Positions 1 to 64,000 of a stretch of 64,000 nt of DNA are shown in pieces. Location of the stretch: positions 8,804,001 to 8,868,000 of the forward strand of contig JANJGN010000035.1 of NCBI GenBank assembly GCA_026770705.1, read 5' to 3'. The notes under the pieces are model-generated. The model saw nothing but the letters and a program-made list of their open reading frames with translations. It searched no databases and was not told the DNA's origin. This DNA comes from Isurus oxyrinchus (taxonomy: Eukaryota). The stretch's first letter is position 1; each line of letters starts with the position of its first letter. The translations under genes and the position numbers were made by a program.

Positions 1-2089
1 CGAACGATCAAATGTTTTTTTTTATGCATCGTCCAGTACATCAACACTAACTCAAATTGTAAATTACCCCATGCATAAATGCACAACAAAAACAAATGTG
101 TACTTAATTTAGGGTTTAGTGGGAAGTAAAAAAAAAAATAAGTCCACACAAAACAAGAGAAGTACCATGTGAGACAAAAAATTAGTTAGCATAGCGCCTA
201 TTGACACTGCAAGATATTACCATCGCTGGTTGGTCGGCCATAACATTTCTGCGCATCACCAATAAAAATAATCTTCACTGGCAACATAAAAACATTTCTC
301 GCTCCACCCCTCTTCCCCCTAAAAAATGAAATGAAACACTGGTCAGTTCACCGCTTGACTCCCCAAATCGTGCCCAAGCCTAAATCACATTTTGCATTGG
401 AACAACATGCTTTCCGCGTGGTTGCCTTTCCAAAAACTCTCAAGAAAGCCATTGTCATAAGTATCAAGAAAGCTACTTCAGCGACACGCCATCTCCAACA
501 GTAAACAACATCCTCTACCGCCGTTGTGCCGTGCCTGCAGTGTGTATCTTGATGGAATGCTTGAAACATAAAAGATGCTGAAATGTGTCGGGAAACTGCA
601 ACTTATATATTGAATCCAAAATGGCTTCATTGCGTATCAGGTTTCACGTCTTAGCATGAATCTACAGGGTCTGGCTGAGTTCAACAGACAATAAGGTCAT
701 GAGGACAAATTGTGATTATATTGTATCATTCTCATGATAATTGCATTAAAAAATTCATCTGCAAGCGTTATTCAGCAAAATATGCCACTGTTGCACGTGC
801 CCTTTGACTCATTGCAGGGACATGATAAGAGGCAATAATGGAATCTGAAGTGATTCTTTTATGGAGAGTTGAATACCAGGCCGAAATGGTGGAGTGAAGA
901 AATTTGGAAATACTTAAAATGCCGGAATTCGATGTACAGTGAAATCTCGGGGGGTTTAGGTCAGTAGACACTTTCATAAGTAGGAAAAGGAGAGGTTCCA
1001 CGAGGATTAGAAAAGCGTAAGTATTCCAAAATTTAGAACTGGCTTAAAACAAAATCCAACTTCTGTCAGCGGGAAAAAGGATGATCGGCTGATTCGGAGT
1101 TCGTGAGACTGTTAAAAGCGGCTGCAATTTGGGAAGACTTCACGTTTGTGAAAGTCCTGCCTGGCATAGAATAGATATGTGTCGTTTCTGTTTGTAAAGT
1201 CCTAGACGAGTATTTCTGATACAGGCTAGTTGAGGCAAAGAGGCAATCAACATTGTCTTTTCACTTCCAAATAAGAGGCCTCAATGGTGATGAAGATATG
1301 TAATAAGAAGCTCACTCTAATAATAATTCCAATCGCAATGGATTCACCAGAAGACGGTTCTTAAGTAGCGGTTTGCAGTCGATTGGTGGAAAAAAAAAAC
1401 AGCTTGCTACGGCATTATAATGCAAAGCCTTCCACCTTGCCAAACGTCATTCATTTGTATCATGCAGGCAATTATTAGCTAGAAGCCTGCGTTGATGTTA
1501 AATGACGTAGCAATTAATATCATGTTGGTTTTGGAAGAATTACATTGCATTTTTTGTTACTTCGAGGTGTATCAGAATGTAATCAGGTTTTTTTCTGTCT
1601 ACACAGTGGATTCAGATCGTGCAATAAGTGTATGGATTATTGACGTTTAAAATTGCCAAACCACTTATGCAATAAATACCTATGTCTTAGCAAGTTTTGA
1701 GAGAAACAACCTCTTAAGACTTTAGCCAAGTTTTCGTTTTATTTTAAACTGTGTTTGAATTCTTGTGGATGTTTACCTGTGGAACAGCCTGACAAGTTAC
1801 AGGCTGATGTGCTTAAGTTTTGTCCTGTGTTAGGAGTTTACCATGTTTGTATATGTTGGAACAATCCCTCACAGCCAGTTGAACACGAACTTAGCAGTGC
1901 TGCTGTTACGGCAATGTTTGAGTAAGTCTGCCATGTGTGTCATTATATAATGCCTTTTAATCACACGCATATACAACACGTACATGATAGCTTCTAAAAA
2001 CGGATACAATCCACCATAACCTTTTGCTGAAGCGAAAGCAATCAGCACCACACAAATGGAAAAAAAAAAACCCGCCAAGGCACAATACA

Positions 2090-3270
2090 TTTTGAATGAA
2101 ATTTCACTGTAGCAAAACTGCTGAAATTTGCCGATGCTGTTGATGAGGTCCACATGCAATTTCGAAAGGCTTTTGATACAGTGCCACACGAAATACTTGT
2201 GAGAAATGTTATAAATCATGGAACAACAGGGACAAAGGCAGAGTCGATCTTGGCTGAGCAATGGGAAAGAGGGTGTAATCGTCAACGGGTATTTTTCTGG
2301 TCGAAGGAAGGATTGTCATGGATTTTCCCAAGGGTCTGTATTGGCGCCCTTCCTTTTCCTGATATATATATTTATTATCTAAGCCTTAGTGAAAAGGTCA
2401 AAACTTATAAGCATTGTCAGCTGTAAGGGAAACAGCCTAGAACGTCAAAATTATATTGACAGGTTGTTGTACTGGGCTGATTTGCGGCAGGTGAAGGTTA
2501 TTGTGGAGAAGCATGAGGTAATTCAATTTGGTAGGAAGAACATAGAGAGACAATATTACACAGTGAGTACATGTTTATGGGTGTACAGGGTTAGAAAATC
2601 CTGGAGGTCTATGTGAAAATATCATTGAAGGTGGCATGACAGGGGGAGAGAGCAGTTACAAAGAACCTTGGCTGTTAATAATCGGGCATAGAATATAAGA
2701 GTAGGGAGTTTAACCTAAGCTTATATAGGGCCCTAGTTAGAGTCCAGTTGGAGAATCCTGTACAGTTCTGTGTGCCACATTATGAAAATGTTGTTTTTTG
2801 GATTGGAGGAAGTTCTTGAGATGTTTTTTGGAATGTTCCCGGGGATGAGAAGGTTGAGAAATGAATAAAGATTGCTGAAGCAGGGACTGTTCTCCTTGGA
2901 GAGGAGAAGGCTAATAGGAGAATATGTAGCGGTGCTCAGAATCATGACAGAGTTGGAAAGAGTACACAGAGAGAAGCTGTTCCGCTCGTCAAGGGATCGA
3001 TAGGGCAAAGGTTTAAAGGTATTTGCAAATGAAACAATGTGATGCATGAAAATAAAACATGTAGAGTGTGGCTCGATTCTCGAATTTTCTGACTGGAAGT
3101 CTGGTAAGGCCAGGTTCAACTGAAACATTCAAGAAGACATTGGATGATTATCTGATTAGTTGCAATCCGCAATTTCATCGGGGGAAGTGGAGAAATTGCT
3201 TTAAAATCTATTTTTCTGTTGGAGAGCCGGTAGAGATACAATTGTCCTTCTGTGATGTGACATATCTGTG
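2090..3270 (+). mobile_element. Degraded CR1-type LINE, 3' half (RT domain to 3' end)
   Basis: ORF fragments QFRKAFDTVPHE (CR1 RT DFxKAFDxVPH), VEKHEVIQFGRKN, and a RPxLEYCVQFW-like segment near 2730-2780; multiple stops and frameshifts. Confidence 0.85.
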
Positions 3271-3691
3271 GCTCTGTAATTCAAACTTTAAAACAGGTAG
3301 AGGGCCTTTCAAATCAAAATGCGCTTTTAATTTTTTATGCTACAAAGATAATCCTCACGTAGTTACAGGCACCGGCATTAGCTCATCAACAAAAATGGTG
3401 CTACATGGAATCATTGACAATTGAAACCTAAGAATGCAGCATCTTTCACTTCCAAAATCAATCATTACGACCGTCGAATAGGAAACCACGAGTTGACGTT
3501 CTCCATCTGAAGTCCTCAGTCACTTTTACCACCGAAAGGGTGTATATGTCCGAACGCCACCTGTCTAGGATCACTCGGATCCTGAAGTCAAAAAATCTTC
3601 AGTCAACCCCTAATTCGAGATTTTTCAAAGGGCTGCACATAACTCGCAAAACTCAAATAGAAACTATGCACTTTATCAATCAACAACTCAT

Positions 3692-3730
3692 ACACACACA
3701 CACACACACACACACGCGCGCACACACACG
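3692..3730. repeat. (AC)n microsatellite with short (GC) interruption
   Basis: Read directly from the sequence. Confidence 0.95.
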
Positions 3731-6700
3731 CATAGTGAAGCAGTGCCTGCCCTACACTCAGAGACCAACTTCAACACCAATATCATTTCGCAAACTGCCA
3801 AAGTTAAACATTTCGATTCAGAAAAAAAACATTTGTTTGTTCCCTCTTTAATGAAATTTTCTCAAAATATAAGTGTACATAAATGCAATTAGTGTGCTTT
3901 TTTTAATATTTGGTTGCCAGGTCTTCACTCCCAAGGCAATCTAATGAAACATGGGTATCATTTGGAAGCTCACAATCTCATGCTCAAAAATGTTTCAACA
4001 AGATATTTTCTGTGAGAATACTCCCTTGTCCATTGTTTTACTGAAGCGACCAACAAACAGAAGTAAAATGCATGCTTCCCATATTAAACTTAAAGTTGAG
4101 CATCCCTGGTCCAGAAGAAATAAAACACGGTGCTGAAATAAGTTTTTTTTTCACAAGCCTATCATAATGGATCAGGGTGTAACACTGTAAACATCTTGAT
4201 GACTATCCCACTATATGTTGTTGAGATAATCTCCCTCCCACACTTACACCACTTTGCATAACTTTAAAATTAAACTTAGTGAATTGGAAGCACCGTAATG
4301 TTTTATCATAACCAACTGACTAAACTTGTCAGGCTTCAAGGTAAACATTACATGGCTTCTTACAAATCCAATGATTTGGAAAACAAAACATCTTAAAATT
4401 TTGGCTTGCACACTTTATTTCAAGCTACTGAACTAATCTAATTTCCAATTATGTATTGTTTTTTCACGCAATCTATTCATTTACTTGGTCAACAGTTGTA
4501 CATTAGCTTTGTGTTTTCCATGGTTACCTTCTTAATCTAAAGTGGGATAGTATTGAACCAAAGCACATAACAATGTTCATCTAGCTTACGTTTGCCTTGA
4601 ACAATATTATTCATTCTTGGCAATACATCTGAGCTAGCATGCTGACTGTTATGAGATGAAGATGAAAGTCCCTGTCGTACTTCATCATTCGCTGATTTCA
4701 GCGCTGCCACAGCTTTTTTTTAAACCCATATGCGAGGATGTCACCACATTTTCATGCTTTTATGGGAGACTTCAGCTTATGAAAAATAGGCACTGAAACA
4801 TTCTGCTCATTCAATCTTTCAACTCCAAATATCAATATTTTGCCCATTCTGCAGTGCTCTCTTTTTAGGCGCAGGTCTCTGCAGAACGTAACAGCCTAAT
4901 GAACATCAGAATTGCCGTCAATAACAGTGCTATTCACTCCATTATGGTGTCACTCTAGGATAACATCACTGGCCAGAAAAGTCCTCTCATGCTGCCATAA
5001 GAGGTAATGTTTTTTCTCCAAATGATTAATTTTCAGCTGACAGAGTTTGCTAATCATTTTATTCAGTTCAAAAATTATCTTAACCACCTCCACTGCAACT
5101 ATGTTACAACTGAAATTGAACTCTGTGCAATTTCTTTTGATTAACTTTTGTCAATTCCACTTTCTGATGTTCTAACGTGCGTTCGGGGAATCGAGTTGCT
5201 AATATAGTATATCATTGCTGCAATGTTATAACTCTAACTTTGGGCTTTATTCTTTTTGTCTCTCCATTCACATTCCAAATCATATCTCCTTTTATCAGCT
5301 TTGGTTTTCTAACATCTTGCACGTGCTATGTCTTCATTATTATTTCAGACTATTAATCAAATTTTAAAACTGTCATTCTGCTTTTCGCCTGAGCCTGATG
5401 CAGTTATTCTTAAAAAAATACATAAATATCATTCTGAGACTTCCAACACTTGGTTAGTCAGAATATCAATTTCAACATCACATTTACACAAAATTATTAT
5501 TTAATTTATTTCAAATCACTCAACTGCCCATCTAAAGCTTCACTTTCAGCAGGACCTTCTGACATAACTGCATGAAGCAATAACACACCAACAGCCAAGT
5601 CATTTCGAATAAGGTGCCCAGCTATCCCAAAGGGAAATAACGAACACCTCGCCAGAAACAAGCTCATTAGCATACAAACATATCAAATTAACCTTATAGA
5701 AAGAATCGTGGAAACAATTCCGAACGAAATCAATCAATACTTCCTTATGCAGCCTATTTTTCGTTTCCTTATTTGTAGACAGTTTTATTTAAGTTGCTAC
5801 CATCAGTGCATTCTCTCATATGACTAGGAACAACTTCCCTGCATCACCAAACAGCATTTGTGAGGCTTCATCATTAGAAAGGAAACATTTATAATTCAAT
5901 CTCCCCAAATATACTCAATCAGAAAACATAGGAAAACAAGTTGGCTTGTCATAGGCTTTCCTTCCCCTATTATTCTCTGAAGGGGCATTCTCAACTGCCC
6001 AAACGTCAGAATTGACGTGTTTTTTTTATGGCAGAACCATCGTGTAACCCCCTTCAAATCAAACTTGTCCAACATACGTTTCATTTGTCTAACCAGAAGA
6101 GTGGCTGCATCCTTAAACGTGCCACAAGTGTCACCAAAACATATAGTTTCTCTGTGAGTTCGAGGACAGGGGCAATTTTCTAATATGTGTGTGACAGGGT
6201 TCATTATCGATATCTGCGATTTTTGCAGCATTATATGTTTACAATCTCTACTTATATAGTATATATTTACATTCTTCCAAATGTGAAGTTATTCCCACAG
6301 GGTTACATTTTGTTTAACTCTACCACCACAACCAGTTAATAACAATGTGATTAAAGTCTTGTTCAATATTCAGTGACATTCGCAGCCTCCAAATGTCTAC
6401 CTCATTTTCTCTGGCAAATTTCGCCTGGAGTGTATTATGTTACTCCTTCAAATTTGAAAAAAGTTTGTCAGTAATATTGTGGTAGAAAATAATAAGCATT
6501 AAGAGCAACATTAATGCACTGTCATAGTAACCTGATTGTTCCTCTAAAATAATTGTTTACACATTAAAATATATTCCCACGGAAAAAAAAAGAAAGAAGC
6601 ATTTTTATTCTTATATATTTCCAGGGATGTTGTCACTGTTGGCAAAGCCAGCATTGTTACCCATTTATAATTAAACTTTGCTAAGTTGCTGGTGTGCTGC

Positions 6701-6831
6701 CTTCTTAAAGCTTTTTTTTTTCTGAATAAGTAATTGACATAGGCTGATGACCTGAGGAGGTTAATCATCAGCTTGGGCAGAAGTGATGGAGAACTAAGTA
6801 GGCTCCGCACTATCCGTAAGGTGTGTCAAGC

Positions 6832-6862
6832 ATAGATAGATAGGTAGACAGATAGATAGATG

Positions 6863-6924
<62 letters not shown>
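6832..6924. repeat. (GATA)n tetranucleotide microsatellite
   Basis: Tandem agat/taga units, imperfect at the 5' end. Confidence 0.95.
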
Positions 6925-8949
6925 GAAACAAAAAAAATAAAGATACATGTCTGAGATGCTTCCCTTTCATCAATCTAATATGTTGGTTGACAAGGCTTCA
7001 GTGGAGAGGTACTTTAATGAAGTGTCAATAGTGCTGTTGCTGATGCTTCTGGTTAAACATTTACAAAGTCCCATTCAATCCTTTCTTTCAAAAAATAGAC
7101 AATGATCAAAAAATGGACAAATCACTCTTGTTGCAATACGTTCTCTTAACAGTTGCAAAATGTCAGCGAACCGAATGGGCATTTCGATGCAATTCATTGT
7201 GATCCACTCAGGTGATGAACTTCAGACGATAGCTCACATGCCCTGCATATAGGTTACCTTTTTATCCATTTAGAGTTGATTTCGGACTCAATCTGGCCGA
7301 AGCAACGAGCAAGTAATTTCCCTTCTTAAGGCAGTGACAATCGGGGCACACACCACACAGAATGCTTTTCACTCACAGGGGCTCAAAGTTTGTTGGAAAA
7401 ACTTAGCATCCAGCCCATTTCTGCTTCTGATAAAGCTGATCTACCATGCAAAATATAACTTCCAGAGGAATGAAAATCGATTATTTGGCTATACATTGAT
7501 TTATTTTTTTTTTTGCCTCTCAGGTCATCTTTTGTGGTACAAACAACGGATCTGCCAGTAATATTAAATTCAAATTTTCCTTACATTATCCAGGAGAGCT
7601 AAATGGCCAGCTGTTGGACAAAGTGCCGCTTGTTCTGACTTGGCTTAATACACACCAGAGGTTTTGATTGTTCTGTTATGCTATGGAAATAATACAATCA
7701 AAATAATCACGATAGAGTTGGAGGTGGTGTTGGGATTGTAAATACCAGTCGAGTGATTTGCAACAGAGCCGAAATTGCTTCCTCTTGTAACCCAAAAAAT
7801 GCATCCTAACCATAGGATCGCTACTTGAAGCTGTTATGAGGTTCATTTCCGTGATTTTAAAACTTTCAAAAGCAGCAAGATCTTCGCAAACTCTTTTAAA
7901 AATGCCTTGGCCACCGGTAATGTGGAAGCTCAAACTGCGATGAAATGCAGGAAAAAACATTAGGTATCTAAGGCAGAGCTCTGATCCACGGAGACTATAC
8001 GTCTGCAAGGGTTAAGTTGACATTGGCAGTACCTTAACATCGGAGCACCTCTATCTGTGTCTCTGCGTGCCTTCTTCCTACGGGGAGGTTATCACTTTTG
8101 TGGATACTGATAACCTTGCAGCGGTTTAAGCCTTCTACCCTTAGAAGATTCACACCGTTAGGTTTTTGTTTTGGGCTCAGGACTCTCATGAAACCATAAC
8201 TCATATGTTATCGTAATTTGCCCTGCACACATGACGGTCCCTCATCCCTCTGTTATTGTGTGAGTGCAAAAAGGACGTGTACTTTGATATCCCTCTCCAC
8301 GCTTTGTGTGTTTGTAAAGTAAATCAACACTCTTTGTTTACATTATCTCGAGTTTGCAGTGTTGCTTTGACGAGGCGATTGCATTACTGCAAACTGACGT
8401 ATTACAGAAACTGTGCCACCACTCCCAAACGTGGGAAAATTAAATACATTTATTAATGGGCGTTTATTGAGAGGCAGATGGAGGTGCGGGGGTAGTGGGG
8501 GGGGGGGGGGGGGGTGGTGTTGTGGGTGTGAGGGCAGGCGTGTTGGGCGGAGGCTGCGGATGGGCCTTTAAATGAATCACTCTCCTCTCCTTAACATAAA
8601 ATGTGTGCTTGTCCCGGTTTTATCCAATTTGAAATCATCTGGCGTCCAAGTTAAGCCACCAGCCAAATTAAAATGAAAGGACTTAAGTGTAATTTCAAAA
8701 AAGAGAATCAGTGTTTTTTACTAATCTCAGGACACATAAAGACACAGCGTTGTATTAACGTTAGAGGTAAGGAAAGGGTAACACCTGATGGCTGAATGCG
8801 TGTTCAGAATGATGATTTAAGCACAAAATGTTAGCTCTCACTTTGCACAGATTAATTCTAAGCTTTAGCTCGGACGCTGCAATTGAATTTAATCAGCAAA
8901 TTCTAAATACCCTTACGATTTCTGGCGGTGATAGATGTGCGCAGGTGAC

Positions 8950-10330
8950 GTTACCAGTAGTGCAGTTAACAAAGGAAATCACCCATGACCCAAAATCTCG
9001 TTCCCTAGCTAATATCGAACTACAAAAGCTTAAATTGGAGCTTCAACAGGGTAACAATTAATGGGAGGCTTATACCAGTTACCAAAATTGGAAATGGAGC
9101 TAACAATTCAAAGCGAGAAAGAGAGAGAGAACAGATATTTTGGCGCTCAGAGATCCCCTTCTTTCTGGCAGCATCTCCTATCGACTTAACACAAAACCAC
9201 TCTGTTGGGCACTCAAGTATGTGAAGAACCTTCTCAAGTTTAAAGAGACTAATGGGGAGTCATTTTTGCCACCTTTCAAATAACAGCAGATCTGCTAAAA
9301 TGGCCCTAAGCTATCTGGATATTTTAAATTTGGAGAAGCTGTCAGGGAGAACCCGAGACATCTACTTGCGGTATCCCAAAATTTTGAGCTTCCTGAACCT
9401 GCCTTCCTAAGTGCATACGAGTTCGTCCCAAAGGCCACCAGGAAATACAGAACGCTCGTTAAGATGTTAACCAAAATCTACACAAGCTTTAACGAGTGGC
9501 CAAAATCACATTTCACTGATCGATAAGAACCTTAAGTATCCCACGCACATTAGAATATTTGCTTGAGTTAGCATTCTAGGAATAATCCAAAATTATCTAA
9601 CCTGAAACATGCGACTATGCCTAAAAGAGCAGAGAGAATCATCATTGCTAGGGGTGCAGGAGTCAGAACAGATATTTACGATTTTGAACATAGGACATTA
9701 TACTCAGGCAGGAACCTTCCAAACTATAAACATGTGTGCTGGAAAAAGAAGCAGGGCTATCTAGATAGCAAATGTCCCAAGCTCTTAGAAGAAAAGAGAG
9801 AAGCAGGAGCGAGAGGTCCCACCAGCAATGCCCCTTGCCCCCACAAACCAAATGGAGAATTCCAGGAGGCTGGTGATTTCCTACTGCACACCCTATTGCT
9901 GCAGATGGCGAGGCAAGGCTGCTTTGTGTATAAGGCTTCAGAAAAGATGCCTCCGAAAGATTCCCAGATGTGCAGTACTGCAGACCATGTCCCGACATAA
10001 GATTATTCATTAGACGGTAAGACCTTATCAATACTGGAAGCGGATGGACTCCCGGAGAGACTATGATATTCTGTCCTTTAAGGAGAAGTGGCCCCATTCC
10101 TGATCCAAACTGTTAGCGATTCCAAGGCACTCCCTGGGACCTCAGGGAAAGAGAGTTATTGAGTTCGAAGGAAAACTAAATGTAAACCCCGAAGCCACAC
10201 TGAAGGCCAAGGCTCCGGTTCGTGTAGTTGGAGTAGAGCCTCAGTTTCAGCTGCTCTGTGAGGACCACATAGCGATTGACCTTTTTTCAGTCCCCGTTGC
10301 AGTAGGAACTGTCCTTCAGCTAACCAAAGG
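8950..10330 (+). mobile_element. Highly decayed Gypsy LTR retrotransposon (Gmr1-like) gag/protease remnant
   Basis: Coiled-coil ELQKLKLELQ; KNLLKFKETNGESF, LKWP and FLSAYEFVPKATRKYRTL resemble the Gmr1-type gag/SCAN motif (PKFxExDVxxF...WP...ILxAYELVPEAYRQKFR); later VVGV protease-like segment; broken frames, no LTRs seen. Confidence 0.6.
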
Positions 10331-10499
10331 GGGATAATGCTTCCGTTCAGAAGGACCTGTTTGGCAACCAGGTGTTAGCCAATGAAGGAAGAAAAGCCAA
10401 GGCGAAGTAGATGAAATCAGCACTTGGGCATAAATTGGTAGAAGGTCAAGTGTCCAAAAATTATAGAATAGCACCGATTGATTGGATTCAACTATCGCT

Positions 10500-11700
10500 A
10501 CCATTGCACAAAGTATCTAACAACCTGATGTTCGTTTGCCCAAATACAGAGGATACAGCAATGTAAATAATTGCATACCACATGCCAAATTGAAGGCAAC
10601 AAGTCAATTATTCCTTCACCTGGAAGGATTTTTTGCAGAGTCAGTTTCTGAGGAGAAATGAACTCATTTAACTGTTTATCACCTGATAGGTCTGTGGGGA
10701 GGGATCATGTTTTTGGTCGTGATTGGGGAATAAACAAGGTTGAATTGCAGGGAACTGTTTGTCACCTGATAATGTCGTGGGGAGGGATCATGTTGTTGGT
10801 CGTGATTGGGGAGTAAACAAGGGTGCATTGGAGGGAATTTTTCAGGGTAGTGGAAGATGTTTGTTGGTGTGGCATCGTGTTGCAAGTTGTGCAATTGATG
10901 AAGGATACTTGTTTGCATTTTTGGGCAAGTGGTCGATACATATAGATGTGGTGGTGTGAGGTGACGTGATCGCGGAGGTGCGGAGGGACACTGTCGCTTT
11001 TCCAGGAGAGTAGGGTGCAAGTGAGTGGGATCAGAAGGGGATCAAATTTGATTGCACAAGTGACACCCCTTTCACCCACAATATGTTGAAATCATGGGTT
11101 GAAAAAAGTGATGAAATAGCATTGTTGTGGTGGCAGCTTGCATCATCAGAAGAAATGATGCGGATTTGGATAAACATGGCGAATATGCTCTACTGCTTAC
11201 AAGTGAGTGAGTGTGCGGAAATGCGGTTGATGTGCCAGTGGGCGCCAGTGGACTATTAATGATTTTCAGTAGCCAGCCTATCCCCATAGATGGAGACAGT
11301 GAAGTTGAGGATGAGACGGGCAGTGTTTAAGCTGAACTATGTGATCGTAGAAGGGTGGAAAATGGAAACAAAATTCAGGACGATTTCCCACTCTAGGTGT
11401 GACCAGAAATACTAACATATGGAGCCGTCAATGTGGGCGAGATAGGGGTTTGGGAGGGGTTGTGGGAGTGAGGAGCATTGCGGCTGCACATAGCAGTGAG
11501 TGTAGGAAATAGTCAAAATCCAAAAATGGCACGAAAAATAAAAGCATTAAAAAGGTCCATGCGGGCACCGTGCCAATCATATTATTTGGAGTAAGTGAGG
11601 CATGTTCAATGAGAAATCCTTAAAGAAGACTACAAGATATAATCGTGTGGGTCGGGTTGGTTTTGGGGAATTACTTGGGCTTCTGTTCATCCATTTTCTG
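10500..11700 (-). mobile_element. Penelope-like retroelement fragment (RT C-terminus/GIY-YIG), containing an 83-bp tandem duplication
   Basis: Reverse complement resembles the plus-strand Penelope copies at 32200-32700 and 37300-38300 (FQVK..F.C...NLV, LQHDATP.NIF). Confidence 0.7.
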
Positions 11701-12599
11701 TGATTTCCATGTCAGTGCCAGCTATCAAATGTAATTCAGTAAACCGCGTAAGCTATATTTATGTCGGTATTGATATAAATAATTTCTGAGCCAGACAATA
11801 TAGCATTTATTAAATGTTTGCCTTTTTCAAGAGCTTACTTTTCACATCATGTTGCTGATGTATTAAAGTGCATTTTGATATCGGTCGTATCACTTAATTA
11901 TATTAATGTCCAAATCATTGGAAAGAAATCACGTGTCACCAGCGAATGATGCTTATTAGCAAGCCGAATTATCAGCAGTTGCGTTATGATCAAAAACAAA
12001 AATGTAGTCAAGAGATCAAAGCCAAAAATAACAACCAAATGTCTTGTAGAATAACCCAAAGCTGCTGAAATAGCACATCTTCATTTACGGACTTGGTAAA
12101 ATTCTGGCGCCTGAATCAGCACTTGCAGATTGGCAACAATCGACATGGAGAGCTGGAAGGTAACTTCAATGTATGAATGTTAGGATGGCAATAGTTGGGA
12201 CATTCCACAGTAAAGGAGTAAGAGTCTTAGCAGCATTCGCTGAACAAATAGAAACTTTGGTCGTGATCCCAGTTTCATGTTGAGAATGGTATAGTGTCAA
12301 GTTAAAAGGTGGGCTGCTACACCTTGAGCAATGATTGGATTGCAATGGCTTGTTGGGAGAAGAAATACAAATCAGAGCGAGAGTAGGATGAAGGGCTGAA
12401 CATTAATTAAATGACATCAGGAGCTCAACACGATGTTTACCAACTTATTAAGCGAAAATTAGGCGATTCTCAATTTTGCCCTCAATAACTTCAAGGAGAC
12501 CACATTCCAAATGGCAAAAGCATAATAATAATCATCATCATAATAATAATAAACAAAATAGAAATACAGGCGAGTTAACTTTTCACATTCGACGAGCAT

Positions 12600-13370
12600 A
12601 GGCAGACATGTATACTTTTAAAGGAGAAAGTCAGGGCTGGAGAGGCCAAATCCAGACTGTGTGAACGTTTCACAGAACATCTTCGGTCTGTCCACAAGCA
12701 TGACCCAGCCCTCCCTGCTGCTTGCCATTTGAACACAGTTCCCTGTTCTCATGCCCACCTGTCCATCCTTGGCCTGCAGCAATGTTCACTTGAAGCTCAA
12801 TGCAAACTGGAGGAACAACACCTCACCTCTGACTTACAGTCTTCCAGAATGAATATTGAGTTCAGCAACTTTAGATCATTCACTCTCTCCTTCATCCCCA
12901 CCCACATTCCAATCCCCCTTCTTCGAATGATTTATATATATTTTTAATTTGGCACCTATTTCCAATATGTTTAAATGTTTTCATCCATTATTTTATTTCT
13001 AACGTTTAGCCTATTTTGATCCCACCCCACCCCTACTAGGGCTACCAGTACCATCCTTGTCTTGCTTTCTACCCTTAATGTCCCTATTAGCATATTTCTT
13101 AGCTAAAATAACCAAAGTCAACACGTCTTTGTCCATTTGTCTATGACATCTTTTGGCAATCTCCACCTTTCCCTGGCCCACTTTTCAACTCTACCTGTCC
13201 CACCCCCACCCCCTTAAACCAGCATATAGTTAATCTCTTTTTATTTTTCCTTCGTTCTGGTGAAGAGTCATTTGGACTCGAAAATTTGCCTGTATCAGAA
13301 TATGCTGTCAGACCTGTCGTGTTTCTCCAGGTATTTTTGTTTTTGTTCTGAATTTCCAGCATCAACATCT
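12600..13370 (+). mobile_element. Penelope-like element 3' fragment (GIY-YIG endonuclease end plus terminal repeat)
   Basis: GEAKSRLCERFTEHLRSVHKHDP...CKLEEQHL; ends in the tail gctgtcagacctg...tttttgtttttg...tttccagcatc shared with other copies. Confidence 0.85.
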
Positions 13371-13414
13371 TAGGTCAAGCATTGGTGTTAATTTAAAAGG
13401 CCTGCCTGTCGGTA

Positions 13415-13420
13415 TTTATT
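13415..13420 (-). promoter_or_regulatory. Putative polyadenylation signal (AATAAA) of the NLR gene
   Basis: tttatt on plus strand, ~107 nt downstream of the terminal TGA at 13527. Confidence 0.55.
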
Positions 13421-13526
13421 GCAATGATGCACACAATAATAATTGGTTCAAAAAATGTTCTGATTCTATCGAGTATAAGTTAACAAACATAATTAAATTT
13501 TTTGTATGAAATATTTTAACAGTTCT

Positions 13527-13614
13527 TCATTCTGTACGCATAATCAAATTATCCGATACATGAGGTGGCTTAAGGAATTTCCGCCCTTCTCTCGAAATGT
13601 TATTGTTCCCCAAC
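13527..13614 (-). CDS. NLR gene terminal coding exon (LRR cap): (L)LGNNNISREGRKFLKPPHVSDNLIMRTE*
   Basis: Strong acceptor ctcccatatttttcag|GTTGGGG; phase 2 matches the preceding exon; LxxNxIS LRR motif completes LKEIL-L-GNN; too short for the ORF track. Confidence 0.8.
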
Positions 13615-13749
13615 CTGAAAAATATGGGAGCATACAGAAAGAATCTATCATTAAGGTATTCATTCTATGATGCATTCTGAATAATGATGCTGCTATATTG
13701 CAAACAATTATTTAACATTCAATGCTTACTCTTTTCTCGACGATAGGAC

Positions 13750-14760
13750 ACAGGCCGCGCTAGCATGGCCAGTGTTTTTTTTTTGCCTATCATGCCTTGC
13801 CGTTAAGAAAATGGTTGTGCCTCAGTTTCCTGAATCACTGAATGTATGCTGTCCGACGATCAAGAAGCTACGTATGAGGAAATTTGTGAATTTATCATGA
13901 GATCAAGAAAAAAAGGGTATAATGTTCCGAGTGATGCTGCTGCTAAAAAAAAGAAGACGAGACTTGGATGTCATGCTGATATGTCTGCATCATTCTCCTT
14001 CTTGTTAATAGATGTTTCAGGTTTTCAAGATGTTCTCAAAGGGGACTTGCAGAGATAAAAATGTGCATTCTAGCTGTGGCAAACAGTGCCTCTACTGTGC
14101 GCTGGAGGAACGGGAGGGAATCTTTTAAGGAGGCGGATGGGGTGCGAACGATTTGTCGTATTAAGTGTAAAACATCTTGATTGTGGTTGAAGCTGATGTA
14201 ATTAGGTAATTGGGAAATACTTTTCCATACCAACATGCCATTTTAAGATACTGAATGCTTTTCTGAAATCAGGAAGTGAATGAATCACTGCTGATGCCCG
14301 AACCACAAGCCACTTTCTGAGACAAATCCTGACAAATATTACAGAAGAGAACAACTGGCCAATCTGATCAGCCAGCCTTGCTCCAGCAAGCCTCCCAGCT
14401 TTCCTCACCTATATCCATCAGCCTGAATCTTACATTTCCTTTATATCCATCATATCTTTCCATTAAATGTTTGCATTGCTTTAACTGATAACATGGGATG
14501 AGGCTTCTCTGGAAATCTAGCATTAATTGAACATGCTGATCTGCACATAATAAGGGACTACAGACACAGCTGCATAAACAATGCGCCCACATGCTGAACG
14601 ACCACCCTAATTGCTGCCAGGAAGGGTTTCCCACGATATTGACCTAGTATCAGTGAAGGAACTGCAAAAGCCTTCCAAGTCACAATTAAATCTGTCAGGA
14701 AGTGGATATGGAAGGCGATGGTGTTCACAAGCATCTACTGCCCTTGTCCTTCTATGCGGT
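13750..14760 (-). mobile_element. Decayed LINE (CR1/L2-like) 3' fragment(s)
   Basis: Reverse-complement similarity to the LINE 3' ends at 23670-24470 and 44400-45300. Confidence 0.5.
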
Positions 14761-16743
14761 TGAGCTCACGGGTTTGAATGATACTGGCGAAGAGCATATT
14801 AAAGTAGGCATATACATTATTGCTTAATAAAAACAATCTCACAAAACTTTTCCTCTTGAACTCATAAGGCGAAGTTCTCAAGAATGCAACATCTAATGGA
14901 AATTTCAATTTATATCGCATTGGAATAGGTTCATGACAGTTTTGCACAATGACTTCTTTTGGTGGATGTGTTGATATAGAAATACACCGAAGCCTTGCTT
15001 TATGCCAAGCTTTATTTAAAATCAAACAAGGAGCGCGATATTGATTGGTAAGTGCATCATCCAATCCCGTGAATTCAGACACATATAAGGACAATGCAGC
15101 AGGTGCTTCTGAAATTCACCGCCTTCAAAAGCCCCTTCAAGGCAGACATAATTGTGACTTTGATTGCAGTTCCCTCACTGACGCGAGGTCAAATTCATGG
15201 AACTCCCTTCATAACAACAAATACCGTGGCCTCGTATCACATGGACTGCAGTGTTTCAGCAGCTGTCTCAGCACCGCCTTCTCAAGCGCAGTACAGCATG
15301 TTCAATAAACGTTGGTTTTCCACTGTTAAACGGTCAAGGAATTGATGTTAATCCAGCTTTCTTTAGTTCACACAGGTGGAAGGTGTTGACATACTCTTTC
15401 TGTTTGTGAAGGGCAGGACTCAGCGTGCAAACCCATGTCACGTCTCCCAAGCCAAAGTGAGCCACATTGAGTGTGACTGATAATATTAAATTACCTGCAG
15501 GGCAATTGTTACCACAATCAGTGTTGTCCAATCACGGAAACATGTCTGATGTTGGACACAACGTTACAAATTTTGCAAGTAGCTCTGAATACAGTCAGTG
15601 GTTTGCATCTTTCAAACAATCGAATGTAGTGTGCTGTTTGATGCAATGCAACAGTCATTGGGACTTATGGTGTGCATACCAGGCATGACACCAGTACTGA
15701 CATACCACGCTACTCACATCCGTGATAGATTGAATGTCTTTCTGACTTGTGCGGTAGCATCCATTTAGTGGTTGATCGTACTGCTATACCAAATGCAGCG
15801 TGAAACATCTATATTCAACTGCTGATCATTTTTTATGGATAATTTAATCTTGCAGGGTAACCTAAATATCACTGGGCACGTTTCAGAAGCAGAAATGGTG
15901 ACCTTAGGCCCGGACATGTTTTTGCACGATTATTAGTTGCATAATCAATGTCACCATGGCACATACACAAGGGTAACCCACAAAACGACTCTATTGTCAC
16001 ATTCCACAAAACGTGAAGGTGCCACTGAAACAAGCTATTCTTAATGATGGGTCAAAATTCGTATCCGTTGGCACTGCCGCTAAACATAACGCTACAATCT
16101 TGATTGAAAAGAAGTTGCACAATAGTTCATTTGATTTATGTAAGAGTAACAATGTGCATGTTGCTGTCAGGCTCTTGTTCCTTCATGAGTATTTTGGATA
16201 GTTCTGCTAATTTGGGGAAAGTATCACAGCGTTAGAGAGAAGGACTTTGGAGGGCAAGCTGACGTTTCTCTTGTCAGTTTGCTTTTGCATTATTGATTCA
16301 ACAGGATGTTTAGCACAGCTTATTCTAGGTCACTTATGATTCAAAGACGTTTCTGCAAATTTCGAAACTGATTTTATGAAGACCAGGTAATGACGGCTGG
16401 TTTACTTTTGTAAAGGCAATCGTTCATCAGCTTGTTTCTAGTTGCTTTTCTTAAGGTTTGGCGAACACAAAGGGGACAGGATGTATGCTATTTTCTTGGT
16501 TTTAAAATCCATGTAAAAAAAAACAAACGCAAACTGTTGCAATGTTTTTCGCTGGATGTTACCTCAGCGTTTGAAAATATAATGAATAGCATAGCAACAA
16601 CCTCATCATGCTACCTTCAATTTAAGTTATTAAACCATGGAATTATGAATTTTCATGTCAAAAAATCTGATATGAAAATCGTACAGAAATATATTCTACG
16701 TTCGAACCAGCATGAAATTAAGAAGCAGGTACTGCAAACTCAC

Positions 16744-16935
16744 AGAATTTCTTTCAGATACGTGTTCTTATGGCTGAGTTGCTGCAATGCTGGAATAGAT
16801 TTGTCAGTCAGCAAGTTAGCCCAATCGCCCTTCGGGCTTGCATTACTCAGGTCCAGTTGCATCAATGAACGATTTAACATGAGAGCAGAGATCAAGTTTT
16901 CCAAGCAAGCATCTGTGAGATTGTTTGATTTTAAC
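16744..16935 (-). CDS. NLR gene LRR exon (192 nt, phase 2-2): (R)LKSNNLTDACLENLISALMLNRSLMQLDLSNASPKGDWANLLTDKSIPALQQLSHKNTYLKEI(L)
   Basis: Acceptor tttttccttcacaacag|G, donor CT|gtgagt; ribonuclease-inhibitor-type LRR motifs (LxxNxLTD, NRSLxxLDLSxN). Confidence 0.92.
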
Positions 16936-17689
16936 CTGTTGTGAAGGAAAAACAATACTGACATAAAAATAACAGCAAGTACAAATCAAATTAGATATTA
17001 CGACCAAATGATATATTACAATTTCAACATTCGAAGGAAAAGCCTGCGCATGCACAATCCAATTTATTTAACATCATAATTATTACTATCCCATGATAAA
17101 TCAAAACCAGTATTTCTTAATACTTATTCCCACCATATATATATATATATTTTTTAACAATCAACTGACTTCTACACTATATTTGTGCTTCCCGATGCTT
17201 TAAAGCCAATTACTCACTCCAATCTCTGTATTTTCGAATCCGTTTTGTTCAGTGCAGCAGAGATCTGTTCCATTCCCGAATCTCCAATTCCATTTCCATT
17301 CAGCCTAATCATACACAAACAGAATGAATAATTCCTATGGAATTATACATCAGTTTGCAATTATTCGCAAATAAGCAATATGTTTAACTGGAGCAATTCC
17401 GGTCATTGAGAAGTCAATGTAATACTTGTCATTCAAACTAAATAGCTAATCGGGCATGGGGGCGGTAGTATACAGCAATGCTGTAATGCATATCAACATA
17501 TTTTGCAGACGGGCAAACTATCTAACATTCAGTCCATCAATCCTTGTTCTAGGCATCTTACCGTACCTTATTACAGGGCCAATGCCTGCATGTGGGTGGG
17601 GGGAGTGGGCTAGCTCAAAGACAAATGTGATTGGGCCGTGGTGTATGGTATAATTTTTTTAAAGGATGAAGCAAGCTGGAAAGTGCGTT

Positions 17690-19140
17690 CGCTGTGGTTT
17701 TCTGCTAGGACTGAGACATGTGAGTGTTTATGTGCATAGTTGCTTAAAGTTGGCAGAATATATTGAGAGCGTAGTTGGAAATGCATGTTGTGCCTTATGT
17801 TTCATAAATGGACGAACTTTGCCTTCATGAATGAACGTTATGCAGAAAATATATGAAGCATTATTAGGGACGTAACTAAAATATTCTACCAACTTAAATA
17901 TCCATTCTTTAAGAGGTTTTTTTTTTGTTATCCTTTAAACTTTCGTGGGCTGTGTGCTGCACTGACAAGACTAAAATATCTTGCCCACCCAGAATTACCG
18001 CTGAATTAAATTTGCTCATCTGCCTTCCTGGGCCGCTGGAGCAGATTTAGTACAGGCACTCTCACAACACTATTCAGAAGGATGTTTCAGAATTTTGATC
18101 CTGCGATAGTGAAGGAATCAAGATATAGTTTCAAGTTAGAATGTCGTGTGGCGAGTTACAAGTTGTGCTGAGGACGTGTTCTTATGCGTCTACTGCCATT
18201 AGCCAATTAGTTGGCACACGCTGTGGGTGTGGAATGTGCTGCAAAATTAAGTATGGCAAAATGATGCAGTACATTGTATTGATAATATATATTTAACTGC
18301 CAATGTGCGTCGATGATGGAGTGGATGCTTGTTTAACTAGGAAAGTGGAGTGCTGACCCAGCGGACTCTTTTGAACTGGATGATGTCGACATTCTTCAGT
18401 GTTGCTGTGTTGCCGAATGCATAAAGGAAATTAATGGGTGTTCCAATGCAATGCTGACTTCAGCATCCTAAATGGCCAACTGCCTTTGAAGAGTCCGGAC
18501 GTGAGTAAATCACCTTGAACTTCGCATGTATTTACTTAGTCTTGTAAACCTAGTATTTACGTTCATAGTCCATTTCCTTTAATGGTCAATTACAAACCCA
18601 GAATGGTGATAGCGGGAGCATTTATCTATGGCACTTCCATTGCATTTCACTTTTATGAGCGTGTTTGGGAGTGTACAGAGCATAATTTCCAGAGATGATA
18701 TCATGTGTAGGGATTACAGAAAGATAAAGTTGAATAATCAGCGGCTGTTTTCCTTGGGACCTAACAATTTGTGTGGAGATTTGATACATTTGGAACGTGT
18801 GTTTATTGAGATGTGGCAAAATATAATATCCCCGTTAGCTGGCATTAAGTAGATGAAAGGGGCACATATTGAAATTGTTCACCTAAATATGCAGTGGAAA
18901 TGCGAGGAGGAACAGTTTTACAGAACGATTGCTTAATAAGTCACTGCCTGGGAGTCTCGCAGCAGTACACGTGATCACTGAAAACTACACTTCAGTTAAC
19001 AAATATTTGAGGGAAATGAAACTAAATTGAAATTACTCAGCGCGGAGAAAAGCGGTTGATTTAATTGCTTTTTAGCTTCTGCACGTACACGATGGAAGAA
19101 ATGACATCCTTATGTGCTGCAATCAATTTATGAGGCTGAT
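17690..19140. mobile_element. Cluster of decayed LINE fragments (CR1 plus-strand pieces flanking a minus-strand LINE 3' piece)
   Basis: CR1 3'-region text (ggctgttttccttgg...ggagatttgatac; gatggaagaaatgacatccttatgtgctg) and minus-strand LINE tail similar to 13750-14760. Confidence 0.5.
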
Positions 19141-19642
19141 TTAAGAGGACAAATTCTTAGACTTCGCAGTGACTTGTATTCGGAAAATCCTGCGTGAATT
19201 GTCGTGTAACTGAAGACAACATATTGGTAAAAGGATTGGAACAAATGCTCGATACGCAGAAATTTTCACTTATTTCAAAGCAAAGTGGAGTGTAAAGCGC
19301 TGACAACTGCACGATTGGTGGAAATCCCTCCGATTATAGAGAATGAACTGTTCTCCCAACACAAACTAGCATAATCTGATTAGATCAAAATGGACTACAT
19401 CGCAGTGCTACAATTTGATTCCAGTGTATTATAATTGTGCACAGGAAGAAGATGTGATGCTTACAACAGCGATTCCAATGTATTTAAAATGCGTGATGGT
19501 GTGCTCGGATGCTATTCAAAAATATACTCAGCTGCTTTTTTCACCTGTTGTTTTAGTATTAGTTGCTATTGCAGAAAATACTCCATCATGTAGTGCAACA
19601 GTTATTGATTAAAACGGTCATTTAACACTTTTGATGAATTAC

Positions 19643-21353
19643 CTGAGTATGCGTATTTTAGGCAGTATGGGTTCCAGCTGATAGATGCCCTCCTGTTGTA
19701 CAGCACAAGTACTGAGGTCAAGCTCTTCAATCAGCTCAACGTCCATTAAACAGCTTGCGAGCACCGCACAATCAGATGGTTTTAGGTAACATTTTGTGAA
19801 TTTCATTATCTTTAGCGGTGATAATGCGCTGGTCGTCAGATTTCTCTTCCCAAATTCATGAAGGTAATGCAATATTTGTAAGGTCGTGCGTTGGCTTAGT
19901 CTATCCTCCAGGTTATGAACAAATCGTTCGCAGCTGTCTTTGAGCCAATCCGACAAACATGACGGTATTTCTGGAGCCGGTTCGCACAATTCATACTCAA
20001 GGTTTGCAACTGACCCCCCTGATGAGAGGCCAAAAATAAATCGTGACATCATCTCGAATCTATTGTCAGTGCACAAGCACCATTCCTGAAGCAATCGTAC
20101 TAAATCATGTCCTGGTCTACGTTGACTTTTCATTAATGCTGCGACAAAGTCACGCATCAGTGAATGGGTAAATTTGTAGACAACGCTGGACTGATCTTCT
20201 TCCTGAATTTCCATCATAATTGTTGCTATAATTCTGGAAAGGTTGATGTTGTGCAGATTGATTTGACCAGCCTTAAACACAGCAAGATTGTTGCAAATTC
20301 CCTTGTAGGCCAATTTACCTAGTGTTAGCAACTCTGTGTTTGAGTTATCTGTCGCATAGCCGCATCGATTTAAAAGGCATGTGAAGTAAGCCGAGAAGAA
20401 ACATGTGTCTGGTATGAATAGATGTGTCCAATTTCCTTTTGACAAGTGCATTTCCAATAATGAACAAACAACGGAGCAGTACAGAGGGTTATAACACATG
20501 CCGTATATTGTTTCATTACACTCAATGTATTTGATTGCATCTGTAGCAGGTTGTTCATCGCCAAGAAACCGGCTAAAATATTCTCTTGTCCTCTCGGGGG
20601 TGAAACCCAGTATTTTGCCACATAGATTTATGTGTGCCTTTTCTAAAGATTCTAGTTTCCAAGGACGGCTTGTTGCAAGCACAGAGCAACCTTTCAACAA
20701 CTGTCCTTTTATAATGCAGCGCACAATATCAGCTGTTATGTAACAGCACTCAGGATTGATACATTGATTTTGGAGATCCTTGTCACTTTGTGTATCGGCG
20801 AATTCAATAGGTGGCTCAATTTGATCTAAATCATCAAATATAAACAATATTTTTGCTGGTTCATTCCACAGATGTCCCAATCGGTTTTCGAAATCGGGGA
20901 AGGAATCAAGGATCAGATCATTTAAACTTGTTTTCCCCTGTATTGAATTCAAATGTCGAACCTTGAAAGGAAAAATAAATTTAACTTGTTGCCATAATTT
21001 TCCCTCAGACCAGTCATGAATTATTTTCTGTATCATGGTGCTTTTTCCAATTCCGACCGCCCCGATGATTACCGTGGTGTAAGAGGTTCCTGTGTCAGCT
21101 GAACTGTTTTCCATTATATGAGAGAACTGAATTTCTTCGGGAGCCTCCGCCGATGTAATTTCCTTCAACTCTCGACCCTGTGCTTTTTGTTCATTTTCCA
21201 CAAGTCTCCGCGAACGCAATGGAGAAACAATCCTTAGTTCAGTATATATTTCATCCAATGAAAGTTTTCTGTATTTTTTGCCTCTTGTCACATTTCCAGT
21301 TGTCACCATCATATTCTTCTTGCGAAGATTGTCTTTGTGTGTTAGCTCTATTT
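19643..21353 (-). CDS. NLR gene NACHT exon (1711 nt; pre-NACHT linker, NBD, HD1, WHD, HD2, first LRRs); NLRP3/NLRP12/NLRC3-like chondrichthyan-type NLR
   Basis: 584-aa ORF; Walker A GAVGIGKST (21063-21037), Walker B ILFIFDDLDQ (20850-20821), sensor-1 LATSRP, MCYNP, WHD YKFTH, HD2 RFIFGLS, LRR IEELDLSTC; acceptor gaatcaag|AAATAG (phase 1), donor AG|gtaatt (phase 2). The track's ATG at 21393 is intronic in this model. Confidence 0.97.
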
Positions 21354-23669
21354 CTTGATTCAAGGTAAGTAAAAACGATATTAGTGTAAGCATGGTAATT
21401 TAGAAGACAAATATTTACAGAGCACTTCTGTAGAAAGTGTAAGTAAACTTGTAGAGGTATATGTTTAAAGAAAACAATCTGTTGATAAAGAACGAGACCT
21501 GAATATTGAGTTCTCACGTTATGACAGAGGATGCAAACAGTTATTGTGCCAGATTACATTTTTGGGAAACAGCCTGCAGATTCGAATGTTTAGATCTCTT
21601 AAGGGGGGCGCATACCTATTGCACAGATATATGCAATGAATAACACCAAAATAAGAGGCCATCATGTTATCGAATTATTCAAATGCAATGGGAACGGAAT
21701 ATATTCAGAGCAGCGGATAGTTTATATTTCAGAATGGCACGTGAGTACAGTGATGACAATTTGTCAACAGATTCCCTGAAATAATTAATTATAGCAGCAG
21801 TTATGAAATGAAGGACTATCCCGTGTCCAAGCTGTATAAATTCTAGAATGTTTATTTATAGGTGCTGGAAAGGCAGTATATGTATTAGCTCACAGAAGCG
21901 GAATTTCGGTCTTGCCTGAAGATTTAAATAACATGGAAACGTGGTAAATAATCCATAATTTTAACAGCACCTGTGTGAAATGAAACTGAGTTAACATTTC
22001 GACACTGTGACGTTTCATCTGAAGAGTGAAAAGCTTGAAGTGTCATATGCAATGAAGAAGTGAAAAGACGGACTGTAGGAAAAATCAAAGGGGAAAATCT
22101 GCGCAAGAGTGGAGGACAGGAAAAAAAGTAACAAGGCAATAAAGCTCTCACGTGCAATGTTAAATAAATGTTACGTAACAAGTTATCAAATAAAATATGT
22201 TGTCGAAGAAGCTTGGATGGTGATCTGGCTGCGTCCAGGTGCAAGATATTAAACATATAAAAGAAAGAAAATGGAAATCAGCAAAACAATTAAAAATACA
22301 CAGAGGCAAAATTTGCAGATTATTAATGAGTTGAATTCAAAAGTGCTATGATTCCATATATGCGAGTAGTTTCTCCTTTCTCGTCACGTTGACCTGGAAA
22401 TTCATTGGGCTATTTCAGCAAGCCAAGGTTTGAAATCTCAATATGGCAGCATGTGAAGTAAACAAATTAGCGGCGAGTGAAACCTTAGGGTTATATTATT
22501 GACTGCATGGCGTTGAACTGCAGTGCAGTCAGGAAGTTTGCATCTTGTTTGATTATCATAGAGAAGTCTACAACTTGAGCAATTAATACACTTTATTAAA
22601 TTGAAAAAAATAAGGTGAAGGGCTTCGCTCTTTCAAGAGGAACGTCCGTTCTGTGCCTTTGACCTGGAAAATGGAAGAGATAGAATGTCATTTGTTGCCA
22701 TTGCTGTGATGGAATGGCAAAGCGCCAGCCAGTGAACTTTGGGATTGCCCTGCCTTCATTCAACAAATAAAAGGATAATTATCAGAACGCGGAACTTGAT
22801 GAAGTGGCAACGACAAAAAATGTTTATTCAGTTACTCTCTTCAGATGCTGTTCAACTGCTATGTGCTTTTCCACATGGTATGTTGTTAATAAAACCGTAA
22901 ATAAACGTTGTTGAAGATAGATCACCTTTGATGTAGACAAAGGACATTGTTGGCGCCAGAAACTGCAAGGTGCTGATATCCCGGAGCAGTTTGGATATTT
23001 CGTGGATGTCGGTTGCAAGAGACTGGACAACAGTAGAAAAAAATGTTCCAGGAAACCAGCAATTAGTTCAGTGGAGCAGAAAAATGGAATGGGGTTACCT
23101 CCATATTAATTCGTAAAGAACTGTTACTGAGTTAAAAACAGTGTTCTCTGCGATGTGTAAGTGTGAGATTGCAGCCAACTGAGGGAAGATCAACGAACAA
23201 ATTATGTTACTGGAGATCCTAAAAACAATAGTTTGTTCATCGTTTGGTGTGGTCATGGTCAATGTTGGGAAGTGGAGGCATGAGCAAGCTGTAGCAAGCT
23301 GACGTTCACCAACTGCGAGGTGGATGTTGGTATTCCAGCCGGTATCCAGATTGAGCTGATCAGCATGTTTTATGATAATCTTAACGTTAGACCTGGGCTG
23401 ACAGAGTCGCATTTTGAACGCAACAGATTGGGCTCACATTTCCACTGAAGTCCAGGCTTAGACTGAACGCGCCCTTGAACCAGAGGGGCTGTCTGCAAAA
23501 ATCGATTCACCCTCATTTGCAGACTTTTTTTCAAAGCAGATATTTTTTTCCATTCAAACTTTCACGGACTGCCATGTAGAATGCTGAAACAAGTTCCACA
23601 ATGCATACTCCTTATCCTCTGAAATTACGCTCCGTTTACCATGCAACTACGCTACCGGACCACCCAAAT

Positions 23670-24470
23670 AAATCCAAGCTTAGGCTAACAAGAGGTAAGA
23701 AATGCTTATGCCACAGAAGTGCCAGATATTGCCAATCTGCCGCAAGAGATCATCTAACCATTGCCCCTTGACGGTCACTGTCATTGCCATCGGTAGTTCC
23801 CCCACTACCAACACTCTGGGGGTAACCAGGTACCAGAAAACGAACTGGAGTAGTCATATACATACTATTGATAAAAGAGCAGGTCGCAGGCTGGGAATCC
23901 TGCGACGAGTCACTCACCTTCTGACAAGTCAAACCTCTCCATTTTCACAAGGAAAAATTCAGGAACGTGAAGAAACACTCTGAGCTTACTTTGGTCATTT
24001 CAGCCCCCTCAACAATCAAGAAACTTTTCATCAGCCTGGACAAAGAAGCTAGCCAGACTGGAAATACATCCACATACATTGACTTCATCCAGATGCAGAG
24101 AACAGTAGCAACAGTGTGTTCAATCTACAAATTGCACTGCAAGATACACCAAGGCTACTTAAGGAGCAATTTACACACGCACAAAAACCCCACCTGGGAA
24201 GGACAAGGCCTGCAGGAGCATTGCAATGGCAGCATGCGGGATTTTGCCTCGATCGAATCACTAAACTAACTTGGGAATACTTCTCCGTTCCCTGACTGTT
24301 GTTGGTTGAAGTTTCTGGAATCTCCTTCCTAAAAGCACGGTTGTGCAGCTACATGGCATGGATAGCAACGGCTGAAGATGAAAGCACACCACGAACATAT
24401 TATCACCCATTAGAAATGGACATTGAACAATGTCCCAGCAATGGAAGCCCACGTCCCATGAATCAATAAA
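23670..24470 (+). mobile_element. LINE (CR1/L2-like) 3' fragment
   Basis: TLGVTRYQKTNWSSHIHTIDKRAGRRLGILRRV, a typical post-RT LINE motif; ends ...atgaatcaataaa. Confidence 0.75.
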
Positions 24471-24649
24471 AGTATATCTATTTATCCATGTGTCTACTGC
24501 ATATTTATGAATGTATCTATCTATCCATCTGCCTATCTATCTACCAACCTTTCTATCTGCCTGTGCATATATATCTCTGCCTGTCTGGCTACCTGCCTCT
24601 CTGGCTAATTGTCTCTCTGGCTATGTATTTGGTACTTTTGATGTTGCCT

Positions 24650-26620
24650 GCTTGTGTAGCCATTGTGTTCATATGGCTCGCCTTGGTCAGTGTCTGCTCA
24701 ATCATTGCCAAGAGCACATTGACCGTTACAGATTCTACGATAGTAATGTCCACAAATGTCATGGGTCAATGGTTAAATTCTGTCTGGTAGATAGTCGTTG
24801 CCTGGCACTTGTGTGGCTCCAATGTAATTTCGCAATTGTCAGCTCATATCTGACATCGTACACGGTTTGCTCCTTGGGGCATGTACTGCTTTAATATCTG
24901 AGGTTTCGCAGCTGCTGCAAAATGTTGTGCAATCATCAGTGAGCATCCACACGTCTGACCTTGTTATAGAAGGAAGGTTCTTTATGAAGCATGGAAGTTG
25001 ATGCAACATAGAAAACTGAACTGAAGTAATCCTGAGGTGATTCCATCTAATGATAATATTCGCCTCCAACAGGAACGACCTTTGGGTCAGGTATGAACCC
25101 AAACAGGAGAGTGCGTTCTCGTGATTTCAGTCGACTCTAGTTTTCCTCGGGCCCCTTAATCCCACAATTGGTCAACTGTTTTTTTTTATTCCATAGGCAT
25201 TCATTCTCACCTCACGTCTGCATGTGAATTTTTGTGTCCATCTTTGAACCTAGGATGACATGACGTCAGGTGCTTAAGGGCCCAGGATTAGCCGGAACTC
25301 AGTGTCACAGAGGTAATGGTAAGTATTATGGATATCTCCTGCTTCACTTTACAAATAACGGCACTGATGTGTAAATAGCAGTGATGTAGATGCCCTGAAA
25401 CAGCTTGATGAGTGTCATGGCAATTTCTTGCACAAATGTCTTTATTGCTGGAATACTTTCATGGCCCACATCCTTTACAGTATCCTTTGCCTTCAGCATT
25501 TTTTTGATATCACGTGGACTGACTCCAAAAGGCTGGAGGCTCGCTGTGATGCTGGGGACCTCCGGAATGGCCGGAATGCATCATTCCATTGGCATTTCTA
25601 GCTGAAGACTGTTGCAAGTGCTTCAGTCATTTATTTCAGACTGATGTGCTGGGCTCACGCTTCATTGAGGTTTGTGATATTTGTCTAGCCTCCTCCTACA
25701 CGTTTTTCAATTGTCTCCCCGAATGCACATTTGGACGAGGCAGGGCTGCAGACCTTAGATCTGATCTGTCTGTTGTGTCATCGTTTTGCCTTGTTGATTT
25801 CCTCAGACTTGCCGCAGACCCAGACAAGCATCAATGACATTTTTGATTGAGCCAGCACTTTCTGTGGTTGTTCTACTGAGGCACTCTTAGTGATAGGATT
25901 TGAAGTCCCTTCCTCAGAGTATATTCAATTCCCTTGCCACCTTCAATAATTCCTCATTTTCTATTTTTATTTTGGCACGTTAGGGTACAGATTTATCATC
26001 TTAATTTGTGTAGGTCGGAGAAGAGGCCGTGAGGATGTTAGTGTTACCTGGCCATCAGCTGAAGTTTCCTTGACGATGTTTGACCTGCTGCAGTCGGACT
26101 GCATGGCGACCTGATTAGATGTTGGAAAGTCCTTTTCAGCCACCTCTGCTACGCCGACACTCCTGCACGGACAAATGATGGGTCATTTTCTGCCAGAAAT
26201 GATCCGTAGGCATGACCATGTCAGGCCAGTGAGCAGCTCTCCCAATTTTGCCACAAGCCATAGGTGGACTTGACTTCTTATACCGGAGTGACTTTGTCTG
26301 TGGCGTTTATGCTGCCTAGATTGATGTTGTTTCCGGTTTCAGTATTTATAGATGCAACTGTGTGGAGTCACATTTCACATGTATGGCAGATGAGGTTAGG
26401 AAGGACGATGAAACGGTGGGCATTTCCCCGAAAATTCATTCACAGTCATGATTAGATTATTTTTTTTATTCCAGATATTTATTCAAATGAAAATTTTACC
26501 ATCTGCCATGTTGAAATTCGAAATGAGGTTCCCTGTTCCTTACCAGAGTTTTTAAATTACGAGTCCAGTGACGATACTTAATGTCACCACCTCACCCAAA
26601 ATTTGCACCTTGACACCTTC
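24650..26620 (-). mobile_element. Same-family LINE, decayed EN-RT region, minus strand
   Basis: PSITRSDVWMLTDDCTTF (RT ADD motif); reverse-complement similarity to 33400-35470 and 38990-40050. Confidence 0.65.
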
Positions 26621-27810
26621 AAGGATGAGTTTGTTTTGGGAAAAAACGAACTAGCGAATAGTTAGATAAAAACCGTTTTGATGAAACAAATAAACTACTT
26701 TTGTGATAGCAGGGTGCTCTCCATTGATGTTCGCAAATAAACTACATGTAAGAATTAGTTTTATAATCCAAAGCAAACGGGAAAAATACAAGGCTTTAGA
26801 GCTCATAGGAACAAGATGTTGCAAAGGAGGACTTTGCTGGACCAAATCGCACAAGGAAATTTCAAGTCAATTGGCTGGATTTTAGTAGGGCGCTGGATGC
26901 TTTGACGATGCATGGCAGGGAAAAGTTATCCTGCTGGAGATCAGCGAGTATCCTTGGACTTATTCTTAAAATGCTGCATATTGGCCAGGAGATTGGTGAA
27001 GACACAACGGCTGCAAAACATTTCTCCATTTTGCCTTGTAGTGAACAGGAACAGAAACTTCATTTAGTGTGGCGGTGCTGCTAAGTAAAGTTTGATCTGT
27101 GCAGAGTTTGATTGCTTTTTGCAGAAGTCATATTACATGAAACTCGTCCTTCCACAATAATCAACAGCTGCTGTCAAATCCTTGTCTCTAAAATCCTCGG
27201 ATTCTGCAAGCATCGCACTATCCAAAAGAAACACTTGTGAATTCAAAGCCTATCAGTATCCTGGCAGGTGAATCTGAGCATCAAGAAGTGCATCCAATGC
27301 CTGGTAGGTAGAAGTCTGTGTTGACAGTCTACTGAGATTGTGCCTCATGTTAGTGAAGTTCAGATTTTATAAGGATAATATCCAGTATTCATGGCATTTT
27401 ACAGTTAATCATGTTCTTGACAAATGTGTCGAGGGTTAAAAATAAGAGCAAATTCTGCATAGGTACAGGGGTCCGAGCTGAAACTCACGATTATCAGAAA
27501 GATGAATCATGAAACCTTCGTATTGAGCTGCATAATCAATTACACAGGTCATTCAAGATGGCAAACCACTCCAATTGCAAGTTCTAATCAGTTCTGTTGA
27601 ATCAAATTAGCGGAAAATTCGAACGGTTGCATTAGGATTTCTACTTGTGAAAACTCAATTTTTGAAGCCGTCTTAAAATGGAAATTGATGTTACTTTTGT
27701 AAATTACATGTTACATTGGCCATTTAATTACAATACCCTGAAGAGATCTGAAATGTATTCAACAACAAATGTGTGACGACTGTTAAGTTTATTTTTTGGA
27801 TATGACCTAC

Positions 27811-27973
27811 CGTCTACCATCAATGATTGATCATTTTTATTTTTCTGCTTTTGCTTGGTGTTCTGCAGTTTAAGGGTTTTTCTTTCTTCCCGAGCCCCAT
27901 TTTCAAGCAAGGTATTAAGAATGACCTGGCAAGCCTCCTTCCGTTCATGACTTTCACCTAGGTTTCTGATTTT
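27811..27973 (-). CDS. NLR gene exon (163 nt, phase 0-1), second half of CARD-like death fold: KIRNLGESHERKEACQVILNTLLENGAREERKTLKLQNTKQKQKNKNDQSLMVD
   Basis: Acceptor atcttctactttcag|AAAATC, donor GACG|gtaggt; EACQVILNTLLENG fits the CARD helix-5 pattern (A.xLLxxLxxKG); phase joins the NACHT exon. Confidence 0.75.
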
Positions 27974-29072
27974 CTGAAAGTAGAAGATATTCCTTTTGCA
28001 ATTACAAAAACAATGCACTGAGTCAAACAAAAACGTTTGTTGTCTCTTTAACTCTCCGTCACTGCTTATCTGCGCTCCACTCCACCTCTCCCTCTCTCGC
28101 GATATCTCTCTCAGGGACGAATTAACAGCACACCATCATTTAGAGAGGGAGCATCCTTACTCAACGAGTTATGTTATAAGAAGCCGCTCAATGGAACTAA
28201 AAGGCATGGAGACCATCTTTAGTCCTAGTCTTATACTTTAGTGGCCAAGCAGCTGAATAGTCAAACCTGGGAGACGTATTTGTAATTGGCGTTAAATGTC
28301 AACAGTTAGCAGCATTCATTCTTATGGCCATTAGTATTATGGGAAGCAAACAGCGGAGCTTCGGAAAATAAAATTGCACAGGACAAAAGTCATGAAGATG
28401 AAAGTGAAGTCATTGGTCTCTTCCAGTACAAACGAATTTATATAGAATCCATTGTTCATTTTACAACGCGACCCATCTTAATTGTTAGTAACCAAAATAA
28501 GTTAGCAATTATTCTCATGTTTCTACGTTATTCATCGAAATATTAAAAACAACTTACCATACAAACTTCAATATTCTCAAAACACTTTTTTCTTTTACAA
28601 TCTGTTTTATTTCGACATGATTACAACATGCATCGCTTCATTCAAATTATTTCGTCATTCATTCAATCAACCCTGCAATTTCAAATGATTTGCTTCAACG
28701 CAAAATGCCCAATGGTTTCCTGATTTTAAAATGGAATTAGCCTACAAATGCACTTCTAATATTTAGTACATATATCATTTCCGAAGCATGTTCGGAACAT
28801 TTTAATTTTTGCAGCTTTTTTTCGCTTGTAATTCGTTCTTCCTGTGTGAATATTGTCTACTCTTTTAAAATTGTAAATATTGATGCTATTGAGAGTTGCC
28901 GTCTCAATCAAGCAATTAGTTTCATTTTATAAAAAGTTATTATTTTCACTGAAATTCGTTATTTGGGATGCCTATGTTTGCAATACCAGATATCTTACCA
29001 GATTTCATGTGAATCCTAATGCTAGCACAGTCTCCCTCTTAACCTTATATCATACATAAGCAATTGTTTCTC

Positions 29073-29227
29073 NNNNNNNNNNNNNNNNNNNNNNNNNNNN
29101 NNNNNNNNNNNNNNNNNNNNNNNNNNNNNNNNNNNNNNNNNNNNNNNNNNNNNNNNNNNNNNNNNNNNNNNNNNNNNNNNNNNNNNNNNNNNNNNNNNNN
29201 NNNNNNNNNNNNNNNNNNNNNNNNNNN
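29073..29227. other. Assembly gap (155 N) inside an NLR intron
   Basis: Run of N. Confidence 1.
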
Positions 29228-30989
29228 CCAATGTTTCTAGTAACAACTTGCTGAATTATTCATTTTGTTGCAGCTTAGGTGTTCCTTACGATCCCTGAGT
29301 TTGAGTTAATTGCTGCATTTACAGGAAAACATTTATGTCTGCTTGCCAGATTTTAGTAAAGAAGACACACTACGTAATTAGTTCGATTTGAATGTACGCA
29401 ATGCAAGCCATTTGTCAGAGGAAATTAAGGGTTAACTGCCTCTGAACTCCAGAATGTATGCAATGTTAAATTTTCCAATGATAATTCCATTTGTTCTCAA
29501 GATACGTTGATTCAACTCATTCCTTTCGGATCTGAGCATAGTTTGGCATGTGATTGGCAAAACTTTCACCTATTGCTTACCTATCCAAGCTCTCGTTCTG
29601 GTTTGGGATTACTGCAATTTAACTGCCTTCAGAGAGCAGCATGTGACCACTCCTCAATTTCAAACTGTTAATTGGGACTGTTAATAATCCTGTAATGAAT
29701 GCTCACAAACTAATAGACGAATGTACAAGTGTGTTTGTCGAGCAAAATAGCTAGGAGACAAAATTGGAATCATCGAGCCTGATTAAAAAGTCCTGTGGAT
29801 GCTGCAGGCCTGATGTAAAAAATGAAACTGCCGAAAAAGTTAGGGCCTGTCTGCCTCTCTGGGGAGTGGAACAGAGCTATCATTTCGAGTTGAGTATTAC
29901 AAGTATTTGTATCTGGAATGAGTAAGGAATGCGATGTTTTTGTAAAAAATGCATGTGAGGCTGTAGGAAAAAAAAACACATGTCAGGGAGCGGTTGGAGG
30001 GCTGGTGAGTTTCAATGCCAAAGTTGTCATGCAAAATAGGGAGAGGAGCGTGACAATGGTCATTAAGACTCAAATAATTAGGCCAGATTATGTGTTAATA
30101 GCAGTAGTTACATCCGTGCTGCCCAAATGCCAAATGGCAGAATGCGTTAAGAACATGTGCTGCGACACACGAGGTAACATTAAAAATTAATTTTGTTTAC
30201 AAAGCACTATGGGAATCGAGAGCAAAGGTGAATACATCATGGAAGTAGGCAGTATGTGTTGCTCGTTTGTGTCTGGGATAGGTGAGATGATTCGAGGTGT
30301 TACAATGGAATGAGTGTCGAGGGATTCGGGTTGTCAGTCGGAAGTGAGGGAATTCGGCGGGTGGCCGGGGTGAGGGTTTACCTGGAGCATGGTCTGGGTC
30401 TCAAGAACGGATTTAGAGGGTCCAGATGGGTGCCAGGGGTCAGTAATATAATTGCAGTTGGAAGTAATGTTCTTCCTTCTATGCAATAGGATTTTACGAA
30501 GTATCCACCCTTTGAATGATTCCAGGCACAGTTAAATTGTGCATTGGGTTTTAAATTCCCTGAGCGATTCCCATGAAGTTCTTGTGTCGCTCATTCTGCC
30601 GGACTGACACGGGAGGTTGGGGGATGCAGGGAAGCATGGTTCGAATGGCACCTTATCTGCAGGAAACCAGCGGTGTACAACAGGCGGGTACAACCAACTA
30701 GGGAAGTTTTGGGCTAATTACCTTAAATGACCCTCAGTGCCAACGAATGTCATTAAACGCTATTCAAAAAAGTGTGTCCGAGTTGCTGCTGCGGACTAAT
30801 CGGACAAATATCAATGGAAGCTTAGAAAATTATGTCAAGCTCTTCCAATCTATCGGCATCCATATTCTTATTTGCATGAGTTTCAAGCTGCCATTATCGG
30901 GCGAGTTAAGCAGTCCAGGCTTCACCCTAAGTTCAAGAATTGTGGTGCATTTCAGAACATCTTGCAATACTTCAGCACTTTGTTCTTAA

Positions 30990-31250
30990 GCATTTTTAGA
31001 AAATATTCAGAAAGCATTAAAGCACTGGCCTTCGGCTCTGAGTGTAACACACCATCATTGTCACTAAGAAATCAGACCGAGACCAATGCTACCTGGTTAT
31101 GGTTTGCATGCTGATTGAAGAAGATTGGGTTCTCTTTTATCTTAAGTGCCATTCCATCTCCAACTATCTCCTTATCATTCCTATTTCCTCTTCGAATTTT
31201 GCTTCCACTAATTGCATTTGATCTGAACCTCGCTTGCTGAATCTTCCAGA
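30990..31250 (-). mobile_element. Decayed CR1 ORF2 fragment
   Basis: KIRRG...KIKENPIFF...*FLSDNDGVLHSEPKASALMLSEYF matches the CR1 linker pattern KIKENPKxFY...GPLxDxxGxL...LNEYF. Confidence 0.65.
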
Positions 31251-31780
31251 CAGAATAAAATGTTCTGTTCCTTTGTATCATCATAGTCTCCGTCCCCTGC
31301 ATCGTGCCAGAATCCCTGGTTTGAAATTTCAATCGCTGCCTCGCTCATATAAATGTGCCTATAGATGTGACATGCTACTCTCCTTAAAGATCACTCTCAT
31401 TGATTTATTTGAATATTTTCTTTATTATTATTATCACTTTTTCTATTTTACTCAAGTTCTATTGCTTATCATCCGAGTGAGGTTAACCTGACTGCAATAT
31501 AAAATGTTTAATTTAGATTGTTCTTCCATCATTGTCATTTTTAAACTTGAAACATATGACGAAAGCATGAGAGGTACTTAGTCCACTTGGCCCCGTTGGG
31601 CAAAGCCTTGCCCATTATTTGGGTCCGAAACGTCACCTATATAGATGGAACGAGAACAACTTGGACAATTGTGCTGCTGCCCCTCCTCAGAATTATTTAT
31701 TTTGTGAATAAATTCTACGCTTTATTTGAAAAATTGCATTTCTGCTTCTCTTATTACATGATGGCATGCTGAATTCATGC

Positions 31781-31920
31781 AAAATTACGTGGAAAAACAC
31801 AGCAGGTCTGGCAGCATCTGTGGCGAAAAAAAGAGTTGATGTTTCGAGTCCTCATGACCAGAACTAGGCGAATGCCCGGAAGGGCTGAAATATAAGCTGG
31901 TAAAAGGTGGTGGTGCGGGT

Positions 31921-31954
<34 letters not shown>

Positions 31955-33328
31955 GGGGTGGGGGGGGGGTGCTTGGGTGGGGGGAGAGAAGTGGAGGGTG
32001 GTGGTGTGCTCGTAGGCAAAAGCAGTGATAGATGCAGATCATCAAAAGATGTCACAGATGGCAGATGAAAAGAACACATAGGTGTTAAAGTTGGTGATGT
32101 TATCTAAACGAATGTGCTAATTAAGAATGGACGGTAGGGCACTCAAGGTATAGCTCTAGTGGGGGTGGAGGGAGCATAAAAGATTTTAAAATATTTAAAA
32201 AGGATCATCCTCCGCAATTTCTGCCAACTACAGCATGATGCCACAACCAAACACATCTTCCCATCATCCCACTGTCGGCATTCCGTCTGGACCATTCCCT
32301 CCGGTACACCCTGGTCCACTCCTCCATCACCCCCTACTCCCCAACCCCACCTATGGCACCACCCCATGCCCAAGCAAAAATGTAACACCTGCCACTTCAC
32401 TTCCTATTTCCTCACCGTCCAAGGGCCCAAACATTCCTTTCAAGTGAAGCTACATTTCTCTTGCATTTCCCACAACTTAGTGTACTGCATCCATTGCTCC
32501 CAATGTGGTCTCAGCTACATTGGAGAGAACAAACGTAAACTGGGCGACCGCTTTGCAGAAGACCTGCGGTCTGTCCACAGAATAAACCAAACCTCCCTGT
32601 CGCTTGCCATTTCAGCACTCCACCCTGCTCTCTTGCCCACATGTGTGTCTTTGGCTTGCTGCATTGCTCCAGTGAAGCCCAAAGCAAACTAGAGGAACAA
32701 CACCTCATTTTCGACTAGGCATTTTTAAAGACTTCTGGACTGAATATTGAATTCAACAACTTTAGGTCTTGACCTCACTCCTCCATCCACACCCTTCCCC
32801 CCACCCCCCACCCCCGTTTCTTCCCCCTTCCTTTTGTTTTTTCCAATAAATTATATAGATTTTTCTTTTTCCCTCCTATTTCCATTATATTTAAATATTT
32901 TAAAATCTTTTATGCTCCCCCACCCCCACTTGAGCTATACCTTGAGTGCCCTACCATCCATTCTAAATTAGCACATTCGTTTCGATAATATCACCAACTT
33001 CGACACCTATGTGTTCTTTTGTTCCGCCGTCTGTTACATCTTTTGTTGATCTGCTTCTATCACTGCTTTTGCCTACAACCACACCACCCCCATCCACTTT
33101 TCTCCCCCCCCCCCCCCCCCCATCACTCCCCCCCCCACCCCTCCCAGCACGTTAAACCAACTTATATTTCAACACTTCCTGGGATTCACCTAGTTCTGTT
33201 GAAGGGTCATGAGGACTCGAAACGTCAACTCTTTTCTTCTACACCGATGCTGCCGGACTGCTGCGTTTTTCCAGGTAATATTGCTTTTGTTTTGGATTTC
33301 CAGCATCCGCAGTTTTTTTGTTTTTATC
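31781..33328 (+). mobile_element. Young Penelope-like insertion: 5'-truncated GIY-YIG segment with inverted terminal copy and 14-bp target-site duplication
   Basis: HSFQVKLHFSCISHNLVYCIHCSQCGLSYIGENKRKLGDRFAEDLRSV (GIY-YIG); ~31790-32200 is the reverse complement of ~32890-33275; tgctgaattcatgc at 31767-31780 and 33329-33342. Confidence 0.9.
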
Positions 33329-33399
33329 TGCTGAATTCATGCGTTTAGCGTGATGATTCTCAATTTACTTCGAAACTCAAACTATGCCCCAGAGCAATG

Positions 33400-35470
33400 G
33401 TGCATTTTTAATGTCACTGGATTTTAAGTCCAGTCACCGATGCTAATTGGCTCCGTAGTAAGGATTAAAATAAGACCATGGCAGCTGGTAAAATATAAAT
33501 TCCAATGAATCTAATAATAAAGTGATGTCTCAGTACCCTGATCCTGGATCCATATTCATTAGAGCTCATCTTCTTCACTAATGCATTTTAGTGAAGGTTA
33601 CCTGCCGTCCTGATGTGATCCAGCAAGCACATGATTCCAGGCACAAAGAAATATTGCTGACTCTTAACTGGTATTTCAAACACATTACCAAGCCAAACAG
33701 TTTAATCAAACTACTGCCGAAGCATAAACGGACTGAAAAGGGATGGATCATGTGACTTTGTTCCACACATTGTAAACGCCGATGGCAAGCCCAACAATGC
33801 ATAGCTAACACGTCCTCATTATTAACATCTGGAAGCTTGTGCCAAAGTTGGGAGAGAGCTCCCACTGGTTGATCAGGAAGCAGCCAGCTGTAGTTAAATA
33901 TACAACGCATTGGCAATTTCCCAGACAGGACCATCAACGATCCTGGAACATCCTGATAAATCAGAGAGAACAGACACAGCAGATTTGGCGGAGCAGTCAG
34001 AAAGTTGCTGTCATGGGGGTCCTCAACATCGAATGTTTGAAATCTTATGGGTTCAGGCCAAAATCGAGAGGTTACATTCTTTTGCTTACATTGTGCCACA
34101 CACTCATTCCCGGTCTCCATCCACCCAACAACCCTCCACCCCAGACCAGCCCTGTGAGCTCAATCAGAACTAATCAATTTCGAAAAGCAAATACAAGAGA
34201 AATTGAGGTTGGAAAGAGTGCAAAATGTAAATATGGTGGAAAAATTCATTGAGCATTACCAAGCTACGCTCAGTAGACCAACCACTGACTGATTTGGCCA
34301 AGTCCTGAAGGACACCTTTGCTAGTCTGTGCATGTTGAAGGTGCTGAGTGAAATAAGAAAAGGTTAAATTCCCATTGAAGAATGGTACCTCTATTTCTCT
34401 CTGCAGATGCTGTCAGACCTGATGGTTTTTTGCAAATATTTAAATTTTTGTTTAAAATCCACTTGACCTTCCCCTGAGCAATATACCAACTGCAGATGCA
34501 CCTGTCCATGACAGTAGCTCTCGGTGTGACTAGAACACACTCCTTATGGCGACAAAGTCAGTTGTTCACGTTGTGCATTCCCTCCATCGTGTTGTATGGC
34601 ATTGCCATCGTGGAACATAAGATATTTGATGAACAGATCTAGGATCGCATACCTGGTCAGCTATTTTGCTTTGTGGGCCATAAATTGTAGCAGAATTATA
34701 TACAAGCGCAATTAGTCATGTGATGGCCAGGCATCTCTACCTCTCTAACATTATGATCATGCACAGTGATCAACCCTGGCTCAAAGAAAATTGCATAAGG
34801 GCATGTCAGGGTCAACATCCGGTGTGCCCAAAGAGTTTCGGGAAATGTGGTGATGTTGCTGCGCAGGAATAACTTCATACCCAAGTGGTGGCTGCATGCA
34901 AAAGACAGAGCGAAATGTTCCCCTAGTTAACGTCTTAGCTCGACGATCTTCAGCACTGCAACATTCAGTCGTGAATGATATTGGGCAACTAAACAACGAA
35001 CAGGAGGAGGAGGCTCCACAAATATCCCCATTCCATTGAGGAGGGGGGGTGTGGTGAAACAAACACATCAATGCAAGAGACGAACCTGAAACATTTGATA
35101 CCAATCGACCAGAATTGCGGAGCGGGTGTTGCATTTCACCCTCTTCCTGAGGTCCCCAGCAACACAGATTCAATTCATCAGCCTGTTAGCTTCACTCCTC
35201 TGGATATCAAGATGTGGTTGATATTGTCAGCAATATTAATGAAGCTGTGTTCTCTGCAGGTTAGTCAGGCACTGAGCCAAGCATTTTCAGTACACTTACA
35301 GCATCAGAATATATTTTTCAATGTTGAAAGTCTCCTGCAGCTTACCATAACAATGACCTTCCGGCCATGATATGATCAAAACTGAAATGGTGGCTGATGG
35401 TTGCGAAATGTTCAGCACAATTGTGGCTCCTCCGACACGGAAACAGTTCCTGTTAACATGCAGCAATTCC
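33400..35470 (+). mobile_element. Decayed LINE (CR1/L2-like) 5' and middle fragments, with a small Penelope tail near 34380-34450
   Basis: Shares blocks with 38990-40050 and 43510-43800 (ggaggaggctccacaaatatcccc, gcaagagac..ctgaa.catttg). Confidence 0.6.
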
Positions 35471-36496
35471 TGGGATACATTTGGGCTTGTGCTGAGGGAA
35501 GTACCTTTCCCGCCATACTGTTACGCTACATTGTGTGGTTCTGATTGTTACCTTCCTGCAGACAAAAGAATATCTGATCATGTGGGGTCGTCTGTGGAAG
35601 TTACAATAAAGGAATAACCATTTGCAATTAGCCTGACTCTTCAGCTCGTACATACTGCTAAAGGTCAAAAAGGATTTTCCCGCTTCCAATGGGAGATTGG
35701 AGGAATATACATTTTGTTATACGTTAATTTTGTTTCATGTACCTCCGTAGGTGACTCATGTTATACATTGCTCTGTTGTAATCGCTTGTTTAATCAGAGT
35801 GAAAGTCGAAACTTATACTGGCCAGCAACTGCTAACCGAGGTAACGTACAAATGGTAAAAGAAGAAAACGGGCCCCAGTAAGGAAAGCATGCATACAATT
35901 CCAGTAGTAGTGCAGAATCTGGGACGGCCTTAAGTTTACCAAAGTCATATTGTACAATATATTGCCCTTAGAAATGCGGTTCCTCTTCGATAGAATTGTT
36001 TGTCTGCATTAAATGTAAATTATAATTTTAAATTAGGAGTTAGGCTGTTGAACAGATCGCTCAAGTCGCAATATGTTCAGACGCTTTACCTTAACAAATG
36101 CTGAGGTTGAACACTCTGCATGGCTCGGAAAACAATCTGAATATTGCCTTCTAGTGATAGATATTTAGTGCACCACGTTTCGAGGTTTGAACTCCAAACG
36201 CATGCACTGGCGGTTTTTTATTATTCAGTTATCCCTCAGACGTCCTTACAGTGGAAATTAATACATTAAATTAAATTTATTGAACAAATTAATTTGCCTG
36301 AAATATGTCCCGGAATAGCAATGGCAAATTTTCATGATATTGGTAAAGTTTTTAAACTCACCATCATTCTTCAAGTTACACCACTGTTGCTTAAAATAGT
36401 GATAATGCTATTGTTTGCAAAGAATAAATGTAATCTAACACATTCAGCCGTATTATTCATCTAACGCAATAAGGCTCCAAAATAAATGTAACACAC

Positions 36497-36660
36497 CTTC
36501 TGCTCATTGAGCATAGCCGATTGGAAACAGCTCTGAAATACATGCTCAACGAATTTTTGAGTTTCCAATTCCAATGCTTGGCGGTAGGATTCGATATTTA
36601 TATAGCGTTTAGTATTCGTGCGGCTCGGTCCTTTAGAATGCTCATCGATAACTGCACATT
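36497..36660 (-). CDS. NLR gene exon (164 nt, phase 1-0), first half of CARD-like fold: (E)CAVIDEHSKGPSRTNTKRYINIESYRQALELETQKFVEHVFQSCFQSAMLNEQK
   Basis: Very strong acceptor tattcttttttacacctttacag|AA, donor AAG|gtgtgt; open frame; bridges the phase-1 TM exon to the phase-0 exon at 27973; YRQAL...V..V......ML.E resembles CARD helices 1-3; absent from the ORF track. Confidence 0.72.
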
Positions 36661-37299
36661 CTGTAAAGGTGTAAAAAAGAATAGATTGTTATACAGGCCC
36701 CGACTGAGAAAGGTAATTTCGCTGAACCAGGTGCTTTGGGCGGAAATTGTTCAGCCTTTAAAGATGTTCAAGGCCCATGGACCCATGCAGTGGAGAGGCT
36801 AAGTATAACGTGTATCCTTTGGGTACAATAAAGAATAGAAATTTTGGAATTTCATTATTTCAATTTTGTTTAAATTAGTGCCTGATAGAGAGATGGGAGC
36901 CCATAGGATGATACTTCTAACCATTCAGTTTGAATATTGTGACTGGTGCCCGGAACAGACGATTAGAAAATCAAGAACACAGATAGCGCGACGGAAAGCC
37001 AACAGAAAAAGTGTACATAAAATTGATAGGATACCGAATGTGAAATATGAAGTTTTCGCAAATACACAGGAACAGCTTATAAAAAAATGTTGGGGCGAAG
37101 GCTGATTTTGCATTTAAACAACAAAGCTCTGGAAGAGCTGCAGTTTATAAGCAACAAAGTCCAACGTCCTTTCGAAACTCGGCAAAAGAACACTGACATT
37201 ATAAAGATTTATAAACACCGTATATCCATATAGCCAGTAAATGAATCTAACATTATTTGGAATGCTGATCAAATAGACCTTTTATGTAACGGCCGTTTG

Positions 37300-38760
37300 C
37301 TTCCCTCGTTTGTAAATGGAATATTCATCAAGTTTACCATTAATCTGCATTCCTCTCTCGATATCATATGCCCCAGCCCTGCTCCTTCTGATGCCATCCA
37401 TAACTGTTCTGTCTCAATTTCCGGTGATAGAATGTTTAATATTAACCAAAACAAGCTCACCTACTCCCACAGCTGGCTCGGCCACCTCCTCACACCCTTA
37501 ATAATATAAACACGCCATTCCATTCTTCCGGTTTCATCGTCTCCATCTCTTCTGTTCTGATGAAGTTGTCTTCAAAAACGGCGCTTCTTAGACGATTTTC
37601 ATTTTTTCTGCTGAGGAATTCCCCGAACCCGCCCACTGTGGTTTCCAGGACACTCGATTGTATCCAACCAATTTCCAATACTTTTGCACCCACCCTTTGC
37701 TCTCCCTCCAGAAAGCGATAATAGCGTACACTTGCCCGGACTTTGCACACAACGGACTCCAGTTTCAAATGATAAATGGCTACCTTTTCTGCCAAAGATA
37801 ACTTGTAAATTCCGCAAAATGCCTCTACTCTCCAAATTCCCTTTAACATTCAATAGAGACCGTTCACTCCATGAAACACTGGTCCAATCCTCCAACAACA
37901 CCGCGAATCCTTTCCCTGGAGTCTTCCCGTGCAATCTCAGGAGATCTCAGCTGCCCGTTTACCTCGAACATCCCCTCTACTTCCAAAGCCCCAAACACCC
38001 CTTGTAGGTGCTACTTGCAGTTCCTTGTACTTATTTCAATTTAGTCAATGTATTCACTGCTCAAAACGCAGTTCTCCCCTAAACTGGGGAAAGAAAACAC
38101 CGAGGAGCTGCCCGCTTTGCTGAACGCCTCAGCTCAGTCACCAAGCACGATCACAACCATCCTGTGGCCAACCATGACAGTTCACAATTTTGCTGTATGC
38201 GCGCATGTCTATCCTCGGCCTCTTAACATTTTCCAGTGAAGACCATGGCAAGCTGATAAGCAGAATCTCAGCTTCACATTACGCAAATTACAGGATCCGG
38301 GAGTCAACACTGAATTTAATGACTTCAGAATAATAAATCTCTCCGCCATTTTGCCCCTTCCCCCGGTTTCCCCAGTCTCCCAGCCTCCTGCCATCCTCCG
38401 AACTCTCATAAGTGCCTCCTTCCTATTCTGTTTCGCTGCTTTGCTTTCAGGCAGTGCTGAAATTTATTCAGCAATTAATTCCAAATATACTCCTTATAGA
38501 AATTACAACATGCCCTTGTTCTTGCGTTCCATGACATACAATAGGATTGTCTCTCTCTGCGCTGAAAACTGTCCCTGATTACTCAGTTTTGTCCCTCATG
38601 CTGCTCCCACTTTTTTCACCAGTATGAAAGATATCACATTTGCAACTTTCTACTACTGAAAAAAGTTAGACACAATATGTTTAATCATATATGATTCTCC
38701 ATAAATGCTGCCCGAGCTGCCAGGTTTTTATCCCAAATTTTCCTTCTTCATTTGATTCTA
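37300..38760 (+). mobile_element. Decayed Penelope-like element (RT end plus GIY-YIG plus tail)
   Basis: PLTFNRDRSLHETLVQSS...PGVFPCN and CSSLYLFQFSQCIHCSKR resemble the copy at 32200-32700. Confidence 0.75.
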
Positions 38761-40051
38761 TCCCCTTGATATTTAATGTCGGATATCATCTGTTATTTTA
38801 ACTATTCACTGAGAGCGTGATTTGTTACGTTGGGAATAAGAAAGAACAAATAGTGTATGAAAATTGAAGAATGAAACTTTCAAAGTAGTTGACCCTCAAA
38901 TCGCAATTCAAATAGTCTAACAGGCTAAATTTTGTATCAAGCAGCAAATATGTTGAAATGAATGAAGCCATTAGAAATCCTGGCATTGGTCGGGCTTCGA
39001 GAACAAATGCCATACCATGCAAAATACACATTACTAACATGTGTGTCGTGTGCCCAGATCTGAAGTTCCACAGACTAGCCAGACAGCAGCCTGACACAAT
39101 CATACTCGCGGAATCATATCTCATGGACAATGCCCCAAACATCGCCCTCATCACCCTTGGGTATGTCCTATTTCACCGAAAGGCAGATTCACCAAACGGT
39201 GTGCTGCTCTGACATACAAGCAGCAGAAAGTTGCGTGGGAGGCAAACATATTGATTCTGGAACATAAGAAGTTTCAAAGAATCTTGTGAAGTTCCACCTC
39301 CTACTGATTTACCGATACCGCTCAGCCTCAGCTGATGAATCAGTTCTCTTCCATGCTGAGCACAAATTGGAAGAAGCGCTGACAGTTGCCGGGCAAAGGT
39401 TATACTACTGGACAACCATGTGAATCAACAACAGTGGCTCGGCTGCAAAACGTCTCACTGAAGTGGCCGAAAAATAAAAGAAAAGAATAAAGTTCTGGCT
39501 GTTGCAGGTGGTGAGGGAACAAATAAGAGAGGAAAATACTTGTTCGTCCCTCACCAATCAACCTGCTGCGGTTGTATTTGTCCAAGAGAGTATCTGCAGG
39601 AGTGATCACAGCACAGCTATTCCGTAGAAAAAAAAAGTCTGCCCTAAAATTGGAGGATAACGTCCATGTGTGGTACAGCAGTTCAATGAGGGATGGATTT
39701 AGAACAAATGTAGCATCTTCAAATGAAGATGCATGAGATGCACTGAGCCATCAGCTGCAGTAGAATGTTTTCAACGACAAAATACCACATCATGTACTGA
39801 CAGATCCCATAATCTACCATTATCACCTGGGATCCTCCCAGGCTCACTGATTGTGGCAGGAAACCATTTTTTGCTGTAGCACCAGACATGGTAATCAATG
39901 CAGTATCAGACTGAAGCAGCAGCAACTCAGAACATCTGCATGGTGAGTATTGGAGGCAGCATGAGATAGACAGGGCTAAATGATCACAAAAGCAACGGCC
40001 AGATCTATTTTTTGTAGTTTTGACAGGTCTAGTCGTGACTGGTGGTGAACA

Positions 40052-43000
40052 TGAGACCATAAGGAGTAGGAGCAGAAAGTAGGCCATTCGGCCCATGGAT
40101 ACTGCTGCGCTATTTAATCATGGCTGATAAGTTTCTCAACCCTATTCTCCCGCCTTTTCCCCGTAACCTTTGATCCCCTTTCCAATGAAGAACCTGCCTA
40201 TCTCTGTATTAAATACATTCAATGACCTAGCCACCATAGCCTTCTGTGGCAATGAATTCCATAGATTCACCAGTCCCTGGCTAAAGTAGTTTCTCCTTAT
40301 CTCTGTTCTAAAAGGTCTTTCCTTTTTTTCTGAGACTGTGCTCTCGGGTCCTAGTCTCTCCTACTAATGGACACATCTTCCCCACGTTCACTTTATCCAG
40401 GCATTTCAGTATTCTGGAATTTCAATCAGATTTCCCCTCATCCTTTGAAACTCCATCAAATGTACATCCTCAAGCGTTCCTCATATGTGATCATTTTGGT
40501 GAGCATTCTCTGGACCATCGCCAGGACCAACACATCCTTCCTGAGACACGGGGCCCAAAATTGCTCACAGTATTCCAAATGTTGTCTGACGAGAGCCTTA
40601 TAAGGCCTCAGCCGCACATCCATGTTTTTATATTCTAGTCCACTCGAAATAAATGCAAACATTGCATTTGCCTGCCTAACTACCGACTCAACCTCTAAAT
40701 TAACCTTAAGAGAATCCTGGTTTAGGACTCCCAAGTCCTTTTGCACTCCACATTTCTGAATTCTCTCCCCGTTTAGGAAATAGTCTATGCTTCTATTCAT
40801 CCTACGAAAGTGCATGACCTCACACTTCCTCACGTTGTATTCCATCTGCCACTTCTTTGCCCATTGTCCTTACCTGCCCAAACACTTCTGCAGCCTCCCC
40901 GCCTCCTCAATACTACCGTTCCCTCCACCTCTCTTTTTATCATGCGCAACATTAGTCAGGATGACCTCAGGTCCTTTAACTAGATCATTAATGTATAAAG
41001 TGAAAAATTCTGGTCCCAACACTGACTGCTGCGGAACTCCACTAGTCTCCGGCCACCATCCTGAGAAGGACCCACTTTGCCCCATTCTCTGCCTCCTGCC
41101 AGACAGCTAACTGCTATCCATGCCAGTACTTTGCCTCTAAAACCATGGGCTCTTAACATACTGAGCAGCCTCCTGTGCAGCACCTTGTCAAAGGCGTTCT
41201 GGAAGTCCAGTTAGCAAGCATCATTTGGCTCTCCTTTCCCTAAACCACTCGTTAACCCCTCAAAAAATTCTAACTGACTTTTTAGGCATGACCTCCCCTT
41301 GATGAAACCATTCTCACTTTTCCTGATTTTTCAATGCACTCCAAGTATTTCGAAATCTCATCCTTAATAACGGACTCTAAAATCTTAACAACGGCCGATG
41401 TCAGGCTAATCAGCCTGTAATTTCTGGTCCTTTGCCTCACTCCCTTCTTAAAGTGGGGGGTTACTTAAGCGATTTACCAGTCCTCTGGGACGCTCCCTGA
41501 CTCCAGTTATTCCCGAAAGATCACAATTAACGACTCTGCTATATCTTTAGCTATATCCATCAGAACTCCGGGGTGTAATCCATCTGGTCCAGGTGATTTA
41601 TCCAACTTCAGACCTTTCAGTATTCTTAGCACCTTTTCCTTGGTACGGGCCACCAGAATCACCTCTGCCCCCCGACTCTCTTGAACTTTGGCGATGACAC
41701 TTGTATCTTCCACTGTGAAGACTGGCGCAAATTACCTCATGAGTTCCTCTGCATTTTCTTTGTTCCCATCTACGACTTCTCCAGCGTCACTTTCCAGCAG
41801 TCCAATGTTCACTTTTGCCTCTTTCTTGCCCGTAATATTTCAAAATAAACCTTTGCTATCTTCTTCTTTGTTACTGGCTTACCCTCATATTTAAACTTCT
41901 CCCTCTTTATTTACTTTCCTTTGTCCTCTGTTGGTCTTTGTAGGCTTCCCAATATCGTGATTTTCCCATGCTCTTCACCGCATTGTCTGCTTTCTCTTTA
42001 GCTGTAATGCTGTCCCTAATTTCCCTTGTAAGCCATGGTGGTCACGTCCTCCCTTTAGCATGCTTCTTCTTGCTAAGGGATGAATTATTTCTGTGTGTCC
42101 TAAATTACTCCCAAACGCCTGCCATTGCTGTTCCACTGTCTTTCCTTCCAGGCTCATCTCCTTTCTATTCTGGCCAGCTCCTCCCTCATGCCACTGTAGT
42201 CGCCTTTATTCAACTGTAATACCTTTAGATCTGATTCCAGCTTTTTGCACTCAAATTGCAGGGTAAATGCAATGATAATATTATTGTCACTTCCTCGTAA
42301 TGGTTCATTCACCTTAATCTCACTTATCAAATCTGATTCAAATGAAAAAATCTGCCGATGCTCAAAATCCAAAACAAGAACAGAATTACCTGGAAAAACT
42401 CGGCATGTCTGGCAGCATCGGTGGAGAAGAAAAGAGTTGAAGTTTCGAGTCTGCCTCGTTACACATCATTAAATATGGGACGGCCTGTTCCCTAGATGGC
42501 TCCACCACAAGCTGTTCCAAAGAGCTATCACGTTGACATTCCACAGATTCCACATCGAATCTGATTTTCCCAGTGTACCTGCATATTGAAATCCCGCATA
42601 TTCACTGTAACCTTGCCTTTCTTATAGACCTTTACCATCACCTAGTGTATCTTGTGCCCCACATTCTGACTAATGTTCGGAGTCCTGCACATAACTCCCA
42701 TTATGTTATTTTTTTTTTTAACTTTGCGGTTCCTCAACTCTCCCCACACAAATTCTACCTCATCTGACCCTACATCATTTCTTGTTATTGAATTAATTTA
42801 ATTTCTTACTAACAAAACAACCCCATCCCATCTGCAAACCTGCCTATCTTTTCGATGGGATGTATATCCTTAGATATTTAGCTCCCAATCCTGATCCCCT
42901 TGCAGCCATACCTCCATAATGCTCACCACATCATTCCTGCCAATTTCACTCTGTGCCACAAGCTCATTTACCTTATTTTGTATATTGCGTGAATTCAGGT

Positions 43001-43505
43001 GCAACACCTTCAGTCCCGTATTTCCCCTCCCCTTTCTCATCACTGTCCCTTTATCGGATGTGCTTGCAGGTAGATTGCTAGCCCTTTGCAAACACTCTGA
43101 CTTATTTTTCTGTTCTGCAGATTTTAATAGCCTCTCCTGGGCTGTCCTTTCTTTTCAGTTTTTTCATAATTCTACATGAAGTTGAATCCAACCCCACCTT
43201 CACCCAGCACCCCCCACCCCTCCCCCCACACGCTAACCCGCTGCTTTCTTTCCCATTAGTCATAATTCGTGGATTGTTACCGCTTCACCCCCCACCCCCA
43301 GTCACTTTCCAGTTTAAATTCCTGTTTGCCACCCTATTTAACTTTCTCACTAGAACATTGGTCCCAGATCGGTTCAAGTGGTGATCGCCCCAATGTTATA
43401 GATTCTTCCTATTCCAACACCGATGCCAGAGCTCCACGAAATGGAATCTTCTTCCCTGTACTACTCCTTTAGCCAGCTGTTTATCTCCCTTATTCTCACG
43501 TCCCT
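40052..43505 (-). mobile_element. Long, relatively young CR1 LINE (ORF1 esterase end, ORF2 endonuclease and RT, 3' UTR); internal deletions and frameshifts
   Basis: LHLNSRNIQNKVNEL..DVVSIMEVWL (EN); LKLDKSPGPDGLHPGVL; TSGVPQQSVLGPEFFTLYINDL; YKALVRQHLEYCEQFWAP; 3' end gggccgaatggcctactttctgctcct. Confidence 0.95.
42350..42450 (-). mobile_element. Short Penelope terminal fragment nested in the CR1
   Basis: aaaacaagaacagaattacctggaaaaactc..gtctggcagcatcggtggagaagaaaagagttga matches 31785-31850 and the reverse complement of 33215-33320. Confidence 0.8.
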
Positions 43506-46500
43506 TGAACAAGTAACAGGAGGAAGTGTCTGCATAATTATTCTCAACGGCAATAATGGGGTAGCCAAGCACATCCGTACAAGTGTCAAAGCTGAAGCAT
43601 TTGCAAACAAATAATCAGGAGGGTTCAGTTGATGACCCATCTTGGCATCTTCCTGCTGTGAGTAACATCACAGCCGCCAGATATCAGCCAATTCGAATCC
43701 ATCATGTAGAACAAATAAATGGTTGCAGTTGCTACATACTACCTAAGGCTATGGACCCTAATACAATACAGCTGAAAACATGCGCTCATGGATGAGCCAG
43801 GTCCAGAGGCAAATTTTTAAAGTAAAGCAAAAAAACAGATATCTATCCAGCAACATTGGAAGCTGTGAAGGTATATCCTGCCACAAAAAAAAAGGTAAAC
43901 CGAAAGTAGCCAAATAATGCTACGTTCGCATGCTCTTGATTATCAGCAAACAGATGAGAGGTATTGTGCAACGTGCTATGAAGTAGCACATAATCATCAA
44001 AAACCTTCTCATTTATCTTCAGTTTACATCCTTCCAAGGCCACACGGCTCCCCAGAGCATTTCACTTCAAGCCCAAACACGGCTAAAAGAGCTGAAATTA
44101 AAAGATGATGGAGAGTTACGAAAATTGACATCAAGGACACGTTTAACCGTACAAGGCATGAATGAGCCCTGGAAGAAGCTGAAATCAATGGGAATCACAG
44201 GCAAATGTTTTACTTTTTTGGAGAGCAATCATGCACAAAGCAAGGTGATTTTTAATCCTGGACATCAACAATCTCGGACCAGTGACATCGTTTTTGGAGT
44301 TCTTCAAGATAATATCTGAAGACCTGATGCCCTCCATTATTTTAACAATGACTTTCCTCTATGAAAAAATTAGGTGGGTTAGTAGTTTGTTTGGTGAAAG
44401 GGCGGGGAGGGTGCAGTTGTGATGACTGATGATTGCACGAACGCTAAGCACCATTCCCGACCCCTCAGATGCAGATGAAGTCATTGATCATAGGGAGATA
44501 GTTGTGAATATTCGTTTTTGGCTGAGTCGCAAGAAATATTCATGCCGTACCAGTTCCAGAGAAGTAACATCTCCAGCATTTCAGAAGCTATTCAGTCTCT
44601 CTTGAAACTGAGTGGCAATATCATAGCTGAATAGCTGTCAACTTCGAAGGAAAGGCGATTGGTCGGGATATCAGCTGGGCAATCCGTGTGATTAATGCAG
44701 TTAGCTCAGCAGGAAAGGAGCTGTTACATGTGCGGTGAGAAACTCACCTACAGATACCTCAAAGGCCATCTACGATCTTTAGGCCTGATGTCAAAATTGT
44801 GATTGGGACACTTAGCCAGTTGTCGAATTATTGCAGTTCCATCAACACACAAGGAGCTCGCCAACATCAAGGACAATGCCGCCGGTTTGATTAGTACCAT
44901 GTAGAACGCATTGACCTTCAGGCCCTCCACCGTCGATGCATATTAACAGCAGGGTGTCCAAATCCAAAATGCCCTGCTACAACTCAGCTGGGGTCCTTCG
45001 GCAGAACCTTTGAAAACCCAAACCTCATCAATACAGAAGGACAAGGGAGCAGATCCAATGGAGCAAAGTTTCTTTTCCTTTTACATTTGCTTTACCCTTC
45101 AAGCCAGACGCATTTCTGCTTGAGAGCTATGTCTTTGCTCCTGCTCTATCGCTGGGAAAAAGTCTTCATCTCTATTCTTGTGCATTTTCCTATGTAACAC
45201 TGTCTGCAGCAGTTGATGCAGGCTGCTAGGTGTCAATTTCACAAAGGGGTTTAGAGATGGGCAATAATATGTTGCTGGCAGCAATCCTCGCATCCAATAA
45301 TGGCATAAGCAATAAGATAAAAGAAAAAAACCTTTTCTAACATGTTTGCTCGTCAGTGTTCTGGCTTCTACTTCTCTCTTTCATATCCTTTATTTTTACC
45401 TTAATGTGTAGTACATTTTTTCAGCTCCTGCGTACTATCTCCATGTTGAGTGCTTAATTTGTCTTGCCGCTAACACCTTTAGCATCTGTCTTTCCGAATT
45501 CAATTCAATCTTGCGTCCTAACCATGTCATTTTACTTCTGAACAAACAGGTTAAGGGGCTAAACTACCTTACATTTTTTGGAATGTGTGCATTTTCCTCA
45601 CCATTGCTCCATATCGTCTGAATTGACAGTCATCCTATCCCACGTGCTCTTATACCAAAAGGGGCCCTTGAATTTCTTTCTGTTAATTTTTCAGAAGTTT
45701 CTTAGATGTTTAGCTTTTGATCTGCATAATTTCATGCCTTATATGCTTGACAATTAACCAATATTTTCCTAAAATGTCATCACATTTCCCAACTTGCATT
45801 CCTATCTATCCTACGCAATGTACGTTAGTAATAGCAAAAACAATCTTCTGAGTTGCTTTTGCCCACCTTAATTCAAGAGCATAAATGCAGTAAATTGTAA
45901 ATGTGCTCATTTAACTTAATCCAACGTTTAAATCACGCCTCGCAGATCTGCTGCTTAAATCCAAATGAAAAACGCAGGAGCGATTCCACACATATACCAA
46001 AATAGCATTAAAGCATTGGAAAAAATTCTGGTGATTATGTTGGCTGCATCCCCGTTTTACCTGTCGATTTTCAGCAAACTAAATCTTATATGGAGGACTT
46101 TGGCCTGGGAAGCGTTCTCGTGATGGTCAAAGGAAGCAGTGCCATGACAGCCTGAACGTTTTACCTAGGAACTCTGGTGTCAAATTCTAGGCCTGGCGGA
46201 CGCTAGACCATGATTGCTTAAGGTGGTGTAAAAAAATAAATATGTTGCGTCCCCCTTCCAAACCAAGCAAGTGAAATAGGCAGATGGAAAGCAAACGTTT
46301 AGGAAATCCAAAGCCAGCAACCCTACAAAAACTCAATCGCTTGGAGAATTCTGTCAGATTTGCACAAGCAATTTCCAGAATCAAATGTTTCTTATCAATT
46401 TGGCCTCATATTAAGAATCCTATCAATTAACCCATACCATGAAGACCGTTATTTTCCCGTGTAAACATGAACAGTAACATATTCTTGTATTTGGTGCCCA

Positions 46501-47549
46501 GAGCTGAACAGAGTCAGGAAGCGGATAGAATAAGCTTTTGTCTTGCTTCAGGAAACATCTATCCCCAAACCACATCCTGCTCCTATTCAATTACAAATGT
46601 TCTTTATCATTTATATTACTTTGATCGTTATCGTCACCATCAGTTTCTTTATTTGATATGTTGATCTTCAGGACAAAATAAAATTGATATGACAACATTG
46701 ACTAAGTAAGCTTATTGGAATCAGATCACTTTTTCTTGTTGATGATTATTCATGCCTTCGTTATCTGTCCCACCGTGGATAACATAAGTCTTTCCGTGTC
46801 TAAAATCCACATTTTCACCAAACTTTTAATTGATCAAGCTGCCCTACCATGTCCTCGCATAATGGCTTAATATGGAATCAATATTTAAGGAAACTTGAAT
46901 ACTTTTTAATACATTGTTCTCTATTGTTTTCCTGTGTTATTAACGAAAAGTTTATAGTGTACCACAGCAGTCTACAAAAGCCAAGAATCACTTATTTCCT
47001 CGAAACATTCTGAGAAACAAATGATTGCGCCTTCGAAAGGAATTTAACATCCATCCTAAATGTTGTTGCCAGAACAATAGCATAGTTGAGTACTACCCAG
47101 AACATTATAGCCTTTCAACAATTTTCTTATTTTGCCAGATTATGAATTTCAAGATCCCATATGCTTTGCTAAATATTGGCATATTATGCTTTTCAAGCTT
47201 CAAGGATCCATGCACATGGTATCCATTGTCCCTCTGTCTATGCTTAAAAGAATACTTTCGCAAAAAATGTGACTGTGGGAGCAACGTTCTCTAACCTCGT
47301 CCAACCTTAAAGACAATTTACCATGTTTTCTGGCATTATCTCCTCTGTCTTAAATCACTTTGTTATGGTTCTCCCTACTCATTGAAATTAAATTGAAGTA
47401 ATCATATGTTTACGTAATATGTTGTGTAACGATTTATTCAAATGCACATAGTGCACCAAATGCATTCTCAGCTTGAAAGCTGCCAGTTCCATCGTCGGAA
47501 ATGCCAGTTTGAAAAGCCAAACAGGAGGATGAATAAAACTGTTGCTCAC

Positions 47550-48870
47550 TGGCAGAGAGTTCTGCCCCCGGAAGTCGGCGGCATTGTGAATTCCGGGTCA
47601 GCAGTCACTGCGCCCTCTGTAAAATGGGAATTTCAGAAAATTAGCGGCAAGCATGGAGTCAGTCCTGTCATCCCACGATATAAGTTTTGGGGCCCTGTCT
47701 CTGAGACTGGGACAGTGGCTTGGGACAAGATAAACGTCAGAGTTTTATGCGATCGCCTTTAACAGATGGTGGCAGTTGATGCATCAGATGAACAGTCGAT
47801 TGCATCTACTATGTATAATGAATTTCCCTTTTGGCCACGTAGGTCGATTTAAATTTTAGCTACTCTGTGCAGGCCATGTTAAACTTGAAAGTTGACAGAA
47901 GTTTTAAATTTAAGCAAGTTTCCACTTTTTGGCACTGGGGATTTGTACAGGTATTTCAAGTAATCATGGAGAGTTCTGCGCCAACAATGCGAGATGGGAG
48001 GCGTTCAAAAAGGGGCTAATGTGCCCACATATTCTGCAAGGCCACACTTAGTGCCCTGTTGCATGTGGCACATGAGAGACGCCAAATGTTTATGCCGACC
48101 ACTAGGAAGATAAGGGTGCACAGGCATACCCCTGTTCCGTGGGAGCAGACGGTCAGCGAGATAAAAGGGGTTCTTGTGACAAAGAGGAAATTGGCCCAGT
48201 GCCCCACAAGGGCATCATGAGATCACTTCCTGTATATCGCTGAGTAAGTTTGTCGATGCCTCCGCTGAGTGTTTCATTATTGATCAAGACCTTTGGAAAC
48301 TGATGCCTTACTGTGCCCATGTTAAGTAAAAACAGCACCGTGTGCCCCCCACATAGCGATTCTTATTTCCTCTCACTCTTGCCCCTTACTACTCCTAATC
48401 CTTCTTTCCTCCTCGTTCAAAACTGTGCCTCAAGTGACACAAAAATCTCCATTTTTCTGAGATTTTTTTCACCCCTCAGACCTGCGTACTGGGCAGGAAA
48501 CTAAGCAACGGAGCCCAATGAAGTAGAGCAAAGGTCTCCTCAAGAAAAATACCCAAAAGTTTCCTCTGTCTAATCAAATGAGCAGTGACTGCAGCCAATA
48601 GATTTTGAACTGCAAAGTGAGACCCTGGTCTCAACTGCAAGCTTTAAAGCCGTCCAAAGAAGACTGCCGTTAAAAAAGGGGCTTCCCGCATGCCAATCAT
48701 ATCGCCAGATGGCGTACTATTGCATTCTGGCCGTATTGTTCCTGTAAAATGGGCATTTAATTATTTGAATTGCCTTTTGAGTTGGCGCTTAATTAACGGG
48801 CCCGAATTCCGGGCTTTATGACGTGCCCGCTGCCGTCTTCTCAAAAAGTGAGGGAATGACGTTTCAACAG
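47550..48870 (+). mobile_element. Decayed Harbinger/PIF-like DNA element with Myb/SANT-like remnant (~48020-48230)
   Basis: AHIFCKATLSALLHVAHERRQMFMP...PWEQTVSEIKGVLVTKRKLAQCPTR fits Harbinger Myb/SANT (RFSxxxLxxLV...AWxxV...RTxxQC); GC/CpG-rich ends. Confidence 0.5.
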
Positions 48871-49326
48871 CGCCAGAAGTCTACATGATCCATGGAACAC
48901 ATTGTAAGAAGGAAACGTTGTCGATCTCCGAGCTTAAGCTTGAGTCCATAATGAGAGTTCTACAAGTCTGAGCCTGTTCTCCTTAAATAACTGAAAACTC
49001 TCCGATTTTTATTATTGTTTCTCCTCTTATTATTGTTTAGGTAACCTTACCATTCCTAATGTGAAGCTGTCCATTCGTGGGTTACTTGGAATCCATCTGG
49101 GCTACTTTTTGTTAATACCTCGCTGAAAGTAAGCCTACTGCCTCTCTCTACAAAATTCGAATTTACATTCCAGTAGATGACCTGCAGATCGTTTTTAAGT
49201 TTACTGCCATTCTTTTCTTCCTCGATCCCTGTTTTCCTCTACTTCACTTGTCAACGTGCTTATTTTATTTTCTTTTATTTTATATCATTTTAATTTAATT
49301 GACTTGTCTTCTTTTGAATAATTCAC

Positions 49327-49503
49327 CTGAATTCATTTCTCCGGTCACTTCAGGCAGTTGCTCGTAATCCTGACTCGGTTGATACTTCCGTTTTGCACAT
49401 TTGGACGCTACATAGCCACTGACAGCTCCCGAAATGATTGCACTACCGACGGCTATCAGCACTGCTATCCATTCCTCGATCATGTTTGCAGTATCTTCAA
49501 CCA
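49327..49503 (-). CDS. Transmembrane exon (177 nt, phase 1-1), putatively of the NLR gene: (V)VEDTANMIEEWIAVLIAVGSAIISGAVSGYVASKCAKRKYQPSQDYEQLPEVTGEMNS
   Basis: Acceptor ttttttggtttaacttacag|TG, donor TCAG|gtgaat; ~22-aa hydrophobic helix followed by basic KCAKRK. Confidence 0.75.
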
Positions 49504-51805
49504 CTGTAAGTTAAACCAAAAAACGTCTCTGAGTTGCTAATGCTCAATAATTCAACTGAGAGTTAGTATATTCTAGACCAGGCTGAATTATTTCAAAATT
49601 CAGGTGCGATATCTTAATTTTCAAGTTTACTTTTTGGATAGCATTTCAACTTTTACTTTTATATGCTCTGAAGCATTAAATGATTTTCGTTGACCATCAA
49701 TAATAACCTTACGCATTTATTCAACTGTTTTATGAAACACATTGACGAGTTGTGGACGATATGTTTATCAAATGGAAAAGTGGAACAGTACTGATTTTAA
49801 TTAGTATTGATCATCTTTTAATGCTAAAAGAAGTGAGCATTCTACACCAAACTGATTTACCATTAGCAACTCAAGCTATTATTTATTTGCTTACCGCCGT
49901 TGAGCCCAGTCCACGTATTTTGTCATCATAGAATTCTTTGGCATACATTTTAACAAACAAGTAATAAAGTCACAAAAACAGTGACATTGTTCGTTTTAAT
50001 TTTTATTCTGTGATTTTTGTGAAAAAGGAACTGTTTCAAGTGGGTCCACCGAGAGGTCAACCAATGGTCTCATGAAATTCTCATACATATCATTGCATTC
50101 AAATTAAATGCATAGCTAATCTGGATGGAATAAGATGGAACTTTACATGTTATGCATTTCTTGACACTCAGAGTGTGCAAGAAAGATTCCGATCACAGGA
50201 TATTATTATTGGACTGTTCAGGCGAGAATAAAACAGCCAAATGCATTTACTCCAAAGGGAATGGTTGTAGCTCAGTTAGCGAAAACAGACAAGGCCATGA
50301 AAATCACAGTAACTGAGAGGATACGAATAAGGGAAAATTAATCTCCATACCTTGCAGTATATGTCCACAAAACAATTAACTAACAATGACAGCTAGATAA
50401 GATGGACAAAATGATAAACAGAAATGATGCTTGATTGGTCAAGCGTAGAAAATATGAACTAGTTGGTGTCACATAAGTGTGTAAATTAATATTTAGTTTC
50501 AAGAAGCGTGTTACATCAAAGGTCTGTTATTACATTACTGTTCACAGCAGATAATTAGGTGTAAGTTGAAAAAGTTGAGAATTTTAGCTATGAAGGAAAG
50601 GTTAGATCGGAGGAATTGTTTCTTCCCAATATGAGGGAACATTTAATTGATACATATGACGTTATAGACTGTTTTAGATGCAATGGTAAGGAAATTAACT
50701 ATTGCCCTTAGCATTGAAGTGAACAACCCCGGCTACAGGGTGGAGGGTAGGGTGGCGTTGGGGATACACTGGACAAAAAAATGTGGTTATTTAAAGTGTT
50801 AATAAACGGTTGAGGAAATATGATTTTTTATCCAATCATGACTTGGTTTCTGGAACTTGTGGATTGAATGGATGTCGCCTTTGGTGGGTTATTTTCTGAT
50901 GGTTCGCTGAAACTAAATGAATGTTGCTGGTATGATGTGGATCTCTGTTAATAATCCTACTCCATCATTAGCCGATCTCAAGACATTTATGCACAATTAT
51001 AGACTCTTTGCAATGAACACAATCTCTAAACAAATGTATATTGAAAGTAGAAATTCATTTGATATTTGCTTGTACTTCATTTTATGCACAACTGCCGTGG
51101 AATCAAGTCAGCACTTCTGTATTCGTTGCTTTTGAACGACATGAGCTGCCAGAAAGAGCAGTAAAAACTGGAACTTGTTAACAATAGAGCATTATTTTAA
51201 GTCATGCAAATTATCATACCACTTATGCATTTTTTTTTAAGTTAACAGACATCAGAGTAAAAGTTCACTATACTTGTAAATATACTGTGTTCAACAGTTA
51301 TAACATTTGCAGATTAGTTAAACAATGGAAGCTAGATAAGCTTACAATTCTGTCGCTAAAATCGGAATGTGTTTGAGGGAATTCGTTCAATGAATTAAAA
51401 TGAACATGTTACACGATTGGGACAGGGATGATGAAAGGCGTGAGATGTAAATCTGCAAAATAAATTTACTATTCAATATTGACGTTTGATGAGGTGGGGT
51501 GGCGGGCGGAGTGGGGAGCGGAGGACAATTATAACAACAAAATAATAGCAACCTGTTCTAAAGATGGTAAACTTAGGAAAATATTTGCAAACAAATACGG
51601 AGTATTTTTTGTTTTAACAAAAGCAGATGCAGCAAAGGCGTGAGTTAAGTGAGAAATATATTTAGTCCCGTCAACAGTGTGTTTCAGCTGTCGTTTAAAG
51701 AATTAGATGCTTTCCCTTGAAGACAGCCAGTGTATATTTCTTTCCCGACGTTAAACACAACCAGTTTGACACTATTTGCAACTCCTGTAGCAGGAATGAA
51801 CTTGC

Positions 51806-51949
51806 CGGTTCTGTTTTCTTGTGTGGCCTTAAAGCAATCATTTTCTCCATAGATTTTCATAAAAACTACAATTAGTAATCCCAGCAGAAAACTTAGTAGC
51901 AACCAGACATATCTGTGTCGAAATGGCATGGATGCAGCAACAGCAATCA
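51806..51949 (-). CDS. Signal-peptide/TM1 exon (144 nt; ATG at 51929-51927): MPFRHRYVWLLLSFLLGLLIVVFMKIYGENDCFKATQENRT
   Basis: Strong acceptor ttctattttatctcttgcag|TG; GC-type donor ACCG|gcaagt in phase 1 matching the 49503 acceptor; basic n-region plus Leu-rich h-region. Confidence 0.6.
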
Positions 51950-54900
51950 CTGCAAGAGATAAAATAGAATTTCAGATGCTGTTATTAGAATGCAGATGGT
52001 ACATTGGCCGAACTATTTTTAAAAGTTTTGAATTCCTATATTCCATTTTTGATTTTTGGTATACATTTCAATATTTGGCAGAATTTACATTGATTTACAT
52101 TCTGAGCTTCTCCAAAGTCTCCTTTAATACATGAGTCAAACAATTCCATCTTCATAATATTCAGGAAGATGATGAACTGCGCCTGGACCTGCTGTACATT
52201 GCAGGTAATTCAAACAGCCGATGAAGGGCGATAAAAGGTATAACTCGCTGAATACCAGGCACTTTCAAAAAGGTGGGAGAGAAGCAAATGGAAGCGATTT
52301 TTCTTTCTGACCTGAAGTCAGCAATATGTGTCACAAACATTTGAGCTTTACAAAGCGTCTAGCATTGCCTAATATCAGGATGATATGATCGCAGGAAAAG
52401 TAAGTTATGATTGGTGTAAATAGTCGGCAATTTAGAAATTCTATTTGAATCAGGAATCAGGATAATGATTTCAGCCCATGACATTAAAGCAGAAATTTTA
52501 CATGAACAATCAACTTGTAATGAAAAGTCATAGTGACTTAGGTCTAGGTAGAAACTACTGTAATTTATTTTTCTTTAAAAGGCAATTATGATCATTGCAT
52601 TCATCTGTGGATTAGTTATTTTAAAATGGGAGATTGATCAGACCGTCAGGAAATTTTCACCAGGAAGTGACAAGATGACCATACTGATCTCTGATATCGA
52701 ATCAATCTATGAACCTCCCGCGATACAGTTGGTGGAAATTTTGTTGCCTTTAATGGAAGAATTCATCATGTCTTTGATTTCAGAGAGAGTCAAATTCAAT
52801 GTCAACTCTCGGCATAAACGTCTGGCAGTTGAGCTTGAGATTTCAGCCACTCCAGCCAGGACAGTAAGGGAAATAGAATAATTAAGTTGAACATTTGTGG
52901 AAATCAGATTTAGAAACCTCGATTACCCCTGCAACATTGTGCTTTAGTGCAGAAGACTGAACCGGGAGGTGCAACATTCAATTAGCTTTATACAAGTTAA
53001 AAATAAAATCAGAAAGCAAAATATAATTATTAAACAATTTTGAAAAGTATTAATGTTCAGTTGAGTTATGATGTCGATCTGCAGAGTGTGCGTGATATCT
53101 CTGTAATGAGAATTATTCTGAGGCCAATCTCATGTGGATTAAATGAGTCCACAGCGCTGCTATTTAGGGAAAATCTTCAATTAACATGTAGAATAATAAA
53201 AATTACCAAGTAAAGATCATACAGTTATCATTGTTAATCTCTTCTTCGCGCAAATTCATTGCCCCAAATTCCATATTATACCAATTGCTGTGAATGAATT
53301 GAAGCTGCAAAACTGTGAAGCGATTTGCCACACATTGGCTCACTATATCAATTAACTTTTTATTTTTACATATTTGTGAAAGTAGGGTAAAGCCTCGTGA
53401 ATATTGGCCAAAATATATTAACGCTTCGAAAATAATTCTCCAAAGTCTATACATGAAAATGTATGGAAATTGAGACATTATATGTATTTTTTTATTTGCA
53501 TGTGTGTGCGTTAGCAATGAGTTTTAGCTTTAAAGTTTAAGTTTGAGTTGTATTTCCATCTTTTTGTGTTAAGGGAAGGTCAAGATGCATTTTTTCATTC
53601 AATTTAAACGTCCCTGCATTTCCAATTAAGAGTTTAAAGATTATGAGAGATGTTAGAGCAAATAAGAGTTAGTATAGTAAACCGGTGCTCTTGTCTATCA
53701 ACAAGGGTATTGAGAAGCAAGCCGCACCCACACGTTCACAGGAAAGCTGGGCAGAAAGCCATTTGAGGTCAAATGCTTTGAAGGCAGCAGCCAGGACGGA
53801 CCCAATAATGGGAGTGGGTCTACAGGGGTAACATATTTTTCCCAAAACAAGCAAAAGGTACAGTGGCCAATGGAGTCAGATACACACATTAGAGAGCCCC
53901 AAGTATAGCCTTCAGTGAAAGCAAGTACAGGTACTTAGAAATGGCCAAAATAAGTGAAGTTGAGAGTGAAGAGCAAATAAATCCTCAACGCTTAAAGAGG
54001 TGAAAGTTCCAGGAAGTATCGTAAAAAATATTTATATATAAGGGCATGCGAAAAGCCAGAAGTTCCAAACAGATTACTGAAATTCTGTGACTTTAAGGTA
54101 TGGGCCTGTGAAGCAGTTTTGTATTTCCGATGGCTCAGTCACTGGGATAGAATGTGGGGAAGAAGGCTTGAATGCATATGCATGTGGTGACCTGAGGAGA
54201 AGAACATCGGAAGCAGAGTACAAAATAATCGAAGTGGACAATTGTGGAAGGCCTGGGAGAGAAGGGAGATTCTTAAACGTGATCTTGGGCTGTGGAGATT
54301 GCCAGCCGAGATGTGAAATCCCGATATCAGTGAAGGTGGTTGGCGGGCAGGGTGATGAGCGCCTGTGAAAATGTGACATCAGATCTGTATCATTTGATTG
54401 GAATGGCATTGATAACTTGGTTTTAAAGTCTGGTGTGCCAGGCCAGAGAGCCACTTGTTTCATAAGCACTATGTACTTAGTGTGAACATTACACTATTCA
54501 TTTGCTTTTATAACTTCTGTTAGCCTTATCAATCTGCAAATATTCGTTAAGTTAAAGTAATGGCTGAAACAGTATTGTAATATTGTTCTATCTTTTTCTT
54601 GCAAGATATGTTTTTGTCTTTTATTTAGTTCATTAGTCTACCCTGGTGACTCTGTTCATTCACCATTCTTCACGTATCTGAAGAAAAAAAATGAAGTTAA
54701 GATCTATCAACTCTTGTTCCAGCCTGGGATCAGTCTTGTCTGGTCGTAACATCAGCTTGTGTTATGGCAACAATAATCTAAGCAAGCACAAACACAGTTT
54801 TCGAAAGATTGAATATTTTTTAGCGACAAGATAGAGTACAATACTGGCAAAAAGTGTAGAATGGAAATATTAAACATATTTTTAAAAGTTCAAGAGAGCG

Positions 54901-55189
54901 AACAACTTTATTTTTTTTCCTTATAACTATGGAAAAGTAAGCAGGCAGGAGCATCATTATTGTAGCCATAGAGCAGAAATTATGATTTAGGAAAGCACAC
55001 TGAAGTTAATGTCAGGAAACAATGGTCTGGTTAAAAGAGACATCAAAAAGCACGGTAAAAATGCAAGGAATCTTTAATCAGATATGTGAAGAAAATACAA
55101 CAAAATAGTAAATGTTATTCAGGCCCAAGGAAAGAAACTTCAGGACGAAAAGTGGTCACTAAAAACGGAGAAGATATTATCACAGAACC

Positions 55190-57310
55190 ACAGAATCACA
55201 GAATCACAAAGTGCAGAAGAGATACATTGCCCCATCGACAGTTCTCCGACAAGTGAGAAACACCAGACCTACCTACCTAATCCCATTTACCAGCTCTTGG
55301 CTCATAGGTGGCTGAAGAAACTGACAAAGAAAGGGAGAATATAGTATGAGTGTAAATTAGCATTAAACAAACATAAAAGTAGACTGCAGAAGCATCTGCA
55401 TGTATGTGAAATGAATATGTTTGGCTGAGACAAATGTGGGTCAGGCTATTTAACATCTAAAAGAGAAAAAAAGTATGGAAAATAAACAATGATATATGTT
55501 TTTTTTGTCTGACTACATTGAAAAACACAATATATCCGAAGGAATTAGAGCTCGACGGCAATTGAAGGAAATCACAATGCAAAATGCTGTTGATGCTGCA
55601 CACCTGAAATGAAAACATGGAATACCTGACAGGAAAAAGCTGAGGCCGTCTGGCAGCGTCTTTAGAGATAGAAGCATTGATAACCATTATAATTTGTATG
55701 AAGCTTCTTCAGGGTTGGCTGCCAATGATGCTGACTTTTTCAAATATTTTCGGATTTTATTTCAGCATTTACGCCAGGGTTGTATTTGGGAAATTAATGG
55801 GACTGAAAGTTGGTAAACAGCTGGGCTGGGTCGCGATGCTACACATCCCAGAATTTTGAAAGAGGGAGCTTTTCATTTAATGGACGCAGGTGGACCTTCC
55901 TGCTAAAATCATTACATTTTGGTGCAGTTTCAGCAGTTTGTAAGGCAGTAAATGTTACCACATTATTCAAAACTGCAGGGAGAAGATGGGAAACTGCAGA
56001 CCTGATTGCCATACTTCAGCAAAGGTGAAAATGCTGGAATCTAATCCATCGAATGTGATAGGCGCCTACATAATACATATTTGTTATGGTATCGTCAATA
56101 TGGAGTTACAAAAGGAAGACATACTTGTCTAACCTGAATTAATTCTTTTTTGAGGGTTTTACTAACATTATTGATGAAGGGGTATCACAAAATGTCAGTG
56201 TGCAAGTACAGCAAGTAATTAGGAATGCTAATACAATGTTATCATGTATTGCAAAGCGGCATTGAATGCTACGTAGGGCGGAAATGCTTCAGTGGTACAG
56301 GGTACGAGTGAGAAGAAACGTATAGTACTGTGTAGAGTTTGGTTATCTTATTGCATGAAGGATGTAAATGCGTGGTAAGCAGTTCAGTGAAGGTTTACCA
56401 GAGTAACACCTGGAAGGGTGGGTTTTCTTATGATGAATGGTTGGACAGGCTAGGTTTGCAGCCACTGTACTTTAGAAGAGTAAAAGGCGACTGAATTGAA
56501 ACAGCTAAGATCCTCAGTGGTCTGGACAGGGTGGCTTTGTGAAAGATGTTCCCTCCTCTGGAAGAATGAAGTAATGGGGATCACTGTTTAAAAATGTGTT
56601 CACCACATTTAAACAGGAAATATTTTGTTTCACTCAGAGAGTCGTGAGCATTTGGACCCCGTCCTGAAAAGATGCTGGAAACCGAGTATTTGTAAACTTT
56701 AAGGCAGAGGTGAATAGTTTCTCGTTAAGCAAGGGGAGATAAGTGACAAGTGGGATGCAGATTTCACGTTACTATCTGATCAACAATGATCTGACTAAAT
56801 GGTGGAGCAGGTTCTCGGGATTGAATGGCCTATCCTGTCCCTCGTTTGGTTGTCCTTATGTGATTGGGTGAATGCATATACTTGGATTTCCAGAAAGCAT
56901 TTGATAATGATACCCACAGGAATTTAAGTAGAAAAATCAAAACACATAGGGTAGCAAACTATATACTCACATGGATTAAGGATTGGTTAACACATAGAAG
57001 ACAGAAAGTCGGAATTATCACGCCATTACCATTTTGGCGTGCTGCAATTTTAGGATGCAGAAATATCAGTTCTTGATCACAGTAGTTCAGAACAAATGTA
57101 CAAACGTCAATGATTTGGATATGAGGAAAATATGAGTCCAAATTCGCAGGTGACTCAAACCTAGTTGGGAATGCCTGCTGCCAGGAAGATGCAGATCGGC
57201 TTTAGAAGCTTTGGACAAATAAGTGAGCGAAATTAAAATGACATATGGAATATTATGTGGAAAAATATGAGATTTTCCAGTTTGGAAAGAGGCACGAATG
57301 CGGAGTATTT
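55190..57310 (+). mobile_element. Mosaic of CR1 LINE fragments (ORF2 middle, 3' end, RT)
   Basis: LMGLKVGK; IYLDFQKAFDNDTHRNL (RT); 3' end gggattgaatggcctatcctgtccct near 56820; short opposite-strand CR1 tail at 55190-55310. Confidence 0.8.
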
Positions 57311-58559
57311 CTTAAAAATTCGTAACCTCATATTTCAAAGCATTTACCAGATCTAAAAACATTGTGATTTTTTTTCGTTATTATGTTCAAAATGTTTTTT
57401 TCGCAAATCCTTCAATAGCTCAAATTATGTTCTTTCAGATTTTTTATTTGATTCAATTCAGAGCAAGGCTCATTTACTACTTCTCGATCAATGACGTAAG
57501 CTTCATAATTCTGGACTGTCCTTTTTCTTTCTGACGCATGTCTCTTGCACAAATCTAACTAAATACATCATTACAGTATTTTGGATGTTTAGACTTTATG
57601 TAATTTAAACCGTCCACTTGACCACAATCCTGTGGTATATCCTACCTTATCTGCCAATGCGGCAGAATCAGCGGATTCATTGTTAGGTTACTTTGGGAAC
57701 TGAATTTTTTTATGGATAAAGTTGTTCGGTTTTTGGCAGGATTCTACTTCTGCCCCTTCGATAAATGGGGTTGATACATCGTCATCTTTAGCTGAGTCAA
57801 ATATTTGATCACGTGGACTACAACATAGATGATAATATCTTATGCTCAATAGCAACTTCTGACACGTGGCACACCGTCCCAGGCTGTGGGAAAGCTATAA
57901 TCCTCGATATGCCTTTCCTTCATCTAAGAATCATACGATTAGTAACAGTTTAGAATGAAAAAAAAATCTACACAAAGAATAATAGTTAACCTATTCCTTT
58001 TAAAGAATGGAATATACGTGCATTTTCCATATATACCATTTAAAAATATATATTTTTTTTATTTACGAGGAAATGTCTCAATATTTTTCAAACCACAAAT
58101 TATGAGCAAAATATGTGTCTCTAACGTCAACAATCTATCGTTATAGGCCTCTTTGCGTATAACAATAACAGGTGGCATCAATTCCCCATAAGGTACGAAA
58201 CCCCAATAATCTGCTACCTTTCGATTTAAACCAACGGCAAATACATTGCAACGTGCTGGTTTATCACAAGATTCACTCAATTGTGTAGCCACGTCTAGCG
58301 AAGCACGAGTGACGTTTACTGTCGCCCTAGGTTTAGCTTTGAAGCAACTTTCAAACAACTTGCAAAATGACAGTGAAAATATTTCGTGAATTATGAAAAA
58401 AGCTCTATGCTAATTTTTCATCACATTGAGGGCAAAACATATTGTATCTCTTGAATTATTTTGTTCCATTCTGCCATCCTGTTTAAAGTAATTAAATTTC
58501 AGTTCAATCTTTTTTTCTTATCATTCAATTTCGCGAAAATTTTCAAGCAATGGTTAATA

Positions 58560-60500
58560 GGCATCTGTGTATTAAATTTAAGCTTTAAAGCAAAATAGCA
58601 GCTTTCCTCAGAATTAGGAATGTACATCTTTTCAGGGCTGTCCTGGCAACTACTGAGATGCCGTTTCCAATTAAACCAATTCATTGCATTGTTCATAATC
58701 TCAAATCCTTTCATTAATTTTCTTGCCATAAACAAAATATGAAACAACTTCGAGCAAATTCAGTGGATGTTTGCTGCTGCATTTATTTGGCAGATTTTTT
58801 TTTTAAATAGGCGTGCCCCGCAGGTATCATGCACCAAAATTTTCAAAGTCACATAATCCGAAGTTTGCTGTTCTGGAAGATTTTAATGAATATAAACTCC
58901 TATCAAAAGTCAAAACACTTTCAGGCTAAGAGCCCATCTATCCTCTCACGACTCGAGATTTGCAGTAAAGTTTTTAAATAAGGCAATGTTCCAACTCGGT
59001 GCTTGGCAATTTTTTTCCTTGTCAAGTCAGGTCTTGGATGCTACTTAATTAGTCGCCTGAGCTATTAGCTTTGCATTCATCCCCTTACAAAAGCTATTAT
59101 TTACCCAGTCCTTGCTGGCAGGCCACTTTCGCAAATTTAGGTCTCTTGAACCTTTTCTCAACTGTTTCTTCGTTTGTTATCTGCTAAATCTTGGAACCTT
59201 GTTTAATCATTTACACTGAGTCCTTTCACTTCTGCTCGACCTTTGCAATACTTCTTATTTTGCTTCTGCTACCTCAGTCTCCTCCATTTAATCATGTTGA
59301 AATTGTTCCATTATTACCTGCACTATCGCCAAATCAAAATGTGCTTCATTTCTTTTGGGCGTGTCTTTCCCCGAATGGCAATCTTTGCTTCTTAAATTGT
59401 TATTAATTTTTAGTGTGTAGCTTCTGCTCTCAACTCCAAATTTAGCTCCTTCACAATGCTTTCACCCAGACTTTTGTAAGCTGCTGAAAAACAACTACAG
59501 ACAAATCGTTGTGTTCCAATAAAAAGGTTTTAAGTATTGACAAAGCCATTCTGCTTTTTGATTGGATAAACTGAAATTCACTGGGAAATCTTGCTAGATT
59601 TAACTTTAAAAATCCACGCCTTAAGCCTCAGAAGCTGGGTTAAAAAACGGACAAAAATACTCGAAAACAGTTAGGTTTTGCAAAGAGTGTGCTAAATCTC
59701 ATAGAGACCTTGGATTGCGCAGCAACTAATTAAAACAACATGCGACACGATTTCACATTATAAAATACAGACAAAGGTTTCCCTCATATCTCATTCTGAG
59801 ACCAAAAAAGGGTGAGCCATAGATATATGCAATTCGTTTAGTTTCCTCAATGTGATCCAATGACAGCTGACATGTAACATTATATCAGAAACCGTCGATT
59901 TCTTTTTCACAAAACGACCTTGAATTCTCCTTGAAAATCTGGTGACTGTGGAATCCTCCACTCACGCTTTGGACCTCACTGTGTCCTTTATCAGCGATAT
60001 AACAATCAGGAGCACCTTGGTTCCAAATGGCCTCCATGTTCCTTTTTTCTCTGAACTAAATTCATTCTGCCAATTGCATGCTTATTCGGGCAGTCCATCT
60101 ATCTCATGTTGCATCCTAATTTCTTTCTGGTACTACTCCAAGTTCGGTACAATTGATCAGTTTTGAAACTTTGTTCGGTATGCCAAGACCCATTTTTTTT
60201 CACATCTGGCAAGACTTGAATTGGCATGAGCACTGATGCAGTAGGAGCACAAACAACCTAAAAGCGGCCAGTCTAAGAAATAATAAATTACAAATCACTC
60301 TTTTTTCTCCTTCTACCTCTTTATTTAATTGTTCTGGACATTGACTATCATTTTCCAAGAGCCTCAATTTGTCAGCAGGGTTTCTTGACATGGGATTTTT
60401 CTAAAACTCTCATAAATATCATTCACGGTCAAATGAAAACATCCTTGTAAAACTTGTTTAATTGCAAAATCTCAAATGTTTTGATGCTTATATATATGAG
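58560..60500 (-). mobile_element. Heavily decayed CR1-like fragments
   Basis: Minus-strand DFxKAF-like and LIKGFEIM-like remnants; low identity. Confidence 0.4.
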
Positions 60501-60539
60501 AAGGAACAGAGCTTTATATCTATTGTCCTTTAGACAATC

Positions 60540-61980
60540 AATTGGCACGATGTTTGCGGGGCGGGAGGTGGGGATTGTTTGGGGTGTTGTTGGGTAGGTA
60601 ATGGGCGAGGGGTGTAAAGTGTACAATTTAATCGACGGGTTTTCGACGGATTTCAGATGGGTTCCTGCCGCCTCAACCACTGCACATTTTTACACTTGGA
60701 GGGTCGTGGTCCTTCTGCTCTTTTCCATTTGGAGCCCTGTGACAATTATAGTTTACTTAAGGTTTCCATCCAGCCTCAATTTTCAGGCTAGCATGAGCAG
60801 ATCAGTTGCAAGTTGGAAGCCGGAAGGTTGTCTCGGCTAGTACGTTTAACCTGGCGCCATTTCCCGATGCAGGAAGAGAAATGGGCAGCTGGTGGCAACG
60901 ATTTTAAAAGATGAACAACACTTCAAAAACCAAGTGTTCACCACCATTGGTTTTCTGCTTTCCCTAACACGACGGTACGCCTCCAAGATGACTAAATATT
61001 GACAATGAGCCAAATCGGCATTTAGCGACAATAATTGTTCTCAAATGGCCGATAATCTGTCAAGGGTAGGCCGGCCGGCCAAGGCCTGGAGCACGGGAAC
61101 ACAGCTCATGGACCACCTAAGGAATTTTGCGCTGATGAGAAAGTCTTTAAAAGGGGAACATAGCATTAGCGCCCTTTTCAGCCCTCCAGCAGGATTGGTG
61201 CCCACCAACAGCATGACATTTGATTGTCAGCTCTAGGACACCAGGTCGGCGCTACCGCAGTGATCAGGGATTGTTTTGTAGCCGCCATGTGATAAAAGGA
61301 GTCTGCTGAAGGAAGTTTACTATTAATTTGCTTTCTTTTTATATATTCAATGCAATTTTTCAGTTAGATTAAACACAGTCGGATCCATGCACAATAGCCC
61401 ATTGTCTCTTCTTAGAATGTGAATAATGTATTTCCCGATGTTACTTCATTTTGATGCTAAGCATTTATGTTATCCTGACATACCCTTTAATCATCTGACA
61501 CAATACAATTTGTTCATAATTTTTCCGATTGTTCCACATTGAGCTATCCATTGTTTTAGGGCGAATGTAACGACAAAAATTTGAATTTCCCTTTATCATA
61601 GGGAGCCGCCCAAAATATTCTATAACCAGCAGCAGTTCCTCCATGTGGCAGCTCGAACAAAAACCCAAATCCACGCTCCCCGCTTCCCCAGGCGGAACCT
61701 TAGATCTGCAAACTGTGATTGGAAAAACTTTTTTTTTCTTGACACGTGGTACTAAGGCACTGGGGATTGCTTGCAGTCCCAAAAGTGTGCACCCCACTTT
61801 CTGCTACTACAGAAAGCAGGGATGTCCTAGCCAATCAGAGTGGGCGAAAGCTGTTTGGGGCAAGAGTCCCTCCCAGTGAGGAGCACAAGTCAGTGTGAAG
61901 CCAAATGAGGCTTGATGGGAGCATTATATTGAGAGGGCCAGGTAACAGCGCGCAGAAAATTTTCTTCGCCATGCATTCAG
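60540..61980. mobile_element. GC-richer non-autonomous DNA-transposon-like repeat (Harbinger-like family)
   Basis: CpG-rich ends (gcggggcgggaggt...tgtaaa; gaaaattttcttcgcc) resembling 8450-8680, 30200-30720 and 47550-48870. Confidence 0.35.
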
Positions 61981-63109
61981 ATTGTGGACAAGCACTGGCC
62001 CATGATTCTATACAGTTTTAACATAATTCATCATTTAAAATTATTCTTCTGTTCCGGTTCTGTGCCAGTTGCCACGCCCTTGTCAATTATTCACCTCATA
62101 ATGCCTAAGAACGCTGATACGTGTAAAGTGAGGCGGCAGGCAACAAGACCAACTCAGTTGGAACTGAATAAGAAACTCGGTGCTGTTTCCAGTAACCTGA
62201 TACACTGGCTAGCCTTCTGCCCAGCTGAAAGGCTGTGGCACCCGCACAACCAGGCATATATGGAGCTTTACGGCTCTTTTCATTCCATTTTTAAGTTGTA
62301 TCTATGCTTGCATTCGCTCTTTAATTTATTTTTAACTTCCTTTTGCATTAAGGCTGTAGCCGAACTTTCTGTTTTCCCCATTTAAATGTCTCACTTCCTA
62401 TTTTCCTGCTATAGTTTCAATTTTTCAATTAACTGTTCAATCTGCGAGTTTTGTGAAGGCATCTTTAAATCAATTTGAGACTTCATCAGTGTGAACAATA
62501 TATCCAATTTGTCATTTTCTAAGTTTGCCATTGGATTTTTTTTTACATGTAAATTTCATGCAATTTGTGGGTTATGGTAATCCCAGCACGGAGCCATTGG
62601 CAGCACTGAGTTGCCATTTCAAAGTTCTGAATAAATTAATTTCCGAATGTTACTTCCTTTCCATGCTAGCCATTTCTTTTTCTTTACATAAATTATTTTA
62701 AATATATGAAACCATTGAATCAGTTCATGAATTTCTATTCATTGCACATGGAGCTTCTCTTTGTTTTGGCTCGTTTTTCACCACAGAACGTGCCATATTT
62801 CCCTTAACTGTTCACATTCTTTTTCCAATCAAATGTGTTGCAGTTAGCAAGGAGGTTTAATTATAGTCCCCCATTAACTCAATTAAGGAGTAACACTTAG
62901 TCTGTGTGAATAAATGATAAATATAATTTAGATTTCATTCCTGGAATCTAAATCACCCCTTTAAATCATTGGATATCATAGACATATTGAATTTGAGTTT
63001 AATTTCAAAAACGCCTCAACGCTTGACGCGATGGGGTATTTTTGAACATGCAATCATAAAAATTTCGCCGAGAAGTGGGGCGCTCATCACCTCGAGCTTG
63101 CTCAGGCAA

Positions 63110-63460
63110 TCAAAATGATCATGGCTGATCTAATTTTAACAACAGCTTCACATTGCTGCCTACCCGCTGCAACGTTTCCCCCTGGCTTATCAATAATCCA
63201 TCTACTTCGAAATTAAGGAATTCCAAAATCTCTGCCCCTGCCACTTTTTGAGGAAGAGAACTCCAGTGTATTACAAAGGTCGGAAGGAATTTTTAAAACT
63301 CTCCATTTCTGTCTTAAATACCCGACCTCTTATGTTCAACAGTGAACTCCAGTTCTAGATTTCCCTGAAAAACAAATCCTATCGACAACCACACTGTGAA
63401 ACTCCCTTCAGGATCGTAAATGTTACAATCAAGTCGCCTCTTATAATCCTTAACTCCGCG
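63110..63460 (-). mobile_element. CR1 LINE 3' end fragment
   Basis: gatcatggctgatct...cccctggcttatcaataatccatctac... resembles 40110-40460. Confidence 0.75.
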
Positions 63461-64000
63461 GAAAAAAGGCCTTGCGAGTCCGGTACAAATATATACTGAT
63501 GGGCGAGGTCAATGTTGCAAATACTTTTGAGACAATTAATTACTCAATTGGATCTGCACAGTACCAATCAATCCTATTGCATGTTATCTCAATTTTGCCA
63601 GTCAAGTTGCATTTGTAAGATTTTTTTCTCAGTTAAATGACAGTGCTTTACTGCATTTATTTAAACATAATAAATGACCTGGTGCATAATATATAACTAA
63701 ATTGTTTCAAGGAAGTGAACTATTGCACGGATAATCAGCGATTGCCACAGCCTGTCACACTGAAGTTCAATAATTGTGCCAAATAAATTTCACCTCTTAC
63801 CTTGTGCTACAGACTCCGATGCCGGTTGAAAATGTTGTGCGATATTAATGTCATGCTTTCAGCAGTTAACACACAATGGGTAAAGTTCAGTCAGAGCTTA
63901 AAGTCATAAAGGCGACCTTTAGAATGTTCTTCAAAATGGCCCTTTGCATGTTGTTATCTGATACAGATATTGAAGTGAATGATATGCAGGCTCCTCAAAA

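Follow-up and report, generated by a model that had tools for sequence, protein, structure and literature searches.

Proteins of the NLR type sense danger and float free inside the cell in all well-studied vertebrates, but several of them are brought to membranes. NLRP3 is a peripheral membrane protein held by a polybasic region and lipidation. Membrane association matters for its activation, and versions tethered artificially by TM helices or lipid anchors still respond to triggers (PMC12117088). NOD1 and NOD2 act at membranes after S-palmitoylation, and NLRX1 is directed to an organelle by an N-terminal mitochondrial targeting peptide. NACHT proteins with built-in TM helices are described in invertebrates. 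Those of Anthozoa (Nematostella, Acropora, sea anemones) are proposed to be membrane bound, in papers which state that other metazoan NLRs are cytosolic (PMC5094078, PMC3879445), and sea cucumber AjNLRC4 and AjNLR-new were shown experimentally at the cell membrane (PMC13133943). In the papers that we could search we found none on a vertebrate transmembrane NLR, and none on the shark and ray gene family discussed here, although automatic RefSeq models of its members already show the architecture.

Here we analyzed a window of 64,000 nucleotides of the shark Isurus oxyrinchus (assembly GCA_026770705.1, contig JANJGN010000035.1, positions 8,804,001 to 8,868,000 of the forward strand). An earlier note, made from the sequence alone, had proposed that seven minus-strand exons in this window encode an NLR with two hydrophobic N-terminal helices, a CARD-like domain, a NACHT, and a minimal LRR, and that this protein is an integral membrane protein with its CARD-NACHT-LRR part in the cytosol, which could be an undescribed membrane-tethered innate immune receptor or adaptor.

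Results

The observation in the earlier note holds. All seven exons are present on the minus strand (124+177+164+163+1711+192+88 = 2619 nt) with phases 1/1/0/1/2/2, and they join into one open frame with a single stop at its end. Every acceptor is AG, and every donor is GT except that of exon 1, which is GC (CCG/gcaagt). As the note had said, no minus-strand open reading frame of 45 aa or more in the ORF list overlaps exon 3 or the last exon. The note gave no coordinates for the 192-nt exon, which we placed (Table 1), and it missed one LRR exon of 87 nt. We found the latter by tblastn with the relatives P0001, P0005, P0007, and P0010 (numbers refer to database relatives; P0001 is Scyliorhinus torazame XP_072354258.1). 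It has usable splice sites (ttag/G and GGA/gtgagt) and is similar to a stretch in 27 of the 34 database relatives at an E-value of <1. Because 87 is a multiple of 3, the seven-exon frame had stayed open without it. The revised model has 8 exons, 2,706 nt, and 901 aa, still with a single stop, and spans about 38 kb. The only run of N in the window lies in intron 3, 7,270 nt after the exon 3 donor and 1,100 nt before the exon 4 acceptor, so no exon or reading frame crosses it.

Table 1 Features of the membrane-anchored NLR gene model (positions in the window)
Feature	Position	Strand	Length (nt)	Phase	Content
Exon 1	51806..51929	-	124		ATG at 51929; basic N-end MPFRHRY; hydrophobic stretch (core 51908-51852), either a signal peptide or a first TM helix; start of a short acidic ecto-segment with one Cys and an NRT sequon; GC donor
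Exon 2	49327..49503	-	177	1-1	Acidic juxtamembrane stretch with in-frame Met (ATG 49483-49481, A at -3); TM helix WIAVLIAVGSAIISGAVSGYVAS (49471-49403); then KCAKRKYQPSQDYEQL (YEQL at 49366-49355)
Exon 3	36497..36660	-	164	1 to 0	Probable N-terminal half of a CARD-like death-fold domain
Assembly gap	29073..29227	.	155		N run in intron 3
Exon 4	27811..27973	-	163	0 to 1	C-terminal half of the CARD-like domain (KIRNLGESHERKEACQVILNTLLENGAREERK), then a K/Q/N-rich linker
Exon 5	19643..21353	-	1711		FISNA-like start, NACHT (about 21078-20557), winged helix, HD2, first LRR
Exon 6 (new)	17218..17304	-	87	2 to 2	One LRR, LNGNGIGDSGMEQISAALNKTDSKIQRL
Exon 7 (192-nt exon of the note)	16744..16935	-	192		Two LRR units
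Exon 8	13527..13614	-	88		Terminal LRR/cap and TGA stop
AATAAA	13415..13420	-			Polyadenylation signal, 107 nt after the stop

Exon 5 is a genuine NACHT/winged-helix module. The Pfam NACHT model matched with an E-value of 3.7e-27 and NOD2_WH with 26.3 bits (cutoff, 23.1), while NLRC4_HD2 and FISNA remained below their cutoffs. Walker A (GIGKST) and an acidic Walker B stretch are present. A search with exon 5 identified 34 homologues, the best of which is 51% identical. In the tree, exon 5 is sister to P0001 (51 to 52% identity; SH-aLRT, 99) inside a 25-row clade (100) that holds all 10 TM-bearing database rows; 14 of its 25 rows show no TM, and the 5-row sister clade has none. Exon 7 matched P0001 residues 849 to 911 in tblastn (E-value of 1e-17, 65% identity). 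The last exon gave only weak matches (E-values of 0.013 to 0.32), which fall at the very C terminus of 7 relatives.

Exons 1 and 2 each hold a hydrophobic 19-mer, with Kyte-Doolittle means of 2.62 and 1.95, respectively, and no other exon exceeds 1.28. However, of 2,183 six-frame stop-to-stop segments 73 have a 19-mer at 1.95 or more and 6 reach 2.6 or more. Hydrophobicity alone is therefore weak evidence for exon 2, and what counts is its homology to the TM exon of a relative. Exon 2, also hit by tblastn, matched P0001 residues 72 to 121 in BLASTP (E-value of 9e-9, 46% identity) and exon 4 matched residues 188 to 234 (E-value of 1e-10), in the same order as in this 934-aa model, which is built of a hydrophobic leader, TM helix, CARD-like domain, NACHT, and LRR. 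After its helix, exon 2 has a KRKYxPxxDYxQL tail, and an alignment of TM exons across relatives showed that the juxtamembrane motif K-[KR]-K-Y-x-P-x-x-D is shared with S. torazame and Heterodontus. A TM helix ahead of the NACHT (before Walker A) is present in 11 of the 34 relatives, 10 by hydropathy and P0010 by eye, from 10 species of sharks and rays. In the three clusters of P0001, P0019 (Mobula hypostoma XP_062892860.1), and P0005, 29 of 32 isoform models keep the TM helix while their first exons vary. These architectures of relatives are automatic gene models and not experiments.

Exon 1 rests on weaker evidence. Of 65 ATG-started open reading frames upstream of exon 2, it is the most hydrophobic of the two that passed the cutoff and the only one with a well-fitting phase 1 donor; this GC donor has otherwise good consensus flanks. 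However, a GC donor is rare, the ATG has T at -3, and the similarity to the leader of P0001 is no better than that of 1,936 of 5,000 shuffles, so there is no order-specific similarity to relatives. It is thus possible, although we consider this less likely than a start in exon 1, that the anchor is real but exon 1 is not the first coding exon, and that translation starts at the conserved Met in exon 2 (MIEEW...) to give a single N-terminal signal-anchor helix (N-end outside, NACHT inside), or that an unseen first exon is used. Consistent with this possibility, S. torazame isoform X4 (P0039) and a second S. torazame gene (P0037, P0038) start exactly at the equivalent Met (MDEN...) just before the TM helix, the exon 2 ATG has A at -3, and the isoforms of relatives vary mainly in their first exons. 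On the other hand, three S. torazame isoforms (X1 to X3) do carry a hydrophobic leader before the TM exon.

The evidence for exon 3 is also limited. It ranked first of 588 open, phase-compatible AG..GT candidates by a rough splice score, and it was the second best of 2,183 segments against the death-fold profile of the family, but with an E-value of only 2; 15 of 2,000 shuffles score as well. BLAST gave no similarity to P0001 (E-value of 11), and a search among 1.84 billion representatives gave 0 hits. The profile match covers positions 16 to 48 and runs straight on into exon 4 (from position 48), so no hidden coding exon is needed at the assembly gap, although one cannot be excluded. Exon 4 matched the same profile with an E-value of 2e-8, or 5.8e-6 with P0001 left out of the profile. 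The domain is only CARD-like, as it does not reach the Pfam CARD threshold either here or in relatives, and it looks shortened in this gene: exon 4 has a 4-residue gap where P0001 has FFEI, and the last helix region is replaced by a K/Q/N-rich stretch.

We looked for transcripts that would support the proposed junctions. None of the 5 listed sequencing runs of this species, which are small (49 to 116 million letters), of unknown tissue, and only guessed to be RNA, holds exon 5, and contigs of 4 runs compared with positions 46500 to 52400 gave only 33- to 47-nt scraps at 90 to 95% identity, away from exons 1 and 2. Hence, no RNA shows the junction between exons 2 and 3 in this species. The intron between them is 12.7 kb long and holds repeat-like open reading frames, and an open reading frame at 19639-21393 starts with an in-frame ATG 40 nt upstream of the exon 5 acceptor, which could start a NACHT-only product. 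Soluble isoforms are modeled in relatives (P0035, P0061, P0002, P0006), including isoform X5 of the closest relative. Exons 1 and 2 could then be a separate small membrane protein gene or dead exons, and the NLR would be soluble, starting from another first exon or from the ATG at 21393. We consider this unlikely, because exon 2 ends in phase 1 at a good donor without a stop and is homologous to the exon that RefSeq models place directly before the CARD-like exons of the sister gene. Moreover, exons 3 and 4 have no in-frame ATG near their starts and so need an upstream coding exon, exon 2 is in the right phase, exon 3 is the best phase-matching exon in the interval, and most isoform models of relatives retain the TM helix.

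The absence of exon 5 from the listed runs could also mean that the gene is an intact-looking but silent or recently dead copy in a fast-evolving NLR cluster, in which case its architecture would have no present function. The shortened CARD-like domain and the low identity to the sister protein, a sign of the fast evolution of the family, would fit this view. However, given the nature of these runs silence is not shown, all 8 exons are open with usable splice sites over 38 kb, and the Walker motifs and the NACHT and WH scores are retained, so that this explanation also appears doubtful.

Discussion

Our work supports in part the interpretation of the earlier note. Its central idea of an NLR with a built-in membrane anchor is supported by comparison with relatives, but the model lacked an LRR exon, the 'CARD' is below threshold, exon 1 may not be the start, and 'undescribed' holds only for the papers searched. 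With reasonable but not full confidence, we propose that an intact 8-exon gene encodes a 901-aa NLR of an elasmobranch-specific clade, whose members RefSeq names NLRP3/NLRP12-like. Our analysis establishes the exons, the frame, the domains, the homology of the TM and CARD-like exons, and the family-wide TM helices, whereas splicing in this species, topology, compartment, and signaling are inferred.

In this view, exon 1 adds a hydrophobic leader and exon 2 a transmembrane helix, and the short acidic segment between them, of about 25 to 30 residues, would face the lumen or the outside. Everything after the helix would face the cytosol: a basic Cys/Tyr-containing tail, the shortened CARD-like death-fold domain, a lysine-rich linker, FISNA-like/NACHT/WH/HD2, and about 5 LRR units. 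The charge distribution agrees with this orientation, with 3 basic and 7 acidic residues in the loop and 4 basic residues in the first 6 positions after the second helix. We hypothesize that the anchor holds the sensor on one membrane, so that nucleotide-driven NACHT oligomerization happens in two dimensions and clusters the CARD-like heads to recruit a death-fold adaptor or caspase. The anchor would do permanently what lipid and polybasic contacts do transiently for NLRP3 and NOD1/2. Alternative starts may tune or remove the anchor: the conserved Met in exon 2 would give a signal-anchor form without exon 1, and later starts would give soluble forms, as in the isoform models of relatives.

The closest relatives are the elasmobranch RefSeq models named 'NACHT, LRR and PYD domains-containing protein 12-like' or '3-like', such as P0001 and P0019. 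They have a hydrophobic leader, a TM helix with a basic/Tyr tail, a CARD-like domain, a FISNA-like NACHT, and a short LRR in the same order, and exons 2, 4, 5, 6, and 7 all match P0001. However, the ecto-segment of the I. oxyrinchus model is about 40 residues shorter than in P0001 and has no Cys-rich part. Mammalian NLRP3 is likewise a FISNA-type NACHT-LRR sensor, and a basic stretch sits just before the FISNA region in both, but NLRP3 has a PYD instead of a CARD-like domain and many more LRRs. NOD1 and NOD2 share the order CARD(s)-NACHT-LRR but have no TM helix or leader, and by name and best hits the NACHT described here is nearer to NLRP-like relatives. NLRX1 has its targeting peptide and not a leader plus a stop-transfer TM helix. 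The anthozoan NLRs have N-terminal TM helices, but 3 to 5 of them, clustered and with a gap-junction-like signature, versus one helix plus a leader here; an independent origin is presumed likely. The sea cucumber proteins also have TM helices but combine Ig domains with the NACHT, which in one of them lies outside the cell, and no CARD-like domain or LRR is named in what we read of their description.

Gene structure

The earlier note proposed seven exons that join in one open frame, two of which are absent from the ORF list. This observation held: all seven exons were found at the proposed positions, and the third and the seventh are indeed missing from the ORF list. Every acceptor is AG and every donor is GT, except for the exon 1 donor, which is GC (CCG|gcaagt). 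Translating each exon in its phase and completing the split codons gives one stop, at the end, and AATAAA follows 107 nt after the stop. The only run of N in the window is intronic, so no exon or frame crosses it, and we rejected the possibility that the gap breaks the frame.

The note's model lacked one exon, however. A tblastn search with relatives showed a further match at 17318-17217, which resolves into an exon with ttag|G and GGA|gtgagt sites and phase 2 to 2. It encodes one LRR unit that has a counterpart in 27 of the 34 database relatives. The revised model has 8 exons, 2706 nt, and 901 aa, and by eye it has about five LRR units, so the note's description of a minimal LRR stands. The tblastn search found no second NACHT gene in the window, and that reading was rejected. 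We also looked for an extra exon between exons 1 and 2; there are 9 open candidates, none with a good donor.

Coordinates of features in the window
Feature	Coordinates	Strand	Description
In-frame Met in exon 2	49481-49483	minus	just before the TM helix, A at -3
Broken ORFs in intron 2	40456-43263	minus	string of ORFs, e.g., GVPQQSVLGPEFFTLYINDL
Exon 3	36660-36497	minus	
Inverted repeat in intron 3	31859-32171 and 32917-33198		arms up to 229 nt, 86% complementary, 745 nt apart, each with a proline-codon-rich run
ORF within the inverted repeat	32366-32692		108 aa, in the inner part
N run	29073-29227		in the intron between exons 3 and 4
Exon 4	27973-27811	minus	
Linker in exon 4	27811-27870	minus	lysine/glutamine/asparagine-rich (KLQNTKQKQKNKNDQ), just before the FISNA-like start of exon 5
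ORF overlapping exon 5	19639-21393	minus	begins with an in-frame ATG 40 nt upstream of the exon 5 acceptor (stretch 21354-21393; MLTLISFLLTLNQ...)
Additional LRR exon	17304-17218	minus	87 nt

The inverted repeat in intron 3 is probably a transposon remnant; Pfam found nothing on its inner ORF. The broken ORFs in intron 2 look to us like pieces of a LINE reverse transcriptase, but Pfam gave no family at E up to 0.01 for the five pieces tried. In total, eight intron ORFs resembling retroelement pieces were searched, with no family found at E up to 0.01.

Domain content

Pfam was run on the exons one by one. Exon 5 contains a NACHT NTPase domain (E 3.7e-27; 95.6 bits against a cut-off of 26.7), with GAVGIGKST and ILFIFDDLD as the Walker A and Walker B sequences, followed by a winged helix (NOD2_WH, 26.3 bits against 23.1). 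NLRC4_HD2, at 27.4 bits, is below its cut-off of 33.1, and FISNA, at residues 5-71 of exon 5 (E 2.8e-4, 21.5 bits), is below its cut-off of 28.1. Nothing was found for the other exons, including the short LRR exons taken singly, but the latter do align to the LRR region of relatives, where P0001 (the closest relative, from Scyliorhinus torazame) has LRR_6 at 813-833 above its cut-off. The gene has the NACHT, winged helix, and C-terminal leucine-rich repeats of an NLR. The linker encoded by exon 4 recalls the basic stretch that precedes FISNA in NLRP3. The in-frame ATG upstream of the exon 5 acceptor means that an unspliced or internally started transcript could give a NACHT-LRR product without anchor or CARD-like domain.

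A predicted membrane anchor in relatives

A search with exon 5 found 34 proteins. Thirty-one are RefSeq or genome-project models from 14 shark and ray species, one is from a frog, and two are unnamed; no protein of the window's own species appeared. The best, P0001, is 51% identical and reads hydrophobic leader, about 60-residue ecto-part, TM helix, KRKYKPKRDYAQL, a helical domain, NACHT, LRR. Exon 2 matches P0001 residues 72-121 (E 9e-9, 46% identity), and exon 4 matches P0001 residues 188-234 (E 1e-10), whereas exons 1 and 3 show no BLAST similarity to it. Searches of the 5.8-billion-sequence set with the N-terminal regions of P0001 (60-260) and of P0019, a ray relative (90-300), each found only the query itself.

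A hydropathy scan (19-mer mean of 1.6 or more, before Walker A) marks 10 of the 34 relatives. The ray protein P0010 was missed only because its Walker A reads GKN, and its helix is plain by eye. These 11 rows come from 10 species, including the rays Pristis and Mobula. The same threshold also marked four segments inside the soluble parts of four rows, so scores near 1.6 are not specific. In the three 90% clusters of P0001, P0019, and P0005, 29 of 32 isoform models keep the helix while their first exons differ; the exceptions are a soluble X5, a 179-aa fragment, and one X7. NCBI generally reports extra isoforms only where transcript alignments support them. S. torazame X4 and a second S. torazame gene start at a Met just before the helix, and the window has the same Met in exon 2, which suggests a conserved alternative start giving a signal-anchor form.

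An alignment of the TM exons shows that the basic/Tyr juxtamembrane tail K-[KR]-K-Y-x-P-x-x-D is shared by the window, P0001, and P0005 (the latter two from S. torazame and Heterodontus). The ray members P0010, P0019, and P0020 share a different juxtamembrane motif, GYE[NP][VE], after a Cys/Trp-rich basic stretch, and a tyrosine close to the membrane is thus a recurring feature of the family. The relatives P0008 and P0013 carry two or three TM-exon-like modules in tandem before the NACHT, which are either real exon duplications or merged gene models.

In a quick IQ-TREE analysis with SH-aLRT support only, from which P0029 and P0030 were left out as shorter than 500 aa, exon 5 is sister to P0001 (99). 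Both lie in a 25-row clade (100) that contains all 10 TM-bearing database rows, while the neighboring 5-row clade has none. Inside the clade the TM label is scattered: 14 rows lack it, several being partial models or other isoforms of TM-bearing genes.

Exons 1 and 3

Exons 1 and 3 rest on weaker evidence. In the 21.3 kb between exon 2 and exon 4 there are 588 open AG..GT candidates of the right phase, among which exon 3 ranks first by a rough splice score with approximate weights. A profile of the helical domain, built from six relatives, hits the exon 4 ORF at E 2e-8, or 5.8e-6 with P0001 left out. The exon 3 ORF is second of 2183 segments, but only at E=2; it covers profile positions 16-48, directly before the 48-82 of exon 4, and only 15 of 2000 shuffles of exon 3 score as well. 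Against this, exon 3 found no hit among 1.84 billion representatives.

Exon 1 is the more hydrophobic of the only 2 of 65 upstream ATG-ORFs that pass the hydropathy cut-off, and it alone has a phase-1 donor with good flanks, which is the GC site. However, its similarity to the leader of P0001 is no better than chance (1936 of 5000 shuffles). The Kyte-Doolittle means of the hydrophobic stretches are 2.62 for exon 1 and 1.95 for exon 2. As a control, 73 of 2183 random segments are as hydrophobic as exon 2 and 6 are as hydrophobic as exon 1, and we therefore rejected the argument that hydrophobicity alone proves exon 2.

The CARD-like domain

The note had described the domain before the NACHT as CARD-like. 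Pfam gave no CARD hit on exon 3 or exon 4 at E up to 1, and in relatives the CARD match is below the cut-off of 23.9 bits (P0001, 16.7 bits, E 0.0075; the relative P0024, 14.1 bits, E 0.049). A search of PDB sequences with the death-fold profile found no CARD, only designed helical proteins and gyrase at E 0.14 or worse. An Atlas search on P0001 residues 125-262 gave no usable hit, whereas the Atlas's own model of P0024 residues 125-222 is closest to CARD-bearing proteins (NOL3, RIPK2, FIIND-CARD, NOD2, and RIG-I; TM-score 0.67-0.74). The window's copy lacks four residues where P0001 has FFEI and ends at profile position 82 of 93. We call it a shortened CARD-like domain.

Topology and transcripts

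The N-end has 2 basic residues. The loop between the two hydrophobic stretches has 3 basic and 7 acidic residues, plus a Cys and an NRT sequon, and the tail after TM2 has 4 basic residues in its first 6, so that a hydrophobic helix of about 19-23 residues is flanked in the positive-inside manner. We infer from this charge distribution that the loop is outside and the NACHT in the cytosol, whether exon 1 is a cleaved signal peptide or a first helix, and also if translation starts at the Met in exon 2.

A search with exon 5 listed five small sequencing runs of the same species label, none of which contains exon 5. Contigs of four of them, placed on 46500-52400, gave only 33-47-nt scraps and do not cover exons 1 and 2, which says nothing either way about whether the TM exon and the NACHT exon are on one mRNA.

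Discussion

The gene is real and intact, and it most likely encodes a membrane-anchored NLR with a minimal ectodomain, belonging to an elasmobranch family that has not been described in the papers we found. The note's interpretation is partly supported: its model needed one more exon, and the CARD is doubtful. Our analysis establishes the exons and their open frame, the NACHT and winged-helix domains, the homology of exons 2 and 4 to P0001, and the recurrence of TM helices among relatives. Expression is putative, and splicing in this species, membrane integration, and topology are inferred from sequence and comparison alone, as is any cleavage of a signal peptide.

Vertebrate NLRs are taught as cytosolic sensors, and how and where they meet membranes is an active question for NLRP3 and NOD1/2. 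A natural, genome-encoded TM anchor on a vertebrate NLR, conserved across sharks and rays, would show that evolution has hard-wired membrane tethering, and it would offer a simple system for asking what tethering does to NACHT activation. This gene, with almost no ectodomain, is the cleanest case for testing pure tethering, as opposed to ligand binding outside the cell.

A more far-reaching hypothesis, which we consider unlikely but cannot exclude, is that sharks and rays keep a whole clade of true transmembrane NLRs. In this view, shuffled phase 1-1 leader/ectodomain/TM exons, ranging from almost nothing in this gene to mucin-like or Ig-like ectodomains in paralogues, would be coupled to a cytosolic NACHT oligomerization engine, and alternative first exons would switch one gene between anchored and soluble forms. 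Such proteins would be a vertebrate receptor class that carries a signal from a membrane surface, or from one defined organelle membrane, straight into an inflammasome-type assembly, and the conserved KxKYxP...DYxQL tail would serve for sorting or phosphotyrosine control.

Our literature searches found no vertebrate NLR with a natural TM helix. The whale shark genome paper reports an NLRP-related expansion but uses "transmembrane" only for 7-TM receptors and once in a reference, although its supplementary NLR tables, which our reading did not cover, might list domain predictions. NLRP3 tethered artificially to membranes stays responsive (PMC12117088). Membrane-bound NLRs are reported for a sea cucumber (PMC13133943) and for anthozoans (PMC5094078; PMC3879445), and a natural anchor in this family would extend them from anthozoans and echinoderms to jawed vertebrates. 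The anthozoan proteins are described as having 3-5 clustered N-terminal TM helices, whereas the shark gene encodes one leader plus one TM helix.
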